A program made the position numbers and the translations under genes. Shown piece by piece: positions 1-64,000 of a stretch of DNA of 64,000 nucleotides (positions are counted from its first letter, which is position 1; the number at the start of each line of letters is the position of its first letter). Below the pieces are notes generated by a model. The model did no database searches. It had not been told where the DNA came from and was given only the letters and a program-made list of their open reading frames with translations. The stretch spans positions 12,244-76,243 of the forward strand of contig CAWEPT010000005.1 of NCBI GenBank assembly GCA_963810965.1, written 5' to 3'. The stretch is from an uncultured delta proteobacterium (GTDB lineage Bacteria; Desulfobacterota; Syntrophia; Syntrophales; UBA2192).

Positions 1-281
1 GCCAGTTCGCCGAGCGCACCGCCATCAACGCGCCCATCCAGGGCACGGCGGCCGATCTCATCAAGATCGCCATGATCAACCTGCACAACCTCCTGGAGAA
101 GCGCCACTTGCGGGCACGCATGATCATGCAGGTCCACGACGAGCTCGTCTTCGAGGTCCCCGAGGCCGAAAAGGACGACCTCATGGCCCTCGTGAAGCGC
201 GAGATGGAAGGGGTCGTGAAGCTGCGCGTGCCGCTCAAAGTCGAGATTAGCGCAGGGAAGAACTGGGACGAGGCGCATTAG
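1..281 (+). CDS. polA: DNA polymerase I, C-terminal end (5' part outside window)
   Basis: Frame open from the window edge. QFAERTAINAPIQGTAADLIK...IMQVHDELVFEVPE...KVEISAGKNWDEAH* is the family-A polymerase C-terminus. Confidence 0.9.
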   Translation, partial: QFAERTAINAPIQGTAADLIKIAMINLHNLLEKRHLRARMIMQVHDELVFEVPEAEKDDLMALVKREMEGVVKLRVPLKVEISAGKNWDEAH

Positions 282-478
282 GAGGCTGGTGACCGAGGGC
301 GCATCCCGCCAGGGTGCGCAACCATGAATGGTTCTTTCCTTGCCGGGGCGCCCCGATGTGCGGAAAAGGGCGCCTAAAAAGGCCCATCTGCGGCGTTGCC
401 CTTTTGACCAGCCTCGAAAGTCCAGAGGCGCATTGAGCTTACATTTTCAACGGCTTGCCCGTCACTTCACTGTCAGGA

Positions 479-1080
479 TTATGGGATCAGTTTCTTGTCG
501 CGAAGGGTCTTTACCACCAGGCTGACGAACCGGGAGATCTGGTCGTCGCTTCCGGAAGGGTTGACGGCATCGACGGTGGATCGCCAGACGATGGTCGTCG
601 TCTTTGCGTCGTAGAGCCTCGACTCCAAGGTTGCCGCTTCGCGCTGCCTCGTCATCGCCGGCCCGGGGCCGAACCATGGCACGTACGTCATCGAATTCAT
701 GGTGGTGTCTGTCGGCCCGGAGGTTACGACATCGGTTCCCATCCCCAGGACCCGCACGATCAGGTAGGCCTCGATTCCCATCCCCTGGCTCACCTTTACC
801 AGTTCCTCACGTGTTGCCTTGTCGGGGTCGGGGAAGTATTCATGGCACGTGGCCGCCTCGACGCCCCGCGACCTGAGCTGTTTGGCGAACTCGTTTTCGA
901 CAGGCCGCCGCATGTCGTCCTGCTTCGTCAGGGCGACGACCATGATCTTCTTGAAGGCCGGTCCCGTGTAGGTCGAGTTCCTCCAGTTGTCCGTCAGGCG
1001 CATGGGGAGGCGCAGGACAGGGTCAGCAGTGCCGCCGCAAAAAGCAGGAATCCCGATATTGCGATTTTCGTTTTGCTCAT
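479..1080 (-). pseudogene. putative lipoprotein, signal peptide out of frame with mature part
   Basis: Track ORF 479..1003 has no signal peptide. ATG at 1080 encodes MSKTKIAISGFLLFAAALLTLSC (lipobox) but stops at 996-994. The frames rejoin if one base is added to the GGGG run at 1004-1007. Confidence 0.55.
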
Positions 1081-1395
1081 GTCGCTCTTCCTTTCGTTGT
1101 GCAGACCGGTAACGAGTCCGGATTTGTCCTCAGTCCAGGTTTCCCTTTTCGGGTATCAGGCCATAACCCCGCTCCATTCTCTCTCAACTTCTTTTAGTGT
1201 ATCCCTGAAAATGAAAAACCCTGTCGCATTATAGTGGGCAGGGCATCAATGTCAATTTCAATTCGTAATCAGCCGTGTCTCTGAATCGAGATGTCATCGA
1301 ATCATGGGTGAAAGCGAGGAGCAGATGTCATCTATGATCAGTTCAGGAGATTGCCGATGATCCTCCCCGCTGCGTAGTAACTACTGGAGCATCGG

Positions 1396-1443
1396 GACAA
1401 AAAAGAGGATCGAGCCATGGTTGCCCGATCCTCTTTCGTTTTT
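1396..1443 (-). terminator. rho-independent terminator (possibly bidirectional)
   Basis: 11-bp stem AAAGAGGATCG (1402-1412) / CGATCCTCTTT (1426-1436). It is flanked by an A-run on the left and a T-rich run on the right, downstream of the - strand regulator gene. Confidence 0.65.
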
Positions 1444-1484
1444 GCCTTGCTTGTTGAGGTTGCCGGGCGGGACGCCCGGCCTGC

Positions 1485-1519
1485 AGCCCCTGAGCCCTGG
1501 ACCCTTGTCCCTAGTCCCT
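1485..1519 (-). repeat. tandem heptamer array, AGGGNNN x5 in - strand (mRNA) sense
   Basis: + strand reads agCCCCT gaGCCCT ggACCCT tgTCCCT agTCCCT. The stop codon of the 1511..3097 gene lies inside the array. A GC hairpin GCCGGGCG-gga-CGCCCGGC follows at 1462-1480. Confidence 0.8.
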
Positions 1520-3097
1520 ATGCTGTTTTTGTACGGGGCCCGCCAGGGCGGGGAAGGCAACCGTTTCCGATTCGCGGAAGGTGCCGATAAAGGCGTTGAC
1601 GACCTGCGGGTCGAACTGGCCGCCGCCGTTTCTGTGCAGCTCCGTTACCGCCTCGTCATGACTCATGCTCATCCGGTAGGGCCGGTTTGTCGTCATGGCG
1701 TCGTAGGCATCGGCCACGGCGATCAGGCGCGACAGCAGCGGGATCGCCTCGCCGGCCAGCCCGTCGGGGTAGCCGGAGCCGTCCCAGTTCTCGTGGTGGT
1801 GGCGGATGATCTTGCGCTCTTTTTCGAAAAGCGCGATCGGGGTGAGGATGTCATCGCCGATCGTGCTGTGGTTCTTGATGATGCCGTATTCCTCTCCCGT
1901 GAGCTCGTCGGGCTTGAGGAGGATGTGATCCGGGATCGCGATCTTGCCGATATCGTGGAGCATCGCGGCGATCTTGAGGCACTCGATGTCGTCGGGGGAG
2001 CATTGCATGATCTCGGCGGTCCGCACCACGAACTGCATGACGCTCTGGGAATGGCGTTCCGTGTACTGGTCCCGGGCCTGAATGGAGGTCACGAGCGCCC
2101 GGAAGGTTTCGGCGATATTCGTGTAGAGGGTCTCATAGAGGACCTTGTTTTCCAGGTTCAGCGAAGCGCGCCTCGCGAGGCTCAGGATGACGTGGAGGTC
2201 CTGATCCGAAAAACAGGCGCCGTTGCGGTCTTTCCAGAGGCCCAGGATCCCGAAGACGTTGTTGCGGATCATCAGAGGGGCGCAGAGGATGGACGCCGAG
2301 CCTTCAGCGTCGGAGACGTTGAACAGGACGCCGTCCCTTTTGCTCACGACCTCGCGGAGCAGCTCCTTCGGCCAGGGCATGGTGTGGCGCGGCGGGATCG
2401 GGTCGATGCAGCCGGTGATCTTGGGCAGGAACTCGTCGGTTTCCCTGTCGTAGAGCAGGATCGCGCAATGCTCCCCGTTCGAGACCTTGAGGGCCAGATC
2501 GGCGATGACGCGGAAGACGTTGTCGTTGCTCACCCCCAGGCGTTCGATGAAGTCGTAGATGAAGCCCGTGGCCGAGACCTGCCGGACCTTGTCGCGCAGC
2601 TTCTCCTGCTCCACCTTGTGCAGCAGGCCGTCGGCCGACAGGAGCGACTTCTCCCGCATGTAGATGTTCACCTTGTACAGAAGCTCGTCGATGCGGAAAG
2701 GCTTCGAGATGAAATCGACGGCCCCCGTCTTCATGGCCGAGACGGACAGGCCGACGGTGGGGTATCCGGTGATCATGATGACCGAGATCGTGGGGTGGAT
2801 CTCCCGGATCCGGCTCAGCAGATCCATGCCGTTCATGCCCGGCATCTGGATGTCGCTGATGACCAGATCGTAGAGATTGGACCGCAGCGCATCGAGGGCT
2901 TCCTTCCCGTCGGAAGCCTCGGTGGCGATGTAGTCGCCCTCGTGCCTCAGGGCCTCGACGATCAGGTTGCGTATGGATGCGTCGTCATCGACGACGAGGA
3001 TGGTCCTCTTATCGGACAAATTCGCGGGCATGACCCTGAATTCGTTCCTTGCGGTCTCCGTATCGTTCATTCCGATCATTCCGACAGCCCCACCCAT
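1511..3097 (-). CDS. response regulator, REC-GAF-HD-GYP (c-di-GMP phosphodiesterase type)
   Basis: Receiver (ILVVDDDASIRNLI...DLVISDIQMPGMNG), central GAF-like region, HD-GYP signature (MLHDIGK...HHENWDGSGYPDGL). The true start may be one of several downstream Met codons. Confidence 0.85.
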   Translation of the reverse strand: MGGAVGMIGMNDTETARNEFRVMPANLSDKRTILVVDDDASIRNLIVEALRHEGDYIATEASDGKEALDALRSNLYDLVISDIQMPGMNGMDLLSRIREIHPTISVIMITGYPTVGLSVSAMKTGAVDFISKPFRIDELLYKVNIYMREKSLLSADGLLHKVEQEKLRDKVRQVSATGFIYDFIERLGVSNDNVFRVIADLALKVSNGEHCAILLYDRETDEFLPKITGCIDPIPPRHTMPWPKELLREVVSKRDGVLFNVSDAEGSASILCAPLMIRNNVFGILGLWKDRNGACFSDQDLHVILSLARRASLNLENKVLYETLYTNIAETFRALVTSIQARDQYTERHSQSVMQFVVRTAEIMQCSPDDIECLKIAAMLHDIGKIAIPDHILLKPDELTGEEYGIIKNHSTIGDDILTPIALFEKERKIIRHHHENWDGSGYPDGLAGEAIPLLSRLIAVADAYDAMTTNRPYRMSMSHDEAVTELHRNGGGQFDPQVVNAFIGTFRESETVAFPALAGPVQKQHRD

Positions 3098-3263
3098 GGT
3101 TTCGGACTCATCGCGCGCACTGGAGGCAAAGGTGTGATTGCGGCCTTAGTCGGAGACGCAGACCGGCCACATGCGGGTTCGAACCAGACACACCGGGAAC
3201 ATGTGACAGGGGGCTTGCGGCCCCCTTCGGAACGGTCCCCCGCTCAGCGAATCGCGAAGGCAT

Positions 3264-3479
3264 CTATCTGGATTTATTGCCTTTCAGGATGACATCCATC
3301 AGGCTGTAGGAGATCTTGTCATAGACCTCCGGTTTTTCCTGCTCAGGGGACAGCGAGACCACGTCGGCGTACCTCGGGCCCGCCTTCTGGACATCCTGGG
3401 CCGCAGGTTGCGAGCCGACCTTGCTCTGCCGGCTGTAGGCCTTGAGGATATTGTCAATCTGATATGTGGATATGGTCAT
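3264..3479 (-). CDS. hypothetical small protein (71 aa)
   Basis: Only coherent ORF between the two regulators, same strand as and upstream of the HD-GYP gene. No family recognised. Confidence 0.35.
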   Translation of the reverse strand: MTISTYQIDNILKAYSRQSKVGSQPAAQDVQKAGPRYADVVSLSPEQEKPEVYDKISYSLMDVILKGNKSR

Positions 3480-3595
3480 CGTTCATCCCGTTGTTTTCTC
3501 ATAATGGAGATCGGTATCCGGTATGAAAACTTTAGGATTAGTTCCCTGTGGCCGGCCCGCCGCGGCTCGACAGGGGCTCCCGGAAATATTTATGG

Positions 3596-3623
3596 TTGAC
3601 TAATGAGGGAATTTTGTTAACAT
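3596..3623 (+). promoter_or_regulatory. sigma70-like promoter candidate
   Basis: TTGACT-N16-TAACAT, about 160 nt upstream of the 3783 start codon. Confidence 0.4.
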
Positions 3624-3782
3624 CCCGTGTTGCTTTACGTTCATACGATTCATCAGGCCCTTCCGACAGGAACCTTCCTGCCGATCAAAGACCTCATTTC
3701 CACCCGTCGGGGGGGCCGGGAATGACGCAACCACCTTTACCCGATTTCGTCCCATCCTCGAGGAGCGGCAAAACGACCAGCC

Positions 3783-5189
<1,407 letters not shown>

Positions 5190-5195
5190 TCGGCG

Positions 5196-5233
5196 TCTAT
5201 TCGTCCGGTCTATTCAGTCTGTTCCGTCTATTC
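5196..5233 (+). repeat. tandem array of TCTATTC-type units (reverse complement of the GGAATAGAC family)
   Basis: TCTATTC at 5196, 5209 and 5227, TCTGTTC at 5218. Begins 7 nt after the stop codon and is followed by a terminator. Confidence 0.7.
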
Positions 5234-5247
5234 CGTCGAAATTGGTG

Positions 5248-5276
5248 CCGGGGAGATTGCTCTCCCCGGTTTTTTT
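5248..5276 (+). terminator. rho-independent terminator
   Basis: CCGGGGAGA-ttgc-TCTCCCCGG followed by T7. Confidence 0.85.
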
Positions 5277-5413
5277 ATGCCTTGCGGCTTGTGGCTCGTG
5301 ACTTGTGTCCGCGAACGTCAATTTTTTGACAAGCCGCTTAAGTTTTCGGCCGCGTGATCGACGAGGCCGCATGTATACCCTCGCCCCCTTCCGCCGCCGT
5401 GCAGAAGCCCGAC

Positions 5414-5440
5414 ACGCTACCCGCTACCCGCTACCACGCT
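5414..5440 (+). repeat. tandem heptamer array CCGCTAC x4
   Basis: acgctac ccgctac ccgctac cacgct. Confidence 0.7.
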
Positions 5441-5450
5441 TCTTTTTTAC

Positions 5451-5488
5451 CCCTGTACCCTGTACCCTGTACCCTGAACCCTCTCCCC
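5451..5488 (+). repeat. tandem heptamer array CCCTGTA x5 abutting a sigma54 promoter
   Basis: ccctgta ccctgta ccctgta ccctgaa ccctctc. Ends 2-3 nt before TGGCAT. Confidence 0.85.
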
Positions 5489-5490
5489 CG

Positions 5491-5506
5491 TGGCATATCA
5501 CTTGCT
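5491..5506 (+). promoter_or_regulatory. sigma54 promoter (-24/-12)
   Basis: TGGCAT-atcac-TTGCT with GG-N10-GC spacing, 65 nt upstream of ATG 5571. Confidence 0.7.
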
Positions 5507-5570
5507 ATCCTCAGGTCAGGCGGTGGTGTGTCCATCGGACCACCTGTTATTCCGCACACCGAGACTGACC

Positions 5571-7814
5571 ATGAGAAAACACTGCATCGCCTGTCTGGCC
5601 GTCGTTCTGGTTCTTGTCTTTGCCACATCCGCAACCCCCGCCGGGAAGGCCGGTGCGGTGTACAGCCTTCACGTGGGATCCTACCCCAGCGCAGAAAAGG
5701 CCGCTGAGCAGGTCAAGACCCTGAAAGAAAAAGGCTGCGAGGCCTTCTCCGCAAAGCCGGAGGGCAGCGATGGGCGCTGGCGCGTCTTTGTCGGCCGGTA
5801 TGCAGGCGCCGATGAGGCGGCCCGCCAGGGCGCGCAGCTCGAGAAGAAAAAAATCGTCCGGTTCTATACCGTCCGAAAAGTCCCGGCCACGGCGGAGGCG
5901 AAAGATTCCGCAGGGACAGAGGGCAAGACGGCCGTGAAAGGGGCCCCTGTGCCGGAACCCCCGAAGGCGGACGTCGCAAGCCCAAAGCCTCTGCACCCCC
6001 AGGTAACGATCACGCCGGCTGCACCGGAGACCCCGTCGAAGAGGAAGAAGACCCCGCTCCATGCATCCGCGGAAAAGCGCCCCGGGAGCCTCACGGGCGA
6101 TTCGGTGACGGAAGGCCTGCCCGAGCCCGAACCCTTCAAGTTTCAGCCCTTCGATACGGGCAGTCAGGGGAAACCGGGCGGCAATGCCGGTGCCGGGCCC
6201 AAGGATGGCAGCCTGACCGAAGACGAGGCCCTCTATGCGGAAGCGGTGGAGCACTATCGAAAGGGCAGGTACCCCAAAGCGGTCGACACCTTCCGATCGT
6301 ACATCCAGCAGTATGCCGGCAAGCCCCGGTCGAAGGCCTCGTTTTTCTGGATCGCCGAATGCCACAGCCAGATGCAGGACCCGAAGAAGGCCGACGAAGC
6401 CTTCCGGGAGGCCCTCAAGCGCTGGCCCGACTACCGGGACGTCCCCCGGGAGGCCCTGGTCAGCCTGGGTTTCCATTTCTTCCGCCAGGGCGCCCATGAC
6501 CAGCTCATCGGGGCCTTCTCCTACTACGTCAACATCTACCCCGAGGACCCCTTCCGCAAGGAGATGCTCTACCTGATCGCCCGCTCGCTCACGGAGATGC
6601 AGCAGTACGAGCCGGCGCTCAAGGTCTTCAGCACCGTCATCGAGAAATATCCCGACACCAAGGAGGCCACGGAGAGCGCCATCATCATGGCCAACATCGG
6701 GGTGAAGAGCCCGGGGCTCAGGCTTCCCGCCTACATGACGGGCACCCAGTACTACAGGGACCCTGCGGCGACCTACGACATGGTCCTCTCGAAGCAGCTT
6801 CCGAGCCTGGAGATCACGGAACGGATCCTCTTCCAGAAGGCTTACGCCCTCTTGCAGGAAAAGCTCTACCGGCAGGCCTTTCAGGCGAGCCTCGCCCAGC
6901 TCAAGCGCTTCCCCAACGGGCGCTGCAAGGACGCGGGCCTGGCAACCCTCAAGGCGGCCACGGAGCGCCTCGTCGACGAGGACTACGGAAAGGCCGACTA
7001 CCTCCGCGTGGCCGACACCTACCTGACGGCCTACGAGGGCGCCTGGGTCAAGACCATCGACTTCGGGACGGGCATCAAGATCGCCGACAGCCTGCGCCAG
7101 ATCGGTCTGTACCGCGAGACGCGGCGGGTTGCCGAACATCTCCTGATGATCGAGAAGGACGGCAGAAACCGCAGGGCGCTGCTCGTGATGGTGGCGGACG
7201 TGAGCATCCGCGAGCGCCATTACGACGAAGCGGAGCGCATCGTCACGGAGCTCGCGAAGGAGACGGCAACGCTCGGCCGCGATGAGCGCCTTGCCCTGCG
7301 CCGGCTCCAGGGGGATCTCTACCTCAAGAAAGGCCTCTTCGAGAAGGCGGCCGCCGCCTACGCGGAGATGGCGGGCGAGGGCGCGGCCGACGCGGCCGCA
7401 CTGCACCGCAACTACGGGATTGCCCTTCGCTTCAGCGATGCCTGCCCGTCGGCCCTGCAGCAATTCCAGCTCGCCATCCGGCAGTCCGAGAAAAACAAGG
7501 CCGGCAACAGCCAGGTCCTCCAGGATTCGCTGGCAGGCGTCGGGGACTGTTACCTCAAGACACGGAAGTACCCGGAGGCCGTCACGGCCTACCGCCAGGC
7601 CGTCGATTCGGCCCAGAGCGGTGCGCAGAACCCCTGGACCCTCTACAACCTCGGCAAGGGGTACGTGGAGATGAGAAACCTCACCGAGGCAAACCGGGTC
7701 TTCTCGGAGCTGAAGGTGCGGACGGGGGACGACTTCTGGAACAAGACGATCGACTACACCCTCTCCGATGCCGCCTGGACGGAGAAATACCGGAAGTACC
7801 TTCCGGCGAAATAA
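5571..7814 (+). CDS. SPOR domain / TPR-repeat protein
   Basis: Track ORF 5490..7814; ATG 5571 lies downstream of the promoter. Signal/TM MRKHCIACLAVVLVLVFATSA, SPOR-like YSLHVGSYPSAEKAAEQVKTLKEKG...WRVFVGRY, Pro/Lys-rich linker, then many TPR-like repeats. Confidence 0.75.
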   Translation: MRKHCIACLAVVLVLVFATSATPAGKAGAVYSLHVGSYPSAEKAAEQVKTLKEKGCEAFSAKPEGSDGRWRVFVGRYAGADEAARQGAQLEKKKIVRFYTVRKVPATAEAKDSAGTEGKTAVKGAPVPEPPKADVASPKPLHPQVTITPAAPETPSKRKKTPLHASAEKRPGSLTGDSVTEGLPEPEPFKFQPFDTGSQGKPGGNAGAGPKDGSLTEDEALYAEAVEHYRKGRYPKAVDTFRSYIQQYAGKPRSKASFFWIAECHSQMQDPKKADEAFREALKRWPDYRDVPREALVSLGFHFFRQGAHDQLIGAFSYYVNIYPEDPFRKEMLYLIARSLTEMQQYEPALKVFSTVIEKYPDTKEATESAIIMANIGVKSPGLRLPAYMTGTQYYRDPAATYDMVLSKQLPSLEITERILFQKAYALLQEKLYRQAFQASLAQLKRFPNGRCKDAGLATLKAATERLVDEDYGKADYLRVADTYLTAYEGAWVKTIDFGTGIKIADSLRQIGLYRETRRVAEHLLMIEKDGRNRRALLVMVADVSIRERHYDEAERIVTELAKETATLGRDERLALRRLQGDLYLKKGLFEKAAAAYAEMAGEGAADAAALHRNYGIALRFSDACPSALQQFQLAIRQSEKNKAGNSQVLQDSLAGVGDCYLKTRKYPEAVTAYRQAVDSAQSGAQNPWTLYNLGKGYVEMRNLTEANRVFSELKVRTGDDFWNKTIDYTLSDAAWTEKYRKYLPAK

Positions 7815-7886
7815 GGGACATGCTGAAAGAAGACGCACAAGAAACCGGCCCGGCCGGAGAATCGGCCTGCCGGCGACATCCAGGTT

Positions 7887-9084
7887 TTGCAGCAATCCTT
7901 CGAGAGCTTCACGGCGGCCACGATGAAGCTCCAGGAGGCCTTCTCGAATCTCGAGATCAAGTTCGAGAACCTCAACCGCGAGCTCGAACAGAAGAACCGG
8001 CGTCTCGAGAGCATCATTGCCGAGAAGGACGAGATGCGCAACTACCTGGAAACCATCCTGGAGAGCCTGACGACAGGGGTCGTCGTGACGGATCTTCAGG
8101 GGCGCGTCACGATGATGAACGGCTGTGCCGCCCGCATCACCGGAATGGAGCCGGGCGCTGCGGATCGAGAGCTTGCCGATCTCTTCCGGGGAGCCGAGGA
8201 GATGGACCGGGGCCGGGCAGGCTCCGCCCCTTCCCGGTACCTGCAGGGCAAGCGCAAGATCCGCCTCGGGGACAGCATCCTCGAGGTCCTGACATCCCCC
8301 GTGAAAACAAAAGACGGCAACAGCCTGGGGACGGTCCACATCCTGCTCGACGTGACCCGCGTCGAGAAGCTCGAGGAGATGGCCAAGCGCACCGAAAAAT
8401 TTGCCGCCCTCGGCGAGATGGCGGCCAATATCGCCCACGAAGTCCGCAACCCCCTGGGGAGCATCTCGCTGTCGGCCTCGCTTCTCCTCAAGGGCCTTGC
8501 CGACGAGAAGAACCGGGACCGGGCCGCGCGGATCATCCACTCCGTGAAGAGCGTCGACAACAAGATCGCGAACCTGCTGCTGTTCACCCGAAAGCCGGAG
8601 CCCCAGTTCCGGGATCTGCGGATCCACGACGTCCTTCAGGACATCCTCCGGTTTTCCGTGGAGATCCTGGAGAAGGAGGGAATCCGGCTCACCGTGCGCC
8701 TGGCAGGCGGCAGACCCGCTCGTGCGGGCCGACGGGGAGCTTCTGAAACAGGTGTTCCTCAACATCATCCTCAATGCCGTGCAGGCCATGCGGGGCGGCG
8801 GTGAGCTCACCATCGAGACCCGCCTGCACAACGACCCGGCGCTGAGGCCGGGCATGGAACGGAGCCTCGAGCTTCGCTTTGCCGACACGGGTTCCGGGAT
8901 TGCCGAGGAGGATCGCAGGCGGATCTTCGACCCCTTCTTCAGCACGAGGGAAAGGGGCAGCGGCCTGGGGCTCGCCATCGTGCACAACATCATGGATCTG
9001 CACCGCGGGACGGTCGATGTGGAGATGGGCGAGAAGGGCGGGAGCGTGTTTACCGTGCTGCTGCCGCTTGTGGAACCTGAATGA
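7887..9084 (+). pseudogene. PAS sensor histidine kinase (FlrB/FleS-like), frame-broken
   Basis: Fragments 7887..8804 and 8722..9084. H-box FAALGEMAANIAHEVRNPLGSI. ATPase boxes (LNIILNAVQA, DTGSGI, GSGLGLAIV) continue in the +1 frame. There is an extra base near 8712 (GGCGGC-A-GACCCG). Confidence 0.8.
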
Positions 9085-9120
9085 AGAAGGTGAGAGGGTA
9101 GGGAAGAGGTAAGAACAGAC

Positions 9121-10539
<1,419 letters not shown>

Positions 10540-10543
10540 GCCG

Positions 10544-10589
10544 ACAGCCAAGTAACAGCCAACAGCCAACAGCAACAATCCCACAGCTC
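10544..10589 (+). repeat. tandem heptamer array ACAGCCA x6
   Basis: acagcca (agta) acagcca acagcca acagcaa caatccc acagctc. Starts 5 nt after the stop codon. Confidence 0.8.
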
Positions 10590-10645
10590 TATCCCCCTGT
10601 TACCGAAAGCGGGGACGCATGGTCATCTTGATTCTTTTACTGTCG

Positions 10646-10660
10646 GCTGCAGACTGCAGC
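10646..10660. promoter_or_regulatory. palindrome, candidate enhancer-binding-protein site
   Basis: GCTGCAG-a-CTGCAGC about 100 bp upstream of the flgB -24 element. No binding evidence. Confidence 0.25.
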
Positions 10661-10754
10661 ATTGCCGGCGTTCTGAATCGCCGAAACCGCGAACTCACGA
10701 ATTTCCCGCTGTCCCAAAATGGCCTATCTATCTGTTTCCTCCTGCACTTTTCGT

Positions 10755-10770
10755 TGGCACATGCCTTGCA
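10755..10770 (+). promoter_or_regulatory. sigma54 promoter of the flgB operon
   Basis: TGGCAC-atgcc-TTGCA, a perfect consensus, 40 nt upstream of flgB. Confidence 0.85.
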
Positions 10771-10809
10771 ACACATCCCCGTGGATTCTTTGCACGGGGA
10801 AAAGTTTGC

Positions 10810-11181
10810 ATGAACAGCCTTTTCAGCAAAACGATCGGCGTGCTTTCGGATCTCGTCGGCGCCCGCTCGCAGAGGCACCAGGTCCTGGCGTCGAATGTGT
10901 CCAACATCGACACCCCGGGATACGAGCCGAAGGATGTCGATTTTGAGAACCTGATCGCCTCGATGCAGGGCAAGGGCATCCGCATGGCCCGGACGAACGG
11001 GAAACATTTGCCTGCGGCAACCCCGGGAGGAAGCCTGTCCGTCACGAGGACGGGCGACAAGGTGGACATGGACCGTGAGATGGTTTCGATTGCCGAAAAC
11101 CATCTCATGCACAACGCCGCCGTCGAGATGCTGGCGCGCAAGTTCAGGGCACTCCAGAGTGCCATCCGGGAGGGCAAGTAA
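10810..11181 (+). CDS. flgB: flagellar basal-body rod protein FlgB
   Basis: SQRHQVLASNVSNIDTPGYEPKDVDF; position and size typical. Confidence 0.93.
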   Translation: MNSLFSKTIGVLSDLVGARSQRHQVLASNVSNIDTPGYEPKDVDFENLIASMQGKGIRMARTNGKHLPAATPGGSLSVTRTGDKVDMDREMVSIAENHLMHNAAVEMLARKFRALQSAIREGK

Positions 11182-11606
11182 TGAATTTCATCACCTCGTT
11201 TGATATCTGCTCGTCGGGGCTTTCGGCCCAGAGACAGAAGATGGACGTCATCGTCAGCAACCTCGCCAACGCGAGCACGATCCAGACCCCCGAGGGGGGG
11301 CCCTACAAGAGAAAGGTCGCCGTCCTGGCGGCGGAGCCCGTGAACAGCAAGTTCGGGTCCGCCCTGAAGGATGCCCTCTCCCAGGTGAAGGTGCAGGAGG
11401 TCATCGAGGATGCCGAGGGCCTGAAGAAGGTCCACGACCCGACGCACCCCAACGCCGACGAGCAGGGCTTCGTCACCTACCCCAATGTGAACGTGGTGAC
11501 GGAGATGGCCGACATGATCACGGTCAACCGGGCCTACGAGGCCTGTGTGACCGCAATGGATGCCACGAAGAACATGGTCCTCAAGGCACTCGACATCGGC
11601 AAGTAA
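11181..11606 (+). CDS. flgC: flagellar basal-body rod protein FlgC
   Basis: SGLSAQRQKMDVIVSNLANASTIQTPEGGPYKRK...VNRAYEA. TAATG overlap with flgB. Confidence 0.95.
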   Translation: MNFITSFDICSSGLSAQRQKMDVIVSNLANASTIQTPEGGPYKRKVAVLAAEPVNSKFGSALKDALSQVKVQEVIEDAEGLKKVHDPTHPNADEQGFVTYPNVNVVTEMADMITVNRAYEACVTAMDATKNMVLKALDIGK

Positions 11607-11656
11607 CGGTGAACGGGCGGTTTCAGACCGTACCGGATGGTGAAGGAGCATAGAAC

Positions 11657-11962
11657 ATGAACAGGGTATCGACGCGAAGTGATGTCTTGCAGATCCCCGC
11701 CAAGGCCATGCAGCCCGCGGGAAAGGACCCCGGCAAGCCCCAGGGTGCCTTCGGGGACATGCTGAAACAGGCCGTCACCGAGATCAGCCAGCTTCAGAAC
11801 AACGCCGACAAGGCCATCACGAGCGTTCAGCTCGGCCAGTCCGGCAACATCCACGAAGCCATGATCGCTCTCGAGAAGGCCGACATCTCGTTCAGGGCCA
11901 TGATGCAGGTCCGAAACAAGATCCTGGAAGCCTACCAGGAAGTCATGAGGATGCAGGTCTGA
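11657..11962 (+). CDS. fliE: flagellar hook-basal body complex protein FliE
   Basis: FGDMLKQAVTEISQLQNNADKA...IHEAMIALEKADISFRAMMQVRNKILEAYQEVMRMQV. Confidence 0.93.
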   Translation: MNRVSTRSDVLQIPAKAMQPAGKDPGKPQGAFGDMLKQAVTEISQLQNNADKAITSVQLGQSGNIHEAMIALEKADISFRAMMQVRNKILEAYQEVMRMQV

Positions 11963-12079
11963 TTTCGGATCTCTGCCCTCTGTCATCTGCGGCGACTCCG
12001 GCTCCTCTCTCGACGATGGTCACGGCGCTCCGATGACGGATACTGAAATTCTCCTGAAGGATAGAGGGATAGAAAATCC

Positions 12080-13737
12080 ATGGGTCAGCTTTTCTCGCAG
12101 ATGTGGAAGGGGTTTGAGTCCCTTCCCGCGTCCCGTAAACTCACCATCCTCGCGGCGGCGGGCATCACGCTTCTGAGCATCGCCCTTGCCGTCGTCTTCA
12201 TCAACCAGCCCGATTACAAGGTTCTCTACACGAACCTCTCCACCGAGGATGCCGGTCAGATCACGGCGCGGCTCCAGGAGAAGAAGATCCCCTACCAGCT
12301 CTCGCCCACAGGGGACATGATCTCGGTGCCTTCCGAAAAGGTGTCGGAGCTGCGGCTGGAACTGGCCGCCTCGGGTCTCCCCAAGGGCGGCGGCGTCGGG
12401 TTCGAGATCTTCGACGCGAAGAACCTGGGTGTGACCGAGTTCGTCCAGCAGCTCAACTACCAGCGCGCCCTCCAGGGGGAGCTCACCCGGACGATCAACA
12501 GCCTCGACGAGATCCAGCAGACCCGCGTCCACCTCGCGATCCCGAAGAAGTCCCTCTTCTCGGAGGACCAGAAAAAGCCCACGGCCAGCGTCGTCGTCCG
12601 GCTCAAGAGCGGGCGAAACTTGAGCGATCCGCAGATCCACGGCATCGCGCACCTCGTGTCGAGCTCCATCGAGGGGATGAGCCCCCGTGACGTGATGATC
12701 GTCGACTCGAGCGGGAAGGTCCTCTCGAAGGTCACCGAGGGGGGCGAGATGGCCCAGCTGTCCAACTCGCAGATCGAGTACAAGAAAAACGTCGAGAAGG
12801 ATCTCACGAGCCGCATCACCTCCATGCTGGAGAAGGTCGTCGGCGAGGGGAAGGCCGTCGTGCGGATCTCCACCGACCTGGACTTCCGGGTCACGGAGAA
12901 AACGGAGGAGAAGTACGACTCCGAGGAGCCCGCCATCCGCAGCGTCCAGCGTTCGCAGGAAAAATCGGGCGCCACCTCGGGCGGGGCGGGCGAAAGCTCC
13001 GTCGCGACGACGGCCCGGCAGGCGGCGCGCCGCCGCGGCCCGCCGGGTCAAACCGCGAGAAGTCCGACGAGACGATCAACTACGAGATCAGCCGCACGGT
13101 CAACAAGACCGTCATGCCCGTGGGCGACGTGAAGAAGCTCTCCATCGCCGTGCTGGTCGACGGCAACTACGTGAAGAGCGACAAGGGGGTCGAGGAATAC
13201 CAGCCGCGGCCCGAGAAGGAGCTGACGGCCCTGGAAGACCTCGTCAAGAAGTCCGCCGGCTTCGATGCCAAGCGGGGTGACCAGGTCGTCGTATCCAACG
13301 TGCCCTTCAAGAAAGTCGACCTGGGAACGGAGCTGGCGGAAAAGTCCTGGCTGGACAAGTTCATGCCCTTCATGCCGCTTGTCCGGTATCTCGTGATGCT
13401 GGTTGTGATCGCCCTGGTGGCACTCTTCGTCGCGAAGCCGCTCGTCCGCATGCTCGCGGAGCGGGGGCGGGAGGTGGAGGTATCCGTCCGGGAAGTGCCC
13501 GCCGGCGCGGGCGCGCTCAAAGGCGGCGACGGGGTGACGCTCTCTCTCGGCGCTCCTCAGCAGTCCCGCGAACTGACGGAGGCCGACATCGTGCGGCACA
13601 TGGCATCGGCGGATTCCAAGCGCTTTGCCGAGCTCCTGAGGAATTGGATCAAGTACAAACAGGGTCTAGGGTACAGGGGACAGGGTACAGGGGAAGAAAA
13701 GAGAGAAACCAGGCTCCCCGATTTCTGTCACTCTTGA
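12080..13737 (+). pseudogene. fliF: flagellar M-ring protein FliF, frame-broken, with repeat-encoded C-terminal tail
   Basis: Fragments 12080..13132 and 13114..13737. The conserved KSDETINYEISRTVNKTVMPVGDVKKLSIAVLVDG is in the second frame. Junction at roughly 12990-13060. The last ~25 codons read through the heptamer array at 13661-13695. Confidence 0.85.
13661..13695 (+). repeat. tandem heptamer array AGGGTAC x5
   Basis: agggtct agggtac aggggac agggtac aggggaa. Confidence 0.85.
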
Positions 13738-13770
13738 CCTGAACCCTGAACCCTTAACCCTGAACCCTGG
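13738..13770 (+). repeat. tandem heptamer array GAACCCT x4 (inverted relative to 13661-13695)
   Basis: gaaccct gaaccct taaccct gaaccct. Lies between the fliF stop and the fliG start. Confidence 0.85.
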
Positions 13771-13777
13771 TTGTATT

Positions 13778-14776
13778 ATGAACAGTGAAGAAAAAGCAGC
13801 CATCCTGCTGCTCTCGCTCGACGAGGAACAGGCGGCGGAGGTCATGAAAAACCTCCGGTCCGCCGAGGTCCGCCGCATCAGCAAGTACATGAGCCGGATC
13901 ACGAGCATCTCGGCCAGCGATGTCCAGGAGGTGGCCAAGGAGTTTTGCGATCTCGCCAAGGAGAGGGGCGGGATCCTTTCCGTCAAGGAGGACGTGGCGA
14001 AGAACATCGTCCTGAGGGCCCTGGGGCCCGAGCAGGCGGGAAGCATCCTGACGGCCCTCGAGGGCGAGAAGGACAAATTCGGCGAGAACCCCATCTTCGA
14101 GAAGCTCCGGGACATCGATCCGCGGCTGCTGAAAGACTTCACGAAGATGGAGCACCCCCAGACCATCGCGCTCATCCTGGCCCACCTGCGGCCCGAACAG
14201 GCCGCCGAGATCATGGAATCCCTCGGTCCGGAGATGCAGATCGAGATCGTCCGGAGGATGGCGAGCCTCAAGAGCGTGCCCACGGATCTGATCGAGGACG
14301 TGGCCCAGACCCTCGAGAGCGAACTCATCGCCGGCGCGGCCAGCGAGAAGGAGATCGGCGGCGTGGCGCTCATGGCGGAAATTCTCAACCGCATGAACCG
14401 CACGAGCGAAAGCGCGATCATTTCCTCGCTCGACGGCTCGGACCCGGAGCTGGCCGCAGAGATCCGCGGCCTCATGTTCACCTTCGACGACATTCTGAAG
14501 CTCGACGACCGCAGCATCCAGGAACTCCTGCGGGAGGTGTCGAGCGAGGACCTCGCCAAGGCCCTCAAGGTCGTCGTCGCGGAGGGCCGCGAGAAGGTGT
14601 TCAAGAACATGTCCAAGCGCGGCGCCGACATGCTGAAGGAAGACATCGAAATGATGCCGCCCATCCGGCTCTCCGATGTGGAGAAGGCCCAGCGGGCCAT
14701 CCTGGATGTCTGCAAGCGGCTCGAGGCGGAAGGCCGGATACAACTGGCACGCGAGGAGGGCGATGCATTCGTCTAA
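13778..14776 (+). CDS. fliG: flagellar motor switch protein FliG
   Basis: MNSEEKAAILLLSLDEEQAAEVMKNL...MFTFDDILKLDDRSIQELLREV...EDIE. Confidence 0.95.
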   Translation: MNSEEKAAILLLSLDEEQAAEVMKNLRSAEVRRISKYMSRITSISASDVQEVAKEFCDLAKERGGILSVKEDVAKNIVLRALGPEQAGSILTALEGEKDKFGENPIFEKLRDIDPRLLKDFTKMEHPQTIALILAHLRPEQAAEIMESLGPEMQIEIVRRMASLKSVPTDLIEDVAQTLESELIAGAASEKEIGGVALMAEILNRMNRTSESAIISSLDGSDPELAAEIRGLMFTFDDILKLDDRSIQELLREVSSEDLAKALKVVVAEGREKVFKNMSKRGADMLKEDIEMMPPIRLSDVEKAQRAILDVCKRLEAEGRIQLAREEGDAFV

Positions 14777-15446
14777 TCGGGTCATCAAGTCCAAGAACGT
14801 CAAGGTCGTCGACGGCCCCGCAACGGAGAAGCCGCGCTTCATGCCGGCCGACTTCGGGTGCGAGAATCTTTCCCAGGGTCCTGCCCCGCGGCGCTCCCGG
14901 GTCGAGGAGATCCTCCTCGAGTCGGAAAAGAAGATCGGCGTCGCCGTGAAGCATGCCTATGAGCGGGGCCATGCCGAAGGGATTCGCAAGGGAATCGAGA
15001 AGAAGGAGAAGGAGCTGGCCGCCCTGGCGGAGGCCCTGAAGAAGCTGCTCCTCGAGGTGGAGAACATCCGCCGCAGCATCCTGGAGCGCGGCGAAGCGAG
15101 GGTGCTCAAGCTTGTGATTGCCGTGGCCCGGAAGGTGATCCGCCAGGAAGTGGCGACGGACCGCGATGTGATCCTCAGCGTGCTGCGCGAGGCCGTAAAA
15201 AACGTGCTGGACCGCGACCGGATCAAGATCCGCCTGAACCCGATCGACCATGAACGGATGTCGAAACTGACCCCGGCCCTCATCGCCGGTTTCGAAGGGA
15301 TCCGGTCGATTGCGCTCGAGGCCGACGAGGCCATCGGTCTCGGCGGCGCCGTCATCGAGACCGCCTTCGGCGAGATCGACGCCACCATCGAGCAGCAGCT
15401 CGAGGAGATCCTGAAGGCATTCAAGGAAGGCACGCAGAAAACCTGA
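14763..15446 (+). CDS. fliH: flagellar assembly protein FliH
   Basis: Track ORF 14676..15446; ATG 14763 overlaps the fliG end. Coiled-coil N-part, C-part GGAVIETAFGEIDATIEQQLEEI. Confidence 0.8.
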   Translation: MHSSNRVIKSKNVKVVDGPATEKPRFMPADFGCENLSQGPAPRRSRVEEILLESEKKIGVAVKHAYERGHAEGIRKGIEKKEKELAALAEALKKLLLEVENIRRSILERGEARVLKLVIAVARKVIRQEVATDRDVILSVLREAVKNVLDRDRIKIRLNPIDHERMSKLTPALIAGFEGIRSIALEADEAIGLGGAVIETAFGEIDATIEQQLEEILKAFKEGTQKT

Positions 15447-15460
15447 CGACCGGACGGCGT

Positions 15461-15497
15461 CAGTGATCGAGTGACGAGTGACCAGTGAATGATGAAA
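15461..15497 (+). repeat. tandem heptamer array (G/C)AGTGAC-type x5
   Basis: cagtgat cgagtgac gagtgac cagtgaa tgatgaa. Confidence 0.7.
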
Positions 15498-15557
15498 ATC
15501 CACCGACTGACCCACTCTGAGACGGGAGACACCGAGATATTGACTCAGCGATTCGCA

Positions 15558-15595
15558 CGGAATAGCCGGAATAGACCGGAGCAGACGGAGACAGA
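15558..15595 (+). repeat. tandem nonamer array CGGAATAGA x4 running into the fliI ribosome-binding site
   Basis: cggaatagc cggaataga ccggagcaga cggagacaga, then cccgc-ATG. Confidence 0.8.
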
Positions 15596-15600
15596 CCCGC

Positions 15601-16962
15601 ATGACCCTGGATTTCAACCGCTACCAACGGATTCTCGACCAGATCAACCCGATCAAGGTGAACGGGACGGTGAGCGAGATCATCGGCCTCATGGTCGAGG
15701 GTCACGGACCGGCGAGCTCCGTGGGCGAGATGTGCAACATCTTCGCCAATGGCGGGGCCTGCGAAAAGCTCCGGGCCGAGGTGGTGGGGTTCCGCAAGGG
15801 GAAGGTCCTCCTGATGCCGCTGGACAATCTCCAGGGCGTGGGGCCGGGCTGCAAGATCGTCTCCCTCGGGAGGAAAGCCTCGATTGCCGTGGGGAAAAAA
15901 CTCCTCGGCCGGGTCATCGACGGCCTCGGAAACCCGATCGACGGCAAGGGACCCATCGATCTCGAGGATGAATACCCGCTCTATGCCGAGCCGATCAACC
16001 CCCTGCAGAGAGGCCGGATCAATGAGCCCATGGATCTCGGCATCCGCGTCCTCAACGGACTGCTGTCCTGCGGAAAGGGCCAGAAGATGGGCATCTTCTC
16101 CGGCTCCGGCGTGGGGAAAAGCATCCTCATGGGCATGATCGCCCGCTACACGAAGGCCGATGTGAACGTCATCGGGCTCATCGGCGAGCGCGGGCGCGAG
16201 GTCCGCGAGTTCGTCGAAAAAAACCTGGGCCCCGAGGGCCTGAGGCGCTCCGTCGTGATCGTGGCCACATCGGATAGGCACCCGCTGATCCGGATGCGGG
16301 CCGCCTACGCGGCGACCTCCGTGGCCGAGTATTTCCGGGATCAGGGCAGCGACGTCCTGCTCATGGTGGATTCGCTGACCCGCTTTGCCATGGCCCAGCG
16401 GGAGGTCGGTCTGTCCGTGGGCGAGCCGCCGGCCACAAAAGGCTATACCCCCTCCGTCTTCAGCCTCCTGCCGAAGCTGCTGGAGCGAACGGGACCCGTT
16501 GAGGGCAAGGGCAGCATCACGGGGCTCTACACCGTGCTGGTCGAGGGCGACGACTTCAACGAGCCGATCGCCGATGCGGCGCGCTCCATTCTCGACGGGC
16601 ACATTGCGCTGTCGCGCGCGATCGCCGCGAAGAACCACTATCCGGCCGTCGATGTTCTCGAGAGCGTGAGCCGCGTCATGATCGACATCGTCAACGGCGA
16701 GCAGCGCAAGCGCGCCAATGATCTGCTGAACATCATCGCCACCTACCGGAAAGCCGAGGATCTCATCAACATCGGCGCCTATGTGGCGGGAAGCAACCCC
16801 GAAATCGATCACGCCCTCAAGATGATCGACCGGGTCAACGCCTATCTGAGGCAGGACATGAACGAGAAGGTGAGCTTTGAAGAGAGTCGCACGCAATTGC
16901 TATGCTCTTTTCAACTGATTGAGGCAAGAACATGTTCCGATTCCGCTTTGAACAGATCCTGA
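15601..16962 (+). CDS. fliI: flagellum-specific ATPase FliI
   Basis: Walker A GSGVGKS, F1/T3SS ATPase fold motifs (LLMVDSLTRFAMAQREV). Confidence 0.95.
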   Translation: MTLDFNRYQRILDQINPIKVNGTVSEIIGLMVEGHGPASSVGEMCNIFANGGACEKLRAEVVGFRKGKVLLMPLDNLQGVGPGCKIVSLGRKASIAVGKKLLGRVIDGLGNPIDGKGPIDLEDEYPLYAEPINPLQRGRINEPMDLGIRVLNGLLSCGKGQKMGIFSGSGVGKSILMGMIARYTKADVNVIGLIGERGREVREFVEKNLGPEGLRRSVVIVATSDRHPLIRMRAAYAATSVAEYFRDQGSDVLLMVDSLTRFAMAQREVGLSVGEPPATKGYTPSVFSLLPKLLERTGPVEGKGSITGLYTVLVEGDDFNEPIADAARSILDGHIALSRAIAAKNHYPAVDVLESVSRVMIDIVNGEQRKRANDLLNIIATYRKAEDLINIGAYVAGSNPEIDHALKMIDRVNAYLRQDMNEKVSFEESRTQLLCSFQLIEARTCSDSALNRS

Positions 16963-17396
16963 ATGTCCGGAAGCTTGCGGAAGAGCAGGTCATGCAGGAA
17001 TTTTCCGAACAGGTGCGGGGGCTCGAGCGGGAGAAGGAACACCTCCGGTCGATCCGCGGCGAGAAGGCGGGCGTGCTGGCGGAATTGATGCGCCGGCAGG
17101 CCGGCAACCTCAATGCCGCCGAGATCGGCCTCACGTTCGGCTATATCAAGAGCCTCCGGGAGCGTGAGGTGGCCCAGGTGGTCCTGGTCTCGGACGGGGA
17201 AAAGGCCCTCGAGGCGAAGCGGGAGGAACTCCTGGAGGCCATGAAGAGGCGCAAGATCATGGAGATCCTCAGACAGAAGAAGCTCGATCAATACTGGAAA
17301 GAGTGGAACCACAGGGAGTCCGTGGAACTGAACGAACAGGGAATTATCCGGTTTCTGAAGAGGTCCGGCGATGAGAAGACTGATCTTAATCTGTGA
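16932..17396 (+). CDS. fliJ: flagellar export chaperone FliJ
   Basis: MFRFRFEQILNVRKLAEEQ..., coiled coil, position after fliI. Confidence 0.8.
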   Translation: MFRFRFEQILNVRKLAEEQVMQEFSEQVRGLEREKEHLRSIRGEKAGVLAELMRRQAGNLNAAEIGLTFGYIKSLREREVAQVVLVSDGEKALEAKREELLEAMKRRKIMEILRQKKLDQYWKEWNHRESVELNEQGIIRFLKRSGDEKTDLNL

Positions 17397-17976
17397 AATC
17401 CTGGTTGTCCTGCTGATCGTCATCAAGATCGCGGCGGCAGGCGGAGTCCTGCAGAAGATGATGCCCGATGCCTCCGTCTTCGATCCCAGCCACGCCATCG
17501 CGAACGTGTCCCAGAAGGCCCCCGAGGCGGCGCCTGCGCGCGAGGCGGGCGATGATGCCCTGGCGAAGGAGCGCAAGCTGCTCGCCTCGCTTGCCGAAAA
17601 GGAGAAGCAGCTCGAGAGCCGCGAGAGCGCGATCAAGGAGGAGGAGAAGAAGCTTCAGGTCCTCAAAGGCGAGATCGTCACCAAGATCGACACGCTCAAG
17701 GGTCTCGAGGACAAACTCTCGGGCATGCTCGACACCGTGAAATCAGCCGAGGACAAGCGGCTCAGGGATCTTGCCACCGTCTTCGAGGCCACGGCACCCG
17801 CCCAGGCAGGCCCCATGCTGGAGAAGATGGACAAGAAGCTTGCCGCAGGGATCATCATGAACATGAAGAGCAAGAAGGCGGGAGCGATCTGGGGCCACAT
17901 CGGCGCGCAGCGGGCCGCGGAGATCGCCAAGGAGATCACCGCCACGCCGGGCGGCAAGTCGGAGCCTGCAAACTAG
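17371..17976 (+). CDS. YlxF/MotE-like flagellar protein (MgtE-N-type domain)
   Basis: N-terminal TM helix, coiled coil, C-terminal FEATAPAQAGPMLEKMDKKLAAGIIMNMKSKKAGAIW. Occupies the fliJ-ylxF-fliK synteny position. Confidence 0.6.
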   Translation: MRRLILICEILVVLLIVIKIAAAGGVLQKMMPDASVFDPSHAIANVSQKAPEAAPAREAGDDALAKERKLLASLAEKEKQLESRESAIKEEEKKLQVLKGEIVTKIDTLKGLEDKLSGMLDTVKSAEDKRLRDLATVFEATAPAQAGPMLEKMDKKLAAGIIMNMKSKKAGAIWGHIGAQRAAEIAKEITATPGGKSEPAN

Positions 17977-17985
17977 CCTTCAAAA

Positions 17986-18018
17986 GGGCTTCGGGAATCC
18001 GGCATCGGGCTTCCGGAT
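17986..18018 (+). repeat. degenerate short tandem repeat GGGCTTC-type
   Basis: gggcttc gggaatcc ggcatc gggcttcc ggataa. Confidence 0.4.
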
Positions 18019-18069
18019 AAAGAAGAAAAACATTTGCATGGGGGACGGTCAGTCCATCGGACGATCGAT

Positions 18070-18122
18070 CCCCTTCTTTTCCGTCTTACCTGTCCCCTTC
18101 CTCTATCTCCGTTTATCCCCAC
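18070..18122 (-). repeat. degenerate purine-rich heptamer array in - strand sense
   Basis: + strand tcccctt cttttcc gtcttac ctgtccc cttcctc tatctcc gtttatc, about 40 nt downstream of the stop of the - strand TPR gene. Confidence 0.45.
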
Positions 18123-18162
18123 TCGAACTGCGGCGACTAGTGACTCTTATACCCGAGGCAGC

Positions 18163-19320
18163 TTAAAAGACGCCGGAGAAGCCGGTCCACTGATCCTTTT
18201 TGGGATCCATTTTCTGTTCGAAGCGGTCCGTTCCCCGGAAGCTGAACTCGATGTGGCCGGGGTCGATGGTGCCGTCGGCCGTCGAGTTCTGGTAGATTTT
18301 GAAGAAGACCGTGGCGGTCAGGTTTTTGGAATCGTAGGAGACGTAATCCGGGAGGCGCTGGATCGTAGTCTCCGTGGACGGGATTGCGCGGCCGTAGTTG
18401 TACTGACTCGCTCCGAATCCGCCGGCCCTGCTGATCGACCAGTTGGTCGTTTCTTCCACGGATTCCCTGTCCATCTCCTTGTCGAACTGGAACTTCACGA
18501 AGAACAGCTTGGAGGCGCCTGCGGTGGAAAGCTCGCTGTCGAGGTCCGATACCGCCGTGCCGGCGGGCAGATAGTGCGGGAACGTGCTGTCCGCATAGGC
18601 CATGACGATCTTCGGGGGGTCGGCCTTGTAGATATATCGGCTCAGGAGATCGGCCAGTTCGGGCGCTTTTTTTTCGAGGAATTCGGAAATATCCTGGGCA
18701 GTGTCGATTTCCCCCATGTCCGCATAAGCGTACCCCATCTCGGCATAGGCATCGTAGAAATCCCATTTCTTGTCCATGGCGGCCTTGAACTCCTTGATCG
18801 CGAGTTCGTATCGCCCCTGCCCGGCATAGGTCTGGCCGAGGCCCAGGTGCGGCGCGGGATCGTCGGGAGACATCCGGAGAACCTGCATGAACTGCTCTTC
18901 CGCCTTGCCGTATTCGCCCGTCTGCAGATAGGCCTGACCGAGGGCGTAGCGGTTGCCCTCGGACGGGTTGAGCTCAACGGCCTTTTCGTACTCCGTCACG
19001 GCCTCTTCGTAGCGATCCTGCGAGAAAAGAAACTGGGCGAGGTTGGCGTGGGCGGTGTCCAGGGTGCTGTTCTGCCCGATGAAGGTCTTGAGGCTCTCGA
19101 TGGCGCTCTCCGAGTCCCCCATCGCGAGATAGGAGTTCGACATGTACTGTGCCGCATCCACGGCGTTTGTCGCAGTGGGGTCCAGCGAGATGGACATCCT
19201 GAATGCCGAGACGGCGGCGCTGTACTCTTTTTTCTTGTACAGGTCGAGCCCCCTCTCGAGGGATTTCCCCGCGTAGTATTCGAGCGACCCGGAATTGCCT
19301 GCATGGAGGAAAAAAGCGCG
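18163..19320 (-). CDS. TPR-repeat protein with C-terminal Ig-like domain (start unresolved)
   Basis: Track ORF 18163..19197. The frame stays open to 19320 and encodes TPR-like YYAGKSLERGLDLYKKKEYSAAVSAF without any ATG/GTG/TTG, so the start is missing or frame-shifted. Confidence 0.7.
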   Translation of the reverse strand, partial: RAFFLHAGNSGSLEYYAGKSLERGLDLYKKKEYSAAVSAFRMSISLDPTATNAVDAAQYMSNSYLAMGDSESAIESLKTFIGQNSTLDTAHANLAQFLFSQDRYEEAVTEYEKAVELNPSEGNRYALGQAYLQTGEYGKAEEQFMQVLRMSPDDPAPHLGLGQTYAGQGRYELAIKEFKAAMDKKWDFYDAYAEMGYAYADMGEIDTAQDISEFLEKKAPELADLLSRYIYKADPPKIVMAYADSTFPHYLPAGTAVSDLDSELSTAGASKLFFVKFQFDKEMDRESVEETTNWSISRAGGFGASQYNYGRAIPSTETTIQRLPDYVSYDSKNLTATVFFKIYQNSTADGTIDPGHIEFSFRGTDRFEQKMDPKKDQWTGFSGVF

Positions 19321-19660
19321 TCAGCACTGGCCCCGCTGATTGAAGTCATACCTGTCTCGTCCCGCCTGTAAGGTTTTCCTGATGAGTATTTCGGCAGGAG
19401 CGAGGCTTTCCTTGAGGGCTGCGGCGATGCCATGGGGCGCGGTATTGTCGGCGGGCCTTGTCAGGCCGGGGCACCCTTCTCTCGAGAGGCGCGGGAAAAG
19501 TGAAAATTTGCCCGGTCCTCTCCGGTCGTACAGGAAATAATTGCCCGAACCCCCCGCTTTCCCTCTCCCAATCCCCATCGCCGTCATGGCCGAAAGCCTG
19601 CAGACCGGGCAGTGCATCATCGAAATTACTCAATGATATCGAAATTAAAGTGTTCTTCCT

Positions 19661-19695
19661 CCCCTGGTACCCTATCCCTGGTCCCTGGTCCCTGC
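19661..19695 (+). repeat. tandem heptamer array TCCCTGG x5 abutting a sigma54 promoter
   Basis: cccctgg tacccta tccctgg tccctgg tccctgc. Ends 5 nt before TGGCAC. Confidence 0.85.
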
Positions 19696-19700
19696 TTCCA

Positions 19701-19716
19701 TGGCACAGGCGTTGCT
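19701..19716 (+). promoter_or_regulatory. sigma54 promoter of fliK-flgDE
   Basis: TGGCAC-aggcg-TTGCT. Confidence 0.8.
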
Positions 19717-19751
19717 CAATGCCTTCGTCACAACCCTTTTGAGGAGTGAAC

Positions 19752-21117
19752 ATGGATTCTCCAGGCGTGCAGATCAAACTGGACCCCGTTGCCCCGCCGG
19801 AAGCGCCGAAGAGCCGGGACGTGGCCCCCGGAAAAAAGCGCGACGACGCAGGGCGAAACGAAAGACGCCGCCGCTGCGGCAGCGGCCCTTACCGTATCCT
19901 TTGCCGATATCCTCCGGTCCAAGAGGCAGGATATCAAGACCGGCGCAGAGGAGCGGGAAAAGACAGACCCTCTCCTGAAAACGAAAGCGGCCGGTCAGAA
20001 GGAAGGCGAGGAAGCGCTCCTGCAGGCAAACGGGCAGCTCGCTGCCGGCAGGAAGCGACTCAGGCAGCCTGCCATCGAAGTGCAGGCCAAGGAGACCCTG
20101 GATCACGCAAAGGAACTGGCCGGTGCGGCCATGAAGGCAGCCGCGGGAAAAGGGCTCAGCGGGGACAGCCAGGATGCCGGGCAGTCGGCCGAACTGACGA
20201 AAAAGGGAGCCCTGAGCCCTGCCGAGGAGGACCTGCTGAAGGAGATGATCCAGAAGAACGGCAATCTGGCCGCGCAGAAAAAGGCGGCCCAGATGACGGG
20301 GTTCGTCAACGGCGAGCCTCTGACCCGCCGCGAAGGGATCGGCGCCATCAAGTCGATGACGGCAAAGGAAGGGGAGGTGCTCAAGAATCTCTCGGGCGGC
20401 GAGGAGGCCCAGGCGCCGCAGAAGCTCAAGACCGGCAAATCGGCCAGGACGCAACAGGCCTTTGTGATGCGCGACACTCCCGACGGCGGGGAGAAGGCGG
20501 CCCCGGCCGTTTCGTCGGCGGATGCGATGAAGCAGGAATTTGCCGGCCTGGCCGAGGGCCAGCAGGACAAGCTGGCTGCAGCGGGTTCGCTGAAAAAACA
20601 GGGGGCAACGGGCGGTACAAATCCCGAGATGCGCGACGTGTCCGCCGGCGCCGGAACGTTTTCCGTTCTTCCGGGCAGGGGAATAGACAACGCTGCGGCT
20701 GCGAGGCCGCAGGCCGTGATGAGCCAGGTCCTCGACGGGGCAGCCCAGATCCTTCGGGAAGGCTCCGGCAGGGTGACCATGACCCTGCAGCCTCCCCGGC
20801 TCGGCACGCTGGATCTCGATGTCGTCGTGCAGGACAACCGGGTGACGATGGTCATGCTGGCCGACAACCAGGAGGTCAAGCAGATGCTCCAGGCCGGCAT
20901 GGACGATCTCCGCAACGCCCTGCAGGACAAGGGGTTCCAGATCGACCGCCTGGAGGTCCTCGTCCAGAACCGGCCCGATGATGCCGGCTCGAACTTCTGG
21001 CAGGAGGCGGGGTTTGGCCGCGAGGATTCTGCCGGGAGAGAAGAACGAAAACGCGAACAGGAATCGGGTGCATGCCGCCCAGGGACCACCGGTGCGGCCT
21101 GTCCGAACAGGGGATAG
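19752..21117 (+). CDS. fliK: flagellar hook-length control protein FliK (probable frame break near the 5' end)
   Basis: C-terminal Flg_hook-type region VTMTLQPPRLGTLDLDVVVQDNRVTMVMLADNQEVKQML. ATG 19752 follows GAGGAG but is in a different frame from track ORF 19789..21117. Junction probably at the C5/A6 runs at 19825-19837. Confidence 0.7.
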
Positions 21118-21168
21118 CGGAATCAGCGTCTTTGCGTGACGGCAAGACAAACCGGGAGGAGATCCACC

Positions 21169-21834
21169 ATGAGTGACACGAGCACGATACAGTCGGCGGC
21201 AGGCGCGGCGACGACGACCACCACGACGGCCAGCACCAAAAATGTCATCGGCAAGGACGAGTTCCTGAAGATGCTCATCGCCCAGCTCAAGCACCAGGAC
21301 CCGATGAACCCCATGGACGGCACGGCCTTCACGGCGCAGCTGGCCCAGTTCTCCAGCCTGGAGCAGCTCCAGAACATCAATACCCAGCTGACCTCCTTCA
21401 CCAGGCAGCAGCAGTCGCTGGGCAACACGCAGGCCGTGAACCTCATCGGCAGGGAAGTCCTGGCAAAGGGCGACACGATCCAGGCCGAGGGAACGCCCGT
21501 CGACGCTGAGCTACCAGCTCAAGGGCGATGCCGCCACGGGCCTCGTCCGCATCTACAACGCCGACGGCGAGCTGGTCGATGCCCTTGTCTTCAAGAACCA
21601 GAAGCAGGGCATGAACACCCTGACGTGGAACTCCCCCGAGCTCCACCGTGGGCCGCTGCACCTTCGAGGTGAGCGCCGCTCGACAGCGCCGGCAAGTCCG
21701 TCGGCGTCGACGCCATGATCCAGGGCGAGGTGACGGGCGTGAACTTCCGCGACGGCGTGACCTACCTCAGCGTGGGCAGCCGGGAGATCGCCTTCAGCGA
21801 CGTCGTCTCCGTGAAAAAAACGAGCACGAATTAA
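21169..21834 (+). pseudogene. flgD: flagellar hook assembly protein FlgD, at least 3 frame breaks
   Basis: ATG 21169 after GGGAGGA. KDEFLKMLIAQLKHQDPMNPMD. Frames shift 1>2 (~21500), 2>0 (~21640) and 0>1 (~21680). The C-terminal GVNFRDGVTYLSVGSREIAFSDVVSVKK ends at TAA 21832-21834. Confidence 0.85.
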
Positions 21835-21874
21835 CACCGGGAACAAGACCGGGCAAACCAGGAGGATATGTGAG

Positions 21875-23418
21875 ATGGGAAGCGCACTATGGATCGCCAT
21901 TTCGGGGTTGAATGCCAGCTCCAAGCAGATGGATGTCATCGGTAACAACATCGCCAACGCCAACACGATGGGCTTCAAGGCCGGCAAGACCTACTTCGCC
22001 AACGTGCTGAGCCAGAGCCTCTCCGGCGGGGCCTCCGGCGCCATGCAGATCGGCCAGGGCGTCACCGTGGCCGACGTGGCCACCCAGTTCAGCCAGGGCT
22101 CCCTCGAGTCCACCTCGAGCGCCCTCGACCTGGCCATCGACGGCGGCGGCTTCTTCATCGTCGAGGACAGCGAGGGCTCGCAGTACTACACCCGGGCCGG
22201 CGCCTTCCACATCGACGGCGAGGGCTACCTCGTCGACGTCAACGACTGCCGCGTGCAGGGCTACGCGCCTTCCTCTCCGGCGCTCGGGGATATCAACACG
22301 AGAAGCGCCCAGTCGGCGCCCGCTGCCTCCACGAACTTCTCCGTCGGGCTCAACCTCGATGCCCGGACCGATGCGGGCGGCACATTCTATTCCTCCCAGA
22401 CCGTCTATGATACCCTCGGGGCGGCCCACACGCTCGCCGCGACCTACATGAAGACGGAAGGGGAGGGCCAGTGGGGCATGCGGCATCACCCTGGACGGCA
22501 ATGCCGCCGACACCCAGAATTACACGGGGTTCGCCTTCGACGGCACGGGAAACCTCGACAAGGTCTACAAGCACGGCCATGGGCGCTGCCACCGGCCTCG
22601 GGAACGCGGGCACGGCCACGGCCACCCTTGTCGACGGGCCACGACGGGCAGATTTAGCAAACCGGGCAATCTCGTCACTGCGGCGGGACGCCACGTCCTG
22701 ACAGCTGGTCGCGTCGTTACAGCTACCTCCGATTATGAGAACGCGAGCGTCACGAGTTACGGCACGCTCGGCTAGCGATGACACGCTGGCCATCGACCTC
22801 GACGGTTACGGCGGCGCAGATCTCACCGTGGCCCTCGGCGGGCACCTGGGCCAACAGCGACACGGCTGACCGTCACGTTGACGTCCACGGAAGTGGACCC
22901 CGCCGATATCACCGTTTCCTTCAGCGGCCTTGCCAACGGTGCCACGATCGGGGCATCGGGGGCACCTGACGTGGGACCTGACATCGGCCAGCGCCGAGAC
23001 GATCACCGGCTATGCCTCCAGCTCGACGGTGAAGGCCCTCACCAATGACGGATACCCCTCCGGCGTGCTCCGGAGCCTCGCCATCGAGAAGGACGGCAAC
23101 ATCTCGGGCTTCTTCACGAACGGCCAGACGGCCTCGCTCGGGCAGCTGTGCCTGGCCGACTTCCCCAACCCCTGGGGCCTCAAGAAGATGGGCTCGAACC
23201 TCTTCAGCTCCACCCTCACCTCGGGCCAGGCCATCGTGAACACGCCCGGCGCGGGCGGCCTCGGCGAGGTGACCTCGAACGCCCTGGAGATGTCCAACAC
23301 GGACCTCGGCACGGAGTTCATCAGCATGATCACGGCCCAGAGGGCCTACCAGGCCAGCGCCAAGGTTATTACGACGACGGACGCCATGATGGCCGAACTC
23401 ATGAACATCAAGCGGTAA
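21875..23418 (+). pseudogene. flgE: flagellar hook protein FlgE, about 7 frame breaks in the central variable region
   Basis: The N-terminus (ISGLNASSKQMDVIGNNIANANTMGFK) and C-terminus (EMSNTDLGTEFISMITAQRAYQASAKVITTTDAMMAELMNIKR) are intact. Between ~22475 and ~22960 plausible peptide segments hop between all three frames. Confidence 0.85.
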
Positions 23419-23644
23419 TCCAATCAGGCCGGGTTGCCCCCGGATTGCGGTAAGCCGCAGGCAAGGGGCAGCCCGGCGCTCTGTTCCGTACCGTCAAATT
23501 GTTGACCTGTTCAGGGCTGCTCCGCGCCCTCTCCGGATGCCTGATTGCGCCCGGATTGGCCGCTGGTTGCCGTCCCATCCCTTCGCACCCTTCTGCCGGC
23601 GGGCTCCGCCAGCCGGAATCTCTTGAAAATCCTTCTATTTCTGT

Positions 23645-23660
23645 TGGTATGGAATTTGCT
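23645..23660 (+). promoter_or_regulatory. sigma54 promoter candidate for fliL operon
   Basis: TGGTAT-ggaat-TTGCT with correct GG-N10-GC spacing, ~185 nt upstream of fliL. Confidence 0.55.
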
Positions 23661-23844
23661 CATATGCTGTGTGCACCCGCGGAGTCACCGCGGTCTGCCC
23701 CGGAAACCTGTCCGAAGGGACCGGCACGGGGCCGAACGGGTGCGGTGACCGGGGGCTCGAGACGGAACGACTCGAGCACGGCATGCGGCTCGCCTTCAAG
23801 GTGAGGCCCCAACAAGCAAAAACGAAGGAGTAAACCGGGGAGCC

Positions 23845-24345
23845 ATGGCCAAGGACGTGGAAAAAAACAAACCGGAAGAACAGTCTGCCGAGGGCGGCAA
23901 GGAAAAGAAGAAGGGCTCGAAGCTCAAGTGGATCATCATCGGCATCGTGGTTGTGCTGGTGCTGGGCGGCGGCGGTGCCGGTGCCTATTTCTTCCTGAAC
24001 AAGTCGGCCAGCAAGGAAGCCCAGGCCCCCCCTAAACCCCCGATCGGCGCCGTATGGGCCCCCGATGTGTTCATCATCAACCTGGCCGACGCCGATGCCG
24101 ACCGTTACCTCAAGGTCGTCATGAATTTCGAGCTCTCGGACCCGCTCGCCGTGGCCGAACTCGACGTGATGAAGCCCAAGGTCCGCGATATGGTCCTGAG
24201 CGTGCTCACCGTGAAGGGCATCAAGGACCTGAACAACTTCGAGGGCAAGCAGCGCCTCAAGGAAGAGATCGCGATGCGGCTCAACAATCACATGACGAAA
24301 GGCAAAGTCGTCCAGGTGTACTTTACGGACTTTGTCATCCAGTAA
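23845..24345 (+). CDS. fliL: flagellar basal body-associated protein FliL
   Basis: Lys-rich N-terminus, TM helix WIIIGIVVVLVLGGGGAGAYFF, ADRYLKVVMNFELSD...VYFTDFVIQ. Confidence 0.9.
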   Translation: MAKDVEKNKPEEQSAEGGKEKKKGSKLKWIIIGIVVVLVLGGGGAGAYFFLNKSASKEAQAPPKPPIGAVWAPDVFIINLADADADRYLKVVMNFELSDPLAVAELDVMKPKVRDMVLSVLTVKGIKDLNNFEGKQRLKEEIAMRLNNHMTKGKVVQVYFTDFVIQ

Positions 24346-24380
24346 GGACAGGCTACAAGGCTACAAGGTCAAGCAAGGTC
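24346..24380 (+). repeat. tandem octamer array CTACAAGG x4
   Basis: ggacagg ctacaagg ctacaagg tcaagc aaggtc, immediately after the fliL stop. Confidence 0.75.
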
Positions 24381-24425
24381 CCCATGGCATCCCCCTTGTA
24401 AAAGGGCGACAGAGGGGGATTTGAC

Positions 24426-24470
24426 GGGATAGACGGAATAGACTGAACAGACGGAATAGACGGATTCGAT
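24426..24470 (+). repeat. tandem nonamer array GGAATAGAC x5 ending at the fliM start codon
   Basis: gggatagac ggaatagac tgaacagac ggaatagac ggattcgat, then c-ATG. Confidence 0.85.
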
Positions 24471-24471
24471 C

Positions 24472-25473
24472 ATGTCCAACATACTTTCCCAGGAAGAGAT
24501 AGACGTCCTCTTGAAAGGCCTTTCGGGCGGGGAGATCGAGACAGACCGGGCCGAGCAGCGCGAGCCCGGAGATTTCATTCCCTATGACCTGACAAGCCAG
24601 GACCGGATCATCCGGGGGAGGATGCCCACCTTCGAGATGATGACGGAGAGATTCGCCCGCCTGTACCGGCTGAGCCTGTCATCGCTTCTGCGCCGGGTTG
24701 TCGGGGTGAGCGCGCTGTCCGTCGAGATGATGAAGTTCGGCGAGTTTCTGAAAACCCTTCCCGTCCCGACGAGCCTTCACATCTTCCGGATGGAGCCGCT
24801 TCGGGGCAGCGGCATCTTCGTCGTCGAGTCGAAGGTGATCTTTGCGCTGGTGGACATTCTCTTCGGCGGCTCGGGACAGTCGAGCTTCAAGATCGAGGGC
24901 CGCGAGTTCACCGCCATTGAAAACCGCCTCATCAAGCGCGCCGTGCTCAGCGCGCTCACCGATTTCGAGAAGGCCTGGAAGTCGATCCTCGATGTGAAGA
25001 TCGGCCACCAGCGCTCCGAGATCAATCCCCAGTTCGCCCACATCGTGCCGCTCACCGACGTCGTCGTCGTCGTCCACTTCGAGATCGAGATGGAATTCTC
25101 CTCGGGCATCGTTTCCGTCTGCATCCCCTACTCGATGCTGGAGCCCGTGCGCGAGAAGCTGCAGGCGGGCTTCCAGAGCGACGCGCTGGAGGTGGACCGC
25201 GAGTGGGCCAACCGGTTCAAGGAAGGGCTCATGTCCTCGCGGGTGGAGCTCATCGTGGAGCTGGGGCGCTCCGAGGTGAGCGGCAAGGAGATCGTCGACC
25301 TCAAGAAGGGAGACGTCATCATGCTCGACCGCTACCGCGTCGACCCTCTCGACATCTTCGTGGAAGGCGTCCAGAAACTCACCGCCTTCCCGGGTGTATA
25401 CAAGGGCAGCAGCGCGATCCAGATTGCGGGAACGATTCAGGGAAAAGAGGCTCGGTACTATGGAACAGAATGA
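24472..25473 (+). CDS. fliM: flagellar motor switch protein FliM
   Basis: MSNILSQEEIDVLLKG (CheY-P binding motif), conserved middle and SpoA-like C-terminal domains. Confidence 0.95.
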   Translation: MSNILSQEEIDVLLKGLSGGEIETDRAEQREPGDFIPYDLTSQDRIIRGRMPTFEMMTERFARLYRLSLSSLLRRVVGVSALSVEMMKFGEFLKTLPVPTSLHIFRMEPLRGSGIFVVESKVIFALVDILFGGSGQSSFKIEGREFTAIENRLIKRAVLSALTDFEKAWKSILDVKIGHQRSEINPQFAHIVPLTDVVVVVHFEIEMEFSSGIVSVCIPYSMLEPVREKLQAGFQSDALEVDREWANRFKEGLMSSRVELIVELGRSEVSGKEIVDLKKGDVIMLDRYRVDPLDIFVEGVQKLTAFPGVYKGSSAIQIAGTIQGKEARYYGTE

Positions 25474-25915
25474 AGTGGACAGCTTGATGCAGGAGATCAA
25501 CAAGGAGACCGGAGGCGCCCCTCCCGCGCAGGAGGGCGAAATCGGCTGGGACGACGTCAAGGACGAGATGGAGAAGTCCAGGCAGGCGGCCCCGCGGGCG
25601 GAAGTCAGCGATCCCGATTTCAACGAGCTGCAGAAGACGGGCGGCGGCAGGGCGGGCTTCGATCTCGACTTCATCCTCGACATCCCGCTGACGCTCACCG
25701 TGGAGCTGGGCCGGTGCCGGATGCTGATCAACGAACTGCTGCAGCTCGGCCAGGGGTCCGTCGTCGAATTGCAGAAGATCGCCGGCGAGCCCATGGACGT
25801 CTATGTGAATCAGCGCCTGATCGCGCGCGGGGAGGTCGTCGTCATCAACGAGAAGTTCGGCGTCCGCCTGACGGACATCATTTCACCGGCCGAGCGCATC
25901 CTCAAGCTTCGCTGA
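25460..25915 (+). CDS. fliN: flagellar motor switch protein FliN
   Basis: Track ORF 25394..25915; ATG 25460 overlaps the fliM end. SpoA domain LDIPLTLTVELGRCRMLINELLQLGQGSVVELQKIAGEPMDVYVN. Confidence 0.9.
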   Translation: MEQNEVDSLMQEINKETGGAPPAQEGEIGWDDVKDEMEKSRQAAPRAEVSDPDFNELQKTGGGRAGFDLDFILDIPLTLTVELGRCRMLINELLQLGQGSVVELQKIAGEPMDVYVNQRLIARGEVVVINEKFGVRLTDIISPAERILKLR

Positions 25916-25933
25916 GAGGGGGCAAGGAGTCCC

Positions 25934-26338
25934 ATGGGCACCTTCGATTTTATCGCATCGCTCGTGAAGATGATCTCGGCCCTGGCCGTCGTTCTCGGGG
26001 TGATGCTCGCCGGTCTCTGGGCCGTCCGGAAGTTCATGAAAAAGACGGGCACGGGTGTGGACGACGAGCAGAAGATCCGCGTCCTGTCCACCCGCTACCT
26101 GGGCCCGAAGTCGAGCATCATGCTCCTCGATGTGCTGGGCAGCGTGATCGTCGTCGGCGTGACGGGCAGCCAGATCTCCATGCTCACCACCATCACCGAC
26201 GAGGAGTCCCTCGAGCGCCTGAGGTCAACGCGCGCCGGGGAGAGGGACTCGCAGCCCTTCCTCGACCAGATCACCCTGTACAAACGCAAACTGAAAACCC
26301 TGAGCCTGGCAAGCTCCCGACTGAGCAAGGAACCATGA
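25934..26338 (+). CDS. fliO: flagellar biosynthesis protein FliO
   Basis: Single TM helix (ISALAVVLGVMLAGLWAV), RVLSTRYLGPKSSIMLLDV, position before fliP. Confidence 0.8.
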   Translation: MGTFDFIASLVKMISALAVVLGVMLAGLWAVRKFMKKTGTGVDDEQKIRVLSTRYLGPKSSIMLLDVLGSVIVVGVTGSQISMLTTITDEESLERLRSTRAGERDSQPFLDQITLYKRKLKTLSLASSRLSKEP

Positions 26339-26371
26339 GCCGGACTTTTACCCGTATCGCTGCTTGCGCTC

Positions 26372-27106
26372 GTGTTGTCTGCTGTCGCCGGGCTTGCCCT
26401 GGCTGTGCCGGCGTGGGCGCAGAACATGCCCATCCCCTCGGTCAGCCTGAATTTCGGCGACGGCTCCGGCGAGCCGGGCAAGGTGGCCGTGGTGATGCAG
26501 CTCCTGCTGCTGCTCACGGTTCTTTCGCTCGCCCCGGCGATCCTCATGATGGTGACCTCCTTCACGCGGATCGTCGTCGTGCTGTCGATCCTGAGGCACG
26601 CCCTGGGGACCCAGCAGATGCCGGCAAACCAGATCATCGTCGGGCTGGCGCTTTTTCTGACGTTCTTCATCATGGCGCCCGTCTGGCAGAAGGTGAACAG
26701 CGACGCCATCCAGCCTTACATGAACGAGCAGATCTCGACCGAGCAGGCCTTCGACAAGGCGGCGGACCCGATCCGGGACTTCATGCTGAAGCAGACCCGC
26801 GAGAAGGACATGGAGCTGTTCATCAAGGTGTCCGGCGGCAAGAAGCCGGAAAAACCGGCCGACGTGGCGACCACGGCGCTCATTCCGGCCTTCGTGATCA
26901 GCGAGCTGAAGACGGCCTTTCAGATCGGGTTTCTCATCTACATCCCCTTCCTGGTCATCGACATGGTCGTGGCCAGTATCCTGCTGTCGATGGGCATGAT
27001 GATGCTTCCCCCGATCATGATCAGCCTGCCCTTCAAGCTCCTGCTGTTCGTGCTGGTCGACGGCTGGAATCTCATCATCGGGTCGCTCGTCCAGAGCTTC
27101 CATTGA
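26372..27106 (+). CDS. fliP: flagellar export apparatus protein FliP (5' end uncertain)
   Basis: LLLLTVLSLAPAILMMVTSFTRIVVVLSILRHALGTQQMP. The track start is GTG 26372. ATG 26335 overlaps the fliO stop (ATGA) but is one base out of frame. Confidence 0.9.
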   Translation: MLSAVAGLALAVPAWAQNMPIPSVSLNFGDGSGEPGKVAVVMQLLLLLTVLSLAPAILMMVTSFTRIVVVLSILRHALGTQQMPANQIIVGLALFLTFFIMAPVWQKVNSDAIQPYMNEQISTEQAFDKAADPIRDFMLKQTREKDMELFIKVSGGKKPEKPADVATTALIPAFVISELKTAFQIGFLIYIPFLVIDMVVASILLSMGMMMLPPIMISLPFKLLLFVLVDGWNLIIGSLVQSFH

Positions 27107-27131
27107 GGCTCCGGAAAGGAAAAGGGCAGTC

Positions 27132-27401
27132 ATGACAACCGATCTGATCATGGGCATCGCAGCGGAGACCATGAAGGTGACCCTTCTCGTGTCGGCCCCG
27201 GTGCTGCTCGTGGGCCTCGTCGTGGGCCTCATGATCAGCATCTTTCAGGCTGTGACCCAGGTGCAGGAGATGACGCTTGCCTTTGTGCCCAAGATCATCG
27301 CCGTCATGCTGGCCCTTCTCTTCGCCGCACCCTGGATGATCGACATGCTCGTGAACTTCACGCACAACCTTTTTTCGAACATACCGAATTACATCAAATA
27401 A
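27132..27401 (+). CDS. fliQ: flagellar export apparatus protein FliQ
   Basis: 89 aa, two TM helices, ISIFQAVTQVQEMTLAFVPK. Confidence 0.93.
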   Translation: MTTDLIMGIAAETMKVTLLVSAPVLLVGLVVGLMISIFQAVTQVQEMTLAFVPKIIAVMLALLFAAPWMIDMLVNFTHNLFSNIPNYIK

Positions 27402-27443
27402 AGGGGACAGGGTAAAGGGTTCAGGGTTCAGGGTCAGAAGGTA
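27402..27443 (+). repeat. tandem heptamer array AGGGTNN x6
   Basis: aggggac agggtaa agggttc agggttc agggtca gaaggta. Starts at the base after the fliQ TAA. Confidence 0.85.
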
Positions 27444-27486
27444 CGCGATTCACTTCGGATCCGGGGAAACCCCATCCGGTGAGGAC

Positions 27487-28260
27487 ATGACCTTTCCCAA
27501 CTTCTCCGCCGGGCAGATCGAGCTCTTCTTTCTCGTTTTGCTCCGGGTCAGCACCATCGTGGTGATGATCCCCATCCTCGGGGAACGGACGACCCCTGCC
27601 CGCGTCAAGGGGGGGCTGGCAATTCTGATCACCTTTCTCGTTCTTCCCTTCGTCGGGCACCCTGCCGCGGGCGCCGAGGATCTTTTCACGCTCGGCCTGA
27701 GAATGGGGGGCGAGGTCCTCATCGGGATCATCCTGGGTTTTGCCTGTCGTCTTGCTTTTACGGGCATTCGGATGGCCGGTGACCTCATAAGCTTCCAGAT
27801 GGGGTTCTCCATCGCCAACATCATCGACCCCCTCACGAGCGACCAGGTCTCCGTCATCACCGAGCTCCAGTACCTCTTTGCGGCGCTTCTCTTCCTGGGC
27901 GTCAACGGCCACCACATGATGATCCAGGCCGTCTCGGAGAGCTATACGGTGCTGCCGGTCCTCGGGTTCCACATGACGGGGGCACTGGCGCAGAGCCTTG
28001 TCGATCTGTCCCGGAACATGTTCGTCATCGCCGTGAAGATCTCGGCGCCGGTCGTTGTGGCGCTGCTGTTTGCCAATCTCGGCCTGGGGCTCATTGCGCG
28101 TACCGTCCCCCAGATGAACGTTTTCATCGTCGGCTTTCCCCTCCAGATCGCCATCGGGCTCATCGGGGTCGGCCTCACCATCCCCCTGTTTCTCCATATT
28201 GCGACAGGTCTCTTCTCGAATCTCCCCGCCGAGATGGGCCTTTTGCTCAGGGCCATGTAG
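27487..28260 (+). CDS. fliR: flagellar export apparatus protein FliR
   Basis: Polytopic membrane protein, FFLVLLRVSTIVVMIPILG...VPQMNVFIVGFPLQI. Confidence 0.93.
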   Translation: MTFPNFSAGQIELFFLVLLRVSTIVVMIPILGERTTPARVKGGLAILITFLVLPFVGHPAAGAEDLFTLGLRMGGEVLIGIILGFACRLAFTGIRMAGDLISFQMGFSIANIIDPLTSDQVSVITELQYLFAALLFLGVNGHHMMIQAVSESYTVLPVLGFHMTGALAQSLVDLSRNMFVIAVKISAPVVVALLFANLGLGLIARTVPQMNVFIVGFPLQIAIGLIGVGLTIPLFLHIATGLFSNLPAEMGLLLRAM

Positions 28261-28274
28261 GCGCCGAACGGCGC

Positions 28275-28309
28275 CGGGTACAGGGTCCAGGGCACAGGGT
28301 CCAGGGTTC
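28275..28309 (+). repeat. tandem heptamer array AGGGTCC x5
   Basis: cgggtac agggtcc agggcac agggtcc agggttc, preceded by the hairpin GCGCC-gaac-GGCGC (28261-28274). Confidence 0.85.
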
Positions 28310-28360
28310 CGGAAAAACGAAAAAAGATAGTCGCCCGAGATACGTCCATTCCCCCCTTTT

Positions 28361-28376
28361 CGGCACGAAGTCTGCA
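28361..28376 (+). promoter_or_regulatory. sigma54 promoter candidate upstream of flhB
   Basis: CGGCAC-gaagt-CTGCA. GG-N10-GC spacing is kept, with two mismatches to consensus. Confidence 0.35.
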
Positions 28377-28483
28377 ATCCTGTCCATCAACGCTATTTGC
28401 ACTGATATTTCCGGTCTTTTTGCCTGTTTTTTGACGTCAGCGTCAGAAGGCCGGAACAATGTTGCACGGGTTGCAGGAAACAG

Positions 28484-28555
28484 GATCGAGGTTCGAGGCA
28501 CGAGGACCGAGGACAAAATTCACTGAGCACTGGCCACTAGACCCTAGACACTGCC
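28484..28555 (+). repeat. two adjacent heptamer arrays (NNCGAGG x4, CACTNNN x5)
   Basis: atcgagg ttcgagg cacgagg accgagg, then cactgag cactggc cactaga ccctaga cactgcc. Ends 4 nt before the flhB ATG. Confidence 0.75.
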
Positions 28556-28559
28556 TTTT

Positions 28560-29630
28560 ATGGCCGACATCGACAAGGACCAGGAACGAACTGAACAGGC
28601 GTCGCCCAAGCGGCGCGAAGAAGCCCGGAACAAGGGTCAGGTCGCCAAGAGCCCGGAAGTGGCCTCGGCGGCGATCCTGCTTGCCTGCACGATCTTTTTC
28701 TATTTCGGCTCCGGCGGGATGGTCGAGCGCCTGATGGACCTCACGAGCTGGACGCTGCGGCAGAGCGGCACGACGGCCGTCAGTCTCAACAACATCAACG
28801 CGCTGATCTGGGGCTGGAGCTGGAAGCTCTTCCTGGTCATGGCGCCGCTGCTGCTCACGGTGGTCATCGCCGGTTTCCTGGCCAATTATCTCCAGATCGG
28901 CTTCATCTTCTCCACCGAGACGCTGACCCCGAAATTCGAGAAGATCGACCCCATCAAGGGGTTCCAGAGGCTTTTTGCCCTGCGCTCGCTCGTGGAGCTG
29001 ACCAAGAGCCTTCTGAAAATGGCCATCGTCGCCGCCGTTGTCTGGTTCACCCTGAAGGACGAACTCCAGAACATGATCCCGCTCATGGAGGAGTCCCTCT
29101 GGGGGATCCTCCTGTACACGGGGAGGATCTCCTTCAAGATCCTGATCACGACCTGCTGGATCCTCATCGTGCTGGCGATCCTGGATTATCTCTACCAGCG
29201 ATGGGAGTTCGAGAAGGGGATCCGCATGTCGCGCCAGGAGGTCAAGGACGAGTACAAGCAGACCGAGGGCGATCCCCACGTCAAGTCGAGGATTCGCCGC
29301 ATCCAGCGCGAGGCGGCACGCAAGCGCATGATGGCCAATGTCCCCAAGGCCGATGTGGTCATCACCAACCCGACGCACCTGGCCGTGGCCATCCGCTATG
29401 ACCCCGAGAAAATGTACGCGCCCACCGTCGTGGCCAAGGGGGCCGGCTTCGTGGCGGAAAGGATCCGGGAGATCGCCGCGGCCCACCGGGTGCCCGTCAT
29501 CGAGAACAAACCCGTGGCACAACTATTGTATAAAACGGTCGATGTGGATCAGGCGATCCCGGAGGATCTCTACCGTGCCGTCGCCGAGATCCTGGCTTAT
29601 GTTTACGGCCTCAAGGAACGGGCGGTCTGA
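28560..29630 (+). CDS. flhB: flagellar export apparatus protein FlhB
   Basis: KDQERTEQASPKRREEARNKGQVAKS, four TM helices, NPTH autocleavage site (VITNPTHLAVAIRYD). Confidence 0.95.
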   Translation: MADIDKDQERTEQASPKRREEARNKGQVAKSPEVASAAILLACTIFFYFGSGGMVERLMDLTSWTLRQSGTTAVSLNNINALIWGWSWKLFLVMAPLLLTVVIAGFLANYLQIGFIFSTETLTPKFEKIDPIKGFQRLFALRSLVELTKSLLKMAIVAAVVWFTLKDELQNMIPLMEESLWGILLYTGRISFKILITTCWILIVLAILDYLYQRWEFEKGIRMSRQEVKDEYKQTEGDPHVKSRIRRIQREAARKRMMANVPKADVVITNPTHLAVAIRYDPEKMYAPTVVAKGAGFVAERIREIAAAHRVPVIENKPVAQLLYKTVDVDQAIPEDLYRAVAEILAYVYGLKERAV

Positions 29631-29702
29631 TCATGTTCAGGACCTGGAAAAATGACGGCAGGTTTCGAGAGTTCAGGTGCATGGTCGGTATTTTTCCGGC
29701 CC

Positions 29703-29733
29703 GATACCCTGAGACCCGAACCCTGTCCCCTGA
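29703..29733 (+). repeat. tandem heptamer array NNACCCT-type x4
   Basis: gataccc tgagaccc gaaccc tgtcccc tga, just upstream of the flhA RBS. Confidence 0.65.
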
Positions 29734-29746
29734 TTTAGGATGATTC

Positions 29747-31817
29747 ATGGCTGAAGCGGTACAGAGAGCACAGGCCCCGCCTCACTGGGCAGCAAACCCG
29801 GCAATGCTCATGGGCATCGGGGTCATCGGCGTCCTCATGGTCATGGTGATCCCCCTGCCGGCGCTGATCATCGACCTGCTGCTGTCGCTGAGCATCACGC
29901 TTTCCATCGTGATCCTGCTCATGTCCATGTTCGTCATGAAGCCGCTCGAATTTCTCCGCCTTTCCCTCCGTCCTTCTGACGGTGACCCTGTTCCGTCTTT
30001 CGCTCAACGTGGCCTCGTCGCGGCTCATCCTGCTCCACGGAAACGAGGGCACCGGGGCTGCCGGCCAGGTCATCAAGGCATTCGGGACCTTTGTCGTGGG
30101 GGGAAACTACGTGGTGGGGCTCATCGTCTTCGCAGTGCTCACCCTGATCAACTTCGTCGTCATCACCAAAGGCGCCACCCGCATCGCCGAGGTGGCGGCC
30201 CGCTTCACCCTCGACGCCATGCCGGGCAAGCAGATGAGCATCGACGCGGACCTCAATACCGGACTCATCTCCGAGGCCGATGCCCGGCGCCGGCGCGGCG
30301 AGATCGAGCGGGAAGCCGATTTCTACGGCGCCATGGACGGTGCCAGCAAATTCGTGCGCGGCGATGCCGTTGCCGGGATCATCATCATCTTCATCAATGT
30401 CGTCGGCGGCCTCATCGTCGGCGTGCTGCAGCAGGGCATGGACATCACCGATGCGGCCCGCAACTACACGCTGCTCACCATCGGTGACGGGCTCGTGACG
30501 CAGGTGCCGGCCCTGATCATCTCCACGGCCGCCGGCATGCTCGTGACGCGCTCCACCTCATCGTCCAATTTCGGACAGGACATCTCGGATCAGCTCTTCG
30601 CGCAGCCGAAGGTCATCGGCACGGCCGCCGCCATCCTCTTCATCTTTGCGCTGATCCCCGGGATGCCCAAGTTTTCTTTTTTCGTCATCGCCGCAGGGGC
30701 GGGCTTCCTGGCCTTCAGGCTCATGAAGGCGGCTGTGCCCGCCGAGGAGGCCGTGGAAGAGGAGGTAGCGCCGCCGTCGGCCATCGAGACGGTGGACTCG
30801 CTGCTGCCGCTCGATCTGCTGGAGATCGAGGTGGGCTACGGCCTCATCGGCCTCGTCGACATGGCCCAGGGGGGCGAATTGCTCCAGCGCATCAAGTCGC
30901 TGCGCAGGCAGCTGGCCCTGGAGATGGGATTTGTCATCCCGGCCATCCACATCCGGGACAATCTCCAGCTCAAGCCGAACCAGTATTCCGTCATCCTGAA
31001 GGGCGTTGAAATCTCCCGCGGCGAGCTGATGCCCGGGCACTGGCTGGCGCTCACGTCGGACAAGACCCCCAAGGTCAAGGGCATCGACACGAAAGAGCCC
31101 GCCTTCGGATTGCCGGCCGTGTGGATCTCGGAGAGGGAAAAGGAAAGCGTCCAGGCCCGCGGGGTGGTCGTCGTGGACCCCGCCACGGTGGCGACGACGC
31201 ATCTGACGGAGCTCATCAAGAGCCATTCCGACGAGCTGCTGGGGCGGCAGGAGGTCCAGTCGCTCATCGACAATCTCGGGAAGACCTACCCCAGGGTGGT
31301 CGAGGAACTGGTCCCGAAGGTGGTCTCCGCCGGGACGATCCACCGCGTGCTGCAGCGGCTGCTTCGCGAGCGGATCTCCATCCGCGACCTGCTGACGGTG
31401 CTGGAGACGCTGGCCGATTACGCGCCGCTCACGAAGAACATCGACATCCTGACGGGCTACGTGCGCCAGGCCCTGGCCCGGACCATCACGAAGCAGTACC
31501 GGGACGCCGAGGGCAACATTACCGTGGTGATGCTCTCGCCGGAGATCGAGGACAAGATCAGCCACTCCGTCCAGCACACGGAGTTCGAGTCCTACCTCAC
31601 GGTGGACCCGAACTGGGTGCAGAAGATCGTCCGCAGCGTCCAGAAGTACATCGGCGCCTTCACCTCGCGGGGCCTGCAGCCCATCGTGCTGTGCTCCCCG
31701 GGTGCCCGGATTCATTTCCGGAAGGTCCTGGAGAAATTTTTCCCGAACATCATCGTGCTCTCTCACAACGAAATCACGCACGATGTGAACATCAAATCAT
31801 TGGGGATCGTGGAGTAG
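29747..31817 (+). pseudogene. flhA: flagellar export apparatus protein FlhA, one frame break
   Basis: Fragments 29747..~29950 and 29982..31817. KPLEF|SAFPSVLLTVTLFRLSLNVASSRLILL is restored by removing one T from TTT at 29951-29953. Confidence 0.9.
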
Positions 31818-31821
31818 AGCC

Positions 31822-32992
31822 GTGCAGATCAAGCGTTTCGAAGCCGCCAGCACCCAGGAAGCCTTGTTGAAGATCAAGAACGAGCTCGGGCCGGATGCCG
31901 TGGTGCTCTCAACGCGAAAACTTCGAAGCGGGCGGGTCCCGCTTTTCGAGGTGACCGCCGCCGTGGATGAGCGACCGGAAGGACCGCGCGTCAAGCCGCT
32001 TCCCCTGCCTGCAGGGGCTGCCCAGGCAGCGCCGGCACGGGGCGACGAAGAGACCCTGGCTTCTGCGCTGCGCCGCGAGCGTGGAGGAGATCAAGACGCT
32101 GCTCGCCGAGACGGCCACGCGCCCTTTCCCCTACGGGGAGTTCCTGGAGATGAAGGAGATGCTGGACACCTTCTTCGACACCATGGGCTTTCAACGGAAG
32201 GAGAAACTCTCCGGGGCGCTCTTGAAGATCTATCATCACATGGTCTCCATCGGCGTGTCGCGCTCGAGGGCCTTTCTGCTGGTCAGCACGCTGAACCGCA
32301 ACCTCCCGGCCGTGGATCTGCAGGACGAGGAAGGCCTGTACCGGGTCGCCGAAAAACTGCTGGCCCGCTCCATCGGCCTGTCTTACCGGAGCGCGGAGCG
32401 CAAAAGGATCTGTGCCTTCGTGGGCCCCACGGGCGCGGGAAAAACGACGACGCTGGCAAAAATCGCCGCCCGCTCGGCCCTCGAGGAGAAGCTGAAGGTG
32501 GGGCTGATCACGACGGATACCTACCGCATCGCAGCGGTGGAGCAGCTCAAGACCTACGCCCGCATCATGGAGATCCCCATCGAGGTGGTCCCCGACAAGA
32601 CAGCATTCAGGCGGGCCCTGGCGAAACTGTCGGACCGGGATCTCGTTCTGGTGGACACGCCCGGCAAGAGCTCCGTGGAGCCCGGTTACATCGACAAGCT
32701 GCGGGATCTCTTCCAGCTCGAGAACCCCGTGGAAACCAATCTGTTGCTGCCCCTGACGTCGAGCCAGGACAACCTTGCCGAGAATCTGGCGCGGTTCAAG
32801 CCCGTCGGCTACCAGTCGATCATCTTCACCAAGCTCGACGAGAGCCGCCATTTCGGCATGATCTACAACGTGATCGATCAGGAGCGCAAACCCGTTTCCT
32901 ATGTGACCAATGGCCAGAACGTTCCCCAGGACATCGAGAAGACCGACGCGGGCCGGCTGGCGAAGATCATCATGACCCGGACCCTGCACTGA
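31822..32992 (+). pseudogene. flhF: flagellar SRP-type GTPase FlhF, one frame break
   Basis: GTG 31822. MQIKRFEAASTQEALLKIKNELGPDAVVLSTRK. The GTPase part (FVGPTGAGKTTTLAKIA, TTDTYRIAAVEQL, LVDTPG) is in the +1 frame. Junction at ~32065-32085. Confidence 0.88.
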
Positions 32993-33055
32993 AAAGATGG
33001 AAGTTAAGAAGTTAGGAAGCTAAGAAGCTAAGATGACAAAGAAGGGAAGAGGGAC
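32993..33055 (+). repeat. tandem octamer array GAAGYTAA x6-7
   Basis: gaagttaa gaagttag gaagctaa gaagctaa gatgacaa agaaggga. Starts right after the flhF TGA. Confidence 0.8.
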
Positions 33056-33140
33056 GTTCACCCTATCACCTTCGCAATTTGCGGTTTGATGCGGGATGCA
33101 CTCCCGATAGAAAAGACGGCGGCTTGGAGGACACTTTCAC

Positions 33141-34055
33141 TTGGATCAGGCTTCAATGCTCAGGCGAATGAAGAAAGCGTCGGAAGAGAAGAATGGATCG
33201 ACAGCTCCCCTCCCGGGAAGCGCGGCGGAGGAGCAGTTGACCCAGCGGCCCATCCGTGTCATTGCCATCACGAGCGGCAAAGGCGGCGTGGGCAAGACCA
33301 ACATCGCCACCAACCTGGCCTGGCATCTCTCGCAGATGAATAAAAAAACCCTCATCCTCGATGCCGACATGGGCCTGGCCAACATCGACGTGATCCTGGG
33401 GCTCGCCCCGAAGTACAACCTCTCCCATGTCCTGAGCGGGGAGAAGGCGCTGGCCGACGTGATCCTCGAAGGGCCCGGCGGCATGCAGATCCTCCCGGCC
33501 AGCTCGGGAATCCAGGAAATGGCGGAGCTCTCGAAGGGGGAGAAGCTGGCCCTGATCGATGAGCTGGGGGGGCTTGGCGGGGAGTTTGACTTCCTGCTCA
33601 TCGACACGGCGGCGGGCATCGCCGGCAATGTCATCTACTTCAACGTAGCCGCCCGGGAGATCATCGTCGTCGTCTCCCCGGAGCCCACGTCCATCACGGA
33701 CGCCTATGCGCTCATCAAGATCCTCTACAGCAACTACGGGGAGAAGCGCTTCATGCTTCTCGCCAACCGGGTCAAGAATTCAGGCGAGGCCCGGGAGGTG
33801 TTCCTGAAGGTGAGCAATGCCACCTCCCACTTCCTCAACCTCTCCATCGAATACCTGGGCTACGTCCTCGACGACACCCGGGTGAGCGATGCGGTGAGGC
33901 AGCAGAAGGCCCTGGCGGAGATCTACCCCGATTCCAGGGCGAGCAAGTGCCTGCAGTCCATCGCCCGCAAGCTCTGCAGGATCCAGCCCGAGTTCTGCGA
34001 GTCGGGAAGCCTGAAGTTCTTCTGGAAATCGATCGTCGATAAAGGACGCGGATAA
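33141..34055 (+). CDS. flhG: MinD/ParA-type flagellar number regulator FlhG (FleN)
   Basis: Deviant Walker A ITSGKGGVGKTNIATNLA. Position between flhF and fliA. TTG 33141 lies 10 nt after GGAGG; ATG 33156 is an alternative start. Confidence 0.9.
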   Translation: MDQASMLRRMKKASEEKNGSTAPLPGSAAEEQLTQRPIRVIAITSGKGGVGKTNIATNLAWHLSQMNKKTLILDADMGLANIDVILGLAPKYNLSHVLSGEKALADVILEGPGGMQILPASSGIQEMAELSKGEKLALIDELGGLGGEFDFLLIDTAAGIAGNVIYFNVAAREIIVVVSPEPTSITDAYALIKILYSNYGEKRFMLLANRVKNSGEAREVFLKVSNATSHFLNLSIEYLGYVLDDTRVSDAVRQQKALAEIYPDSRASKCLQSIARKLCRIQPEFCESGSLKFFWKSIVDKGRG

Positions 34056-34063
34056 GGGACGAC

Positions 34064-34774
34064 GTGAACAGGAAAGAACGGGACAAGCTGATTCTGAAAT
34101 ACGCTCCGCTCGTCAAGAGCATTGTCGACAGGATCGCCTGCAAGGTACCGGGGCATGTGGCCGAGCGGGATGATCTCGTCAACGTGGGAGTCATCGGCCT
34201 GATCTCCGCCCTGGAGAAATTCGACAAGTCGCGCAACGTGCAGTTCGAGACCTACGCCCGCTTCCGCATCCGCGGGGCGGTCCTCGACGAGCTGCGGGCG
34301 AGGGACTGGCAGCCGCGATCGGCACGGAACAAGGACGCCAGGATCGAGAAGGCGATGCGGGCCCTGCAGAAGCAGCTGGGCCGGCCGCCCGACGAGATGG
34401 AAGTGGCCGTTTTTCTCGACCTGCCGCTCGAGGACTACTATCAGCTCCTCGACGAGGCCTCGGGGGTATCCCTTCTCTCGAGCGAGGATCTGCCGCCCGA
34501 CTACTGTGAGAAGTACGCCACCTACGACGTGCTGGAGAAGATGGACCAGGGCTCTCCCCTGTCGATCCTGGCCCGGGGCGAGGTGAAGAAGATCCTCAAG
34601 GACGCCATCGAGGCGCTCCCCGACAAGGAAAAGCTGGTGCTGTCGCTCTACTACTATGAAGAGCTCACCATGAAGGAGATCGGCTGCGTTCTCAGCCTCA
34701 CCGAATCGCGGGTCTGCCAGCTCCACTCCCAGGCCGTGCTGCGGCTGCGGGGCAGGGTGAAGGACCTGAGATAA
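34064..34774 (+). CDS. fliA: flagellar sigma factor FliA (sigma28)
   Basis: Sigma70 regions 2-4: DDLVNVGVIGLISALEKFD, FETYARFRIRGAVLDELR, LTMKEIGCVLSLTESRVCQLHSQAV. Confidence 0.93.
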   Translation: MNRKERDKLILKYAPLVKSIVDRIACKVPGHVAERDDLVNVGVIGLISALEKFDKSRNVQFETYARFRIRGAVLDELRARDWQPRSARNKDARIEKAMRALQKQLGRPPDEMEVAVFLDLPLEDYYQLLDEASGVSLLSSEDLPPDYCEKYATYDVLEKMDQGSPLSILARGEVKKILKDAIEALPDKEKLVLSLYYYEELTMKEIGCVLSLTESRVCQLHSQAVLRLRGRVKDLR

Positions 34775-34786
34775 GCAGGCAAAACC

Positions 34787-35428
34787 ATGGCAAGACGCGT
34801 TGATCTTGATCTTCTGGAAATGGACGCGGTGACGGCCCCCCCGCCGGACGCGCCCCCCGCATCCGGCACGGAGCCGGGACAGGCGCCCGAGGTCCGGGGT
34901 TCGCTGCGTTTCCGGTTCCGGAATCTTCTGCAGAACACCCTGGGCCGGTTCAAACGCCCCGACGTTGCCTTCAACTGGAAATCCCTTCTGGGCTGGAAAG
35001 TGCTGGTGCCTGCCGGGGCCGTGGTTGCTCTCCTTGTGAGCGCCTCCGTCGTCTACGTTCTTACCCAGAAGCAGGAAGCGGCGAGGATCGCCGCTGAGCA
35101 GAAGAGCCAGGCCGCCTCCGCGGTTCCGGTGGTCCGCGAGGCCGTCTTCGCCGATTTCAGCATCGACCTCAAAGACGCCCAGGGCCGTTACCGGTTCCTG
35201 CAGTGCGACGTCACCATCGAGTTCCAGTCGGAGGTGACCCTGACGGAGGATCGGAAGGTGGAGATCCGCAAGATCATTTACATGTCGGCCAAGAAGAAAG
35301 GACCTGAACTGATCCGGGTCTCCGATTCCGGCGAGAGGTTCAAGAAGGAGATGCGCGGCGAGCTCCGGGATCTCCTGGGCGAAGGTGCGCTGAAGGACGT
35401 TTACATCACCCGGTATGTGCTGATATAA
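34787..35428 (+). CDS. FliL-family membrane protein (second paralogue)
   Basis: One TM helix (WKVLVPAGAVVALLVSASVVYVL). C-terminal pattern RYRFLQCDVTIEFQSE...LKDVYITRYVLI parallels FliL. Confidence 0.6.
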   Translation: MARRVDLDLLEMDAVTAPPPDAPPASGTEPGQAPEVRGSLRFRFRNLLQNTLGRFKRPDVAFNWKSLLGWKVLVPAGAVVALLVSASVVYVLTQKQEAARIAAEQKSQAASAVPVVREAVFADFSIDLKDAQGRYRFLQCDVTIEFQSEVTLTEDRKVEIRKIIYMSAKKKGPELIRVSDSGERFKKEMRGELRDLLGEGALKDVYITRYVLI

Positions 35429-35470
35429 AAGACAGGGTAAAGGGTTAAGGGTCAAGGGTACAGGGGGCAA
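35429..35470 (+). repeat. tandem heptamer array GGGTNAA x6
   Basis: aaagaca gggtaaa gggttaa gggtcaa gggtaca gggggca, then agaaa-ATG. Confidence 0.85.
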
Positions 35471-35474
35471 GAAA

Positions 35475-35816
35475 ATGAAAATACTGGTAAAAATTGCATT
35501 CGTCATTATGATCATCGCACTTCATGCCAGTTGGGCGCATGCCCTCACGACGGATGAGGTCATCAAGCTCAAGAAGGCAGGCGTGAGCGATGAGACCATA
35601 CGGACCATGATCGAGCAGGAACGGGCCGCGAAGGAGCAAAACCCTTCCGACCAGATCGGGGTGAGGGAGGTCAAAGATGCCGAGGGGAACACGTCGGTCA
35701 TCTATTCCACCGGCGCCCCCAAAGCCCCCACGCAAGGCGGTTCGGAACAGGAAAAGGTTGAGAAGGCATGGAAAATGCTTCAGAATCAAAATATGATTAT
35801 CGACAACCGCCGGTAG
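35475..35816 (+). CDS. hypothetical secreted protein (113 aa)
   Basis: Signal peptide MKILVKIAFVIMIIALHASWAHA. No family recognised. Confidence 0.5.
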   Translation: MKILVKIAFVIMIIALHASWAHALTTDEVIKLKKAGVSDETIRTMIEQERAAKEQNPSDQIGVREVKDAEGNTSVIYSTGAPKAPTQGGSEQEKVEKAWKMLQNQNMIIDNRR

Positions 35817-35850
35817 AAGAAGGGTAGAAGGGTAGATAAGAATACGGGTC
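35814..35850 (+). repeat. short tandem array GGGTAGAA x3
   Basis: gtagaaga agggtagaa gggtagata agaatac. The stop codon lies inside the first unit. Confidence 0.6.
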
Positions 35851-35896
35851 TTCAGCGAGTTTCGAAGGCGTCCGGAAGAAAGCGGAGAAAGAGGAT

Positions 35897-36721
35897 ATGA
35901 TCAAGCCCAAGGAAGTGAAGGAAACGCGGGAAGTGGATGTTTACAGGTTCCTGGAGCGGGAATTCGAAGGCACGTTCATCGAGGAGCTCATCCCGGGGAT
36001 CCTGCACAACTTCGCCAATCCCCTCAACGGGATCATCGGCCGCACCCGGCTCCTGCAGCGGCGTCTCGAGGAGGCGATCCGCAAGACCCGCGAGGCATTC
36101 CCGGAGGCGGAACGCATCCTTTCGGAGGATCACGCGAAGCTGCTCAAGGACATCGAACTCATCACCCACGAGTCGGACCGGCTCTTTGACCTTTTCAAGC
36201 ACGTTTCCGGGAAGTTCTACGCCATCGGCGACCGCAACATGCAGCAGGTCAACATCTCGGAACTCGTGGAGAACGAGATCCGGTTTTTCGATTTCTACCT
36301 CGATTTCAAGCACAATGTGAAGAAGATCATGGACCTCGACGGGGATCTGCACGACGTGAGCGGCTCCCCCGCCGACTACTCCATGTTCATCTCCACGTGG
36401 GTGCGCTACGCGATGGAGGCCATGAGGGAGAGTCCCGTGAAGGAATTCTTCGTCTCCACGACACGCCGCAACGGCCACGTCATCCTCAAGTTTCAGGACA
36501 CGGGAAGGCCGCTGCCGGCTGAGCTGAAAGAAGCGATCCTGAAGGGACGCCCGGGACAGGGATTGAAGGACGAGTGGGCCTCGAGGCTTCTGCTGGCCGT
36601 TTCTCTCGTTCGCAAGTACGACGTGACCTTTGAGTTCGGCCACGAGGCGGGGATCAATATCTTCTCCATCGAAATTCCCTGTAAGTCCGTGGGAATGCGC
36701 AAAAAGGCGGTGCGAAGATAA
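35897..36721 (+). CDS. soluble histidine-kinase-like protein (no sensor or TM domain)
   Basis: H-box-like IPGILHNFANPLNGIIGRTRLL. C-terminal ATPase-like region (HVILKFQDTGRPLPAE...GQGLKDEWASRLL). Confidence 0.6.
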   Translation: MIKPKEVKETREVDVYRFLEREFEGTFIEELIPGILHNFANPLNGIIGRTRLLQRRLEEAIRKTREAFPEAERILSEDHAKLLKDIELITHESDRLFDLFKHVSGKFYAIGDRNMQQVNISELVENEIRFFDFYLDFKHNVKKIMDLDGDLHDVSGSPADYSMFISTWVRYAMEAMRESPVKEFFVSTTRRNGHVILKFQDTGRPLPAELKEAILKGRPGQGLKDEWASRLLLAVSLVRKYDVTFEFGHEAGINIFSIEIPCKSVGMRKKAVRR

Positions 36722-36775
36722 AGCAGGGTACAGGGTAAAGGAGTCCAGGGTACCAGAGAAGAGCAGTAAAGAGTT
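36722..36775 (+). repeat. tandem heptamer array CAGGGTA-type
   Basis: agcagggta cagggta aaggagtc cagggta ccagaga agagcag taaagag, directly after the stop codon. Confidence 0.7.
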
Positions 36776-36812
36776 CATCACAGGCTCATTATCATAAAAA
36801 GCACGGCGGGAT

Positions 36813-36840
36813 TAAAGATTAAGGCCTGATCCGTCGATTG
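36813..36840 (+). promoter_or_regulatory. sigma28 promoter candidate
   Basis: TAAAGATT-N12-GTCGATTG. Weaker match than the other three sigma28 sites. Confidence 0.35.
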
Positions 36841-36928
36841 CATGAGCAGGGACTCCGGAAGAACCCTTCCGAAGGCCCTCGGTTGCTGCTGCCCAAGGGT
36901 AAACCGTTCCGGAGGAGGTGATCCGGTC

Positions 36929-37249
36929 ATGTTGAGGGCGGTCGATGTACAGCAAGTCCTGTTGCAGACGACGTCGGTGGAGCGAATCCAGCAGACGCAG
37001 CAGCAGCAGTCCGACCTCCAGCAGCGCTACATTGCCATGCACTCCATCGAGGAGAAGAAGATCCTCAAGGAGAAGGTCAAGGAATCGGATGAGACCGATA
37101 AGGCCCGGATCCAGCGCGAGGAGGAACGGGAGCGGAAGCGCAAGCTGGCCCGGGATCATCAGAAGGCGGAGCAAAAGCAGTTGCTGACTCCCGAGGAGGA
37201 CGAACCTCCGGAGGAGGGGATGGGGGGCAGGATCAACATCCGCGTCTAG
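36929..37249 (+). CDS. hypothetical charged coiled-coil protein (106 aa)
   Basis: ATG 36929 after GGAGGAGG. Gln-rich then Lys/Glu-rich sequence. No family recognised. Confidence 0.5.
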   Translation: MLRAVDVQQVLLQTTSVERIQQTQQQQSDLQQRYIAMHSIEEKKILKEKVKESDETDKARIQREEERERKRKLARDHQKAEQKQLLTPEEDEPPEEGMGGRINIRV

Positions 37250-37262
37250 CGGCCCTCAGGCC

Positions 37263-37292
37263 GCAGTGACCAGTGAGCCGGTGACCAGTGAA
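37263..37292 (+). repeat. tandem heptamer array GTGACCA x4
   Basis: gcagtgac cagtgag ccggtgac cagtgaa. Confidence 0.7.
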
Positions 37293-37410
37293 GCTGCCGC
37301 CGCGCGGCAGGGCAGAGATAAGGGCATCCCCTCCGGCTGAATCTTCATTGAACGCCCGCCTGCAAGTCCCTGGCGACAGCCAACCGAAAATCGACAATCG
37401 ACAGCGTTGC

Positions 37411-37899
37411 ATGTTCATGACCGACATCAATCCCCAGGTCTTTTTTGCCATCCAGGTCGCGGCCGACGTCGTGCTGTGTTTTGCCGTCATCTTCATCCTC
37501 AGCCGGGTCAATCGGGAGTTGAAAGGACGAAAGTCGACGATCGATCCGAAAGCCATGTCTGAACTGGGGCGGCTCATCCAGGAGTCCCAGAACGCCACCT
37601 CGAATCTGATGCAGGCGATGGAGGAAAGCAGAAAGGCCCTCCGGGACGTATCCCTGTCGATCGACGAAAAGGAAGACCGCCTGAAGCGCCTCATGAAGCA
37701 GGCATCCTCCCACATCGACAGGCTCGACAAAACAAGCGCCGTCCTGGAGGAAGCCCACCCCGGCAAGAGGAACGGCGAGGTGATGCGGCTTGCCGATCAG
37801 GGGTTTACGCCGGCCGAGATCGCCGACAGCCTCGGGCTTACGGAAGGGGAGGTCAGCCTCATCCTTGACCTTGCCCGCCGCAGAAGTGACGGCCGCTGA
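37411..37899 (+). CDS. membrane-anchored protein with C-terminal HTH-like tail (DUF2802-like)
   Basis: TM helix VFFAIQVAADVVLCFAVIFIL, coiled coil, tail MRLADQGFTPAEIADSLGLTEGEVSLILDL. The family assignment is from memory and needs an HMM check. Confidence 0.5.
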   Translation: MFMTDINPQVFFAIQVAADVVLCFAVIFILSRVNRELKGRKSTIDPKAMSELGRLIQESQNATSNLMQAMEESRKALRDVSLSIDEKEDRLKRLMKQASSHIDRLDKTSAVLEEAHPGKRNGEVMRLADQGFTPAEIADSLGLTEGEVSLILDLARRRSDGR

Positions 37900-39045
37900 T
37901 GCCCTCCGGTGTCCATTTCCCGCCTGTCTTCAAACCGCTCGTTGACCCTGTCCTGCAAATCAAGCTTGCGCAGCAGCCTTCAACCGGCCTGTCCGTCGGG
38001 CAGACGGTGGAGGCCCGTGTGATGGAGAGGCTGGAGGACGGCAGGTTCATCATCCGCATCGGCTCGAGCCACCTCACGGCGGAGGCGGAGCCAACCCTCA
38101 AGCCGGGGCAGGCGATGACGCTCCGGGTGGACAGCCTGAACCCCAGGGTCCTGCTGTCGGTTGCGCCCCCGCCCGAAGAGCGCATCACCGCAGAGCAGCT
38201 GCGGGTTTTCCGCTCCAACCCCGGCGCGCTCACGCAGAGCCTTGCCGAGCTTGCCGAGATCGTCGGCGGCATGCGGGGTGCCGACTTCTCCCGCCTCGCG
38301 GGCCGCGACAACATGGCGGTTCTCCTCGATGCGCTTTCATCGGCCATGCTGGGCCGGGAGCAGATCGAAAGGGGCTTTTCGCTGCGCGATGCCGTCCGGG
38401 CCCTGGGGCTGCATCTCGAAGGCGATCTGAGAAAGGCCCTGGAGAGCCCCGGTTCGAACCCGGTTCCCTCACAGGCCGGCCTCAAGGCGAGCCTGATGAA
38501 GGTTCTCGAGGAATTCCAGGCGAAGCTCCAATCAGCGGAAATCACTACCGCCGACGCGAAGGCGATCCGGGAGCTCACCCCGGCCCTGGAAAGTGCCGTT
38601 CGGGCCATTGAGAGCCAGCAGGTTCTCAACGTTCACTTCCAGCAGACCGAGGGGAAGCTTCTCCTCCAGGTTCCCCTCATCCTGCCCGGCCTCACGGGGA
38701 AAGCGGATATTTTCATCCGCGATGAGGAATGGCGCCCTGGCAAGGGGGAGCAAAAAGAGGCTTTCCGGGTGGTCTTTGCCCTCGAGATGGATGCCCTGGG
38801 CGACGTGATGGCCCAGGCGCACTTTCGCGCAAAAGAGGCGACCGTCCGGATCTATTGCGAAAGGGAGACCTGTCGCATCCTTTATTTCCGGGCTGCTGCC
38901 GGAACTGGAAAAACATCTCATTGAGGCGGGCTACCATGTGGCGAAACTTGTTGCCTCTGCGGACAGCAATGTCCGGGAGGCGATGGAAGAGTGCATCCGG
39001 GAAGAATTGTATGGGGATGGGCAGACGTTGAGCGTTTTTGCATGA
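37899..39045 (+). pseudogene. FliK-like (hook-length-control C-terminal domain) protein, one frame break
   Basis: Track ORF 37899..38924. The tail ...FISGLLPELEKHLIEAGYHVAKLVASADSNVREAMEE...LSVFA* continues in the +1 frame from ~38880 and ends in an ATGA overlap with the next gene. Confidence 0.6.
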
Positions 39046-39371
39046 AGAAGCGTCGAGCGCGGAGCGTGCAGCGTATGAAGAAGCAAAAAAGAGAAACCGA
39101 GAAGCCGAAGGTTGCGGCGGCGATCCGATACGATGCCGCCAGGGACGATGCCCCGAGGCTCACGGCAAAAGGGCAAGGTCATGTGGCCGAGAGGATCATC
39201 GAGCTTGCCCGGCAGCACAACATCCCGGTCCGCAGCGACAAGGCCCTGATCCAGATCCTGAGCCAGCTCGACATCGACCGGCACATCCCGCCTGAACTGT
39301 ACAAGGCCGTGGCGGAGATCCTCGCCTTTGTCTATTCCGCGAACGAGAAGTACCGGGAAGAACCAGGGTAA
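39042..39371 (+). CDS. FlhB C-terminal-domain-like protein (EscU/YscU family fragment, YlqH-like)
   Basis: KVAAAIRYDAARDDAPRLTAKGQGHVAERIIELARQHNIPVRSDKALIQIL...IPPELYKAVAEILAFVY parallels the post-cleavage FlhB-C domain. Confidence 0.8.
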   Translation: MKKRRARSVQRMKKQKRETEKPKVAAAIRYDAARDDAPRLTAKGQGHVAERIIELARQHNIPVRSDKALIQILSQLDIDRHIPPELYKAVAEILAFVYSANEKYREEPG

Positions 39372-39418
39372 AGGGTAGAGGGTACAGGGTACAGGGTACA
39401 GGGCAAAGACAGAATCCA
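39363..39418 (+). repeat. tandem heptamer array AGGGTAC x7
   Basis: ccagggt aaagggt agagggt acagggt acagggt acagggc aaagaca. The TAA stop at 39369-39371 lies inside the array. Confidence 0.9.
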
Positions 39419-39570
39419 GGCAGAAAGACATCCCGCAGGCAATAATTTCCCGAACTGACCCAAAATTGCCCGCCCGGCACCGGTCAACCCGCCGTCCCTT
39501 TCTTCCGCGGATTTGCCAAGTAAAAAGTAACTCATCTTAATATCAATTATATCAAGCTAGTTATAGTCAT

Positions 39571-39620
39571 TTCCCTCCTGTCCCTGAACCCTGTACCCTG
39601 AACCCTTTACCCTGCTCCCG
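39571..39620 (+). repeat. tandem heptamer array TGNACCC x7 abutting a sigma54 promoter
   Basis: ttccctc ctgtccc tgaaccc tgtaccc tgaaccc tttaccc tgctccc. Inverted relative to 39363-39418. An AT-rich block lies at 39520-39570. Confidence 0.9.
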
Positions 39621-39636
39621 TGGCACACCCGTTGCC
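39621..39636 (+). promoter_or_regulatory. sigma54 promoter of flgF operon
   Basis: TGGCAC-acccg-TTGCC. Confidence 0.8.
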
Positions 39637-39677
39637 TTCTATGGGGTCAGCACCTTGAGGAGAGGAAACGATTACCC

Positions 39678-40391
39678 ATGATGTACGGTGTAAACACGGC
39701 AGTCAGTGCCGCCGTCAAGAAGCTTTCACAGAACGACTACGTGGTCCACAACATGGCAAACGCCAACACGCCGGGGTTCAAGGCCGAGCGGCTCATCTTT
39801 GTGCGCAGGCCCGAGACGGAACCCATGGCCGAGGACAGTTTCAGTCACGATCCCGTCGTCCTCATCGACCACTCGCCGGGGACGCTGCAGAAGAGCGGCA
39901 ACCCGCTCGATGTGGCCATCCAGGGCGAGGGGTTCTTCGTCATCGAGACGAAAGACGGCGAGCGCTACACCCGCAACGGCAGCTTCACCCTCAATCAGAA
40001 CGGCGAGATGGTGACCCAGTCCGGCGATGCCGTGATGGGCGAGGGGGGCCGGATCACCATTTCCGGGAGAAAAGTCGAGATCTCGAACGCGGGGGCCGTC
40101 AGCGTCGACGGCAGCGAGGTGGGCAAGCTCAAGATCGTCGACTTCAAGAAGAAGGACGCACTCGTGAAGCGGGGAAATGGCTTTTTCGAAGCTTCCGGCA
40201 AGGCCGAGCAGGCCGCGGTGGAAACCCCGGATGTCCGCTCGGGCTACCTCGAGACGTCCAATGTCCAGGCCATGAAGGAGATGGTCGAGATGATCGACAT
40301 CCAGCGCTCCTTCGAGGCCTATCTCAAGGTCATGCAGACGATCAGCGAGCAGGACCGGATGTCGACGAACCGCATCGGCAAAATATTTTAG
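39678..40391 (+). CDS. flgF: flagellar basal-body rod protein FlgF
   Basis: HNMANANTPGFKAERLIF...GEGFFVIETKDGERYTRNGSF...VQAMKEMVEMIDIQRSFEAY. Confidence 0.9.
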   Translation: MMYGVNTAVSAAVKKLSQNDYVVHNMANANTPGFKAERLIFVRRPETEPMAEDSFSHDPVVLIDHSPGTLQKSGNPLDVAIQGEGFFVIETKDGERYTRNGSFTLNQNGEMVTQSGDAVMGEGGRITISGRKVEISNAGAVSVDGSEVGKLKIVDFKKKDALVKRGNGFFEASGKAEQAAVETPDVRSGYLETSNVQAMKEMVEMIDIQRSFEAYLKVMQTISEQDRMSTNRIGKIF

Positions 40392-40425
40392 GCTAAAGGC
40401 AAAAGGTAAAAGGCTAAAAGGTACG
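40389..40425 (+). repeat. tandem heptamer array AAGGNTA x5 running into the flgG RBS
   Basis: taggcta aaggcaa aaggtaa aaggcta aaaggta, then cgggaggagaaa-ATG. Confidence 0.8.
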
Positions 40426-40435
40426 GGAGGAGAAA

Positions 40436-41221
40436 ATGATCCGATCTTTATACACGGCGGCAACGGGCATGCTGGCCCAGCAGATCAACCAGGATGTCGT
40501 CGCCAACAACCTCGCGAACGTTCAGACCCCCGGATTCAAGAGTTCCCGGGCCGAGTTCCAGGACCTCATGTACCAGGTCAGCCGGCAGGCCGGCGTGGGG
40601 ACCACTTCCGGGACCGCCCTGCCCCTGGGCATGGAAGTGGGCCTGGGCTCCAAGCTCACGTCGATCCAGAAGTCCTTCACCCAGGGCGACTACCAGCAGA
40701 CGGGAAACCGCTTCGACTGGGCCATCGAGGGCGACGGCTTCTTCCAGGTCGATGACGGCAACGGAAAGACGCTCTACACCCGGGCGGGCAGCTGGAAGAT
40801 CAGCAAGGATTTGTTCCTCGTGAACTCCGAGGGCCTCAAGCTCACCCCCGAGGTCACCGTGCCCGCGGGGACGGTCACCTTCACCGTGGATGCCGGCGGC
40901 ACCTGGACGGCCAAGGACAAGGCCGGGACGACCCTCTCGACGGGCCGCCTCGAGCTGGCCAAGTTCGCCAACCCGGCGGGCCTCACGAACCTGGGCCGGA
41001 ACCTCTATGCCAAGACGGACGGCTCCGGCGAGCCCGTGACGGGCAACCCCGACACGGAAGGCTTCGGGACCATCTCCCAGACCTTCCTGGAGATGTCCAA
41101 CGTCAACGTCGTCGATGAAATGGTGCAGATGATCATCGGCCAGAGGGCCTACGAAATCAACTCCAAGGCCATCCAGACAGCTGACAACATGCTGCAGCTG
41201 GTGAACAACCTCAAGAGGTAA
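40436..41221 (+). CDS. flgG: flagellar distal rod protein FlgG
   Basis: MIRSLYTAATGMLAQQINQDVVANNLANVQTPGFK...EMSNVNVVDEMVQMIIGQRAYEINSK. Confidence 0.95.
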   Translation: MIRSLYTAATGMLAQQINQDVVANNLANVQTPGFKSSRAEFQDLMYQVSRQAGVGTTSGTALPLGMEVGLGSKLTSIQKSFTQGDYQQTGNRFDWAIEGDGFFQVDDGNGKTLYTRAGSWKISKDLFLVNSEGLKLTPEVTVPAGTVTFTVDAGGTWTAKDKAGTTLSTGRLELAKFANPAGLTNLGRNLYAKTDGSGEPVTGNPDTEGFGTISQTFLEMSNVNVVDEMVQMIIGQRAYEINSKAIQTADNMLQLVNNLKR

Positions 41222-41227
41222 GAAGCG

Positions 41228-41953
41228 ATGAAACGGCACATCGTCCCCTGCGCACTCGCGGTATTCGTGATCCTCATCGTGCTTACGGCCGGTCTGGCCC
41301 CCGTCTGCGAGGCCTCCGCAACCGGCGAGACGGCGATCAAGGAGGCCGTGAGAAAACACATCGAGGACAATGCAACCTGGCCGAAGGACCGGATCCGCGT
41401 CGAGTTCCTCGGCCCCATGCCCGAAGTGGCCATCCCTGCGGGGAATGCGAACCTGCAGGTCCGCAGCCGCGCCGGTGAGCACTACATCGGGCGCACCTCC
41501 TTTGCGGTCCGCTTCTGCAAGGGCGACACCTTTGTCCGCGAAGAGACGATCCGCGTGAGGGTCGAGGTGCTCACCGACGTCGTGGCCAGCACCCACGGCA
41601 TCCCCCGCGACCACATCATCGGGCCGGGCGACGTGACGGTGACGAGCAAGTGGATGGACACGGCCACGACGGGGGTCCTGACGGACGCAGGCGAGGCCGT
41701 GGGCAAGAAGGCCGCCATGCGGCTCAACGCCGGCACGGAGATCACGAGGCAGATGCTGCGCTCGGTGCCTGTCGTGAAGAAGGGCGAGGTGGTTCGCGTC
41801 GTCCTGGAGAGCGGTCCCATGGTCATTTCGACCGTAGGCCTGTGCCAGGAGGATGGAGGCCAGGGGGATCTCGTCCGCGTCCAGAACCTTTCGTCGAAGA
41901 AGATCATCTTCGCCAGGGTGATGGCGGCGTCCCTGGTCCGTGTCGATTTCTAG
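41228..41953 (+). CDS. flgA: flagellar P-ring assembly chaperone FlgA
   Basis: Signal peptide, SAF/FlgA C-terminus KKGEVVRVVLESGPMVISTVGLCQEDGGQGDLVRVQNLSSKKIIFARV. Confidence 0.88.
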   Translation: MKRHIVPCALAVFVILIVLTAGLAPVCEASATGETAIKEAVRKHIEDNATWPKDRIRVEFLGPMPEVAIPAGNANLQVRSRAGEHYIGRTSFAVRFCKGDTFVREETIRVRVEVLTDVVASTHGIPRDHIIGPGDVTVTSKWMDTATTGVLTDAGEAVGKKAAMRLNAGTEITRQMLRSVPVVKKGEVVRVVLESGPMVISTVGLCQEDGGQGDLVRVQNLSSKKIIFARVMAASLVRVDF

Positions 41954-42076
41954 GAGGCTGTTGAAACATGCCCATTCGCTGCGTTGCCCTTGCCCATCGT
42001 CGCTCAACGTACGCTAAGTACGCCTCGCTCCTCGGGACGTCGGGCGCCTTGCGCCTGGACATGTTTGAACAGCCTC
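41954..42076. mobile_element. MITE/REP-like palindromic element in the flgA-flgH spacer
   Basis: 20-nt terminal inverted repeats GAGGCTGTTGAAACATGCCC (41954-41973) and GGACATGTTTGAACAGCCTC (42057-42076), 18/20 complementary. The interior is also partly self-complementary. No coding capacity. Confidence 0.55.
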
Positions 42077-42108
42077 AAGGCGGTAAGCGGTATTCTGAAA
42101 AACAAAGG

Positions 42109-42807
42109 ATGGGTTCGATCATGAAAACCTTCAAAGTCTCTCTGACGCTGACCCTGCTTCTCCTGCTCACGGGCTGCCTGGCCACGAGCTACGACGCCGC
42201 CATGAAGCGCGAGCCCGTTGTCATTCCACCTTCGCCTCCGGAGGCGAAGGCCACGCTCTCCCCCGGCTCCATCTGGCCGGGCGCGACGTCGAACAACCTG
42301 ATCTTCACCGACCGCAAGGCCCGCAACATCGGCGACATCGTGACGATCGTCGTTGACGAGAAGGCCGAGGGGGAAAACAACGCCAACACGGATACCAAGC
42401 GCCAGACATCGACGACGGCGGGGATCACCGGTTTCGTCCGATACGATCCGGACAAGCGCTACGTTTCCGGATACTCCCTGGGCGGCGCTTCGGACAGCTC
42501 GCTGAAGGGCGAGGGGAAGACCAACCGCGACGGCATCCTCAAGGGGAAGATCAGCGCCCGCGTCGTGAGGGTGCTCCCCAACGGCAACCTCATCATCGAG
42601 GGCCGGCGCATGCTGACGGTCAATTCGGAGGACCAGTTCATGGTGATCACCGGCCTGATCCGTCCCGACGACATTACGTCGGACAACCTGATCAACTCCC
42701 AGTACATCTCCGATGCCCGGATCGTCTATGCCGGCAAGGGGGTGGTGGACGACAAGATGCGGCCGGGCTGGATGACCCGGGTCGTGGACTGGGTGTGGCC
42801 GTTCTAG
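42109..42807 (+). CDS. flgH: flagellar L-ring lipoprotein FlgH
   Basis: ATG 42109 after AAAGGA (or 42121). Lipobox LLLTGC. DRKARNIGDIVTIVVDE...GNLIIEGRRMLTVNSEDQFMVITGLIRPDDI. The track start 41968 lies inside the palindromic element. Confidence 0.92.
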   Translation: MGSIMKTFKVSLTLTLLLLLTGCLATSYDAAMKREPVVIPPSPPEAKATLSPGSIWPGATSNNLIFTDRKARNIGDIVTIVVDEKAEGENNANTDTKRQTSTTAGITGFVRYDPDKRYVSGYSLGGASDSSLKGEGKTNRDGILKGKISARVVRVLPNGNLIIEGRRMLTVNSEDQFMVITGLIRPDDITSDNLINSQYISDARIVYAGKGVVDDKMRPGWMTRVVDWVWPF

Positions 42808-42819
42808 GCGCGAAGCGCC

Positions 42820-42885
42820 GGGTAGAGGGTAAAGGGTCCAGGGGGCAGGGAAAATACACAAGGGACAAGCAACAAGGCAAAGAAA
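42820..42885 (+). repeat. tandem heptamer array GGGTNNA x5 degenerating into NNACAAG units
   Basis: gggtaga gggtaaa gggtcca gggggca gggaaaa tacacaa gggacaa gcaacaa ggcaaag. Preceded by the hairpin GGCGC-gaa-GCGCC (42807-42819). Confidence 0.8.
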
Positions 42886-42890
42886 TTGCA
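42875..42890 (+). promoter_or_regulatory. weak sigma54 promoter candidate upstream of flgI
   Basis: AGGCAA-agaaa-TTGCA. Spacing is correct and the -12 element is perfect, but the -24 element is degenerate. Confidence 0.3.
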
Positions 42891-42920
42891 ATGATAGGTA
42901 ATTTGACGGTGGAGTTGAAG

Positions 42921-44105
42921 ATGAAACTGAATCGCATGCATAAAGGGATTTTGACAGGGGTCGCAATCGTTCTCATCGCCTGCCTGTGCCTGCCCGCTTC
43001 GGCCGGGGCGGCGCGTATCAAGGACATTTCCTCGATCGGCGGGATCCGGGACAACCAGCTCGTGGGCTACGGACTCGTGGTGGGCCTCATGAGCACCGGC
43101 GACAGCATCAAGAACGGCTACACCCGGGAGACCTTGTCCAACATGCTCTCCAGGCAGGGCCTCGCGATGCGCGACAAAGACCTCAAGTCGAACAACATCG
43201 CCGCCGTGATGATCACGGCCGTGCTGCCGCCTTTTGCGAAGACAGGCGCCAAGCTCGACGTCATGGTCTCCTCCGTCGGGGATGCCAAGAGCCTCCTGGG
43301 GGGCACGCTCCTCATGACGCCGCTCAGGGGCGCCGACAACGAGATCTACGCCGTGGCCCAGGGAGCCCTGACAATCGGCGGCTTCGTGGCCGGTGCGAAT
43401 TCGGCCTCGGGAAGCGTCAGCGGGAAGAACCACACGACCGTCGGCTATATCACCAACGGGGCCCTCATCGAGAAAGAGCTCCAGTACGACTTCGAGAAAA
43501 CCCGCCAGCTCACGGTGAACCTCTATCAGCCCGATTTCACGACACTCACCCGGCTGGCCTCGACGGTGAATTCCCGCATCGGCGATGTGGACGTGAAGCT
43601 CGTCGATTCGAGCTCCGCCCTGATCACCGTCAAGAATTCCTACAAGGGGAGCATCGTGAGCCTGCTCTCGGCCATCGAGAACCTCGACGTCTCCATCGAC
43701 ACCGCGGCCGTCGTCGTCCTCAACGAGAAGACGGGGACCGTCGTCATGGGAGAAAACGTAAGGATTTCAACGATCGCCGTGGCCCACGGGAACCTCAGCT
43801 TCCAGATCCGCGAGGATTTCAACGTTTCCCAGCCCCTGCCGTACGCCCCCCGCGGCACAGGCGGGGCTGTCGATGCGGGGCACGGTGTCACCATGGGATC
43901 CGGCGGCCAGACCGTCGTGACCCCGAGCACACAGATCAACGTTGCCGAGGAAAAGAAAGCCCTCATGGTCATGCCCAGGGGGGTCACCATCCAGGACGTG
44001 GTCCGGGGCCTCAACGCCATGGGCGTCACCCCCCGGGACCTGATCCAAATCTTGCAGACCATCAAGGCCGCAGGGTCCCTGCAGGCCGACCTGAAAGTGA
44101 TGTAG
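42921..44105 (+). CDS. flgI: flagellar P-ring protein FlgI
   Basis: ATG 42921 after GGTGGAG. Signal peptide ending ASAGAA. RIKDISSIGGIRDNQLVGYGLVVGL. Confidence 0.95.
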   Translation: MKLNRMHKGILTGVAIVLIACLCLPASAGAARIKDISSIGGIRDNQLVGYGLVVGLMSTGDSIKNGYTRETLSNMLSRQGLAMRDKDLKSNNIAAVMITAVLPPFAKTGAKLDVMVSSVGDAKSLLGGTLLMTPLRGADNEIYAVAQGALTIGGFVAGANSASGSVSGKNHTTVGYITNGALIEKELQYDFEKTRQLTVNLYQPDFTTLTRLASTVNSRIGDVDVKLVDSSSALITVKNSYKGSIVSLLSAIENLDVSIDTAAVVVLNEKTGTVVMGENVRISTIAVAHGNLSFQIREDFNVSQPLPYAPRGTGGAVDAGHGVTMGSGGQTVVTPSTQINVAEEKKALMVMPRGVTIQDVVRGLNAMGVTPRDLIQILQTIKAAGSLQADLKVM

Positions 44106-44115
44106 GAGAACGGAA

Positions 44116-44508
44116 ATGGAAGAAATCCGGCATATCCCGCCCCTGGCGACGCAGAGCCTGGCCAAGATGTCGGCCAGGGCCGGTGCCGCCTCGACGGAGG
44201 ATGAGGAGAAGGATCGGAAGCTGAGGAAATCCTGCGCCGATTTCGAAGCATTATTCATAAGTTACATATTTCAGACCATGCGAAAGACGATCCCCGAGAG
44301 CCAGAATACAACCAAGATGCCGGGGAAGGACACCTACACGATGATCATGGATCACAAGCTCTCCGAGGACCTGGCCCGCCGGGGCGGTATCGGGCTGCAG
44401 AAGGTCCTTTACAACCAGCTGAAGCGTCCCGAGGGGGCCGTGAAGCCGGATGAGGGCGGCGGGGCCGAAACCGACCCTGCCATGAAAAAAACACTAAAGG
44501 CCGACTAG
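44116..44508 (+). CDS. flgJ: rod-binding protein (FlgJ N-terminal domain only, no muramidase)
   Basis: KLRKSCADFEALFISYIFQTMRKTIP...GGIGLQKVLYNQL, 130 aa. Confidence 0.8.
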   Translation: MEEIRHIPPLATQSLAKMSARAGAASTEDEEKDRKLRKSCADFEALFISYIFQTMRKTIPESQNTTKMPGKDTYTMIMDHKLSEDLARRGGIGLQKVLYNQLKRPEGAVKPDEGGGAETDPAMKKTLKAD

Positions 44509-44522
44509 GGTTTTGCCGATAG
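44495..44522 (+). promoter_or_regulatory. sigma28 (FliA) promoter of flgM
   Basis: TAAAGGCC-N12-GCCGATAG overlapping the flgJ-like stop codon. Confidence 0.65.
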
Positions 44523-44552
44523 GTGTGTTAAGATTCCAACAAGGAGTACGAC

Positions 44553-44864
44553 ATGAAGATTTCCAAGGTAGACGACGCCACTCTCCAGATGATCCAGCAG
44601 TACCAGAAGACCGAGAAGGTCGAGGACCGCGCACCGGAGAAGGCCGCTTCCGCCAGCAATCTCGTACCCGAGGAAAAGGTGAATCTTTCCACCACGGCAA
44701 AGGACGTACAGAACCTGAAGAACGCCATCTCGAAACTTCCCGATGTCCGGGAGGAGAAGGTCCAGGCGCTGAAGGACCAGATCGAGAAGGGCACCTATCG
44801 GGTGGATGCGGACAAGGTTGCCGACAAGATGGTGGGAGAGTCACTGATCGATCTCCTCTCCTGA
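44553..44864 (+). CDS. flgM: anti-sigma28 factor FlgM
   Basis: 103 aa. C-terminal VREEKVQALKDQIEKGTYRVDADKVADKMV is the FlgM signature. Confidence 0.88.
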   Translation: MKISKVDDATLQMIQQYQKTEKVEDRAPEKAASASNLVPEEKVNLSTTAKDVQNLKNAISKLPDVREEKVQALKDQIEKGTYRVDADKVADKMVGESLIDLLS

Positions 44865-44946
44865 CCATCCAGGCGGTGTTCCCGCCGTTTTGTCTCCCCG
44901 GAACTTTGCCCAGTCCTGTCCCCGTAGGCCCGTGTCGGAACTGAAA

Positions 44947-44978
44947 CGGGTGGGAAGCGATTTACGGCTTCCCACCCG
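44947..44978 (+). terminator. strong hairpin after flgM (no U-tract)
   Basis: 12-bp stem CGGGTGGGAAGC / GCTTCCCACCCG with an 8-nt loop. Confidence 0.45.
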
Positions 44979-45033
44979 CTAATCCCGTCGCCGGGTTTGC
45001 CCCCGGGACCGTCACTCGCGGAAGAGGTGTATC

Positions 45034-45585
45034 ATGCTGAGCTGCAACACACAGGGGATGAACGAAGTGGACGTGAATGCCGATCTGGATGGCCACCTGG
45101 ACTCTCTGCTGGGCGTGATGAGAAAGGAAATCGAAGCCTACAGGGAACTTGCAGATGCCATTGAAGGCGAAAAAGGGGTCCTGGCGAAACCCTCTCTGGA
45201 GAGCCTCAACGAGAGCAACACCCGGAAGGAAACCTGCATCCTCAAGATCAGGATCCTGGAAGAGCTCCGGACGAGGGTCCTCGGGAGGATCGCCGCCGCT
45301 CTCGGGCTCGATGAGCGCAACCTCCATCTGCAGAGTCTCCTGCCCCATGCGAAGGCGGGTCTCCGCCAGGCCCTCCGGGAATGCCAGACGGAGCTTCGCT
45401 CCCTGCTGGCCCGCATCAACGAGGAAAACCGCCGGAACCGGGCCCTGCTCGATGCGTCCCTGTCGGGTGTCCGCACCACCCGCCATTTCATGGAGAATCT
45501 CATCGGCAGCGGTTCGACGTACATGGGTTCGGGGGAGTTGAACAACGGCGGCCTGAGCGGCCGGATCTATTCGGAGAGAGGGTGA
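45034..45585 (+). CDS. flgN: FlgN-family export chaperone
   Basis: Helical protein LDSLLGVMRKEIEAYRELADAIEGEKGVL...ENRRNRALLDASL. Position before flgK. The start may be ATG 45058. Confidence 0.7.
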   Translation: MLSCNTQGMNEVDVNADLDGHLDSLLGVMRKEIEAYRELADAIEGEKGVLAKPSLESLNESNTRKETCILKIRILEELRTRVLGRIAAALGLDERNLHLQSLLPHAKAGLRQALRECQTELRSLLARINEENRRNRALLDASLSGVRTTRHFMENLIGSGSTYMGSGELNNGGLSGRIYSERG

Positions 45586-45589
45586 AACC

Positions 45590-46973
45590 ATGTCCGGAAT
45601 CTACCAGATCCTGAATACGGCAAAGGACGCCTTTCTCGCCAGCCAGATCTCCATGGAGGTGACGGGCTCGAACATCGCCAACGCCTCGACGCCCGGCTAC
45701 GTCCGGCAGCGGGCCGTTCTCGCTGCGAAGAGCCCCGGCGAGGTCGCCGGGAACGCGACGCAGTCCGGTGTGGAGATCACGACCATCGAGCGGCTCTACG
45801 ACCGCTTTATCGAGTTCCAGATGGTCGATCAGTCCTCGCAGGTGGGCGATGCCTCGATCCGCAAGGAAACCTTCGACCGTATCGAGGCCATCTTCAACGA
45901 GACCGACGGGGGCGGCCTCAACGATCTGCTGAACCAGTTCTGGACGGCCTGGGAGGACCTGTCGGCAAACCCCACGGGCCAGGTGGAGCGGACGGCCCTG
46001 GCGAACGCCGCAGACAGCCTGGCCACGATGTTTCGCGAGTACGCGGGCGAGCTCTACAGCATCCAGACCGACCTGAACGTACAGATCGAGGCATCGGTTA
46101 CCCAGCTCAACGGCTACCTCTCCGACATCGCCGACCTGAACGACAAGATCGTCCAGGGGGTCAGCGGCGGCGTGAACGTCAACAACCTCCTGGACCAGCG
46201 CTCGGAGCTGCTCAAGAAAACGGCCGGACTCATCGATATCCAGTATGTGGAGGAAACGGGCGGAGCCGTCAACGTCTTCACGGCCGACGGCAGGGCCCTC
46301 GTCCAGGGGAACTCGTCCTGGCAGCTCGCTGTCCGGGACAACGGCGCGGGCCTCTACGACGTCGTGTACGCAGACAACCCGACCGTTCCCATCAACGATG
46401 CCATCGGCGGCGGGAAGCTCTCGGGGATGCTCGGCATGAGGGACACGACCGTGGCGGGCTACCTGGCCGAGCTCGACGATCTCGCCGGGACGCTGATCAA
46501 CACCGTGAACGCCCAGCACGCCTTGGGCTACGACAACTACCGGAACGTGGGCGGGAACTTCTTCGAGCCCCTCGGCTCCACGGGGGCCCGGGACATGCAG
46601 GTGGCCGCCGCCATCCTGGACGATCCGAATCGAATCGCCGCGGCGGCGACCGTCAATGCCGACGGCGACAACGCCCGGGCGATCATGCCTCATCAAGGAC
46701 CAGGGCCTCATGAGCGGCGGCCTGTCCACCCTGGGGGACTTCTACGCCGCGCTGGTGGGGCAGATCGGCCAGGACGTCGCCGAAGCGGGACGGACGGCGA
46801 CCCACGAGGCGAGCGTCATGACCCAGATGACGAACGCCCAGGAGCAGCGCTCCGGCGTATCCACCGACGAGGAGATGATGAACCTCATCAAGTTCCAGAT
46901 GGGCTATTCGGCGGCGGCCAAGCTGGCCAGCGCGGCCGACGAGATGCTCCAGTCCCTCCTGGAGCTGGTGTAA
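45590..46973 (+). pseudogene. flgK: hook-associated protein 1 FlgK, one frame break
   Basis: Fragments 45590..~46690 and 46656..46973. N-terminus ILNTAKDAFLASQISMEVTGSNIANASTPGY. C-terminus SGVSTDEEMMNLIKFQMGYSAAAKLASAADEMLQSLLELV is in the +1 frame. There is an extra base at CC 46688-46689. Confidence 0.88.
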
Positions 46974-47030
46974 CGACCACGCGCCCTCCGCCGGGCCACC
47001 CCTCGACGGCGGGCTGAAGAGGTGTCTTTC

Positions 47031-48545
47031 ATGCTGACGCGCATCACCAACAACATGCGGTTCACGACGATCGTCGACAACCTGAACCGGGCGCAGAACA
47101 ACTACAGCTCGCTGATGGAGCAGATGTCGTCCCAGAAGAAGATCAACCGGCCCTCGGACGATCCCGTGGGGGCGACGCGCGTTCTGGACTACCGGAGCGC
47201 GCGAGACTCCATCGCCCAGTACGGCCGCAACATCGAAAACGCCAATGCGTGGCTGCAACTCACGGAAACCAAGCTGGAAAACATCGGCGATCTCATCGGC
47301 CAGGCCCGCGAGGCCGGGGTCAACAACCAGTCCTCGGCGACCGCGCAGGTCCTCGCCCAGAACGTGGGATCGCTGCTGGAGGAGATCCTCTCGCTGGCGA
47401 ATTCGAAGTTCGGCGACCGCTATCTCTTCTCGGGGTCCGCAACCGACTCGGCCCCCTTTGAGCGGATCATCCAGCCCGTAGCCCATTCGGCAAACAGCTT
47501 TGACGGTTCCGTCTACACGGGCGGGACCTACACGGGGACGGCGGACAAGTCCTACACCGTGCGGATCGCGGGCAGCGGCGCTTTCGGCACGGCCACCTAT
47601 GAGGTCTCCGACGACGGCGGGGCGACCTGGAGCGCCGCGGCCACCGTTCCCGCATCGGGGACCGTGAGCCTCGGCGACGGCCTGACGGTCCGCTTCGGTG
47701 ACGACGGCGCCACAAACCTCACGGCGGGAGATCTTTTTTACGTAAACGCCTACACCGGCGGCCGGAGCACGGACGCCCGCATCGACACGCCCGAGGCCGC
47801 CGCGAACAACGGCTTTGCGGGGACCGTGGCGCTCGACGCCTCGAGCGGGACCTACGGCGGCGACCGGAACCGGACTTACGCGGTGAAATTCGTCAGCGGC
47901 GGCGGTGCCGTCGGGGATGCCGATTACCGGGTTTCCTCCGACGGCGGAAAGACCTGGGGTGCCATCCAGACGGCCTCCTGGGGCAGCACGATCACCGTGG
48001 ACAACACGGTGGGACACGAAATCGTGCTCTCGCTGACGGCGTCGGGGCCGACGGATCCGCTTGCCGACAATGATCTTTTCTTCGTGAACGCCAGCGCCCC
48101 GGGGGTCTACAGCGGAAACGGCGAGGATCTCTCCATCGCCACGGGCCGCGGGAGCCGCATGACCTACAATGTCACGGGGGAGGAGGCCTTCACGGACCGG
48201 GGCAGGGGAGCCGTGGATCTCTTCGCGGCGCTGGAGTCCCTGAAAACGGCCCTGGAGAACGGGGACCGGGAGGGCGTCAATGCCCAGGTCGACCGCCTCA
48301 CCACCGCCCAGGACAGCATCCGGCAGTACGTGGCCGAGAGCGGGGCCCGGATGAGCAGCCTCAATATCTCCAAGGAGAACTACCAGGTTCTCGACAACAA
48401 GATCAGCGGCCTGCTGTCCGAGACGGAGGACGTCGATCTCGAGCAGATCATCGTCGAGTTCAAGATGCAGGAGACGGCCCTGCAGGCTTCCTACGCCATG
48501 TCGGTCCAGATCGGAAAGCTGTCGATCCTGGACTACCTGGGTTAG
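47031..48545 (+). CDS. flgL: hook-associated protein 3 FlgL with enlarged central domain
   Basis: MLTRITNNMRFTTIVDNLNRAQNNYSSLMEQMSSQKKINRPSDDP...IVEFKMQETALQASYAMSVQIGKLSILDYL. The track start is GTG 47022. Confidence 0.9.
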   Translation: MLTRITNNMRFTTIVDNLNRAQNNYSSLMEQMSSQKKINRPSDDPVGATRVLDYRSARDSIAQYGRNIENANAWLQLTETKLENIGDLIGQAREAGVNNQSSATAQVLAQNVGSLLEEILSLANSKFGDRYLFSGSATDSAPFERIIQPVAHSANSFDGSVYTGGTYTGTADKSYTVRIAGSGAFGTATYEVSDDGGATWSAAATVPASGTVSLGDGLTVRFGDDGATNLTAGDLFYVNAYTGGRSTDARIDTPEAAANNGFAGTVALDASSGTYGGDRNRTYAVKFVSGGGAVGDADYRVSSDGGKTWGAIQTASWGSTITVDNTVGHEIVLSLTASGPTDPLADNDLFFVNASAPGVYSGNGEDLSIATGRGSRMTYNVTGEEAFTDRGRGAVDLFAALESLKTALENGDREGVNAQVDRLTTAQDSIRQYVAESGARMSSLNISKENYQVLDNKISGLLSETEDVDLEQIIVEFKMQETALQASYAMSVQIGKLSILDYLG

Positions 48546-48552
48546 AAAGGTC

Positions 48553-48580
48553 TCAAGTTTTCTGGAAAACGGGTCGATAT
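48553..48580 (+). promoter_or_regulatory. sigma28 (FliA) promoter of the flagellin gene
   Basis: TCAAGTTT-N12-GTCGATAT. Leaves a ~150-nt leader before ATG 48737. Confidence 0.6.
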
Positions 48581-48736
48581 ACAGCAGTGAAAGGGCAACG
48601 AAATCCGGAAAGGAGGTGGAAAGTCAGGGCGGATTCGATCCCGCCAAGCAGGGTTTCATCTCAACGAGATCCCGACGCTCTTTCAGACCCGCCGGCAAGA
48701 ATGCCGGTCAAAAATCCAGAAAAGGAGACTTGAATC

Positions 48737-49564
48737 ATGGCAATCAGTGACATCTCTTTGACCGCAGGAATGCGGAGCAACCTCGTCAGCCTCCAGGGCA
48801 CCGTCGATCTTCTCAACCGCACCCAGGAAAGACTCGCCACCGGCAAGAGGGTGAACAGCCCCCTGGACAACGCGACCAACTACTTCGTCGCCAAATCCCA
48901 CATGGACCGCGCAGGCGACCTGAGCGTGCGCAAGGACGGCATGGGGGAGGCCATCCAGACGGTCAAGGCCGCCAACGCAGGCATCACCGCCATCACGGAC
49001 CTGATCGCGAGCGCCAAAGGTATCGCCCAGTCGGCCCTCTCGGCAGGGACCACAGAGGCGTCCACCCTGGCCGCGCAGTTCAATTCGATCCTGGACCAGA
49101 TTGACACTGTAGCCGCCGACTCCGGCTACAAGGGGACAAACCTCCTGTCCGCCACGGCGGCGGAGCGGACCCTCACCGTGAAATTCGACGAGTCCGGTGA
49201 CAGCTCGCTCACCATCACCGGCTCCGACGCCACGACATCGACGGGCCTGAGCATCGCCGATGCGGCGAGCAACTGGGCCACCGCCGCCAACATCAACACG
49301 GCCATCACCGCGCTCGACACGGCGCTGACGAACCTGAGAACGAGCGCCAAGACCCTGTCCTCCAACCTCAACATCATCACCACGCGAGATGCCTTCACGC
49401 AGTCGATGATCAACGTTCTCTCGGAGGGCGCCACGAAGCTCACGGCAGCCGACACCAACGAGGAGGGTGCCAACATGCTCATGCTCCAGGTCCGACAGTC
49501 CCTGGGCACGACGGCACTGAGCCTCTCCGCCCAGGCGGCGCAGTCTGTCCTGAGGTTGTTTTAG
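48737..49564 (+). CDS. fliC: flagellin (short, ~275 aa type)
   Basis: N-terminus LQGTVDLLNRTQERLATGKRVNSPLDNATNYF. C-terminus EEGANMLMLQVRQSLGTTALSLSAQAAQSVLRLF. Confidence 0.9.
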   Translation: MAISDISLTAGMRSNLVSLQGTVDLLNRTQERLATGKRVNSPLDNATNYFVAKSHMDRAGDLSVRKDGMGEAIQTVKAANAGITAITDLIASAKGIAQSALSAGTTEASTLAAQFNSILDQIDTVAADSGYKGTNLLSATAAERTLTVKFDESGDSSLTITGSDATTSTGLSIADAASNWATAANINTAITALDTALTNLRTSAKTLSSNLNIITTRDAFTQSMINVLSEGATKLTAADTNEEGANMLMLQVRQSLGTTALSLSAQAAQSVLRLF

Positions 49565-49642
49565 TAACGGGGACCTGAACGGGAGTGCCTATATCCCGTC
49601 GGATTCGGCCCCCATGCAAGACCAGACTCTCGCATAGGCCGT

Positions 49643-49675
49643 GCATGAGGAGGGGCGTTGAGCCCCTCCCCATGC
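49643..49675 (+). terminator. strong hairpin after flagellin (no U-tract)
   Basis: GCATGaGGAGGGGC-gttga-GCCCCTCCcCATGC. Confidence 0.5.
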
Positions 49676-49697
49676 CTGCCTGGCAGGAGGGCAAGTT

Positions 49698-50576
49698 ATG
49701 GAAGGAATCAGAACAGCAATGGATCGGGCGCTGATCGCCGTCGAGCAGGCCAAGAGCCTCGATGGACACCGCGACGAAGCGGATCAGCACGGGCAAGAAA
49801 ATCAACGCCCCCGCCGACGACCCGGCCCGGTGGGCGGCTTCCCAGCAGGGACGCTCGATCGACGGGCATCTCCAGGCCGTCAACTCCGGCCTCGAGTCCG
49901 TCGCGATCAGCATCCGCGGCGCCGACAAAGCCATGGAGGCCATCGAAGAGCACATCGATCAGATGATCGAAACCGTAAAGTTCTTCCCGCCGTACCCCGA
50001 GGGGGACAATTCGGAAGAGCGGATCCGGATGCTCCGGAGCTTCAACGGGATCCGGCAGCTGATCGACCAGCTGACCATCCCGCCGAAGGACGACCTGGGG
50101 CAGGCGATCATGTCCGACCCCGCCACGAACCCGGAGGTGCCGGATTCGTGGCCGGTCATCGTCAATGAGCAGGGGGACGTCAAGACGATCGGGCGCCAGG
50201 AGGTCCACACGGGTCCCACGGGGCTCAACATCCCCGAGCATCACCGAGGCGGACATCACCGAGAACGGTCAGACCGGCGGCCCTCTGAGCCAGCAGAAGC
50301 TCGACGATATCGCGGCCAATCTCGAAAACGCCAAGGCCATCCTGAGGCAGCGCAGGGACGCCCTCGGCAGCGACGCGGCAGCCATCGGCCGGGCGAAGTC
50401 GTCCAATGAAAAGGCCGCCGCTTTTTACACAGTCCTACGCAGAGAACCTCGAGGCAGCCGACGTCAACGAGACGGCCGCGCAGGTGAAAAGCATCGAACT
50501 CAAACAATCCCTGGCCCTGGAGTCGCTGGGAAGCATCACCTCCCTGCGCTCGGAGCTGGTCGCGCTGCTGAAGTGA
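49698..50576 (+). pseudogene. divergent flagellin-family paralogue, 3 frame breaks
   Basis: Fragments 49698.., 49762.., 50165.., with the tail to TGA 50574-50576. Flagellin-N motif KRISTGKKINAPADDPARW and flagellin-C-like DVNETAAQVKSIELKQSLALESLGSITSL. Junctions at ~49761, ~50235 and ~50432. Confidence 0.65.
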
Positions 50577-50580
50577 TCCC

Positions 50581-50997
50581 ATGGCACTGAGAATCGAACT
50601 GAAGCCGCGCGAGCGGTTCATCCTGGGGGGCGCCGTTCTGCAGAACGGCGATGCGAGATCGGAATTGATCCTCGAGAACAACGTTCCGATCCTCAGGGGG
50701 AAGAATATCCTGAGCCTCGAGGAGGCCGACACCCCCTGCAAGCGCATCTATTTCCTCATTCAGCTCATGTACGTGGAAGGCGGCAATCTCGCGGGGCATC
50801 AGGACACCTACTGGGCCCTGGTCCGCGACATCGTCGAGGCGGCGCCCAGCATGCTCGGCCTCATCGACGCCATCAACGAACACCTCGTCGGCGGCCGTTA
50901 CTACGAGGCCCTCAAGCTGACCCGGAAACTCATCAACGAAGAGGAGAGGTTAATCCAACATGCAGACTCAGGTGCAGGCTTACCAGAACACCCATAA
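50581..50997 (+). CDS. flbT: flagellin synthesis repressor FlbT
   Basis: MALRIELKPRERFILGGAVLQNGDARSELILENNVPILRGKNIL...TPCKRIYFLIQLMYV closely parallels Caulobacter FlbT. Confidence 0.85.
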   Translation: MALRIELKPRERFILGGAVLQNGDARSELILENNVPILRGKNILSLEEADTPCKRIYFLIQLMYVEGGNLAGHQDTYWALVRDIVEAAPSMLGLIDAINEHLVGGRYYEALKLTRKLINEEERLIQHADSGAGLPEHP

Positions 50998-51346
50998 GAT
51001 GGTGATGTCGGATCGTGAAGTGGAGGCGGCGGTCCTCACGAAGGGGGCGCTGATGCTCCGCAACTGCCAGGAGAACTGGACGAGCGGCGGAAACAACGGC
51101 ATGCTCGACGAGGCCCTCCGGTACAACCAGCTCGTCTGGAGCATCTTCCAGGGGGAGATCACCCGGAAGGACCACCCGATGCCTGTGGAGCTGCGGCAGA
51201 AGATCCTGACGCTCAGCCGGTTCATCGACCGGCGCATCTTCGAGGTCATGGCCTATCCCCACTCCGGAAAGCTCAACGCCATCATCAATATCAACCTCAA
51301 CCTGGCCGCCGGACTGAGAGGGTCGTCCGGGGTCGAGGAGGACTGA
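50960..51346 (+). CDS. flaF: flagellar biosynthesis regulator FlaF
   Basis: QAYQNT...DEALRYNQLVWSIFQGEI...PVELRQKILTLSRFIDRRIFEVM matches the FlaF pattern. Overlaps the flbT 3' end. Confidence 0.8.
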   Translation: MQTQVQAYQNTHKMVMSDREVEAAVLTKGALMLRNCQENWTSGGNNGMLDEALRYNQLVWSIFQGEITRKDHPMPVELRQKILTLSRFIDRRIFEVMAYPHSGKLNAIININLNLAAGLRGSSGVEED

Positions 51347-51376
51347 GAAAAAGTCTGCACGATGGAGAGCAAAAAC

Positions 51377-51409
51377 AAGGGCGGCCGACGCTTCAGTCAG
51401 GCCGCCCTT
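51377..51409. terminator. bidirectional rho-independent terminator between convergent operons
   Basis: AAGGGCGGCC / GGCCGCCCTT stem, with an A-run upstream and a T-rich tract downstream. Confidence 0.7.
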
Positions 51410-51415
51410 TCCGTT

Positions 51416-54073
51416 TTATCGCCTCAAATTCATCGTTGCACCGAACAGCCGCTCCCCTGCCGGCTCCGGTCCGGCGATGGCGGGGTCGGGCCGCAGGCGG
51501 TCCGGGGCTGCCAATCCAGCAGGATCAGCAGTTGATCCGCCTGGTCTTTTTTCCCTGCCTTCCGCAGCTTCTCGATGACGGGAAGGATCTGGGAACGAGG
51601 CTCGAGTCCCGTCTCGTGAAGCCGCTGCAGGTACTCGGTGCTCCTTCCCGCGTGACCGGCCAGTGCGAAGCAAATGGCAAGAAGGCTCAGGGCAGGGGGA
51701 TAGTCCGGTTCCTTTTTTAAGAGTTTTTTCCGCCATCCTGATGGCCTTGCGGAGATCGCCTGCGAAGAATTCCGCGGCGGCGCAGTTCAGCAGGAGCTCC
51801 CTCGTTCCGTTCGCCTGACCGGCGGCCTTCCGGGCTTCCACGAGCGCCTCGTCGAAGCGATCCGCATTCAGGCAGGCATTGATGAGGTTCACGTAGGCCC
51901 GGCTCACATCCTGTGCCGGCTTGCCGTCGAGATATCTCCTCCACAGCCTGATCGCGTCGTCGTATCGGCCCAGTTCGCCTGCCTGGATCGCAAGCTCCAG
52001 GATCGCCCGGGGGGTGCCGCCCGATTCCTCGATCTTTTTCAGCCCGAGCAGATAGTAGCGCTCCCCCTTCTCGAGAACGCTCGCCCGGTCGAGCTTGCCC
52101 GTGTGATGGACCGGTACGTCGCATGCGGCGATTTTCATGCCCGCCTCGAGCATCGACGGCTCGACAAGCTCGTGCACGGCGCCGGAGAAACGGATCCGGG
52201 GGTCGTTCCGGAAAAGCCGCACCTTGCGGTTGGGGTACCAGCCCGTTCCGGCCTCTTCGTCGCGGTAGGAGCCGTCATTGGCCACCCACCCTGCGGTGTT
52301 TGCCTCGACCACGTAGTTCCGCGTGGTGAGATCATAGCCGCCGGTGCCTTCCGGGCTCTTTCGGATGAGGGCCCTGAGCCTTTCATGATCCCGGGACGAA
52401 ACGGTCTCGTCGGCGTCGATGACCAGGATCCAGTCGCCTGTCGCCTTGGACAGGGAGAAATTTCTCGCGCTGGAGAAATCCTCGTCCCAGGCGAAATCGA
52501 AGACCTTTGCCCCGAAGACGCCGCGATGTCCTTCGTGCGGTCCGTCGAGCCCGTGTCGACGACGATGATCTCGTCGACGGCGGCCTTGACGCTCGAGAGG
52601 CACCGGACGAGGTTGGGCTGCTCGTTTTTGACGATCATGCAGAGGGAAAGGGTTTCCCCTTTTGCTTTTTTCTTGATTTCCAGGGGACCGATTTTGTCTC
52701 GCACTTCCAGGGCGGCGGCGATGAACCCGTCGTCCACGTCGAAAGCTGCCATGGCGGCCTCGATCTCCTCCATCGCCGTCGGCGTGGTTTTCCTGCGAGA
52801 TGAGCAGATCGATCAGGAGGAAGGCGATGCGTGCGGCTTGACGGGTAGAGGCCCGGGCTTCGCGGAAGACGTTCTCCGCGCGGGCGAAGGCTCCGAGCGA
52901 CATCGCCGCCGCGTGATACCGGTCGGCAAGATCCACCACATGGGGCGAGAGGATGAATCCTTTTTCCAGGAGGTCGAAGGATTCGTCCCGCTCACCGGCC
53001 GTCCAGAGCAGGACGCCCAGGTTCGTCAGGGGTTCTCCCCAGGATGGATCGGCCTCGGCCGCCTTCTCGAAGTATTCTCTCGCCTGCTCTGCGGCGTTTT
53101 GCCTGAAGGCAAGGATGCCCTTGAGATTCAGCGCGGGGGCATGGACCTCGTTCATGGAAAGGGCCAGATCGGCAAGATTCCCGGCCTCCTCCAGCTCGTT
53201 CAGGCCCTCCCTGCACTGTCCTTCCAGCACCAGCCTGTCCGCGTCCCCGGATGCGACGGGGCATTGCCGGAGGGCATCGAGGGCATCCCCGTGTCGTCCT
53301 GACTGAATCAGCATTTGCGCAAGCTCGGTATAGTTGCGCTTGTCCTGGGGATCTTGCTGGATCGCGGAGAGGTACAGGTCTACCGCTCCCTTCACGTCAC
53401 CCCGCTGAGAGCTCTTCCAGGCCTGCTCCCGGGCCACGAGAGCCCGGATCTTCCGCCCCTCATGGGGCTTCTGCTCGATGTCACGCCACTTGTCATTGTA
53501 AATTTTTCGATTTCCCGTGAGGGAAGAGCCGTAGTCGATGCGGTTTCCGATGAAGCTGCGGCTCCCGAAGTGGTGGATGAAGACATCGCCTGCGATCACA
53601 TTCCGATAGCCTGCAAGGGCCGCTCTCGCGCAGAAGTCGTCGTCCTCGAAGTTCCCCGTGCCGAAGCTCTCGTCGAGCAGGCCGATCTGATCCACAAGAC
53701 TGCGCCTGAAGAGCATGCAGAAGCCAACGACCCGCCTGGTCTTCTGTGCGCCGATGACGGTTTTTCTCCCTGAAGGATCGGGCATAGCTTTCGAGGCCCT
53801 CGATGGCATCGTAGCCGACCCTGTCCACCTTCTGGACGGCCGCTGATGTTGTTTGTCATGGGTCCGACGATTCCGATATCGGGGCGTGCTTTTCAGGCAT
53901 TCCAGCATGCCCGAGAGCCACTTTTCGGTCACGACGACATCGTTGTTGAGAAGGAGGATATCGTTGCCCGTGGCGGCCTCGATGCCTTGGTTGCAGCCTT
54001 TCGCGAAGCCGAGGTTCTTGCCGTTTTCGATGAGTTTGTAGCTGGGTTCTCCTTGACGAGCTCTTTCAGCCAT
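51416..54073 (-). pseudogene. glycosyltransferase/TPR segment (GT2 C-part, TPR, GT2, TPR), several frame breaks
   Basis: GT2 motifs LLNNDVVV...EDDDFCARA, and LSLCMIVKNEQPNLVRCL..IIVVDTGSTDRT (in track ORF 52135..52773) joined to VIDADE. Garbage stretches at ~53600-53900, ~52500-52800 and ~51710 show frame hops. TPR repeats lie between the GT domains and at the end. Confidence 0.7.
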
Positions 54074-57000
54074 TTGACGGTTCCGTCCTTGGACCCGTTG
54101 TCGACGAAGATGATCTCATGGGGCTCCGGCGTGTGCCTCCGGATGCTCTCGACGCACTTCTTCGTGTACTCGAGCTCGTTGAACGTGAGGATGACGATGG
54201 ACGTGAGAGCGCGTTCCGGACGATCCGGTAAGGAGTTCGACTGATCCTTGGGCTCACGAGACTCGCGAATATCGAGCAACCGATCGTATACCCGGGCATA
54301 ATCTTCGATATTCTCTTCCATCGTCTTGAGGCGGGAATCCCGAAGGTTTGCTGCGACCCTTTCGAGCCGCGTTGGATCGTCCAGAATTTCCAGGAGCCTA
54401 GCCGCGAGGGCCTTGGCGTTTCCGGGAGGGACGAGAAATCCGGTCTCGCCGTCGACGATTCTCTCGCTGATTGCTCCGCAATCGGAAGCGATGACGGGGA
54501 TGCCCATCATCTGCGATTCGCTTGCGGTCAGGCAGAATGTCTCGTCCCATACGGACGGAATCATGACCAGGTGTGTCTTGGACAGCAGTCGCGGAAGATC
54601 GCTGCGTTCATAGAATCCGTGCTGGATGATGCCGAGTTCATTTGCTGTTTTCGTCAGTGAGGGGGGCACGCCGCCGAAAATCTCGAGTCGTATGGGCTTT
54701 CCCTTGAGAATCTTCGCCGCTTGCAGAAGAACGAAAACGCCTTTTCTGTCGCTTGCATTTCCGAGGAAACCCACCCTGAGAACGTTTCCGCGTTTCGCCT
54801 GCTGGCTCTTCTGCAGGGGTTCGATCCCGTGGGGAACGGTGACGATCCTGTCTTTTATCTCCTCTCCATGGGCCTGGATGAACCGTTCGCGCACAAAATC
54901 AGACGGGGCGACCAGGATGTCCGCCGCTTCGATGACGCGCTTGATAATTTGCTTTCGTTCGGCTAAGTAATCCCGCAGTAGCGACGGTTTGCCGGCCCCG
55001 TGATATTTGCGCTTTGTGCCGAGACAATACAGGCATTCGGCGTCTTCGCCGTCCGCAATGGTTTTCCCGCAGCGCCTCAGGTTCGGGAGGATCAAATTGT
55101 AATCGGGGCAGAGCAGGTAGTAATCGTGAAGAGAAATCAAGACCTTGAGGCCTTGATCCTTTGCGATGAGCGGCAGGAGCATGGAGCTCCAGCCGCCGAG
55201 ATGCTGGAAGTGAACGATTGAGGGACGACAGCCCCGCAGGAAGTTCGAAAAGATGGTTTCTACGTACTCGTTTGTCAAGTCTCCGTATATCTCGAGGAAG
55301 GAGTCGGTTACCACGACGGTCTCCTTGCGCAGCTTCAAGACGCGGAGATATCCGTTTACTTCCTTAGCCGCAAGATCGACCCACTGCTCGGGCAGGGATG
55401 CCGGGAACAAAACCGTGCTGTGAAACCGTGAAGACAGACCATCAATAATGTTTCGCGTGTGCAGTTCGGTGCCCCCCGGAGCATCAAAATTGTGAAGGAC
55501 GTGAAGCACGCCCGGCAAAAGAGGGTTTTCGAGCTCTTTGACTTTCCTGAAAATCCGTTCCTGGATCTCCCTTAAAGGATTGATGCAACAGAACCTGTAT
55601 ATTTCTTCCTTGTAGTTCGGCCATTTCTGTTCGAGCAGGCGCTCATTCAATTTGCGTTTTTCGCTGATCCGCGTGATGCTGCCGAAGGAAGCCTCCCCGT
55701 AGTGGTGAACATAGGCGTCGTCACAGCAGACGATCTTTTTCCCGGCATCCCGGGCGCGCATGCAGAAATCATTCTCCTCCCCGTAACCGAGGCCGAATGC
55801 GGGATCAAATGCGCCGGCGTTGTGCAGCGTGTCCCTCGAGATCAACATGCAGAATCCTACGCCGGTCGGGATCTCCGGGTAGGTTCTGCGCGACACCTCT
55901 GCGATCAGGGAACCGAAGCGATTCGTGTCTATCCCCTCCGGGAGAGTATTTGACTGGTTCATGACAGGGACGGAAAGAATCGTCGCATTGTTCGAAAGGG
56001 GGCACACGATGCCGATGTCCGGATGGCTGTTGAGGCAGCGGTGCATTCTGTCGAGCCAACCCTTTGTAACCTCCGTGTCGGAATTGAGAATGACGACGTC
56101 ATTTTCAGACAGTTCGAAACCGCGATTGACGTTGTGGACGAATCCTTTGTTTACGGAGGATTCGATCAGGCGGACCCTTGGATCTGCTTTCTCGAATGAT
56201 TTGAGTAGCGGCAGAACGCGGGAATCCGTGCTGCTGTCATCAAGCAGGTAGATGGCATGGTTGCCCTGCGTGTGGCGGAGAACACTGTCGATGCACCGCT
56301 GGAGATGCTCGAAAGCATTGAAGATCGGGATCAGAATGTCGCAGGACCTGTCAGGCGGGGCGACGTAATCCCCCGAAGCGTTGTTGGTCTTCGAACGCAT
56401 CGCGATCGATTTTATCCGGGAGGAAAGGAACGCGTCCACGCGATCCCTGATCTCTCGATCCGATCCCCCGGTCGGACTGCTGTTCCCTGATCGAGACGCA
56501 TCAGCACGGGAAACGTGCCGGGTTGTGTCGAACGTGCCGGACCCTTCATCTGTCAAGGGCCGAGGGGTGCACGTTGGAATCGATGCATCTTCTGCGGCTG
56601 CTTCAGGATTGGAAGGCGATGATTGTTCCTCTGCCATGCGCTGCAGAACCGAGAGGTTCTCTTCGGCTTGGGCATGACCTGGTGCGATGGACAGCACCCT
56701 GCCGTAGAAGAATCGCGCGTGGTCGAACTGTTTTTGCGTGGAGCAGATGTTTCCGATCCGAAGAAGCGTATCAACGTCATCCGGCTCGAGAGTGAGAGCC
56801 TTGTTGTAGTGGTTGAGCGCACGTTCGATGTCTCCTGTCTCCGCAAGGTACGCGTCGGCGAGGTCTCTGACGAAACGCAATACATCGGGCTGGAGTTGAA
56901 CGGCCCTATCAAGATGGAACAAGGCCTTTTCGATTTCTTTTTCCAGGCAATAAAGGTTCCCCAAATCGTTGTGAGCCCGGGCCTCTTCTGGATGGAGATC

Positions 57001-57174
57001 GAAGCAGGGTCTCGAGATTCTCGATTGCCCTGTCTGTCCGGCCGCGTCGCGCCAGAGACCTGGCCACTCGAACCAAGGCCTCGGGGTCGCGTTTATCCGA
57101 CACCTTTCCCTGCTCCTCCAAAGCGTCGAACATCTTTGCGGCGAGTTCATTCGCAGAATCGATTTCGAGGACAC
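53929..57174 (-). CDS. TPR - GT2 - GT4 - GT2(N-part) multidomain glycosyltransferase segment
   Basis: GT2 CDILIPIFNAFEHLQRCIDSVL..LLDDSSTD..ILNSDTEV. GT4 FLGNASDRKGV..IPSVWDETFCLTASESQMMGIPVIASDCGAISERIVDGETGFLV. Second GT2 start TSIVILTFNELEYTKKCVESI..FVDNGSKDGT. Both ends continue into the neighbouring track ORFs after a frame shift. Confidence 0.8.
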   Translation of the reverse strand: MSSKSILRMNSPQRCSTLWRSRERCRINATPRPWFEWPGLWRDAAGQTGQSRISRPCFDLHPEEARAHNDLGNLYCLEKEIEKALFHLDRAVQLQPDVLRFVRDLADAYLAETGDIERALNHYNKALTLEPDDVDTLLRIGNICSTQKQFDHARFFYGRVLSIAPGHAQAEENLSVLQRMAEEQSSPSNPEAAAEDASIPTCTPRPLTDEGSGTFDTTRHVSRADASRSGNSSPTGGSDREIRDRVDAFLSSRIKSIAMRSKTNNASGDYVAPPDRSCDILIPIFNAFEHLQRCIDSVLRHTQGNHAIYLLDDSSTDSRVLPLLKSFEKADPRVRLIESSVNKGFVHNVNRGFELSENDVVILNSDTEVTKGWLDRMHRCLNSHPDIGIVCPLSNNATILSVPVMNQSNTLPEGIDTNRFGSLIAEVSRRTYPEIPTGVGFCMLISRDTLHNAGAFDPAFGLGYGEENDFCMRARDAGKKIVCCDDAYVHHYGEASFGSITRISEKRKLNERLLEQKWPNYKEEIYRFCCINPLREIQERIFRKVKELENPLLPGVLHVLHNFDAPGGTELHTRNIIDGLSSRFHSTVLFPASLPEQWVDLAAKEVNGYLRVLKLRKETVVVTDSFLEIYGDLTNEYVETIFSNFLRGCRPSIVHFQHLGGWSSMLLPLIAKDQGLKVLISLHDYYLLCPDYNLILPNLRRCGKTIADGEDAECLYCLGTKRKYHGAGKPSLLRDYLAERKQIIKRVIEAADILVAPSDFVRERFIQAHGEEIKDRIVTVPHGIEPLQKSQQAKRGNVLRVGFLGNASDRKGVFVLLQAAKILKGKPIRLEIFGGVPPSLTKTANELGIIQHGFYERSDLPRLLSKTHLVMIPSVWDETFCLTASESQMMGIPVIASDCGAISERIVDGETGFLVPPGNAKALAARLLEILDDPTRLERVAANLRDSRLKTMEENIEDYARVYDRLLDIRESREPKDQSNSLPDRPERALTSIVILTFNELEYTKKCVESIRRHTPEPHEIIFVDNGSKDGTVKWLKELVKENPATNSSKTARTSASRKAATKASRPPRATISSFSTTMSS

Positions 57175-58279
57175 TCAGGTAACACTCGTGTGCCTTGGTG
57201 AAGTCTCCGGATTCTACCCGAATATTTCCTAAGGTCAGGAGGGTCTCCGTGTCCTGGGGATTGATCGACAGGGCCCGTTCATAATGTCGCACTGCCTCTT
57301 CGGGCCGTTTCATTGCCACGTAGCAGAAATCGGCCAGGTTTTTCCGGAACGTTGCATTTTCGGGATCGAGGGAAACGGACTTTTCGCAGGCGGCCAAGGC
57401 TTTCTCGGCGTTTCCCTGCTTGCCGTAGAGGACCCCGAGGTCATTGTATGCGGGGGCATAGTCCGGGAAAGACTCCACCAGCCGTTCGAGAGCGAAAGCG
57501 GCCTCTGCACGCTTTCCCTCGGTGACGAACAGTTTGATGATGCTCTCATGGGGCTCGACTGCTGGATGACTCTCGTGTGCGGATCGTGATTCCTGTGCCT
57601 CTGTGCAAATCTTGCCAGCGTCGTGATATTCTTTGCCCCGTTCAGCAACAATGGCATATGCCTCTTTCATTTTCTGCTGTTGTCCGGATGTCATCGTTGA
57701 GCCATCCTGACGCCAGGATACTGAACATGTCACAAGGGGAATATGCGCAAACTGGAAAATGCGGGACATTCGCATCCAAAGATCCCAATCTTCCAGTGAT
57801 TGAAGCGTCTCGTCAAAAAGACCCACGTTATCCAGACAGCTTCTTCTGTGCATGACGCACAGGACAGGAATAAAGTTTTCTCTCAAAATTCGCTCGTAAT
57901 CGAATTCAAACGAATAGGGCACTTCCTTCTTTATCGTGACGTATTTTCCATTTCGCATTTCCTGATATGTGCGATGAGCGTCGGTATAGGCAACTTGGTA
58001 TTCGGTCGATTCCAGGAAATTGACAAGGGTTTCGAGATGGTCGGGATAAAAAAGGTCGTCATCATCCAGATATGCAATATATTTTCCGCGCGCCGCCTTG
58101 ATCCCCTTATTGCGCGCCGCCGGAAGTCCCCGGTTGGTGTCGTGTTGCAGGCATCTAATGTTGTCGTTAGTGAGCCCCTCGAAGAGTTGACGAACGTCTG
58201 ATCCACCGTCGTTGATAACGATGACTTCATAGTATTGATAGGTCTGGCCAAAAATGCTTTTCAGGGCATTCATGAGCAT
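56909..58279 (-). CDS. GT2 - TPR segment (continuous with 53929..57174 after a frame shift)
   Basis: MLMNALKSIFGQTYQYYEVIVINDGGSD...YLDDDDLFYPDHLE, then TPR repeats. The N-terminal IVPTYNRPD is in the adjoining frame. Confidence 0.8.
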   Translation of the reverse strand: MLMNALKSIFGQTYQYYEVIVINDGGSDVRQLFEGLTNDNIRCLQHDTNRGLPAARNKGIKAARGKYIAYLDDDDLFYPDHLETLVNFLESTEYQVAYTDAHRTYQEMRNGKYVTIKKEVPYSFEFDYERILRENFIPVLCVMHRRSCLDNVGLFDETLQSLEDWDLWMRMSRIFQFAHIPLVTCSVSWRQDGSTMTSGQQQKMKEAYAIVAERGKEYHDAGKICTEAQESRSAHESHPAVEPHESIIKLFVTEGKRAEAAFALERLVESFPDYAPAYNDLGVLYGKQGNAEKALAACEKSVSLDPENATFRKNLADFCYVAMKRPEEAVRHYERALSINPQDTETLLTLGNIRVESGDFTKAHECYLSVLEIDSANELAAKMFDALEEQGKVSDKRDPEALVRVARSLARRGRTDRAIENLETLLRSPSRRGPGSQRFGEPLLPGKRNRKGLVPS

Positions 58280-59030
58280 ATCAGGACGGTTGTAGGTCGG
58301 GACAATAAGGAGACAAGTGGATTTTCACCGGAAATCGAGTATTTTTTCTGCGCTCTTTGTGCGGCAAGGGCACGCATGGCGTAATGCCGCTGTTCCGTTC
58401 CCTTCTTGCTGGAAATTGAGCATGGGCGTGATCTCCAATAGACGAGAGGCTCTCCTATGTTTGCAAGTTTGAATTTTTCAGACATTCTGAGAAACAGGTC
58501 ATAATCATGGCTGTAGTGATATCCTCGTCATACCCGCTAAGCGCCTCCAAAGCATCTTTCCGAATCATTACGGTGCTGTGGCCAAACCAGTTCTGGTCCA
58601 ATAATCGTTCCTGGATGGCATCACTGTCCGTTAGGACGTCGACGATCCGTTGAACTTCATGTATCGTCGATTTCGTGATAGGAGCTACCGACAAGAGCCA
58701 ATCCGGATGCGTTCAAGGATTCGAGATCTGTTTCAAGACGATGGGGCAGGGAAACGTCATCGGCATCCATAATCGCGATGTAGGTGCCCCGTCGCAGCTG
58801 CAGGGCTTTGTTTCGCGACTCCGGCGGGTCCAGAATTCTCGGGGTTCGTGAAAATCTTGATTCTCGGATCGTCAGCAGGCTGAGGATCCGGCGGTTTCAT
58901 CCGTTGACGCGTCATCAACGACGAGCAGTCGAAATTCGGGTACGTCTGTTTCAGGATGCTATGAATGGCTTCTTGAGAGAGGAAGCTCCGCATTGTGCGC
59001 AGCCATGATCACGCTGACAGCCGGGGATTC
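58270..59030 (-). pseudogene. GT2 glycosyltransferase segment, multiple frame breaks
   Basis: VSVIMAAHNAE, SQEAIHSILKQTYPNF, DDPRIKIFTNPENSGPA, GTYIAIMDADD and MIRKDALEALSGYDEDI are found in three different frames. No stop separates it from the next GT2. Confidence 0.6.
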
Positions 59031-59039
59031 CGGATGAAA

Positions 59040-60269
59040 GGGGATGGCGGCGTCCCAGGAATTCTGGTAATAACTTCCGCACCCTGGCATTGTGTCCTTT
59101 CAGGTAAACCAATCCACGATCATCGATGAATTCGTATAAATTCACGGTCGATGACATGCCGATAGAGTTTGCTGCTTGGAATGCCCACGAAAACGTTCTG
59201 CCAGGTCATGGTGGGCTTGATTTCCGAAAGGAGGGCGTCCGTTGCGGCGAGGTCTTCTTCGGTCTCCTGAGGGAGGCCGACCACGATACTGGCGGCGGTC
59301 TTGAAGCCGATTTCGTTGCAGAGCCTGAAGCTTGTTCTGATCTGGTCGACGGTGATCCCTTTGTGGAGTTCATCCAGGATTCTCTGAGAGCCGCTTTCAA
59401 CGCCGAAGTAAAATCCTCGAGCACCTGCCTTGTGCATCAGCTCGAGGAGTTCCCTGTCGAGGCTGTCGACACGGGACTCGCAGGCCCAACGGATATCGAT
59501 GTGTCTCTCCATCAGAAGCTTGCAGAATTCGACCACCCGCTTCCGATCAAGCGTGAAGTTGTCCTCGCGGAAGTAGATGCCTTTTGCCCCGTAGCGTTCG
59601 ACGAGATGCTCAATGTCGGAGACGATTCGCGCGGCACTGAAGCTCGTGTATTGTTTCCCCAGACTGCGCCGACGGAGCAAAACGCACAGCGGAAGGGACA
59701 GCCTCGGCTTGTCGTCATCGTGAACGTGGGCTTTTCGGGAAACCACAGCGCCTCCCAGTTATACGGGAGTTTCGTAAAGAGGTCCCAGGCCGGCATGGGG
59801 AGAGCGTCGAGGTCACGGATACGGGGGTATCGAACGACACGATCCTTGACCTTCCCTTCCACGATGTCGACGATCGCCTGTTCGCCCTCGCCTTGGACGA
59901 CGTGGTCGACGAAAGCCGGAATGGTGTCGAGGGCAACCGTGGTGTGCGGTCCCCCCACAATAATTTTCCCGTGCCATTGACCGCAACGCCTCAGATGTTC
60001 GATCTTATAGAGCATCCGTTGAGTGTCGCGAAAACAGATCGTGCTGACATAGATGCCGACATAATCGATACCGTTTGCCTGCAGATAACCCGATTCGAGA
60101 AAATTGCTGGGCCCCAGATAATTGTCGATGAAAAACACGTCATGCCCTGCTTTCTGAGCATCGAAAGAAGGAAACCGACGCCGAGCGGAGGTTTCTTTTC
60201 CCAGGTCGAAAAGGGGGTTTGCGAAGGAGCCGCAGACGTAACGAGGAGCACTCTTTTGCTGACTTTCAT
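59040..60269 (-). pseudogene. B12-binding radical SAM enzyme, at least 3 frame breaks (3' end uncertain)
   Basis: ATG 60269 (MKVSKRVLLVTSA...). B12-binding-like N-domain. TSRGCPFRCAFCSV cluster motif. Continues as ..QYTSFSAARIVSDIEHLVERYGAKGIYFREDNF in another frame (missing base in a G-run at ~59665). Confidence 0.75.
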
Positions 60270-60608
60270 TGGGCTATTATCCTTGGCTTTACAATGTGTT
60301 AGAAGAGTCACACCCATGCCCGCCATGAAGGTCCCGCATTCCGGCACTGCGACTTCGCTGAAGCGATTTCAGAAACGCAGAACATCCGCCGACTAGGGTA
60401 AACGTCCGATATTTTGCACGTTATGTGCCAGCGGGGGCGCTGCGAGTGAGCCTGCCCGTAGGGCTGCTCCCTGCAGTCTGCCATGGCGAAGGAACTGGCG
60501 GATCAGACGCTGCCTGCATATGCGAGGGCGTGAGGGTGTAAGGATATCCGCCGTGCATCCGCAAAGACGGATGGGCAGCAGAGCATCAGGTTGCAGATCG
60601 ATCGTTTG

Positions 60609-61334
60609 TCAGCTTGCCTGGAGGTGATTCAGGAGGGTCTGGGCCTCGGTGAAGGCGGGGTTGATCTTCAGGGCCTTTTGGATGGATTCGACGGCCGGTT
60701 TCTTTTCTTTTTTCGCAGCATAGGCCCGGGCGAGGTTGTAGAGGATGCCTTCGTCGTCGGGGGCGACGGAGAGGGCCTTTTTGAGCTCCGTGACGGCCTT
60801 GTCGAAGTTCCCGTCCTTGCGGGCCTGGATGCCCAGGGCGTTGTAGGTCTGGAGGATGAAGCCCAGGAGGTCCTCGTTCGTGCCGATGAGGGCCCGGGCC
60901 TTTTCGTGCTCCCCCTTGTCGATGAGCCGCATGATCATGAGGGCCCGGTTTTCCTGGGTTTCTTCCCCGCCGGCGAGGTTCCGGGCGATCTCCTCCTCGG
61001 AGACGCTGACGAGCTGCCGGACGAAAGAGAGCGTCGTCTCGTTTTCGTTCTCCTGGAACGTGACGGGGCCGAAGGTGTTCTTGAAGGCGGTGCTCGCCAT
61101 GAGCTGCCGCTGAAAATCGTTGATGCCTTCCTGAAGGTCTTTCTCGTCCTGGGGAAGCATGCGGGTGACGACCATCCTCTCCATGGCGTCCTTGAAGCCG
61201 GTGAGGCAGGAGTAGACGTTTCCCTGGGCGAGAAACTTCCGGCAGTTTGCCAGGGTTCTCGAAATCTCGGATGCCCGTTCTCTGACGATGGCTTCGTCCA
61301 TGCCGATTGAGGGTGCTGTGTGAAGGGTTTCCAT
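60609..61334 (-). CDS. TPR-repeat protein
   Basis: C-terminal TPRs (YNALGIQARKDGNFDKAVTELKKALSVAPDDEGILYNLARAYAAKKEKKPAVESIQKALKINP). Confidence 0.7.
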   Translation of the reverse strand: METLHTAPSIGMDEAIVRERASEISRTLANCRKFLAQGNVYSCLTGFKDAMERMVVTRMLPQDEKDLQEGINDFQRQLMASTAFKNTFGPVTFQENENETTLSFVRQLVSVSEEEIARNLAGGEETQENRALMIMRLIDKGEHEKARALIGTNEDLLGFILQTYNALGIQARKDGNFDKAVTELKKALSVAPDDEGILYNLARAYAAKKEKKPAVESIQKALKINPAFTEAQTLLNHLQAS

Positions 61335-61393
61335 GAGCTTGACCGGTGAACCGCTGCCCGGCCGGTTTCAGGACCGGATGGGGCGCCTCCCTG

Positions 61394-61409
61394 TGGCACA
61401 GAATGTGCT
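61394..61409 (+). promoter_or_regulatory. sigma54 promoter candidate of the GGDEF gene
   Basis: TGGCAC-agaat-GTGCT with GG-N10-GC spacing, 59 nt upstream of ATG 61468. Confidence 0.6.
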
Positions 61410-61467
61410 AATCTCTTATCGGTAATCATGAAGGACAACTTGAGCCGGGGAAGGGCACGAAACAATC

Positions 61468-62181
61468 ATGGATGACGGGGAAGGCGGCAGGGCAGAACTG
61501 AACTTCGACGAAAAGAGCTTCCTCTTCGAGTGGCTCGTCGAGAACAACAAGACACTTACCCGGAAGAACAAGGAGCTCCTGGTCGAGAGCCTGAGGCTTC
61601 GCTCCCGGGTGGAGGAGCTGGAAAAGATCAACTTCGTCGACCCGACGACGGGTCTTCACAACCGCTGGTACCTGCAGCCCCGCCTCGAGGAGGAATTCTC
61701 GCGGGCGAGGCGGGCGGGCTCGTCCCTTTCGTGCCTTTTCATCGATATCGACCACTTCAAGGCCGTCAATGACCAATACGGTCACTTCATCGGTGACAGG
61801 GTTCTCCGGGACACGGCCACCCTGCTGAGGGGTCTTTGCCGCAGGGAGGATGTGCTGGTCCGATTCGGCGCCGACGAGTTTGTCATTCTGCTGGGCAACG
61901 CAGGGCAGAGAGCGGCAAAGACGGCGGCCGAGCGCATCCGGGGCCGCCTCGAGGCTCACTCATTCCACTGCGGGGAGCAGGAGAAAACCCTCTCGGCCAG
62001 CATCGGGGTGAGCACCCTTAAAAAGGAACACGTGGCCTCATCGACAGACCCCTGGGAGCTTGTCTGGACGGCTGACGGGGCCATGCATCTGGCCAAACAG
62101 AAAGGGCCCGGCCAGATTCACCGGCTCGACTGCAACGGCCAGGGGTACAAGCCGGCCGAATCGGAGCATGCAGCCTCGTGA
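61468..62181 (+). CDS. GGDEF-domain protein (GADEF variant, I-site present)
   Basis: Coiled-coil N-terminus. TGLHNRWYL...FIDIDHFKAVNDQYGHFIGD...RREDVLVRFGADEFVILL. Confidence 0.85.
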   Translation: MDDGEGGRAELNFDEKSFLFEWLVENNKTLTRKNKELLVESLRLRSRVEELEKINFVDPTTGLHNRWYLQPRLEEEFSRARRAGSSLSCLFIDIDHFKAVNDQYGHFIGDRVLRDTATLLRGLCRREDVLVRFGADEFVILLGNAGQRAAKTAAERIRGRLEAHSFHCGEQEKTLSASIGVSTLKKEHVASSTDPWELVWTADGAMHLAKQKGPGQIHRLDCNGQGYKPAESEHAAS

Positions 62182-62212
62182 AGAAGCGTGTAGGGTGTAG
62201 CGTGTAGGTTTA
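62181..62212 (+). repeat. short tandem array GTGTAGG x3-4
   Basis: gaagaagc gtgtaggg tgtagc gtgtaggt, starting at the stop codon. Confidence 0.6.
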
Positions 62213-62310
62213 CAACCTTATTGTTATTCTTCATTTATTTTATTCTCCTCTGCATCCCGCAACCATAGCTCCTGTTTTAACAATCCTGTTGCCAGTTCCA
62301 TCTTGTCCTT

Positions 62311-62358
62311 CCTCGAACCTCGATCTTCGGTCCTCGGTCCTCGTTTCTTCGTTCCCTG
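62311..62358 (+). repeat. tandem heptamer array CCTCGNN x6-7 abutting a sigma28 promoter
   Basis: cctcgaa cctcgat cttcggt cctcggt cctcgtt tcttcgt tccctgt. Reverse complement of the CGAGG family at 28484. Confidence 0.8.
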
Positions 62359-62360
62359 TC

Positions 62361-62387
62361 TAAAGTTTTTCCATCTCCGGTCGATAA
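62361..62387 (+). promoter_or_regulatory. sigma28 (FliA) promoter
   Basis: TAAAGTTT-N11-GTCGATAA, the best sigma28 match in the window. Confidence 0.75.
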
Positions 62388-62462
62388 AACAAGTGCAGGT
62401 GTTGCACAGGATTTATATGTTGCTATAGTATTGCGAACCAAACCCGAATCGAGAGGTGTTCC

Positions 62463-63116
62463 ATGGCGAAAATGTTTTTTTCCACGTCCGAGGTGGCCGA
62501 TCTCTTCAACGTCAACCGGGTCACCATCTACCGCTGGGTGAAAGAGGGGACGGTAAAGGGATACAAGGTCGGTAAGCATCTCAAGATCCCGCTGGTGGAG
62601 GTCGAGCGGCTCAAGCGGGAGTTCGGCTTCGGCGATATGTCCCTCGAAAAACTGCAGGGGGCAGACTTCGGGGCGACGGAGGCCGGCAAGACGGCATCCA
62701 GGGGGCCGTCCCAAAAGAAACTCGTCATGGCCATCGACGACGACGAGAACATCCTCACCTTCATCGAGAACGCCTTCGAGGGACTGGGGCTCAACAGGCA
62801 CTGCACCCTGAAAACCTACGCGAACGGGCTCGAGGCGGTCCTGCACATCGGCGAGGAGAAGCCGGATCTGATCCTGCTCGACATCGTGATGCCCAACCTC
62901 AATGGTCTCGAACTTGCAGAAAAGATCCGCAAAATGCACCGCGACATCCAGATCATCATCCTGACGGGGTACCCGGAGTATCTCACCGAGGACGAGCGGG
63001 GCAAGTTCCTCGACTACATGACGAAGCCCGTCGATGTGAAGAAGCTCTATGACACGATCGTAAAGGCCCTCGACATCCCTGCCGAGAGGATCAACGGAAT
63101 CCAGGCGCGCTCTTAG
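62463..63116 (+). CDS. response regulator with N-terminal excisionase-type HTH
   Basis: FSTSEVADLFNVNRVTIYRWVKEGTVKGYKVGKHLKI, then a receiver (LVMAIDDDENIL...DLILLDIVMPNLNG...KPVD). Confidence 0.8.
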   Translation: MAKMFFSTSEVADLFNVNRVTIYRWVKEGTVKGYKVGKHLKIPLVEVERLKREFGFGDMSLEKLQGADFGATEAGKTASRGPSQKKLVMAIDDDENILTFIENAFEGLGLNRHCTLKTYANGLEAVLHIGEEKPDLILLDIVMPNLNGLELAEKIRKMHRDIQIIILTGYPEYLTEDERGKFLDYMTKPVDVKKLYDTIVKALDIPAERINGIQARS

Positions 63117-63232
63117 ATTCAGCGATTCAGCAGGCCGGGCGCGGGTCCCGGCCTTTCGATTCAAACGGGTTTGGTTCGAGCGGAGTCTCGATCGGGATAC
63201 AGCTTCAAGGGATACAAGGAGGCAATCAGGCG

Positions 63233-63748
63233 ATGCAGACGGAACTGATGGAAAAACAGGAAAGCACCCTTGCCGGGATCCCGGGAAGGGAGGGAAAATA
63301 TCTGACGTTCTCGCTTGCCGGCGAGGAATACGGGATCGGGATTCTGAAGGTCAAGGAGATCATCGGGATGATGGCCGTGACCCACGTCCCCCAGACCCCC
63401 GGTTTCGTCAAGGGCGTCATCAACCTTCGCGGCAAGGTGATCCCCGTCGTGGACCTGCGGCTTCGGTTTGCCCTGGAGGCCGCGGCCTACACGGAGCGCA
63501 CCTGCATCATCGTCGTGGAGGTGGCGGGGGCGAACGGCTCCGTCATGATGGGGATCGTCGTCGATGCCGTCTCGGAGGTGCTCAACATCCGGGGGGCCGA
63601 CATCGAGAACACGCCCACCTTCGGGGTCAAGCTCAACACGGATTTCATCCTGGGAATGGCCAAGGCGGCAGGCGGGATCAAGATCCTGCTCGATATCGAC
63701 AAGGTGCTCAACAGCGAGGACCTCGTCGCGATCCGCCACATGGCCTGA
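63233..63748 (+). CDS. cheW: chemotaxis coupling protein CheW
   Basis: YLTFSLAGEEYGIGILKVKEIIGMMAVTHVPQTPGFVKGVINLRGKVIPVVDLRLRF. Confidence 0.93.
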   Translation: MQTELMEKQESTLAGIPGREGKYLTFSLAGEEYGIGILKVKEIIGMMAVTHVPQTPGFVKGVINLRGKVIPVVDLRLRFALEAAAYTERTCIIVVEVAGANGSVMMGIVVDAVSEVLNIRGADIENTPTFGVKLNTDFILGMAKAAGGIKILLDIDKVLNSEDLVAIRHMA

Positions 63749-63777
63749 GGATCAATACTGTTGCGAGAGGTGTAAGT

Positions 63778-64000
63778 ATGAAGAAAGTGTCTCTGTCAAC
63801 GAGAATCGTCTGGTTGTCATCGCCGTCTTTACGGTCGGCGCGTGTCTGTTCGCGAGCACCTATTACTTTGTGAACAGGGTTTCAGGATCAGACGCAGCAG
63901 GAAATCGCGAGGCAGGCCGACGCCGTGCAGCTCCACGTCGACGACGTAACAGCGAGAAGGTCGCCGCGGCGAAGCTGACGGCATCCCGGAAGGTCCTTGC
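63778..64000 (+). pseudogene. probable methyl-accepting chemotaxis protein, 5' fragment with frame breaks (continues beyond window)
   Basis: ATG 63778 after GAGAGG. MKKVSL.. is followed by a TM-like VVIAVFTVGACLFASTYYFV in a shifted frame, and further shifts occur downstream. Identity is inferred mainly from its position after cheW. Confidence 0.3.

Follow-up and report, generated by a model that had tools for sequence, protein, structure and literature searches.

Pseudogene-rich reductive genomes such as those of Mycobacterium leprae and Sodalis glossinidius carry mixed lesions (nonsense codons, deletions and insertion sequences), show relaxed selection and keep their essential genes intact. 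Programmed +1 frameshift sites, for example that of prfB, occur singly, depend on a motif and are conserved among relatives. Indel-induced gene fragmentation is a documented failure mode of noisy long-read assemblies and metagenome-assembled genomes (PMC9262707; 10.1101/2021.08.23.457338). PacBio errors are insertion-heavy, and locally heterogeneous regions cannot be polished (10.1101/2021.08.23.457338).

The window, as we call the whole 64,000-nucleotide stretch analysed here, holds a flagellar gene cluster with many frame breaks. As in M. leprae and S. glossinidius, a large fraction of the genes is interrupted (~25%), whereas here the lesions are only small indels, dN/dS is normal and gyrB is broken. 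As in prfB-type +1 frameshifting, a +1 shift is needed for the full protein, yet the sites here are numerous, lack any common motif and are confined to one assembly. Noisy long-read assemblies (Nanopore R9 or PacBio CLR) likewise have conserved genes split genome-wide by single-base indels, a problem that worsens at low coverage and in unpolishable regions and is detected by comparing protein length with relatives (the IDEEL idea). In a Nanopore consensus the typical error is a deletion in a homopolymer, while here insertions dominate and three quarters fall outside homopolymers, a spectrum closer to insertion-heavy PacBio CLR reads or a very low-depth consensus. Judged from sequence comparison, the frame breaks are very probably consensus errors of the deposited assembly rather than mutations in the organism.

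Materials and methods

The genome is metagenome-assembled and belongs to a Syntrophales bacterium (1.5 Mb in 34 fairly long contigs, 68% complete). It was compared with four genomes of the same genus (~94% identical) and two public metagenome contigs. Split genes were sampled on 9 of the 34 contigs, the one with the flagellar window and eight others. Gene calling was guided by GC3, greedy longest-ORF calling having taken many antisense ORFs in this 61% G+C DNA. A patch of flgE with too many frame switches for tblastn was analysed by a three-way nucleotide alignment of the window, relative G013 and JGI contig L084. The polarity of indels in variable regions was read from one or two references and the integrity of their reading frames. 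A reference-free GC3 phase test of each indel was noisy where indels cluster, and no conclusion rests on GC3 phase.

Results

Comparison with intact same-genus orthologues showed a change of reading frame within at least 16 genes of the window (Table 1), and it located all the break sites that a sequence-only reading of the window had listed. That list was incomplete, missing 7839 at the kinase start, 21066 at the 3′ end of fliK and 36879 in the 136-aa gene, and its estimate of about seven sites in flgE was too low, the three-way alignment giving 12 sites and 15 extra bases. It had described the breaks that it could resolve as +1 or -1; the resolvable window breaks are nearly all insertions and no even mix of the two. 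Short homopolymers, which it had named as the setting of several breaks, do contain some (GGGG at 1003-1006, CCCC at ~59657) and account for a minority overall, most inserted bases being unlike both neighbours. The flagellar genes that it had called intact are so: about 28 in the window are free of breaks when set against relatives.

The structure of several broken genes could be followed in single relatives. A tblastn search with the 202-aa homologue of the lipoprotein-like gene (G014) matched frame -2 over residues 1-26 and frame -1 over residues 26-200. In G013 the glycosyltransferase/TPR gene runs in one frame for at least 3420 aa, and the B12-binding radical-SAM gene is one 744-aa frame in G015. 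At the fliF break the relatives themselves are one codon apart, and the MCP gene has further breaks immediately past the window end.

Table 1. Genes of the window that are split between reading frames, with the positions of the breaks
Gene	Coordinates	Strand	Break
Lipoprotein-like gene	479..1080	-	signal-peptide and mature parts in different frames; junction 1003-1006 (GGGG)
Histidine kinase (HisKA + HATPase_c)	7821..9084	+	extra bases 7839-7841 and 8705-8710; +1 relative to 4/4 relatives at both
fliF (M-ring)	12080..13656	+	frame break 13025-13036; net +2/-1 relative to relatives
fliK (hook-length control)	19746..21139	+	extra bases 19848, 21066
flgD	21136..21834	+	three extra bases: 21505, 21632-21639, 21681; frame back after the third
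flgE (hook)	21875..23418	+	485-nt patch 22481-22964 with 15 window-only bases at 12 sites; flanks clean
fliP	26336..27106	+	extra base 26359-26360 cuts the start off from the gene body
flhA	29747..31817	+	one extra T at 29953, turning GAATTC into GAATTTC
flhF	31822..32992	+	one extra base, 32079-32080
Conserved 136-aa gene, unknown family	36838..37249	+	extra base 36879; first ~15 codons out of frame
Second FliK-like gene (Flg_hook domain)	37899..39045	+	extra A at 38868
flgK	45590..46973	+	extra base at ~46686
Flagellin paralogue	49698..50576	+	extra bases 49755, 50239, 50431
Giant glycosyltransferase/TPR gene	51416..58279	-	broken up into ORFs (885, 1081 and 456 aa); indels 51721, 52519, 52781, 52829, 52851, 53740, 53838, 53881, 54045, others upstream
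B12-binding radical-SAM gene	58787..60359	-	at least 3 frames; junctions ~59657 (CCCC) and ~60140
MCP start (Cache + MCPsignal)	63774..64000	+	garbled 63874-63958

Set against the close genomes, a check that the sequence-only reading had itself proposed, nearly all breaks proved to be single extra bases private to this assembly. At 7839, 8705, 26359, 29953, 32079, 36879 and 38868 the window has one base more than all four same-genus genomes, and the lesions are absent from the close relatives and public contigs compared. A public short-read contig, ~96% identical to the window in DNA, encodes an intact 689-aa FlhA whose protein is 100% identical to the 611-aa flhA frame that follows the break in the window; only two coding indels separate this contig from the window, the extra bases in flhA (29953) and flhF (32079-80). 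Similarly, the 15 extra bases of the flgE patch are found in the window only and in neither of two independent intact alleles (G013 and L084). These alleles diverge from each other by 7.4% in the patch and 3% in its flanks with no frameshifting indel between them, while the window differs by substitutions at 8.4-9.7% in the patch. Searches with FlhA and FlgE and one metagenome scan found no public sequence of the same strain (>99% identical), the nearest being ~96% identical; the FlgE search and the scan gave further intact alleles, ~93.5% identical, from other strains. A 611-aa FlhA in another assembly, considered as a shared break, was rejected, as it results from a different insertion 14 nt away with use of the same downstream start codon. 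Mostly +1 breaks also occur in flhB, flhA, flgF and flgG of Contig_57346, from another ENA assembly of long-read style and a related species.

The damage extends well beyond the window. Split genes number 8-9 per ~35 in this genome, well beyond chance when set against 0-3 per 34-40 between relatives. Of the relatives' genes, 8/36, 8/40, 9/44 and 3/13 lay in more than one frame on three other contigs, and five further contigs had 24 of 95 orthologues split. The eight other sampled contigs all carry comparable lesions, which split roughly one orthologous gene in four. Alignment of 104.6 kb of coding DNA revealed 129 frameshifting indels; outside the flagellar locus the density was similar or higher. 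The genome's only gyrB (contig C22) lies in two frames, and thyX, a gatA-like amidase (three frames), purD, parB, lptC and meaB are also split. No break was found in rpoB and rpoC (8.3 kb), an outcome with a probability of about 0.1-0.3 at the 0.13-0.26 breaks per kb of conserved DNA.

The spectrum of these lesions fits sequencing error better than mutation. Single-base events in coding DNA comprised 66 insertions and 24 deletions, and in 50 of the 66 insertions the added base was unlike both neighbours; on contig C17 the insertion bias was weak (17 versus 11). We found no motif around the insertion sites, where information content equalled sampling noise. A systematic error at a methylation motif, considered on account of GAATTC at the flhA site, was rejected because no motif is common to the sites. 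Neither large deletions nor insertion sequences were found as lesions, and checking turned up no in-frame nonsense codons, in agreement with the sequence-only reading. Downstream of breaks dN/dS was 0.13-0.32, compared with 0.04-0.27 in intact genes, the sole higher value being 0.77 from 7 changes in the 92-codon tail of flgK.

The indels were clustered, with 45% of neighbour gaps below 100 nt where a Poisson model predicts 12%. As had been noted from the sequence alone, the clusters lie in variable loci: breaks occurred at 0.26/kb in conserved and 1.75/kb in variable parts (p = 5e-8), making them about seven times denser where relatives vary, in the flgE middle domain, flagellin and the glycosyltransferase island. 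Mismatches were twice as frequent within 30 nt of an indel, and a smaller proportion of them fell at third codon positions.

Discussion

We favour consensus errors as the source of the frame breaks because the extra bases are private to one assembly, occur genome-wide and in essential genes, and have a spectrum unlike that of natural mutation. The sequence-only reading had already preferred indel errors, in a consensus built from long reads or at low coverage, to evolutionary decay, a preference now supported by the uniqueness of the breaks, their genome-wide spread, the hit in gyrB, the spectrum and purifying selection. The consensus would then carry stray single bases, mainly insertions, at about 1/kb of coding DNA. 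Errors would be fewest in conserved sequence, where reads of co-occurring relatives, or polishing data, could back the consensus, and would pile up in naturally variable patches such as the FlgE middle domain, flagellin and the glycosyltransferase island. The source data were probably noisy long reads at low coverage, and the clustering probably stems from poor polishing of variable regions; its best explanation is that these regions were unpolishable or that strains were heterogeneous, the latter a possibility raised in the sequence-only reading too.

It is very unlikely that the frameshifts are true mutations of a recent pseudogenisation, a genome decay that includes loss of flagellar motility, even though the breaks are genuinely present in the sequence, the assembly is small (1.5 Mb), less conserved and accessory genes are more densely broken, and rpoB and rpoC are intact as if decay had spared essential genes. 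The only gyrB, thyX, the gatA-like amidase and purD are broken as well, and eight other contigs are damaged at least as much as the flagellar window. In bacteria, mutation favours deletions and slippage in homopolymers, whereas nearly all the lesions here are insertions of one base outside homopolymer runs, unaccompanied by nonsense codons, large deletions or insertion sequences; the flgE patch, with 15 insertions in 485 nt and few surplus substitutions, does not follow a natural pattern. True pseudogenes would be expected to show dN/dS rising towards 1 past the breaks and mixed kinds of lesion with essential genes spared. Here dN/dS past the breaks stays at the low level of intact genes, and neither relaxed selection nor such a mixture with sparing was found. 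Programmed recoding, in which +1 ribosomal frameshifting, transcriptional slippage or quadruplet decoding would read the genes through, would account for the predominance of +1 breaks and for the conserved peptide picking up at once in the next frame. It is nevertheless extremely improbable, given that the sites share no slippery sequence or motif and are conserved in no relative, that all relatives' frames are uninterrupted, and that up to 12 sites in 485 nt of one gene are incompatible with programmed shifting.

Another account would keep the genes intact and have the assembler merge alleles of co-existing strains in hypervariable loci into a chimeric consensus, with the patches reflecting microdiversity. 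We regard this as possible, if tentative. Public metagenomes contain several species of the genus (94-96% identity), break density is about seven-fold higher where relatives differ from one another, mismatches are enriched beside indels, and the flgE patch is a naturally variable domain (7.4% versus 3% in the flanks between two intact alleles). It fits less well with the isolated extra bases in highly conserved flhA, flhF and gyrB, which have no variation nearby, and with the small substitution excess in the flgE patch (8.4-9.7% versus 7.4%). A chimera of this kind is a sub-case of the artefact reading, and separating it from low coverage would take the reads. It is unlikely that some clustered breaks mark real within-population allele diversity, or even strain-level inactivation, at surface-exposed flagellar loci; were that so, the error patches would map the hypervariable motility antigens (FlgE middle domain, flagellin paralogue and flagellin-glycosylation island) of an uncultured syntrophic bacterium.

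Returning to consensus errors, the breaks are almost certainly an assembly artefact and not a real biological feature, and the finding serves mainly as a quality warning: spurious bases split roughly one gene in four of this genome. Gene calls, the completeness estimate (68%), pseudogene counts, pangenome and metabolic inferences and claims of lost motility drawn from this genome would be wrong, and other findings built on genes that look truncated, fused or unusually short need comparison with same-genus relatives before they are believed. Neither the early pseudogenisation of flagellation once entertained for this locus nor a loss of the flagellum finds support; the window is no more damaged than the other contigs. 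The flagellar cluster looks complete and under purifying selection, and the organism is best read as flagellated.

Frame breaks in the flagellar cluster

The genome under study (1.50 Mb in 34 contigs, 61% G+C, 68% completeness score) was compared mainly with four same-genus genomes, G013, G011, G014 and G010, whose DNA is ~94% identical to and syntenic with the window. Further comparators were G009 (~80% identical), G015 for the 58.7-64 kb part, and two public metagenome contigs, one k141-named with flhA and flhF (L029) and one from JGI with flgE (L084). Public records label the FlhA and FlgE homologues Syntrophales or Syntrophaceae. Pfam scans bore out the gene names of the sequence-only reading and gave the order flgC, fliE, fliF, fliG, fliH, fliI, fliJ, fliK, flgD, flgE, fliL, fliM, fliN, fliO, fliP, fliQ, fliR, flhB, flhA, flhF, MinD-like flhG, fliA, a second FliL, a FliK-like gene, flgF, flgG, flgA, flgH, flgI, a rod-binding protein, flgM, flgN, flgK, flgL, two flagellins, flbT and flaF, followed on the opposite strand by an island in which a giant glycosyltransferase/TPR gene lies together with one for a B12-binding radical-SAM protein.

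A tblastn search of the window with relatives' genes, called by their strong GC3 signal, and a nucleotide indel census against the relatives recovered every break site listed by the sequence-only reading, plus others at 7839, 21066 and 36879. For flgE the broken interval held, but not the estimate of about seven sites, as 12 sites carry 15 window-only bases. The genes named as intact proved to be so, and the segments tested contained no in-frame nonsense codon.

Frame breaks and GGGTNNA arrays (window positions)
Feature	Position	Strand
Lipoprotein gene, break	~1004	
Kinase gene, break	8705-8710	
fliF, break	13025-13036	
fliK, break	19848	
flgD, breaks	21505, 21632-21639, 21681	
flgE, breaks	22481-22964	
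fliP, break	26359-26360	
flhA, break	29953	
flhF, break	32079-32080	
FliK-like gene, break	38868	
flgK, break	46686	
Flagellin paralogue, breaks	49755, 50239, 50431	
Glycosyltransferase gene, breaks	51721-54045	
Radical-SAM gene, breaks	~59657, ~60140	
MCP start, break	63874-63958	
GGGTNNA arrays	13662-13693, 27403-27433, 28276-28306, 35435-35467, 39366-39403, 42820-42850	+
GGGTNNA arrays	1487-1518, 5450-5489, 13744-13767, 19661-19692, 29700-29730, 39573-39619	-

At every site aligned in all four relatives the window is longer by one base. Across flhA and flhF, L029 differs from the window at 4% of bases, and the sole coding indels between them are the window's two extra bases; 3' of the flhA break all differences are synonymous, leaving 611 residues of protein 100% identical. 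The flgE lesions are confined to one 485-nt patch, the remainder of the gene having none, and all 15 odd bases are private to the window against two independent intact alleles, which are 7.4% apart in the patch with no frameshifting indel between them.

Frame damage across the genome

The flagellar locus is not special within its genome in frame damage. Three other 20-kb pieces (contigs C17, C27 and C16) carry the same private indels, chiefly single extra bases, with 8/36, 8/40, 9/44 and 3/13 of relatives' genes in more than one frame, compared with 0-3 of 34-40 genes between relatives. When the genes of one 394-kb G010 contig were placed on the whole genome, 24 of 95 orthologues on five further contigs were split. 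The aligned coding DNA, 104.6 kb in all, contained 129 frameshifting indels (~1.2 per kb), a density no lower than the window's. Genes broken outside the window include HlyD, ABC and MlaE transport components, meaB, an oxaloacetate-decarboxylase beta subunit, lptC, thyX, a gatA-like amidase (three frames), purD, parB and a CdaA-like cyclase. No break was found in rpoB and rpoC, which is not improbable at the rate of conserved DNA. The only gyrB lies in two frames (residues 1-706 and 699-805).

Origin of the breaks

A cell would not be expected to survive with its only gyrB frameshifted, which directly disfavours the breaks as real mutations. Genuine pseudogenisation of flagellation, the other reading offered from the sequence alone, is thus left without support and very improbable, given the genome-wide damage and the low dN/dS. 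Against G013, dN/dS 3' of the breaks is 0.155 in flhA, 0.13 in flhF, 0.32 in the kinase, 0.175 in fliF and 0.20 in both fliP and the FliK-like gene, with 0.04-0.27 in intact genes; purifying selection has therefore persisted on the out-of-frame parts for nearly all of the 5-15% synonymous divergence. Programmed recoding can be excluded for practical purposes, since the 13 positions around the sites hold no more information than sampling noise, which also rules out a motif-specific systematic error.

Natural bacterial indels are biased to deletions and homopolymer slippage. The spectrum here is the opposite, with 66 insertions to 24 deletions among coding single-base events, and the inserted base is unlike both neighbours in 50 of the 66. 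Indels cluster (45% of neighbour gaps are <100 nt, 12% expected), and close to them mismatches are twice as frequent, with a smaller proportion at third positions, as poor-consensus patches would give. Together with the private insertions, their genome-wide spread and gyrB, spectrum and dN/dS support the reading initially favoured, that the breaks are very probably consensus indel errors.

An independent case is Contig_57346 (ena:ERZ25039502), which belongs to a different ENA assembly, of a related species (~80% identical): similar breaks, mostly +1, occur in its flhB, flhA, fliR, flgF and flgG, and pdxA is also split. The flhA insertions of this contig and of the window are 14 nt apart, which explains how the two assemblies come to share a 611-aa FlhA that begins at one downstream start codon. 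Public protein collections therefore contain truncated proteins from error-laden long-read assemblies of this group.

Crowding in variable regions

The breaks do crowd in variable loci, as had been remarked: their density within the window is 0.26 per kb in parts aligned to three or more relatives at >85% identity, versus 1.75 in parts so aligned to just one or two (p = 5e-8). Genome-wide, ~45% of genes <94% identical are split versus 11-15% of more conserved genes, a partly circular comparison because a break itself depresses measured identity. On the simplest reading, conserved stretches would be backed by more data at consensus or polishing, and strain-specific variable stretches would retain raw long-read noise. 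The variable patches resemble the locally heterogeneous regions that cannot be polished described in the proovframe preprint, which quotes an insertion-heavy PacBio error profile with 8% insertions, 3% deletions and 2% substitutions (10.1101/2021.08.23.457338), and Sereika et al. report that low-coverage long-read bins need polishing, else genes are fragmented (PMC9262707). The dense patches may stem from low depth alone or from a mixture of strains.

Repeats, hook segment and glycosyltransferase island

Intergenic spacers of the cluster hold arrays of seven-base period on both strands, of the form GGGTNNA (e.g. GGGTACAGGGTAAAGGGTTCAGGG), which match the canonical G-quadruplex pattern; ~40-nt stretches of them recur at many places in relatives' genomes. 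A dispersed ~120-nt repeat (284-402 and 41955-42075, one copy between flgA and flgH) recurs at 80-88% identity on numerous contigs in every same-genus genome searched, and resembles a small mobile or REP-like non-coding element.

The fliK-flgD-flgE segment (19500-24400) is ~81% identical to G014, G010 and G011 and 92% to G013, while its flanks are ~94% identical to all four, a pattern suggestive of allele exchange, or of a divergent hook module common to G013 and the window. FlbT and FlaF (50581-51343; strong Pfam matches, 1.4e-41 and 1.7e-27), flagellin-synthesis regulators known best from Alphaproteobacteria, are here encoded 3' of the flagellins in a Syntrophales cluster. The glycosyltransferase island differs strongly among species of the genus. 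Its glycosyltransferase/TPR region (51416-58279, minus strand) is in G013 (C150 47422-57684) an unbroken frame of at least 3420 aa running off the contig end, suggesting that a giant multi-domain GT2/GT4/TPR protein adjoins the flagellins, with flagellin glycosylation as a possible role.

Follow-up and report, generated by a model that had tools for sequence, protein, structure and literature searches.

Short tandem arrays, with units of mostly seven nucleotides, recur in the spacers of a flagellar gene region in an uncultured Syntrophales bacterium, and they raise the question of what such arrays are, how they came to lie there, and whether they serve the genes beside them. We analyzed a stretch of 64,000 nucleotides (the window), on which an earlier note had listed about 30 arrays. 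Arrays were called with Tandem Repeats Finder (TRF; period 6-10, at least 2.8 copies, score at least 30), the null model was a set of 30 dinucleotide-preserving shuffles of the window, and eleven related genomes whose FlhB is at least 79% identical (L001-L011) were used for comparison.

Tandem arrays in the intergenic spacers

TRF finds 26 tandem arrays in the window where the 30 shuffles lead one to expect 0.90 +/- 0.87 (maximum 3). As many as 22 of them lie in non-coding DNA, which makes up about 9.8 kb (~15% of the DNA) and in which 0.17 would be expected; the intergenic location claimed for the arrays thus holds. The typical array has a unit of 7 nt, about 4 copies and an overall length of about 30 nt. 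Of the four coding arrays, three are weak, with units of 6, 8 and 9 nt, and do not exceed chance; the fourth (13659-13692) lies in the 3' tail of fliF as that reading frame stands in the assembly. Six arrays of the earlier note (1485, 24346, 28521, 29703, 35814, and 42820) escape the TRF threshold because of their shortness or degeneracy and are recovered when it is lowered or as G-tract runs, which brings the total to about 31 (Table 1). By direct reading, tandem units are present at all 29 coordinates that had been listed. The statement that nearly every spacer is filled was too strong: among spacers that measure 30 nt or more, 18 of 28 at 1.0-42.9 kb carry an array, versus 1 of 10 at 43-64 kb. 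The array at 62311 had been taken for the complement of the CGAGG family at 28484; both contain GATCGAGGTTCGAGG and CGAGGACCGAGGA, but in a different order, and the array at 62310 is not among the reported BLAST matches of 28482-28555.

The intergenic bias extends to the relatives. The window and the eleven genomes together hold 113 arrays, only 10 of them in coding sequence; the 103 non-coding ones have a median of 4.1 copies, and a period of 7 is found in 80 of them. An assembly artefact was considered and rejected, since genomes that were assembled independently, with different assemblers to judge by their contig names, have arrays at orthologous positions.

Table 1. Position, strand, repeat unit and setting of the tandem arrays in the window, with their state in related genomes
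Position	Strand	Unit and copies	Basis	Setting	Relatives
1485..1519	-	five heptamers, NNCCCTN on + / AGGGNNN on -	direct reading; TRF 1502-1520; - strand G-tract run 1495-1518	overlaps stop (ORF end 1511) of - strand response-regulator/GAF/HD-GYP gene	
5208..5237	-	GTCTATTCC x3.3 (9-mer)	TRF	18 nt past sigma-54 activator stop, just before intrinsic terminator 5247-5270	
5281..5307	+	CTTGTGG x3.9	TRF	between terminator and promoter	
5415..5440	-	CGCTACC x3.6	TRF	sense strand C-rich	
5451..5482	-	CCCTGTA x4.6	TRF	ends 8 nt 5' of sigma-54 box TGGCATATCACTTGCT at 5491	
10554..10577	-	AACAGCC x3.6	TRF	14 nt past second sigma-54 activator stop; ~180 nt upstream of flgB sigma-54 box (10755)	
13659..13692	+	ACAGGGT x4.9, G-rich arm	TRF	within 3' tail of fliF ORF as assembled; fliF Pfam match stops well short of it	
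13738..13769	-	CCTGAAC x4.6, C-rich arm	TRF	ends 8 nt 5' of fliG ATG	
15462..15488	+	AGTGACG x3.7	TRF	15 nt past fliH stop	
15558..15597	+	CGGAATAGAC-type 9-10-mers	TRF, direct reading	runs into fliI start codon at 15601	
19662..19694	-	CCCTGGT x4.7	TRF	ends 6 nt 5' of fliK sigma-54 box (19701)	
24350..24368	+	AGGCTACA x2.4	TRF	immediately past fliL stop	orthologous AAGGCTA/AAGGCAA arrays
24423..24464	+	GACGGAATA x4.7 (9-mer)	TRF	ends 7 nt 5' of fliM ATG	position kept in L001-L011
27399..27434	+	AGGGNNN x5	TRF, G-tract run	begins within fliQ stop codon	orthologous arrays in 8, with other units and copy numbers
28276..28307	+	GGGTACA x4.6	TRF	15 nt past fliR stop	
28482..28513	+	AGGATCG/CGAGG x4.6	TRF		
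28521..28555	-	CACTNNN x5	direct reading	ends 4 nt 5' of flhB ATG	ACCCTGA arrays; GGAGG in outgroups
29703..29733	-	~four NACCCNN units	direct reading; - strand G-tract run 29707-29730	ends 13 nt 5' of flhA ATG (29747)	kept in 9
33000..33033	+	GAAGCTAA x4.2 (8-mer)	TRF	7 nt past flhF stop	two-armed hairpin in L001, L003, L004, L011
35434..35465	+	AGGGTAA x4.6	TRF, G-tract run	fills 46 nt spacer between fliL2 and 35475 ORF	other units
35818..35836	+	AGAAGGGT x2.4 (8-mer)	TRF	immediately past 35475 ORF stop	longer in L001, L003, L004; absent from L002
36724..36753	+	CAGGGTA x4.1	TRF	2 nt past stop codon	AGGCTAC/AGGCTAA in L001 and L003
37264..37291	+	CAGTGAC x3.9	TRF	14 nt past stop codon	
39364..39403	+	CAGGGTA x5.7, G-rich arm	TRF, G-tract run	overlaps stop of FlhB-C-domain-like gene	
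39577..39614	-	CCTGTAC x5.6, C-rich arm	TRF	ends 6 nt 5' of flgF sigma-54 box (39621)	
40390..40421	+	AGGCAAA/AAGGCTA x4.4	TRF	fills flgF-flgG spacer to Shine-Dalgarno sequence	
42820..42854	+	GGGTNNN x5	direct reading; G-tract run 42820-42845	12 nt past flgH stop	
62188..62208	+	GTGTAGG x3.0	TRF	6 nt past stop of GGDEF gene (not a flagellar structural gene)	
62310..62343	-	TCCTCGA x4.9	TRF	sense C-rich; 119 nt 5' of response-regulator gene	

Strand rule and polarity

A rule linking strand to position had been read from the window, and it is genuine. Among the arrays of the window and L001-L011, 40 of the 46 within 25 nt of a stop codon have more G than C on the sense strand, versus 19 of 53 elsewhere (Fisher P = 1.7e-7, orthologous spacers not being independent data points); the window alone gives 10:3 versus 3:6, which is a trend only (P = 0.08). 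The sense strand is C-rich where an array adjoins a start codon or a sigma-54 promoter, and arrays do reach the start codons of fliI, fliM, flgG, and the 35475 ORF, as had been noted. When the G-rich strand is read 5' to 3', the 5' "head" of every array abuts the nearest gene or promoter and an A-rich 3' "tail" extends into the spacer, the first 10 nt of the 3' flank being 42-45% A in both orientation classes. It follows from this head-to-gene geometry that the mRNA is G/purine-rich just 3' of stops and C-rich just 5' of starts or promoters.

Turnover and dispersal among relatives

In L001-L011 the arrays occupy the same spacers as in the window with variable units and copy numbers, at densities of 2.8-8.1 per 10 kb. 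From L012 outward the density is about background, and the same spacers are short, carry GGAGG-type ribosome-binding sites and lack arrays. Indels that touch arrays in the closest pairs measure 6, 7, 7, 7, 21, and 21 nt (L002/L003) and 6, 7, and 21 nt (L005/L007), and these unit-sized changes indicate that replication slippage gains and loses units. In the same comparison the substitution identity of arrays versus remaining spacer is 0.89 versus 0.90 and 0.92 versus 0.91. The segment 18940-18981 of L001 recurs inverted at 14576-14535 of L011, in a non-orthologous spacer, with 41 of 42 nt identical, which shows that whole arrays are copied between spacers in either orientation. Within the window, 24423-24464 matches the array at 5208 in inverted form (93% identity over 30 nt), and the array at 62188 shares 27 nt at 93% identity with one in the fliL-fliM spacer of L010. 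Since the AGGGT core dominates many spacers, local slippage is insufficient and either copying or a sequence-specific process is needed; unit changes that span whole arrays between species suggest concerted evolution.

We consider it probable that the arrays are dispersed, slippage-prone intergenic repeats and that selection acts as a filter on their orientation; some may have been co-opted. Slippage at replication adds and removes units, concerted evolution would carry variants along an array, and entire arrays are copied into other spacers in either orientation. A period of 7 or 8 nt breaks the reading frame, and many units contain stop codons, so that arrays persist nowhere but in spacers or at the very 3' end of a gene. 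Orientation would be set by selection on transcripts: long 5' leaders may be intolerant of RNA that is G-rich, Shine-Dalgarno-like or quadruplex-prone, and naked C-rich, G-poor RNA just past a within-operon stop would load Rho. The majority of arrays have probably enlarged the spacers as near-neutral filler, with possible co-option as a fixed-length spacer 5' of the fliK sigma-54 promoter, as C-rich leaders lacking a Shine-Dalgarno sequence at flhB and fliG, and as pairs of G and C arms that can close the entire spacer between them as one long hairpin. Two observations speak against pure near-neutrality, namely the conserved length of the fliK promoter array and the persistence of ACCCTGA arrays 5' of flhB and flhA in relatives only ~80% identical in FlhB.

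RNA folding, quadruplexes and promoter spacing

It is possible, and in our view unlikely, that the arrays serve polycistronic flagellar mRNAs as dedicated RNA elements. A G arm past a stop would pair with a C arm before the next start, the long stem joining stop and start for translational coupling or as an RNase III processing/stability site, and unpaired C-rich arrays would be unstructured leaders for Shine-Dalgarno-independent initiation. The G arms do begin 0-20 nt from stops and the C arms finish 3-16 nt from starts, and 10 of the 11 two-armed spacers tested have arm-to-arm minimum-energy folds (z = -3.5 to -9.9). In the predicted folds 26 of 32 positions pair between 13659-13692 and 13738-13769 (z = -9.9), and 35 of 38 between 39364-39403 and 39577-39614 (z = -7.3). 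The eleventh, the fliR-flhB pair of the window, gains nothing over shuffled sequence (z = -0.7), and complementary partners are not conserved: in this spacer the arms of L004, L007, and L010 are complementary, whereas those of the window, L001, and L011 are not. In the flhF spacer the arms match within a species and differ between species (GAAGGTAA/ACCTTCTT in L004, GAAGAGCG/GCTCTTCC in L011), yet such matching is also explicable by palindromic element copying or template switching. Shine-Dalgarno sequences have been lost at fliG and flhB, where the anti-SD duplex reaches -2.6 and 0.0 kcal/mol versus -5.3 to -12 for most genes, and outgroups keep the sequence at flhB. Against dedicated elements, the majority of arrays are solitary, they evolve as fast as the surrounding spacer, and they match no Rfam family. 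The proposal that the units act as Shine-Dalgarno-like standby sites is weakly supported: they pair with the anti-SD at about -3 to -6 kcal/mol versus -7 to -12 for real sites.

Regulation by G-quadruplexes, with (GGGN4)n folding in mRNA 3' of stops or in template DNA 5' of promoters or starts and so affecting transcription, translation or mRNA decay, seems to us distinctly unlikely. Canonical motifs are frequent in the window (17, versus 7.4 +/- 2.8 in shuffles), 13 of them fall within 8.7 kb of non-coding DNA where 0.35 are expected, and about ten of these 13 are heptamer arrays of Table 1. The arrays usually have four to five units, and related repeats fold into quadruplexes in vitro (Rehm et al. 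2015, PMC4692102). However, 45 of the 103 arrays have no GGG/CCC run, with an equal median length (30 nt) and copies of 3.9 versus 4.35, and at orthologous sites the capable unit AGGGTAC is swapped for the incapable AGGCTAA or AAGGCAA, so that quadruplex capacity is not the conserved property.

A role in DNA architecture, either as platforms that a nucleoid-associated or regulatory protein binds or as spacers that set the distance or helical phase between enhancer and sigma-54 promoter, is quite improbable. C-rich arrays finish 1-13 nt 5' of the -24 box at three promoters of the window and their orthologues, and at the fliK promoter the conserved anchor lies 68-70 nt from the -24 box in 7 species, array length being invariant with the unit entirely replaced. 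The head-to-gene geometry shows the symmetry between strands that a double-stranded DNA feature would have, and similar repeats of Geobacter metallireducens have been proposed as IHF/HU-type sites (PMC2700814). Units so divergent between arrays and species nevertheless do not suit a single sequence-specific protein. An array lies next to only 3 of the roughly 7 sigma-54 promoters of the window, and a promoter is not to be expected in the short intercistronic spacers that many arrays fill.

Upstream heptanucleotide repeats of the hmw adhesin genes of Haemophilus influenzae work as phase-variation switches. That the present arrays likewise tune or switch neighboring flagellar genes reversibly through slippage in copy number is scarcely credible: unit-sized indels separate closely related species and the arrays sit between promoters or stops and starts, but they are short (3-6 units) and imperfect, which implies low slippage rates, they flank housekeeping-type genes too, the fliK promoter length is conserved, and phase variation was also answered in the negative for the repeats of Xanthomonas/Nostoc type (Rehm et al. 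2015, PMC4692102).

A known repeat class beyond the flagellar genes

The arrays had been thought to structure a flagellar regulon, and they are not flagellar-specific. In the relatives L204 and L205, AGGGT/ACCCT arrays adjoin MFS/RND transporter, Crp, and ferredoxin genes under the same strand rule, which is valid there for - strand genes as well, and arrays of the window also adjoin HD-GYP, GGDEF, and response-regulator genes. Non-flagellar loci of relatives carry arrays in 8 of about 89 spacers versus 18 of 28 in the early and middle flagellar operons of the window, a contrast to be read with care as the sampled relatives may come from lineages with a different repeat load. The higher density in flagellar operons is unexpected under a model of general genomic filler.

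Nor is the class undescribed. G-rich heptamer repeats of Xanthomonas and Nostoc are biased to non-coding DNA, prefer four units, follow the same strand/position rule, vary in length and sequence between Xanthomonas species, and include inverted pairs (Rehm et al. 2015, PMC4692102). Related heptamer/octamer families are annotated in G. metallireducens (PMC2700814) and Beggiatoaceae (PMC4679880), and the latter source credits Mrazek 2007 with an excess of heptanucleotide repeats and the idea of polymerase slippage. The Syntrophales arrays share with the Xanthomonas/Nostoc repeats the intergenic bias, the preference for four units, the strand rule, and the variation between species, and the likeness drawn to the STRR heptamers of cyanobacteria is apt. 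They belong to the STRR / G-rich heptameric quadruplex-type class, with AGGGTNN as the main unit here. What is new is that this known class of repeats is now found in an uncultured Syntrophales clade, as a lineage-specific bloom.

Tandem heptamer arrays in the window

Tandem Repeats Finder, limited to periods of 6-10 and set to a minimum of 2.8 copies and a minimum score of 30, detected 26 arrays in the window, whereas shuffles that preserve dinucleotides gave 0.90 +/- 0.87. Non-coding DNA occupies only about 9.8 kb (~15%) of the window and holds 22/26 of these arrays versus 0.17 expected; across the clade, that is the window together with eleven close relatives, the figure is 103/113. Apart from one at the end of fliF (see the table), the few arrays found in coding sequence of the window are weak, with units of 6, 8 or 9 nt, and no more frequent than chance would give. 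The arrays listed in the earlier note all proved real on direct reading, each consisting of 3-6 head-to-tail units of 7-9 nt, and the intergenic bias that it described holds as well. Six additional arrays that it named are more degenerate and came out with a relaxed threshold or through their G-tract runs, which brings the total to ~31.

Among the 103 non-coding arrays of the clade the period is 7 in 80, and the unit contains a GGG or CCC run in 58; the 45 arrays that lack G-tracts are of the same size as those that have them. The median is 4.1 copies and the modal bin 3.5-4.5, above a detection floor of 2.8 copies. Spacers of at least 30 nt carry an array in 18/28 cases at 1.0-42.9 kb versus 1/10 at 43-64 kb. 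The idea that arrays fill nearly every spacer of the first part is therefore overstated, and the unevenness along the window is real. The late-gene spacers at 43-51 kb that lack arrays amount to just ~670 nt, for which we estimate from a per-base count that ~2.7 arrays in all would be expected; the per-spacer contrast is stronger than the per-base one, but it comes from a single window.

The flagellar cluster itself was confirmed by Pfam scans. A sigma-28-type promoter lies upstream of flgM, and a similar box was recognized by eye upstream of the flagellin gene at 48737. A terminator scan of the window found only two convincing intrinsic terminators, all other counts being at shuffle level. 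Several genes are split into two overlapping frames, and for flgD, flgE and flhA, which fall within the alignment to the close relative L001, the splits result from single-base indels; this suggests either an error-prone, perhaps long-read, assembly or pseudogenes. A separate gene for the FlhB C-terminal domain alone and the FlbT/FlaF genes are unusual companions for a Syntrophales flagellar cluster, FlbT and FlaF being flagellin regulators known mainly in Alphaproteobacteria. The glycosyltransferase block of low third-position GC is probably an acquired flagellin-glycosylation island, and a stretch of poor coding signal adjoins it. Two palindromes near sigma-54 boxes, GTCAAATTGTTGAC and TTGACGTCAGCGTCA, are kept even in the distant, array-free relatives L015, L022 and L027, and probably serve as binding sites of an enhancer-binding protein.

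Features of the window and of selected relatives (window coordinates unless a relative, L001-L011, is named)
Feature	Position	Remark
Array at the end of fliF	13659-13692	within 3' tail of fliF frame as assembled
Flagellar cluster (Pfam)		two sigma-54 activators; flgBC, fliEFGHIJ, fliK, flgDE, fliLMNOPQR, flhBAF, MinD-like, fliA, flgFGAHI
Late genes (Pfam)		flgMNKL, flagellins, flbT/flaF
Other genes (Pfam)		low-GC3 glycosyltransferase block; GGDEF, response-regulator, CheW genes
Sigma-54 boxes	5491, 10755, 19701, 28361, 39621	among others
Intrinsic terminators	5247-5270; 44872-44886
fliF	12080-13737	split into two overlapping frames
flgD	21136-21834	split into two overlapping frames
flgE	21875-23418	split into two overlapping frames
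flhA	29747-31817	split into two overlapping frames
PAS-HisKA kinase gene	7820-8804	split into two overlapping frames
Second flagellin gene	49762-50576	split into two overlapping frames
Paired fold	13655-13775	26/32 positions paired, z = -9.9
Paired fold	39360-39620	35/38 positions paired, z = -7.3
Paired fold, fliR-flhB	28270-28560	21/32 positions arm-to-arm, z = -0.7, no better than shuffles
Paired folds in relatives (eight more)		z = -3.5 to -7.6
Palindrome GTCAAATTGTTGAC	~23495-23510	flgE-fliL spacer
Palindrome TTGACGTCAGCGTCA	~28425-28445	fliR-flhB spacer
Three large glycosyltransferase-TPR genes	51416-58279	- strand; third-position GC 0.56-0.69 vs 0.8-0.9 elsewhere
Stretch around radical-SAM gene	58280-60608	~2.3 kb, poor coding signal
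FlhB C-terminal-domain gene	38991-39371
FlbT/FlaF genes	50581-51346
fliK-promoter array	19650-19700	flanking direct repeats, also in L011 and L005
Array and its inverted copy	24423; 5208
Octamer arrays GAAGATCG/GAAGAGCG	L001 11127-11155, 18944-18977; L004 18827-18855; L011 ~14535-14576
Insertion in fliL-fliM spacer	L001 ~5500-5700; L004 ~5690-5900	~190 nt, CCCTCTCCCTTGAGGGGAGAGGGTCAGGGTGAGGG-type hairpin at each end

Orientation and pairing of the arrays

The strand rule put forward from the first reading of the sequence was borne out. G exceeds C on the sense strand in 40/46 arrays that lie within 25 nt of a stop codon versus 19/53 of the others (Fisher P = 1.7e-7 for the window and the eleven relatives, whose orthologous sites do not count as independent). 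The C-rich arrays stop 3-16 nt short of the flhB, flhA and fliG start codons, or 1-13 nt short of sigma-54 -24 boxes, in particular at fliK, flgF and the SPOR-TPR gene. When all arrays are turned so that the G-rich strand reads 5' to 3', the first 10 nt of the 3' flank are rich in A in both orientation classes (42-45% A), and thus a single geometry covers all arrays: the head of the G-rich strand lies against the nearest gene or promoter and its tail runs into the spacer. A spacer with two arrays would then read as a G-rich arm followed by a C-rich arm on either strand and with any orientation of the flanking genes.

Where one spacer holds both arms, these pair with each other in the predicted minimum-energy fold and form a long, interrupted stem that closes the spacer, although one of the window's cases folds no better than its shuffles (see the table). 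Palindromy arises solely where two arrays stand inverted to each other; solitary arrays form the majority, and the complementary partners change from species to species.

Arrays among related genomes

Relatives were collected by a scan centered on FlhB, taking one genome per species, and the matches are uncultured Syntrophaceae and Syntrophales. Eleven genomes share at least 79% FlhB identity with the window (L001-L011), followed by a graded series of more distant ones. Gene order is conserved among the relatives. Arrays number 2.8-8.1 per 10 kb in the eleven genomes, and their density falls to about background from L012 onward. Orthologous spacers of close relatives carry an array at the same place with different units and copy numbers, such as AGGGTTC, AGGGTGT, AGGGTAC or GGGCTAA downstream of fliQ and AGGGTAA or AAGGCTA downstream of fliL2, and the outgroup spacers are short and array-free with ribosome-binding sites of the GGAGG type. 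Given this presence at orthologous sites and the absence in outgroups, the arrays are a spacer expansion confined to the clade and no artefact of one assembly. In the fliL-fliM spacer, L001 and L004 additionally carry an insertion flanked by CCCTCTCCCTTGAGGGGAGAGGGTCAGGGTGAGGG-type hairpins which is found neither in the window nor in the other relatives and resembles a miniature inverted-repeat element.

A small DUF4136-like protein encoded at the window edge gave access to ~100 kb of non-flagellar DNA in relatives. In one of these loci (L204), six arrays occupy spacers within 20.6 kb, with Crp, ferredoxin, MFS and RND genes as neighbors; among them are an AGGGT/ACCCT pair on both sides of an intrinsic terminator and a hairpin pair set between two convergent genes. 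A second locus (L205) has three, L202 a single one, and none occurs in L201 or L206. In relatives, transporter, redox and signalling genes are among the neighbors of arrays. The strand rule is also true of - strand genes in L204 and L205, and therefore neither the arrays nor their geometry are confined to motility genes, which leaves the flagellar specificity implied in the earlier note unsupported. The arrays are sparser in this sample than in the flagellar loci, a contrast that may reflect different repeat loads of the lineages sampled as much as an enrichment in flagellar operons.

A metagenome scan with four copies of AGGGTNN returned mostly eukaryote-type telomere repeats (AGGGTTT) and added hardly any clade context. 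Three prokaryote-like contigs from unrelated metagenomes (L082, L101 and L162) each carry 6-7 different heptamer arrays, including the inverted pairs CAAAATG/TTTGCAT and TAGGGTA/TACCCTA, and therefore the multi-family, paired organization recurs in other lineages.

Comparison with known repeat classes

Rehm et al. (2015; PLoS One, PMC4692102) described repeats of GGGAATC in Xanthomonas and GGGGAYT in Nostoc with a non-coding bias and a preference for four units. Their G-rich strand coincides with the coding strand in the 50 bp that follow stops, and with the non-coding strand in the 50 bp ahead of ORFs. Some of these repeats overlap stop codons, inverted pairs occur, and the same intergenic positions are occupied with variable length and sequence in two Xanthomonas species; the repeats are not tied to gene function and form quadruplexes in vitro, their function being left unresolved (PMC4692102). 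The Syntrophales arrays agree with this class in every structural trait that could be tested: tandem G-rich 7-nt units in about four copies, non-coding bias, a strand and position rule, overlap with stop codons, inverted pairs, and location between the same genes across related species with variable length and sequence. The class had thus been published before, and the novelty implied in the earlier note is not supported. The differences lie in the unit, AGGGTNN with two variable positions, in the many companion families without G-tracts (AAGGCTA, GAAGCTAA, GGAATAGAC, CAGTGAC, AACAGCC) and in the host, an uncultured anaerobic Syntrophales clade. Absent from that description, but seen here, are the A-rich tail, the placement of arrays 1-13 nt in front of sigma-54 -24 boxes, Shine-Dalgarno loss at flhB and fliG, and the greater density in early and middle flagellar operons.

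Mazel et al. in 1990 reportedly described the STRR units CCCCAGT, TTGGTCA and CAACAGT of heterocystous cyanobacteria. The likeness to STRR suggested from the first reading is right in kind: several heptamer families occur together in both, tandem, intergenic, dispersed in the genome and lineage-restricted, but with other units and, for our arrays, a host in another phylum, so that they do not form one family. Homology of the units was rejected, since AACAGCC resembles STRR3 and GTGACCA resembles STRR2 at 6/7 positions and we estimate ~0.85 such matches by chance. The three Calothrix heptanucleotides are also mentioned by Rehm et al. (PMC4692102).

Direct repeats of TAACTGA in marine Beggiatoaceae, cyanobacteria and Bacteroidetes stand in 2-6 copies a few nt upstream of starts, in spacers without canonical ribosome-binding sites, and a translational role has been proposed for them (MacGregor, 2015; PMC4679880). 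Our arrays share with them the placement of heptamer direct repeats just upstream of starts in such spacers, whereas TAACTGA is one A/T-rich unit found chiefly upstream of starts, with no G-rich post-stop class described. According to earlier work summarized in that paper, heptanucleotides outnumber all other long simple repeats in the genomes of most prokaryotes, and polymerase slippage is proposed as their cause (Mrazek et al., 2007, in PMC4679880). Geobacter metallireducens, likewise a metal- or syntrophy-associated former deltaproteobacterium, harbors GGACCGG x4, MTYCTGA x5, GTTGCTYN x4 and TCTCCGTS x3, proposed without tests as sites of global regulators (IHF/HU) or as RNA elements (Aklujkar et al., 2009; PMC2700814). 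These too are 3-5 tandem units of 7-9 nt in many, mainly intergenic copies, frequently paired on opposite strands at variable distance; they differ in their units and in that the GGACCGG family is found within genes as well.

The REP/BIME elements of enterobacteria are single imperfect palindromes of 20-40 nt that are mobilized by RAYT transposases and dispersed by copying, and their hairpins can affect mRNA stability and translation of the upstream gene. The arrays resemble them as abundant extragenic elements of alternating orientation in transcribed post-stop spacers, spread by copying and with the potential to form hairpins, and differ in being direct tandem repeats of 7-9 nt; we know of no transposase linked to the heptamer arrays described here. 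A search of the 64 kb window against Rfam 15 at gathering score gave no match.

Turnover and possible functions

Indels that touch arrays measure 6, 7, 7, 7, 21 and 21 nt in one of the closest species pairs and 6, 7 and 21 nt in the other, mostly one or three units, and the substitution identity within arrays equals that of the remaining spacer. Such a pattern fits slippage on a near-neutral background. Local slippage alone is not sufficient, however. A 42-nt stretch of variant octamers in L001 comes back in inverted form in L011, where it occupies another spacer and matches at 41/42 positions, and an array of the window also has an inverted copy elsewhere (see the table); arrays are therefore copied between spacers. 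The octamer arrays GAAGATCG/GAAGAGCG contain AGATCGGAAGAGC, which corresponds to the opening 13 nt of the Illumina TruSeq adapter; adapter contamination was rejected and the match is regarded as a coincidence, given orthologous sites, independent assemblies and a match that ends at 13 nt. The array at the fliK promoter has a wholly different unit in seven species (CCCTGGT, CCCGATA, TGCCTGA, ACCCTGT and others), while 68-70 nt always separate the -24 box from a conserved anchor upstream; A/T-rich DNA takes its place in the outgroup L012. At least the fliK-promoter array is constrained in length. Direct repeats, CTTCTTCC or CTTCC, bracket it on either side and could be a target-site duplication or an array seed. 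Both flhB and fliG have lost their Shine-Dalgarno sequence where their starts follow C-rich arrays, and the outgroups keep one at flhB. Taken together, we consider it rather probable that the arrays represent a lineage-specific bloom of slippage-prone, dispersed heptamers whose orientation has been filtered by selection on transcripts, and of which a minority was co-opted. The co-opted arrays would act as a promoter spacer of fixed length, as leaders free of a Shine-Dalgarno sequence, or as hairpins that close a spacer.

Dedicated functions as RNA stems, quadruplexes or elements of DNA architecture are possible candidate roles. By motif count alone, AGGGTNN arrays are canonical quadruplex motifs, and the window has 17 such motifs against 7.4 +/- 2.8 in shuffles (13 against 0.35 in non-coding DNA); however, 45/103 arrays have no G-tract at equal size, and at orthologous sites quadruplex-capable arrays are swapped for incapable ones. 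Strong mimicry of the Shine-Dalgarno sequence was rejected, as the array units pair weakly with the anti-SD. A general function as fail-safe stops was rejected: 15/46 near-stop arrays have stops in all three frames and 12/46 have none, a bimodal count that is a by-product of the 7-nt period. Phase-variable contingency repeats are long perfect tracts that differ in copy number among the members of a population and thereby switch a surface or virulence gene. The arrays are short, imperfect and located beside many gene classes.

It seems improbable to us that the arrays have been domesticated as an orientation-specific cis-regulatory grammar of sigma-54-dependent flagellar assembly operons, a proposal that joins three components. 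First, C-rich arrays of fixed length would be spacing modules directly upstream of -24 boxes. Second, C-rich arrays would replace the Shine-Dalgarno sequence of flhB and fliG and impose an unusual mode of initiation. Third, stems of G-rich and C-rich arms would bridge stop and start and couple or gate translation of neighboring cistrons.

Implications for intergenic heptamer repeats

Intergenic heptamer repeats have been on record as STRR since about 1990, and their strand rule since 2015, yet to our knowledge neither their function nor the mechanism that generates them has been established. For annotation, the lesson is that such arrays are no evidence for a special flagellar regulatory system. 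The value of the Syntrophales clade, a third and independent lineage with the same geometry, is mainly comparative: its graded relatives make it possible to trace at orthologous sites how arrays are gained, change their units, are copied from spacer to spacer and keep their length. That one geometry recurs in Gammaproteobacteria, in Cyanobacteria and in Syntrophales points to a constraint of a general kind (transcription-translation coupling, Rho or polymerase slippage, for example) rather than to a lineage-specific regulator.

Follow-up and report, generated by a model that had tools for sequence, protein, structure and literature searches.

Three of the four sigma54 promoters of a flagellar gene region in an uncultured delta proteobacterium are directly preceded by C-rich arrays of 7-nt units, and these arrays are a form of the known intergenic heptanucleotide repeats. 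The explanation that we favour, tentatively and at slightly less than an even chance, is that they constitute a lineage-specific 7-nt slippage lattice occupying length-constrained linkers, where it would act as spacer DNA. In the window (the whole 64-kb stretch of DNA that was analysed), arrays of NNNCCCT heptads at 5451-5490, 19661-19700 and 39571-39620 end 8-10 nt 5' of perfect matches to TGGCAY-N5-TTGC, a motif found four times against 0.17 expected. The matches are conserved in relatives and, as they carry the -24 GG and -12 GC of the consensus, are predicted sigma54 promoters. The elements concerned are the following:

5451..5490, plus strand: C-rich heptad array (CCCTGTA)n 5' of the TPR-SPOR sigma54 promoter (Tandem Repeats Finder)
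5491..5505, plus strand: predicted sigma54 promoter TGGCATATCACTTGC of the TPR-SPOR gene (perfect consensus match)
10755..10769, plus strand: fourth predicted sigma54 promoter, flgB operon, without adjacent array (perfect consensus match)
19661..19700, plus strand: C-rich heptad array 5' of the fliK sigma54 promoter (Tandem Repeats Finder); orthologues use other units
19701..19715, plus strand: predicted fliK sigma54 promoter TGGCACAGGCGTTGC (perfect consensus match)
39571..39620, plus strand: C-rich heptad array, 6-7 x NNNCCCT, 5' of the flgF sigma54 promoter (Tandem Repeats Finder, period-7 count)
39621..39635, plus strand: predicted sigma54 promoter TGGCACACCCGTTGC of the flgF-flgG-flgA-flgH operon (consensus match; downstream genes identified)

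The TPR-SPOR array (5451-5490) reads as the successive units cccctgta, ccctgta, ccctgta, ccctgaa, ccctctc and ccccg, with the promoter starting at 5491, and the fliK array (19661-19700) as cccctggta, ccctat, ccctggt, ccctggt and ccctgcttcca, with the promoter starting at 19701. An earlier note on this DNA had placed C-rich heptamer arrays beside three sigma54 promoters; all its coordinates were confirmed, Tandem Repeats Finder recovers the same promoter-side arrays, and 29 distinct orthologous arrays are placed likewise. The architecture that it described does not extend to the flgB site at 10755-10769, near which positions 10713-10734 carry the conserved non-repeat element CCCAAAATGGCCTATCTATCTG. 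The window encodes two NtrC-type activators with a Sigma54_activat AAA+ domain (3783-5189 and 9121-10539), and rpoN is absent from its 64 kb. A homologue search with the activator gave only orthologues among the matches listed (at least 120), and no paralogous regulons.

The promoter-side arrays are part of a broader pattern: the window holds 19 period-7 arrays against 0.5 in shuffled sequence, other periods being close to background, and the majority are found at stop codons or ahead of start codons. Those outside the sigma54 promoters include:

1487..1520, minus strand: array G-rich on the minus strand, directly after the stop codon of a minus-strand HD-GYP response-regulator gene
13661..13693, plus strand: G-rich array at the fliF end, translated here (period-7 count)
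13738..13769, plus strand: C-rich array ending 8 nt 5' of the fliG ATG, without promoter, pairing with 13661-13693
27402..27434, plus strand: post-stop G-rich array 3' of fliQ (period-7 count)
28276..28307, plus strand: post-stop G-rich array 3' of fliR (period-7 count)
29700..29732, plus strand: C-rich array some 15 nt 5' of the flhA start codon, without sigma54 promoter
35434..35467, plus strand: post-stop G-rich array between a fliL-like gene and the next gene (period-7 count)
39364..39403, plus strand: post-stop G-rich array (AGGGTAC)n overlapping the FlhB-C-like stop codon, complementary to 39571-39614
40390..40423, plus strand: post-stop (AGGCTAA)n array in the flgF/flgG spacer, conserved in relatives (period-7 count)
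42820..42850, plus strand: post-stop G-rich array 3' of flgH (period-7 count)

The array at the fliF end is translated because the fliF stop codon has been lost in the window. The suggestion that the same arrays in opposite orientation put G-runs after stop codons holds for the plus-strand arrays starting at 13661, 27402, 28276, 35434, 39364 and 42820, as well as for that of the minus-strand gene at 1487-1520, which indicates that array polarity tracks gene direction. The two C-type arrays before the fliG and flhA ATG codons, like the array-free flgB site, had not been mentioned in the earlier note. Across the clade, 86 of 89 distinct arrays are intergenic and three intragenic; 35 stand after stop codons, 12 ahead of start codons and 15 ahead of sigma54 promoters, and the arrays are thus not specific to sigma54 or sigma28 promoters. 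Polarity is strict, purine-rich arrays accounting for 33 of 35 post-stop, one of 12 pre-start and none of 15 pre-sigma54 cases. Period-7 arrays also occur in the housekeeping spacers of the sister-lineage contig L146. A function of the post-stop arrays as three-frame stops was rejected, since it fits only units with TAA or TAG and most (AGGGTAC, AGGGTCC, CGGGTAT) have neither; a CsrA- or HutP-type motif was likewise dismissed for want of a conserved GGA or UAG core. An Rfam scan of the 64 kb gave no match at the gathering threshold, and the palindrome AGGGGGATTTGA has a single exact copy in the window.

The closest genomes to the window are Syntrophaceae MAGs, and about 40 related Syntrophaceae contigs constituted the comparison set, from which 29 distinct orthologous promoter arrays were drawn. 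Wherever a related contig spans the TPR-SPOR, fliK or flgF promoter, an array ends roughly 9 nt short of TGG, and this lattice persists among species down to about 80% protein identity. The units themselves turn over between species (CCCTGTA, TCACCTT, TGCCTGA, CACTGGT, TGATCAC and others), while the length of about five heptads and the register relative to TGG are conserved; the flgF orthologues in L001-L010 keep their register unchanged. The flgB promoter is without an array in most genomes, L077 and L079 carrying a TGATCAC array there. Autocorrelation at lags 7 and 14 is 0.55 and 0.52 for the 29 clade linkers versus about 0.3 for flgB and outgroup linkers, and a top-strand G content of 15-17% is common to array, flgB and outgroup linkers. 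Smithella and other Syntrophales have the same promoters and enhancer distances without arrays: nine Smithella-type loci contain none except one A-rich run, 21 kb of Syntrophus buswellii contain none, and outgroup flgF promoters keep a geometry of 141-150 nt without them, the wider outgroup as a whole giving 31 arrays per 506 kb. Contigs that are 98.6-99.8% identical show no indels across 4.7-21 kb, and the arrays are therefore not contingency loci; phase variation was rejected on this ground and on that of the spacing to TGG, which is constant to within 1-3 nt. One post-stop array, where length is unconstrained, differs by exactly one heptad (7 nt) from L092 to L093.

Conserved inverted-repeat elements, which are putative enhancers, lie 141-198 nt upstream of the sigma54 promoters, and the arrays are sited between them and the -24 box, in keeping with the location in the looping region that had been proposed. 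The flgF elements are:

39438..39471, plus strand: enhancer-like inverted repeat GGCAAT..N..ATTGCC, 149 nt 5' of TGG (conserved in relatives)
39536..39566, plus strand: AT-rich block between enhancer and flgF array, possible IHF-type bend site

Both assignments, enhancer and IHF, are suggested by conservation only. Between the enhancer-like motif and TGG, flgF has 141 or 151-153 nt in relatives and 149 nt in the window, and fliK has 157 or 168 nt in relatives and 154 nt in the window; the TPR-SPOR distances form two groups, of 154-157 and 195-198 nt. From the AT-rich block to TGG it is 57-58 nt in relatives for flgF (54 in the window, 46 in L005) and 62-63 nt for fliK (60 in the window). The flgF and fliK spacings thus differ by 0-4 nt or by about one helical turn, never by 7 or 14. 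Enhancer-to-promoter distances in the window are 2-4 nt below those of all relatives and at least four of its genes contain frameshifts, which probably reflects an assembly with small deletions; heptad lengths in the window, such as that of the 6-nt unit ccctat, may consequently be slightly off.

Read as spacer DNA, the arrays would arise because this Syntrophaceae lineage turns nearly any sequence-indifferent intergenic stretch into a 7-nt lattice, the probable motor being replication slippage in a 7-nt register together with in-register homogenisation. As relayed in PMC4679880, Mrazek 2007 found heptanucleotide long SSRs to be the commonest class in SSR-rich prokaryotes and ascribed them to polymerase slippage. 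At three of the four flagellar sigma54 promoters, the sequence-free stretch would be the linker of about 45 nt that runs from the AT-rich block, a probable bend site, to the -24 element. Looping between enhancer and promoter would constrain the length and helical phase of this linker, whose top strand is G-poor and pyrimidine-rich; its sequence would be free and play no specific role. A linker fixed in length and phase but free in sequence would be filled exactly by the lattice, flush with the promoter, and the same constraint would hold about five heptads and their register for the lifetime of the clade while the unit differs by species. Should this be correct, mutational bias would have rewritten the sequence wholly and left the looping geometry intact to 1-3 bp, or to one helical turn, a case useful both for modelling sigma54 enhancer-promoter spacing and for reading bacterial G-quadruplex (G4) scans.

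Several observations sit uneasily with the arrays being spacer DNA. Mutation alone leaves their strong strand polarity unexplained, as it does the retention of four or more C3 runs in 23 of the 29 promoter arrays. The persistence of the lattice at three promoters could reflect selection on the repeat itself, and the two TPR-SPOR distance classes are about 40 nt apart, which is no clean multiple of the helical turn. It is conceivable, but decidedly unlikely, that the heptad lattice is itself functional. In that case about five oriented 7-bp units, keeping one register between -36 and -70, would be recognised by a factor peculiar to the lineage or would form a non-B structure, in most species a G4 of the template strand or an i-motif, and would thereby set how stiff or how occupied the looping linker is; at stop and start codons, these units would represent a genome-wide punctuation code at the RNA level.

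The non-B structure first proposed for these promoters was a G-quadruplex of the template strand, or an i-motif of the non-template strand, formed in the looping region, where it would modulate how the enhancer-binding protein contacts the sigma54 holoenzyme. All three promoter arrays of the window do conform to the textbook G3-N(1-7) pattern, four G-runs being available on the template strand at 5450-5489, 19661-19692 and 39573-39619, and so do 23 of the 29 distinct orthologous arrays. For the isolated G-rich strand a three-layer G4 is the predicted preferred form, with -11 to -13 kcal/mol versus -2 to -9 kcal/mol without it in the energy model, but within duplex DNA a G4 must outcompete a GC-rich double helix. 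The G-runs are not conserved as units turn over: the motif is missing from six of the 29 orthologous arrays, the flgF array of L003 and the fliK array of L076 have no C3 run whatsoever, and the flgB arrays of L077 and L079 consist of TGATCAC. Sister lineages use the same promoters without arrays, and the same units stand at stop and start codons unconnected with sigma54. Across the window 17 motifs of the G3-N1-7 x4 type were counted versus 5.8 in shuffled sequence, 12 of the 17 lying inside heptad arrays. A quadruplex role is on this evidence very improbable indeed. With the arrays as spacer DNA, G-quadruplex potential would often come along with ACCCT, the commonest unit, without being the property under selection, and the 'textbook' promoter G4 motif would stem largely from repeat dynamics.

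Pyrimidine-rich polarity and a position just outside the transcript are both accounted for by a different proposal, in which the array acts as a CT-rich anti-Shine-Dalgarno (anti-SD) insulator: in read-through RNA it would pair with the flagellar SD and silence it, while transcripts started by sigma54 would lack the array and be translated. Levy et al. 2017 (bioRxiv 10.1101/086108) demonstrated such insulation by experiment at sigma54 promoters of E. coli. In predicted folds of the window sequence, inclusion of the array region lowers the probability that the SD is unpaired from 0.69 to 0.17 for flgF (0.73 with a randomised array) and from 0.38 to 0.04 for fliK (0.25 when randomised); the means over 30 distinct array promoters are 0.42 for the native transcript, 0.24 for read-through RNA and 0.31 for randomised arrays (Wilcoxon p 0.027). 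The array-specific effect is confined, however, to 18 of the 30 sequences, and the SD pairs with the T-rich/CCUCC 5' edge of the array rather than with the heptads; at flgF (39571-39620) this edge carries the anti-SD-like tttccctcc. The TPR-SPOR promoter, where an intrinsic terminator (5248-5276) precedes the array (5451..5490), shows no such effect. CACTGGT, TGATCAC and similar units make poor anti-SD sequences, and both the 7-nt period and the conserved length are left unexplained. We consider insulation by SD pairing unlikely.

The arrays could also operate as arms of RNA hairpins, purine-rich post-stop arrays pairing with pyrimidine-rich pre-gene arrays in read-through or polycistronic RNA for 3'-end stabilisation, operon insulation or stop/start coupling. 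The longest and best inverted repeat of the window (33 nt, 91%) has the flgF array as its 3' arm, and the spacer folds are strong both at flgF (39355-39625, dG -106 kcal/mol, z -7.0) and at fliF/fliG (dG -64.6 kcal/mol, z -6.5). Among 16 distinct fliF/fliG spacers both arms change unit family together, and RNAduplex gives -41.5 kcal/mol for arms of the same spacer versus -35.8 kcal/mol for cross pairs, with a permutation p of 0.00035 that ignores sequence relatedness; such concordance could nevertheless be produced by templated (quasi-palindrome) mutation without selection. The same paired-array architecture is present in the L146 housekeeping spacers, but the arms of L071 and L078 are non-complementary and the window's EBP2/flgB pair falls short of significance (z -0.12). 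A hairpin role was rejected for the promoter arrays of TPR-SPOR and fliK, since neither the window nor the relatives contain a complementary partner for them and the 5187-5490 fold has a z of only -0.97. As an explanation of the arrays, hairpin formation is in our estimation very unlikely. Compared with REP- or MITE-like palindromic intergenic elements, the picture is mixed: inverted array pairs exist and L076 has identical arms at two loci, but most arms are locus-specific and many arrays unpaired. Purine/pyrimidine polarity and intergenic hairpins of -60 to -100 kcal/mol could indicate a punctuation system at the RNA level, hosted by an uncultured but environmentally abundant syntroph lineage.

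Equally improbable as pairing between arms is an oriented DNA- or single-strand-binding factor that would read the promoter lattice with one unit per 7 nt. OB-fold proteins binding one heptamer each have been noted (PMC4679880), and a partner yet to be identified was proposed for promoter-proximal heptamer repeats in Nostoc (bioRxiv 10.1101/2022.06.06.494920). The constant presence of about five units at promoters, the strict polarity, the identical arms at two different spacers of L076 and a CC dinucleotide whose register to TGG is conserved among species, other positions varying, all speak for such a reader. Against it, no unit is conserved, CC itself is lost in L076 (TCACTGG) and in L077 and L079 (TGATCAC), in-register slippage would lead one to expect register conservation anyway, and no candidate heptad-binding protein was identified.

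Comparable heptamer systems occur in several bacterial groups. Mazel et al. reportedly described cyanobacterial heptamer repeats (STRR) in 1990; the cyanobacterial repeats are not known in a sigma54 context. As in these and the Nostoc heptamers (bioRxiv 10.1101/2022.06.06.494920), tandem heptamers are found here near promoters or start codons, in another phylum and with other units, and in Nostoc deletion of the heptamers at recO altered regulator action (same source). With the LSSR of Mrazek et al. 2007, so far as they are summarised in PMC4679880, the arrays share tandem head-to-tail units of 5-11 nt (here 7) beyond chance, a sporadic phylogeny, an ascription to slippage and a nearly complete confinement to non-coding DNA, which follows from a unit length that is not a multiple of 3. 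Unlike the LSSR of that summary, they are short (4-7 units), strictly oriented to genes, flush with a stop codon, start codon or -24 element and often arranged in inverted pairs, and at promoters they are constant in length, their copy number not being variable. Closer in layout are the TAACTGA repeats of marine Beggiatoaceae, cyanobacteria and Bacteroidetes, short oriented arrays of 2-6 copies a few nt before starts or over upstream stops, for which a post-transcriptional role was proposed (MacGregor 2015, PMC4679880); that system has one fixed unit, whereas many unit families per genome, a sigma54 association and inverted pairing are seen here. The deltaproteobacterium Geobacter metallireducens has four to five tandem heptamers at many intergenic sites (4x GGGACCG/GGACCGG and 5x MTYCTGA), again with a proposed regulatory role (PMC2700814), but with a fixed consensus and also intragenic copies, whereas units here vary by locus and species. 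Neither strand of the window contains tandem TAACTGA, CCCCAGT, TTGGTCA, CAACAGT, GGGACCG or GGACCGG. The insulators of Levy et al. 2017 (bioRxiv 10.1101/086108) are likewise CT-rich and lie where the sigma54 promoter is not transcribed, and SD sequestration of their type is predicted for flgF and fliK; they are single 3-5 nt motifs at most about 50 nt from the TSS, in contrast to periodic arrays with a partial effect, due chiefly to the array edge. Bacterial promoter G-quadruplex motifs resemble the arrays by their G3-N4 runs (x5-7) on the template strand just upstream of the promoter, but the motif here is not conserved in orthologous arrays and is equally common at stops.

A further array of the window stands beside a sigma28-type promoter:

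62311..62360, plus strand: CCTCGNN heptad array 5' of the sigma28 promoter (Tandem Repeats Finder), common only to L154
62361..62387, plus strand: predicted sigma28-type promoter TAAAGTTT-N11-GTCGATAA of a response-regulator/CheW operon (near-consensus match)

Over 62361-62387 this promoter has one mismatch to the sigma28 consensus, for which the enteric consensus was used. Among six distinct sequences, just one relative shares the array. Its adjacency to the -35 element in the window, also put forward in the earlier note, is borne out, the array running from 62311 to 62360 and the -35 element starting at 62361.

The window is a flagellar and chemotaxis region of 64 kb (G+C 60.7%); Pfam scans place in it flgBC-fliEFGHIJ, fliK-flgDE, fliLM, fliQR-flhBA-flhFG-fliA, flgFGAHIJ-flgMN-flgKL, the flagellins and flbT/flaF, together with two NtrC-type sigma54 activators and a histidine kinase, and a response-regulator/CheW operon is also present. 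The nearest genomes are uncultured Syntrophaceae/Syntrophales MAGs (FlgF identity up to 95%). Within the window there are four copies of the sigma54 site TGGCAY-N5-TTGC where 0.17 would be expected, and period-7 arrays number 19 against 0.5 in shuffles, with no enrichment of other periods (Tandem Repeats Finder picks out these arrays too); the sigma28 consensus has a single match with one mismatch, at 62361. Re-reading of the sequence confirms the earlier note's description of heptad arrays abutting three sigma54 promoters and one sigma28 promoter; a fourth perfect sigma54 site was missing from its list.

Arrays, promoters and upstream elements in the window
5451-5505, heptad array and sigma54 promoter of the TPR-SPOR gene
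19661-19715, heptad array and sigma54 promoter of fliK
39571-39635, heptad array and sigma54 promoter of flgF
62311-62387, CCTCGNN array and sigma28 promoter
10755-10769, fourth sigma54 site, upstream of flgB; no adjacent array
10713-10734, CCCAAAATGGCCTATCTATCTG, strongly conserved, exactly 30 nt 5' of the flgB TGG (start of the -24 element) in all relatives keeping it
39438-39471, flgF enhancer-like element, GGCAAT..ATTGCC
19502-19546, fliK enhancer-like elements, AAATTTGCCC / AATAATTGCCC
5318-5333, TPR-SPOR enhancer-like element, palindrome TCAATTTTTTGACA

C-type arrays, unnoticed in that note, also lie directly 5' of the start codons of fliG and flhA, at places that lack a promoter. G-type arrays start 0-18 nt from stop codons in many spacers and, because one of them follows a minus-strand gene, array polarity tracks gene direction. 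Related loci were collected by a genome scan with FlgF (L001-L069) and a metagenome scan with FliF (L070-L145), among which synteny is conserved; the clade comprises contigs whose FliF identity is 84% or more, together with L001-L010, and holds 89 distinct arrays, whose strand polarity is their least explained feature.

Distinct arrays in the clade by position (number, with coding-strand composition)
Following a stop codon: 35, of which 33 are purine-rich
Preceding a sigma54 site: 15, with no purine-rich case
Preceding a start codon: 12, of which 11 are pyrimidine-rich
Elsewhere between genes: 24, mixed
Within genes: 3, mixed

At the TPR-SPOR, fliK and flgF promoters, every clade case has a heptad array that stops some 9 nt short of TGG, with a unit that varies by species (CCCTGTA, CCCTCGT, TCACCTT, TGCCTGA, GAGACCC, CCACCCT, CACTGGT, GCCCTTC, GGGCCSC). 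At the flgB promoter a conserved element that is not a repeat usually takes the place of an array, the exceptions being (TGATCAC)n in L077/L079 and (GAAGCCT)n in L080/L130. Autocorrelation in 29 distinct clade array linkers (the DNA between the AT-rich block and the -24 element) is 0.55 at lag 7 and 0.52 at lag 14; flgB linkers, like 36 linkers from the outgroup, give about 0.3. The promoters are present in Smithella and other Syntrophales, at flgF with a 141-150 nt enhancer distance as in the clade, and the arrays are absent there; Syntrophus buswellii has none in 21 kb. Like array pairs occur in housekeeping spacers of a sister lineage (L146), such as that between radical-SAM and hemB. Intergenic heptanucleotide repeats are known from other bacteria, and the arrays are an oriented variant of them that is specific to this lineage. 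Conservation in relatives extends to the sigma28 promoter at 62361; its CCTCGNN array is shared with one relative only (L154), the others having a pyrimidine-rich non-repetitive stretch or just two units. A second, weaker sigma28-like site (3508-3534, minus strand, 3 mismatches, no adjacent array) faces a minus-strand 71-aa ORF and an HD-GYP response-regulator gene.

Conserved upstream motifs stand at a near-constant distance from TGG although the array sequence is replaced, and this includes the enhancer-like elements at three promoters, which are probably binding sites of the two NtrC-type activators (3783-5189, 9121-10539).

Distance to TGG (relatives; window)
flgF AT-block: 57-58 nt, 46 in L005; 54 nt
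flgF enhancer-like motif: 151-153 or 141 nt; 149 nt
fliK AT-block: 62-63 nt; 60 nt
fliK enhancer-like motif: 157 or 168 nt; 154 nt

Distances thus differ by 0-4 nt or by roughly one helical turn, never by 7 or 14. Aligned from TGG, the heptads share one register in which the CC positions are fixed, and there are always about five units. L092 and L093, two contigs with 99.1% identity, have unconstrained post-stop fliF arrays (11578-11606 and 11578-11613) whose lengths are exactly one GGCTTGG heptad apart, direct evidence of slippage by whole units; slippage thus occurs, yet promoter array length is held constant. A contingency-locus reading is ruled out by this constancy and by the lack of indels over 4.7-21 kb between contigs 98.6-99.8% identical. 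These observations are best explained if, at sigma54 promoters, the arrays fill a linker of conserved length and phase and free sequence; such a linker accounts for arrays flush with the -24 element that keep register and size while changing units. Binding of the arrays by a heptad-reading factor, which would account for some cases only, is improbable.

The earlier note had proposed a template-strand G-quadruplex (G4). All three window arrays do carry the G3-N1-7 x4 pattern on that strand, 12 of the 17 such motifs in the window (5.8 in shuffles) lie inside arrays, and for the isolated G-strand a G4 of -11 to -13 kcal/mol is predicted by an energy model that includes G4 terms. As a shared feature the motif fails: of the 29 distinct orthologous promoter arrays, 6 do not have it and two wholly lack C3 runs, and stop codons carry these array units just as often. 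G4 potential, though frequent, is thus dispensable, and G4 formation, which would cover some cases only, is a very unlikely role for the promoter arrays.

Levy et al. (2017, bioRxiv 10.1101/086108) showed that sigma54 promoters can carry, outside their transcribed part, CT-rich motifs that pair with the Shine-Dalgarno (SD) sequence and so silence read-through translation; the arrays might be such insulators.

Predicted P(SD unpaired): native; read-through; array randomised
flgF, window: 0.69; 0.17; 0.73
fliK, window: 0.38; 0.04; 0.25
Mean, 30 distinct array promoters: 0.42; 0.24; 0.31

Modelled read-through values fall below randomised ones in 18/30 promoters (Wilcoxon p 0.027), giving this role partial support. 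However, the SD pairs in the window with the array's T-rich/CCUCC edge and not with the heptads, TPR-SPOR and flgB have no such effect, and insulation would account for some cases only; we consider it rather unlikely.

Folding raises another alternative, that arrays are hairpin arms. The window's best inverted repeat has the flgF array as its 3' arm, partnered by the post-stop array 39364-39403 (spacer RNA fold -106 kcal/mol, z -7.0), and the predicted fold of the fliF-fliG spacer (-64.6 kcal/mol, z -6.5) puts the stop and start codons at the stem base. In 16 distinct fliF-fliG spacers both arms change unit family together, and RNAduplex gives -41.5 kcal/mol for same-spacer arms vs -35.8 for arms of different spacers (p 0.00035 by permutation, optimistic because the sequences are related). 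No complementary partner was found for the TPR-SPOR and fliK promoter arrays, and the former is probably not transcribed at all, since an intrinsic terminator (5248-5276) precedes it; the hairpin-arm reading, which would account for some cases only, is likewise improbable. At 13650-13785, fliG lacks a visible SD sequence and its ATG lies 1-3 nt past the hairpin base, the opposite base being the fliF stop position of relatives, a modelled geometry that suggests termination-reinitiation coupling. L076 has one array pair, (AAGCAGC)n ... (CTTGTTG)n, in two separate spacers of its genome, between the second NtrC-type activator gene (EBP2) and flgB (~8540-8603) and upstream of fliK (~16120-16182), with identical arms and different loops, a hint that array pairs may be mobile or undergo gene conversion. 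Various spacers and genomes share a terminator-like palindrome, ATCCCCC...GGGGGATTTGA(T-run), located between array pairs (24385-24424 in the window, where its 3' end has only one exact match; EBP2-flgB spacers of L073, L087 and L091).

Frameshifts split the histidine kinase (7887-9084), fliF (12080-13737), flgE (21875-23418) and flhA (29747-31817); the fliF stop is lost (TAC here, TGA in relatives), so that the frame runs through the G-rich array, and fliF is intact in relatives such as L070. As promoter spacings are also 2-4 nt below those of all relatives, small assembly deletions are likely; the frameshifted genes reflect either assembly indel errors or a decaying flagellar regulon.

The repeat habit extends beyond 7-mers: short-period arrays of other lengths occupy spacers at 5208-5237, 15558-15597, 24423-24464, 33000-33033 and 35818-35836, a 9-mer family GGAATAGAC occurs in both orientations at three loci of the window, and the 8-mers GAAGCTAA and AGAAGGGT follow stop codons. 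The minus-strand block 51416-59746, which has very large TPR/glycosyltransferase genes, a GC3 below that of the remaining window and no arrays of heptads, is a possible flagellin glycosylation island. The genes for FlbT and FlaF, which regulate flagellin translation and are best known from Alphaproteobacteria, lie at 50581-51346 within a deltaproteobacterial-type cluster.

Follow-up and report, generated by a model that had tools for sequence, protein, structure and literature searches.

The minus strand facing the flagellin genes in the window, which is the whole analysed stretch of 64,000 nucleotides from an uncultured delta proteobacterium, is read here as one gene of ~2,945 codons that takes in the radical SAM domain, because intact homologues carry its modules in a single ORF. 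Taking all parts of the reading together, we consider it fairly probable that a single-gene megaenzyme forms a flagellin glycosylation locus, that cassettes within it have been swapped, and that its frame breaks are assembly errors. Coordinates are given in Table 1.

As sequenced, the frame of coding sense on the minus strand changes 24 times between 60269 and 51433, and a mechanical ORF listing of the region yields at least 10 separate ORFs. The longest intact one (1081 aa, 53929–57174) alone spans four modules, namely TPR, GT2, GT4, and the beginning of the GT2 that follows. When the region was aligned to intact homologues with frameshifts allowed, 24 one-base corrections (14 in 60269–58308, 1 at ~56995, and 9 in 54042–51727) and 0 stop codons were needed. 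In the closest relative, whose flanks are ~94% identical in DNA to the window, the syntenic position is occupied by an intact 4015-aa ORF (P0121), with which the giant gene shares 82% amino acid identity over aa 1–1093 and 91% over aa 3100–4015 in the frameshift-aware alignment. In P0121 the radical SAM domain is joined in frame to the first GT2, as in the window, where no stop intervenes after correction for the frame change near 59073; P0133 is an independent case of this fusion. The frame change at 56995 is bridged by P0083, and P0083, P0009, P0006, and P0008 are collinear with the giant gene across the remaining junctions. P0121, P0083, P0009, and P0006 are single intact ORFs that together cover every junction, and the GT2-GT4 cassette also lies inside one ORF in P0138. 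The single ~7.6-kb GT/TPR frame proposed in an earlier note on this DNA is thus borne out by collinearity with intact ORFs, although the sequence as it stands is split. The radical SAM domain does lie upstream of the glycosyltransferases, as that note stated, but not as a gene of its own, since it is fused in intact relatives. Nor does the frame reach 51416: the stop there is out of frame, and the homologue C-terminus (GCSVQR), which the true stop frame matches, points to the TGA at 51432–51430.

A Pfam search with the frame-stitched protein gave the module order radical SAM (B12-binding type), GT2, GT2, TPR, GT2, GT4, GT2, TPR, GT2, TPR, and every domain of the minus-strand order reported earlier (GT2-GT2-TPR-GT2-GT4-GT2-TPR-GT2-TPR) was recovered. 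The five Glycos_transf_2 matches have E-values of 3e-25, 1e-32, 3e-19, 6e-31, and 4e-23, and GT4 is one domain consisting of Glyco_transf_4 plus Glycos_transf_1. Acidic catalytic-type motifs, read from the sequence, are kept in all GT domains. A 19-residue hydropathy scan found no hydrophobic or membrane segment in the giant protein (highest mean of any stretch ≤1.42), and the product is most likely a soluble cytoplasmic megaenzyme. Identity to P0121 is 65% for GT2 domain 1 (aa 400–645), 95% for GT2 domain 2, and 92% for GT2 domain 5 (aa 3093–3351). The nearest solved structure is PglI (9jma) for GT2 domain 2, and the nearest for the GT4 domain are PglA, MshA, and PimA; TPR block C matches consensus-TPR PDB entries. 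MAF_flag10/DUF115 (PF01973), the hallmark of Maf flagellin glycosyltransferases, was absent from all modules of the stitched protein in the Pfam search.

Table 1 Features of the giant gene and its surroundings in the window.
Feature	Position	Strand	Basis or remark
Flagellin, 275 aa, intact, probable acceptor	48737..49564	+	Pfam Flagellin_N and Flagellin_C
Divergent flagellin-like gene	49700..50580	+	291 aa in relatives; blastn and tblastn vs L081
flbT	50581-50997	+	Pfam FlbT, E 1e-41; convergent on giant gene
flaF	50960-51346	+	Pfam FlaF, E 2e-27; convergent on giant gene
Terminator-like GC-rich hairpin, then U run	51372..51408	-	Between convergent stops of giant gene and flaF
Giant fusion gene	51430..60269	-	~2,945 aa; radical SAM, five GT2, one GT4, three TPR blocks
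Stop codon of giant gene	TGA 51432-51430	-	Same stop in P0121
TPR block C, protein C-terminus	51592..51976	-	Pfam TPR_19 and TPR_14
GT2 domain 6, GmaR-like (LSLCMIVKNEQ ... VIDADE)	52064..52650	-	Pfam; GmaR match
TPR block B	52958..53404	-	Pfam TPR_2, TPR_16, TPR_19
GT2 domain 5 (TSIVILTFNELEY ... EDDDF)	53555..54204	-	Pfam PF00535, E 5.9e-31
GT4 (GT-B fold), ExxxxxxxE motif ETFCLTASE	54337..55479	-	Pfam PF13439, PF00534, PF13692; cassette
GT2 domain 3 (CDILIPIFNAFEHL)	55678..56343	-	Pfam PF00535, E 2.6e-19; strain-specific cassette; inside intact 1081-aa ORF
TPR block A	56659..57568	-	Pfam TPR_1 and TPR_2, E ~1e-45
GT2 domain 2 (IVPTYNRPDML ... YLDDDD)	57690..58312	-	Pfam PF00535, E 1.3e-32
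GT2 domain 1 (VSVIMAAHNAE ... IMDADD)	58404..59024	-	Pfam PF00535, E 3e-25
Radical SAM core	59237..59715	-	Pfam PF04055, E 1.3e-23
CxxxCxxC motif CPFRCAFC	59700-59677	-	Read from sequence; kept
B12-binding-type (Rossmann-like) domain	59863..60191	-	Pfam PF02310, aa 27-136
Start codon of giant gene	ATG 60269-60267	-	Same start in P0121
AAGGA ribosome-binding site	60280..60284	-	10 nt 5' of ATG; read from sequence
Frame changes, first part	near 60152, 59652, 59143, 59073, 58976, 58930, 58889, 58872	-	
Frame changes, second part	near 58819, 58659, 58523, 58359, 58328, 58308, 56995, 54042	-	
Frame changes, third part	near 53884, 53838, 53741, 52852, 52829, 52780, 52521, 51727	-	
Small TPR-only protein gene, upstream	60609..61334	-	Pfam TPR matches

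The frame breaks most likely represent one-base consensus errors of the assembly and not biological inactivation, because 13 of the 24 are insertions and 11 deletions, each of exactly 1 nt, no nonsense codon occurs in ~1,930 aligned codons, and the dN/dS of the giant gene (0.06–0.24) is like that of neighbouring genes (0.08–0.46). Inactivity of the locus, which had been suggested, is for this reason improbable. The note rightly saw more frame breaks here than anywhere else in the window, yet essential flagellar genes in other parts of it (fliF, flgD/E, flhA, and flgK) and the flagellin-like gene also carry breaks. If the breaks were real, motility would have been lost or be in the course of being lost, and the giant gene would be a recent pseudogene along with these five; we regard this as unlikely, though far from negligible. 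All frame-broken genes found in the window are flagellar, the giant gene holds a share of the breaks far above its share of length, most breaks lie outside homopolymers (such runs hold only ~2 of the 13 well-placed ones), and the dN/dS of 0.24 in the C-terminal part ranks with the higher values of the neighbours. Against this, the events are uniformly ±1 nt with insertions about as common as deletions. Natural gene decay gives indels of mixed lengths, biased to deletions, and the intergenic DNA does contain indels of various lengths. With 5 or more neutral substitutions per indel, the probability of finding no stop would be ≤0.013, and the giant gene as a whole is indistinguishable in dN/dS from intact neighbours. 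Decay is also opposed by clusters of one break per 50–100 nt right beside the break-free 2.95-kb cassette. GT2 domain 1, which has the lowest G+C in the locus, contains 8 frame changes within 420 nt, and this patchy distribution goes beyond a simple error model. The window is wholly flagellar, so the restriction of breaks to flagellar genes has no control, and a comparable public assembly (L082) likewise shows split flgK and flagellin calls. Far less credible still is a row of independent genes (radical SAM enzyme, GT and TPR proteins) whose starts and stops are masked by poor sequence. It would agree with the separate ORFs of the mechanical listing and with the separately encoded radical SAM enzymes of some family members (L083, L087, and L089), but the closest relative and at least eight other members hold the modules in one uninterrupted ORF, the alignment calls for no stop, and four modules already share the largest intact ORF.

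Along the single gene, homology to the closest relative stops inside TPR block A, near 57002–57117, and picks up again just upstream of GT2 domain 5. In place of the middle cassette at 54.2–57.1 kb, the closest relative carries ~6 kb of other modules, and this exchange bears out the variability suggested for the locus.

The radical SAM module resembles class-B radical SAM enzymes in having a B12-binding domain, which passes the Pfam threshold marginally (38 bits against a cut-off of 32.1), and a CxxxCxxC core. Its nearest solved structure is AprD4 (6fd2, E = 8.8e-26), a related sugar diol-dehydratase of apramycin biosynthesis with which it aligns over both domains. AprD4 does not bind cobalamin (PMC12931638). 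The module reaches 122 bits against the NCBIfam cut-off of 500 for the AprD4 family and, unlike AprD4 and class-B enzymes, is fused to glycosyltransferases. None of the NCBIfam families attained its cut-off (best scores of 100–147 bits against 360–750), and assignment to a characterised subfamily (methyltransferase, BchE, HpnJ, AprD4, and others) was rejected on these scores.

The flagellin, flbT, and flaF genes identified by Pfam face the giant gene, in agreement with the convergent arrangement described earlier. The dN/dS of the flagellin against the relative is 0.46, the top value among the neighbours. The flagellin-like gene is broken by +1 nt at 49755, 50239, and 50431, and its counterpart in L081 has a Flagellin_N match. 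The hairpin between the convergent stops has a folding energy of -32 kcal/mol (z = -3.4), and 0 of 200 shuffles fold as well; a simple scan overlooked it, presumably owing to its long loop. On the other side, the small TPR-only protein is 85% identical to a 231-aa TPR protein of L081 and occurs also in L082. Nucleotide-sugar biosynthesis genes were found neither near the giant gene among the ORFs scanned in the window nor in L081; they lie directly upstream of the giant gene in L082, L083, L085, and L087.

The family comprises at least 120 clusters at ≥687 bits (P0121–P0239 among them), with identities to the window modules of 40–95% in the module map. The backbone GT2_2 ... GT2_5-TPR_B-GT2_6-TPR_C is held in one ORF of >1,500 aa by 17 of the 20 members compared, and P0138 lacks only GT2_6-TPR_C. 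These proteins most likely form a family of multi-GT and TPR fusions of 1,500–4,200 aa, often with radical SAM, that stand beside flagellin genes in Desulfobacterota-type bacteria. We found no literature description of such a multi-GT/TPR/radical SAM megaenzyme family. Synteny was counted over the eight family loci whose downstream flank was readable, and flagellar genes adjoin seven of them. The flaF-flbT-flagellin genes converge on the giant gene in six (L081, L082, L084, L085, L087, and L089), including an isolate of Geomonas edaphica (L085), and fliD-flhA-flhB follow it in L090. The sole exception is a Nitrospira locus (L086), where flagellar neighbours are absent in the part read. The flagellar neighbourhood is retained down to ~35% protein identity. 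The link to flagellin proposed earlier is strengthened by this comparison and by the homology of the terminal GT2+TPR to GmaR.

The best PDB match of GT2 domain 6 is the GT domain of GmaR (22ao_A, E = 2.2e-33, 119 bits), with the DxD aligned and IDADE on IDADE, and the second-best is SunS. GmaR is the bifunctional flagellin O-GlcNAc transferase and MogR anti-repressor of Listeria monocytogenes; its GT domain is followed by TPR, its action on flagellin is cytoplasmic, and its gene stands with flagellar genes (PMC9638930). Flagellin glycosyltransferases have been picked elsewhere by a GT2+TPR signature (PMC13317340). The N-terminal GT-A (GT2) catalytic domain of GmaR is homologous to GT2 domain 6, and TPR repeats lie directly C-terminal of the GT domain in both proteins, with TPR_19 and TPR_14 matches within 190 aa C-terminal of GT2 domain 6. 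The PDB search matched only the 204-aa GT-domain chain of GmaR, its TPR/linker/anti-repressor chain giving no match at E ≤ 0.01. GmaR (637 aa) has a single GT domain, transfers one GlcNAc, and ends in an anti-repressor domain, whereas the GmaR-like module here is the last of ten in a ~2,945-aa protein with five further GT domains and a radical SAM domain, which ends after TPR block C and lacks the MogR-binding anti-repressor/linker. Judged by sequence, GT2 domain 6 is a candidate protein-directed (flagellin) transferase, and GmaR (GT2 then TPR), not FlmG, appears as the closest characterised relative.

FlmG, which the earlier note had cited as an example, is the 596-aa flagellin O-glycosyltransferase of Caulobacter crescentus, with an N-terminal TPR and a C-terminal GT-B-type domain (PMC7591256). 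It likewise joins a TPR domain, which binds flagellin, to a GT domain, and its system includes FlbT, FlaF, and short flagellins of ~275 aa (PMC7591256), the same set that adjoins the giant gene. FlmG transfers pseudaminic acid; nonulosonic-acid (pseudaminic/legionaminic) genes are absent among the ORFs scanned in the 64-kb window. Every TPR block here follows a GT2 (GT-A) domain, and the sole GT-B domain (GT4) comes after GT2, not after TPR. The giant protein thus lacks the TPR-then-GT-B layout, and GmaR is the nearer model; a FlmG-class enzyme was rejected since blocks A and B precede GT2 (GT-A) and block C forms the C-terminus. A FlmG-like gene is absent, and the Geomonas locus is the only one with a TPR+GT41 gene beside the giant gene. 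SunS and ThuS, GT-A enzymes that act on proteins or peptides, have a helical C-terminal part, and their GT2 catalytic domain is related to GT2 domain 6 (7msp, 7msn, E ~4e-13). The SunS family (TIGR04195) is the best NCBIfam match of this domain, but at only 61 bits against a family cut-off of 350, and SunS and ThuS are single-module enzymes whose acceptor is a Cys of a bacteriocin. Tandem GT domains in one polypeptide are also seen in polysaccharide glycosyltransferases (K4CP chondroitin polymerase, heparosan synthase, and GT2-GT4 proteins of ~730 aa). GT2 domains 1, 2, and 5 match chondroitin/heparosan synthases, and a very widespread protein of ~730 aa with two domains is a homologue of the GT2_3-GT4 cassette. 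Such polysaccharide enzymes usually combine two GT domains and only rarely three, and their products are polymers or lipid-linked glycans, whereas six GT domains, three TPR blocks, and radical SAM occur here in a flagellar neighbourhood with no export or polymerisation genes. Our verdict is that the giant gene belongs to the GT2+TPR kind of flagellin glycosyltransferase, in a multi-GT/radical SAM form for which we found no earlier description.

The giant protein most likely attaches a complex sugar chain to the flagellar filament, because its gene adjoins flagellin genes here and in distant relatives; we infer flagellin glycosylation from the gene neighbourhood and from the homology of one of the six GT domains. 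In the proposed mechanism, flagellin that is unfolded or awaits export would be held by the TPR blocks, the GmaR-like GT2+TPR module would place the first sugar on Ser/Thr, and the remaining GT2 and GT4 modules would extend that sugar to an oligosaccharide. A sugar may be tailored by the N-terminal radical SAM domain, through C-methylation or AprD4-like deoxygenation. A different product, such as a polysaccharide of the cell surface, a glycan of the S-layer or of pilin, or a secreted glycoconjugate, with a merely historical adjacency to flagellin, seems to us quite improbable. Five of the six GT domains do resemble generic glycan-extending enzymes (PglI, chondroitin/heparosan synthase, PglA, PimA), one member is labelled ‘O-antigen biosynthesis protein’ by JGI, and no flagellar gene adjoins the Nitrospira member in the part read. 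These points are opposed by the flagellar neighbourhood of the other readable loci and its persistence at low identity, by the GmaR-like module, by the lack of a membrane segment, and by the absence of flippase, polymerase, ABC exporter, and undecaprenyl-phosphate priming transferase from the window and the loci read. A polysaccharide (O-antigen/capsule) polymerase was rejected as an assignment, as wzx/wzy, wzm/wzt, and a priming transferase are missing from the window and loci read and the protein has no membrane anchor.

For a flagellin glycosyltransferase of this kind, internal exchange of GT cassettes between strains would alter the glycan. More tentatively, and with some doubt on our part, the giant proteins may be template-like glycan assembly lines in which flagellin is held by TPR and the O-glycan is passed from GT module to GT module. 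If so, radical SAM tailoring would take place in cis, and the glycan would be specified by which modules are present and in what order. The cassette-swapping recombination seen between the window and its 94%-identical relative would then rewrite the flagellar surface in one step, and the family would be a glycan counterpart of the module logic of NRPS and PKS.

On the minus strand, 60347–51416 of the window reads as a chain of partly overlapping ORFs of 118, 208, 208, 68, 78, 79, 71, 456, 1081, and 885 aa, and three-frame translation showed recognisable protein sense jumping between frames across this region. The raw frame-0 translation gave no Pfam match; domains were seen only after the frames had been stitched by eye into two Pfam queries, a GT/TPR protein of 2560 aa and a radical SAM protein of 406 aa. 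A GC3 frame plot and a codon-usage HMM were too noisy to tell frameshifts from gene boundaries and served as pointers only. In agreement with the domain list and order of the earlier note, the stitched GT/TPR protein contains GT2, GT2, TPR, GT2, GT4 (Glyco_transf_4 and Glycos_transf_1), GT2, TPR, GT2, and TPR, and the radical SAM part upstream of the transferases contains a B12-binding domain and a Radical_SAM core with CPFRCAFC. The longest intact ORF by itself spans modules from a TPR to the start of a later GT2, and the multi-GT fusion is therefore independent of any frame correction.

The stitched sequence, used as query in a protein search, recovered a large family of 1,500–4,200 aa with many GT2/GT4 domains and TPR, often with a radical SAM domain. 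The best match, P0121, is encoded by one unbroken ORF of 4015 aa on L081, the contig of the closest relative, which was reached by the protein search and contig look-up; a scan of genome contigs did not find a near-identical genome (best match 50% identical). L081 and the window share their gene order and, in the flanking flagellar genes, ~94% DNA identity. Flagellar proteins of the window are 60–75% identical to those of a named MAG, and these identities and the synteny they share make a Syntrophales-like member of the Desulfobacterota the probable source. The N-terminus of P0121, MKVSRRVLLVTSAAPSQTPF, is the counterpart of the radical SAM start at 60269, no stop interrupts it from the radical SAM domain through GT2 domain 1, GT2 domain 2, and TPR block A, and its C-terminus (GSGCSVQR, then stop) corresponds to the end in the window at 51433. 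In frameshift-aware alignments, residues 1–1093 matched 60269–57002 with 82% identity, 14 one-base frame changes and no stops, and residues 3100–4015 matched 54183–51433 with 91% identity, nine frame changes and no stops. Another intact homologue, P0083, spans the last junction (near 56995, within TPR block A) with one frame change, and collinearity with the homologues P0009, P0006, and P0008 extends over the junction of the 1081-aa and 885-aa ORFs. The alignment with the homologue P0138 (score 268, with a spurious stop), made poor by low identity and long gaps, was left out. On these alignments, 60269–51430 is one gene, radical SAM domain included. The single frame proposed previously thus holds as one gene without a stop, but the sequence as written is a chain of separate ORFs; the radical SAM domain, taken previously for a preceding gene, is fused in frame to GT2 domain 1 in P0121 and also in P0133, another intact member, which comes from a Syntrophales MAG. 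The gene has an ATG at 60269 with AAGGA 10 nt upstream, a TGA at 51432–51430, and ~2,945 codons after removal of 13 inserted bases and restoration of 11 deleted ones. A hairpin with a U run 3' of the stop (−32 kcal/mol, z −3.4) was found by folding and missed by a simple terminator scan.

A module map of 20 family members showed a conserved backbone that runs from an optional radical SAM–GT2_1 unit through GT2_2 and a variable middle to GT2_5–TPR_B–GT2_6–TPR_C. Homology between the window and L081 ends inside TPR block A (~57002–57117) and resumes just before GT2_5 (~54183–54201). Between these breakpoints the window carries a GT2–GT4 cassette, while in L081 ~2,000 aa are taken up by different modules, WbsX-type and GT9-type domains among them; the high variability suggested earlier is borne out in this respect. 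A very widespread protein of ~730 aa is a stand-alone homologue of the cassette, which also occupies the equivalent position in P0138. The G+C content of the N-terminal part and the cassette (0.48–0.57) is lower than that of the flanks (0.60–0.66). Such behaviour is that of a hypervariable island for flagellin glycosylation (PMC5109656, PMC13317340), here contained in a single ORF.

The frame breaks have two main explanations, consensus error and genuine decay. Elsewhere in the window, FliF, FlgD, FlgE, FlhA, FlgK, and a flagellin-like gene are also broken. The N-terminal and C-terminal motifs of FlgE lie in different frames, with about six frame hops at 22.48–22.99 kb in its variable middle, and FlgK as written is without the C-terminal domain Flg_bbr_C that the relative's FlgK has. 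On L082, the contig of another family member, the 274-aa flagellin (20675–21500) and flgK (23263–24065) were called as fragments of 138 + 106 aa and 87 + 180 aa, and a comparable metagenome assembly therefore has frame errors in flagellar genes as well.

As the entire window belongs to a flagellar regulon, the breaks may be real and motility genuinely lost; they are also patchy (none in 54043–56994, eight within ~420 nt of GT2 domain 1) and the majority lie outside homopolymers, which does not fit simple consensus error. Decay is opposed, however, by the type of change and by the codons. All frameshifting differences from L081 within genes are exactly one base, while intergenic indels are 1–20 nt. 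Codon-by-codon dN/dS in the relative's frame is 0.06–0.24 in the four parts of the giant gene with homology, comparable to the neighbouring flagellar and chemotaxis genes (0.08–0.46), and none of the ~1,930 giant-gene codons compared with the relative is a nonsense codon. The stop-creating share of random base changes in this sequence is 3.6%, and the probability of no stop is at most 0.013 if at least five neutral substitutions accompanied each indel. These dN/dS values and the lack of nonsense codons led us to reject an old pseudogene. Phase variation and programmed frameshifting were discarded as explanations because the sites are too many and not at repeats or homopolymers. We consider consensus errors the most likely origin of the breaks in the giant gene, and the inactivity of the locus raised in the earlier note is accordingly disfavoured.

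Coordinates of features in the window, including frame-broken flagellar genes.
Feature	Position	Strand	Description
Flagellar regulon, almost complete	1–45000		two sigma-54 activators, FliF/G/H/I/J, FlgD/E, FliM, FliR, FlhB/A/F/G, FliA, FliL, FlgF/G/A/H/I/J/M/N/K/L, SPOR+TPR protein of 774 aa
FliF, split	12080–13132 and 13114–13737	+	YscJ_FliF_C profile interrupted at positions 78/93, pointing to a frameshift near 13.1 kb
FlgD and hook protein FlgE	21100–23420	+	frame-broken
FlhA	29795–31817	+	ORF begins at position 51 of the FHIPEP profile; the first 50 residues are apparently in another frame, with the change near 29969
FlgK	45590–47017	+	one-base insertion at 46687 relative to L081; last ~110 codons shifted
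Flagellin-like gene, divergent	49700–50580	+	between flagellin and flbT; one extra nt at 49755, 50239, and 50431
Longest intact ORF of the giant gene	53929–57174	−	1081 aa: TPR, GT2, GT4, start of next GT2
Small TPR-only protein	60609–61334	−	just upstream of the giant gene; also in L081 and L082

The neighbourhoods of ten family members were examined; two contigs (L083 and L088) end right after the gene, leaving eight with a readable downstream flank. In six of them (L081, L082, L084 from Syntrophales, L085, L087, and L089), flaF–flbT–(flagellin-like)–flagellin is convergent on the giant gene, and in L090 fliD–flhA–flhB lies downstream. Only the Nitrospira locus L086 has no flagellar neighbours in the stretch that was read, so that the flagellin link proposed earlier extends to relatives, with seven of eight readable loci adjoining flagellar genes. 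L085 is from the isolate Geomonas edaphica (GCA_004917075.1), whose intact copy, P0175, has about 35% identity. Directly upstream in four loci are nucleotide-sugar genes (DegT-type aminotransferases, epimerases/dehydratases, C-methyltransferases, and nucleotidyltransferases) and further radical SAM enzymes; no nucleotide-sugar genes were seen in the 64-kb window or in L081. The flagellin-like gene encodes 291 aa in L081, L082, and L084, and its counterparts in L085, L087, and L089 are 197–249 aa with no Pfam match. From its kept position by flbT, we speculate that it encodes a regulatory flagellin like Caulobacter FljJ. The small TPR-only protein, 85% identical to its L081 counterpart, may be a partner or adaptor of the giant protein. 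Between the giant gene and flaF, L085 has a 631-aa TPR + Glyco_transf_41 (OGT-like) gene (17114–19009), absent from the window, which is a candidate for a second, FlmG/OGT-style transferase of flagellin. An 8-nt tandem duplication, GATTCAGC GATTCAGC, at 63116 (+) in the 3' end of an HTH/response-regulator gene is absent in L081.

GT2+TPR proteins have already served as a marker for flagellin glycosyltransferases (PMC13317340). Among PDB entries, GT2 domain 6 matched the GmaR catalytic domain, and the DxD motifs aligned (E 2.2e-33); the peptide S-glycosyltransferase SunS came next. TPR repeats follow this domain, as they do the GT domain of GmaR (PMC9638930). The other GT domains matched ordinary glycan-extending enzymes (PglI, chondroitin/heparosan synthase, PglA, MshA, and PimA). 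The radical SAM module reached no curated family cut-off. Its match to the sugar diol-dehydratase AprD4, also a radical SAM enzyme, extends over both domains (E 8.8e-26); AprD4 does not bind cobalamin despite its Rossmann-like domain (PMC12931638), and the label "B12-dependent" is therefore only putative for this module. No membrane-like segment was found in the giant protein, which fits cytoplasmic flagellin modification before export. We infer a mode of action like that of cytoplasmic flagellin O-glycosylation of the GmaR or FlmG type, with strict membership in neither family: GmaR's anti-repressor part is absent, the domain order is opposite to that of FlmG and the fold different (PMC7591256), and, unlike in Maf systems, Pfam found no Maf domain in the stitched protein. 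In the working model, the TPR arrays would bind flagellin, the GmaR-like module would initiate the glycan, the remaining five GT modules would extend it, and the radical SAM domain would tailor a sugar.

Flagellin glycosylation usually involves one protein-directed transferase (GmaR, FlmG, or Maf) and separate sugar-pathway or extension enzymes. A multi-domain flagellin GT was reportedly described in Paenibacillus alvei (Janesch 2016); full-text searches on flagellin glycosylation found no description of a radical SAM, multiple-GT, and TPR megaenzyme. Here one polypeptide of 3,000–4,000 aa would combine a GmaR-like initiator, five more transferases, three repeat arrays for substrate binding, and a radical SAM domain for tailoring, an arrangement that Syntrophales-like and Geobacter-like bacteria alike keep beside their flagellin genes. 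The many "ORFs" at this locus are then probably a one-base-error artefact, and gene callers would fragment such genes in assemblies of like quality. If the model is true, the family would offer a tractable system for multi-sugar protein glycan assembly without a lipid carrier, with an intact copy in the Geomonas edaphica isolate, a new setting for sugar-modifying radical SAM chemistry, and a case of surface diversification through domain-cassette exchange.
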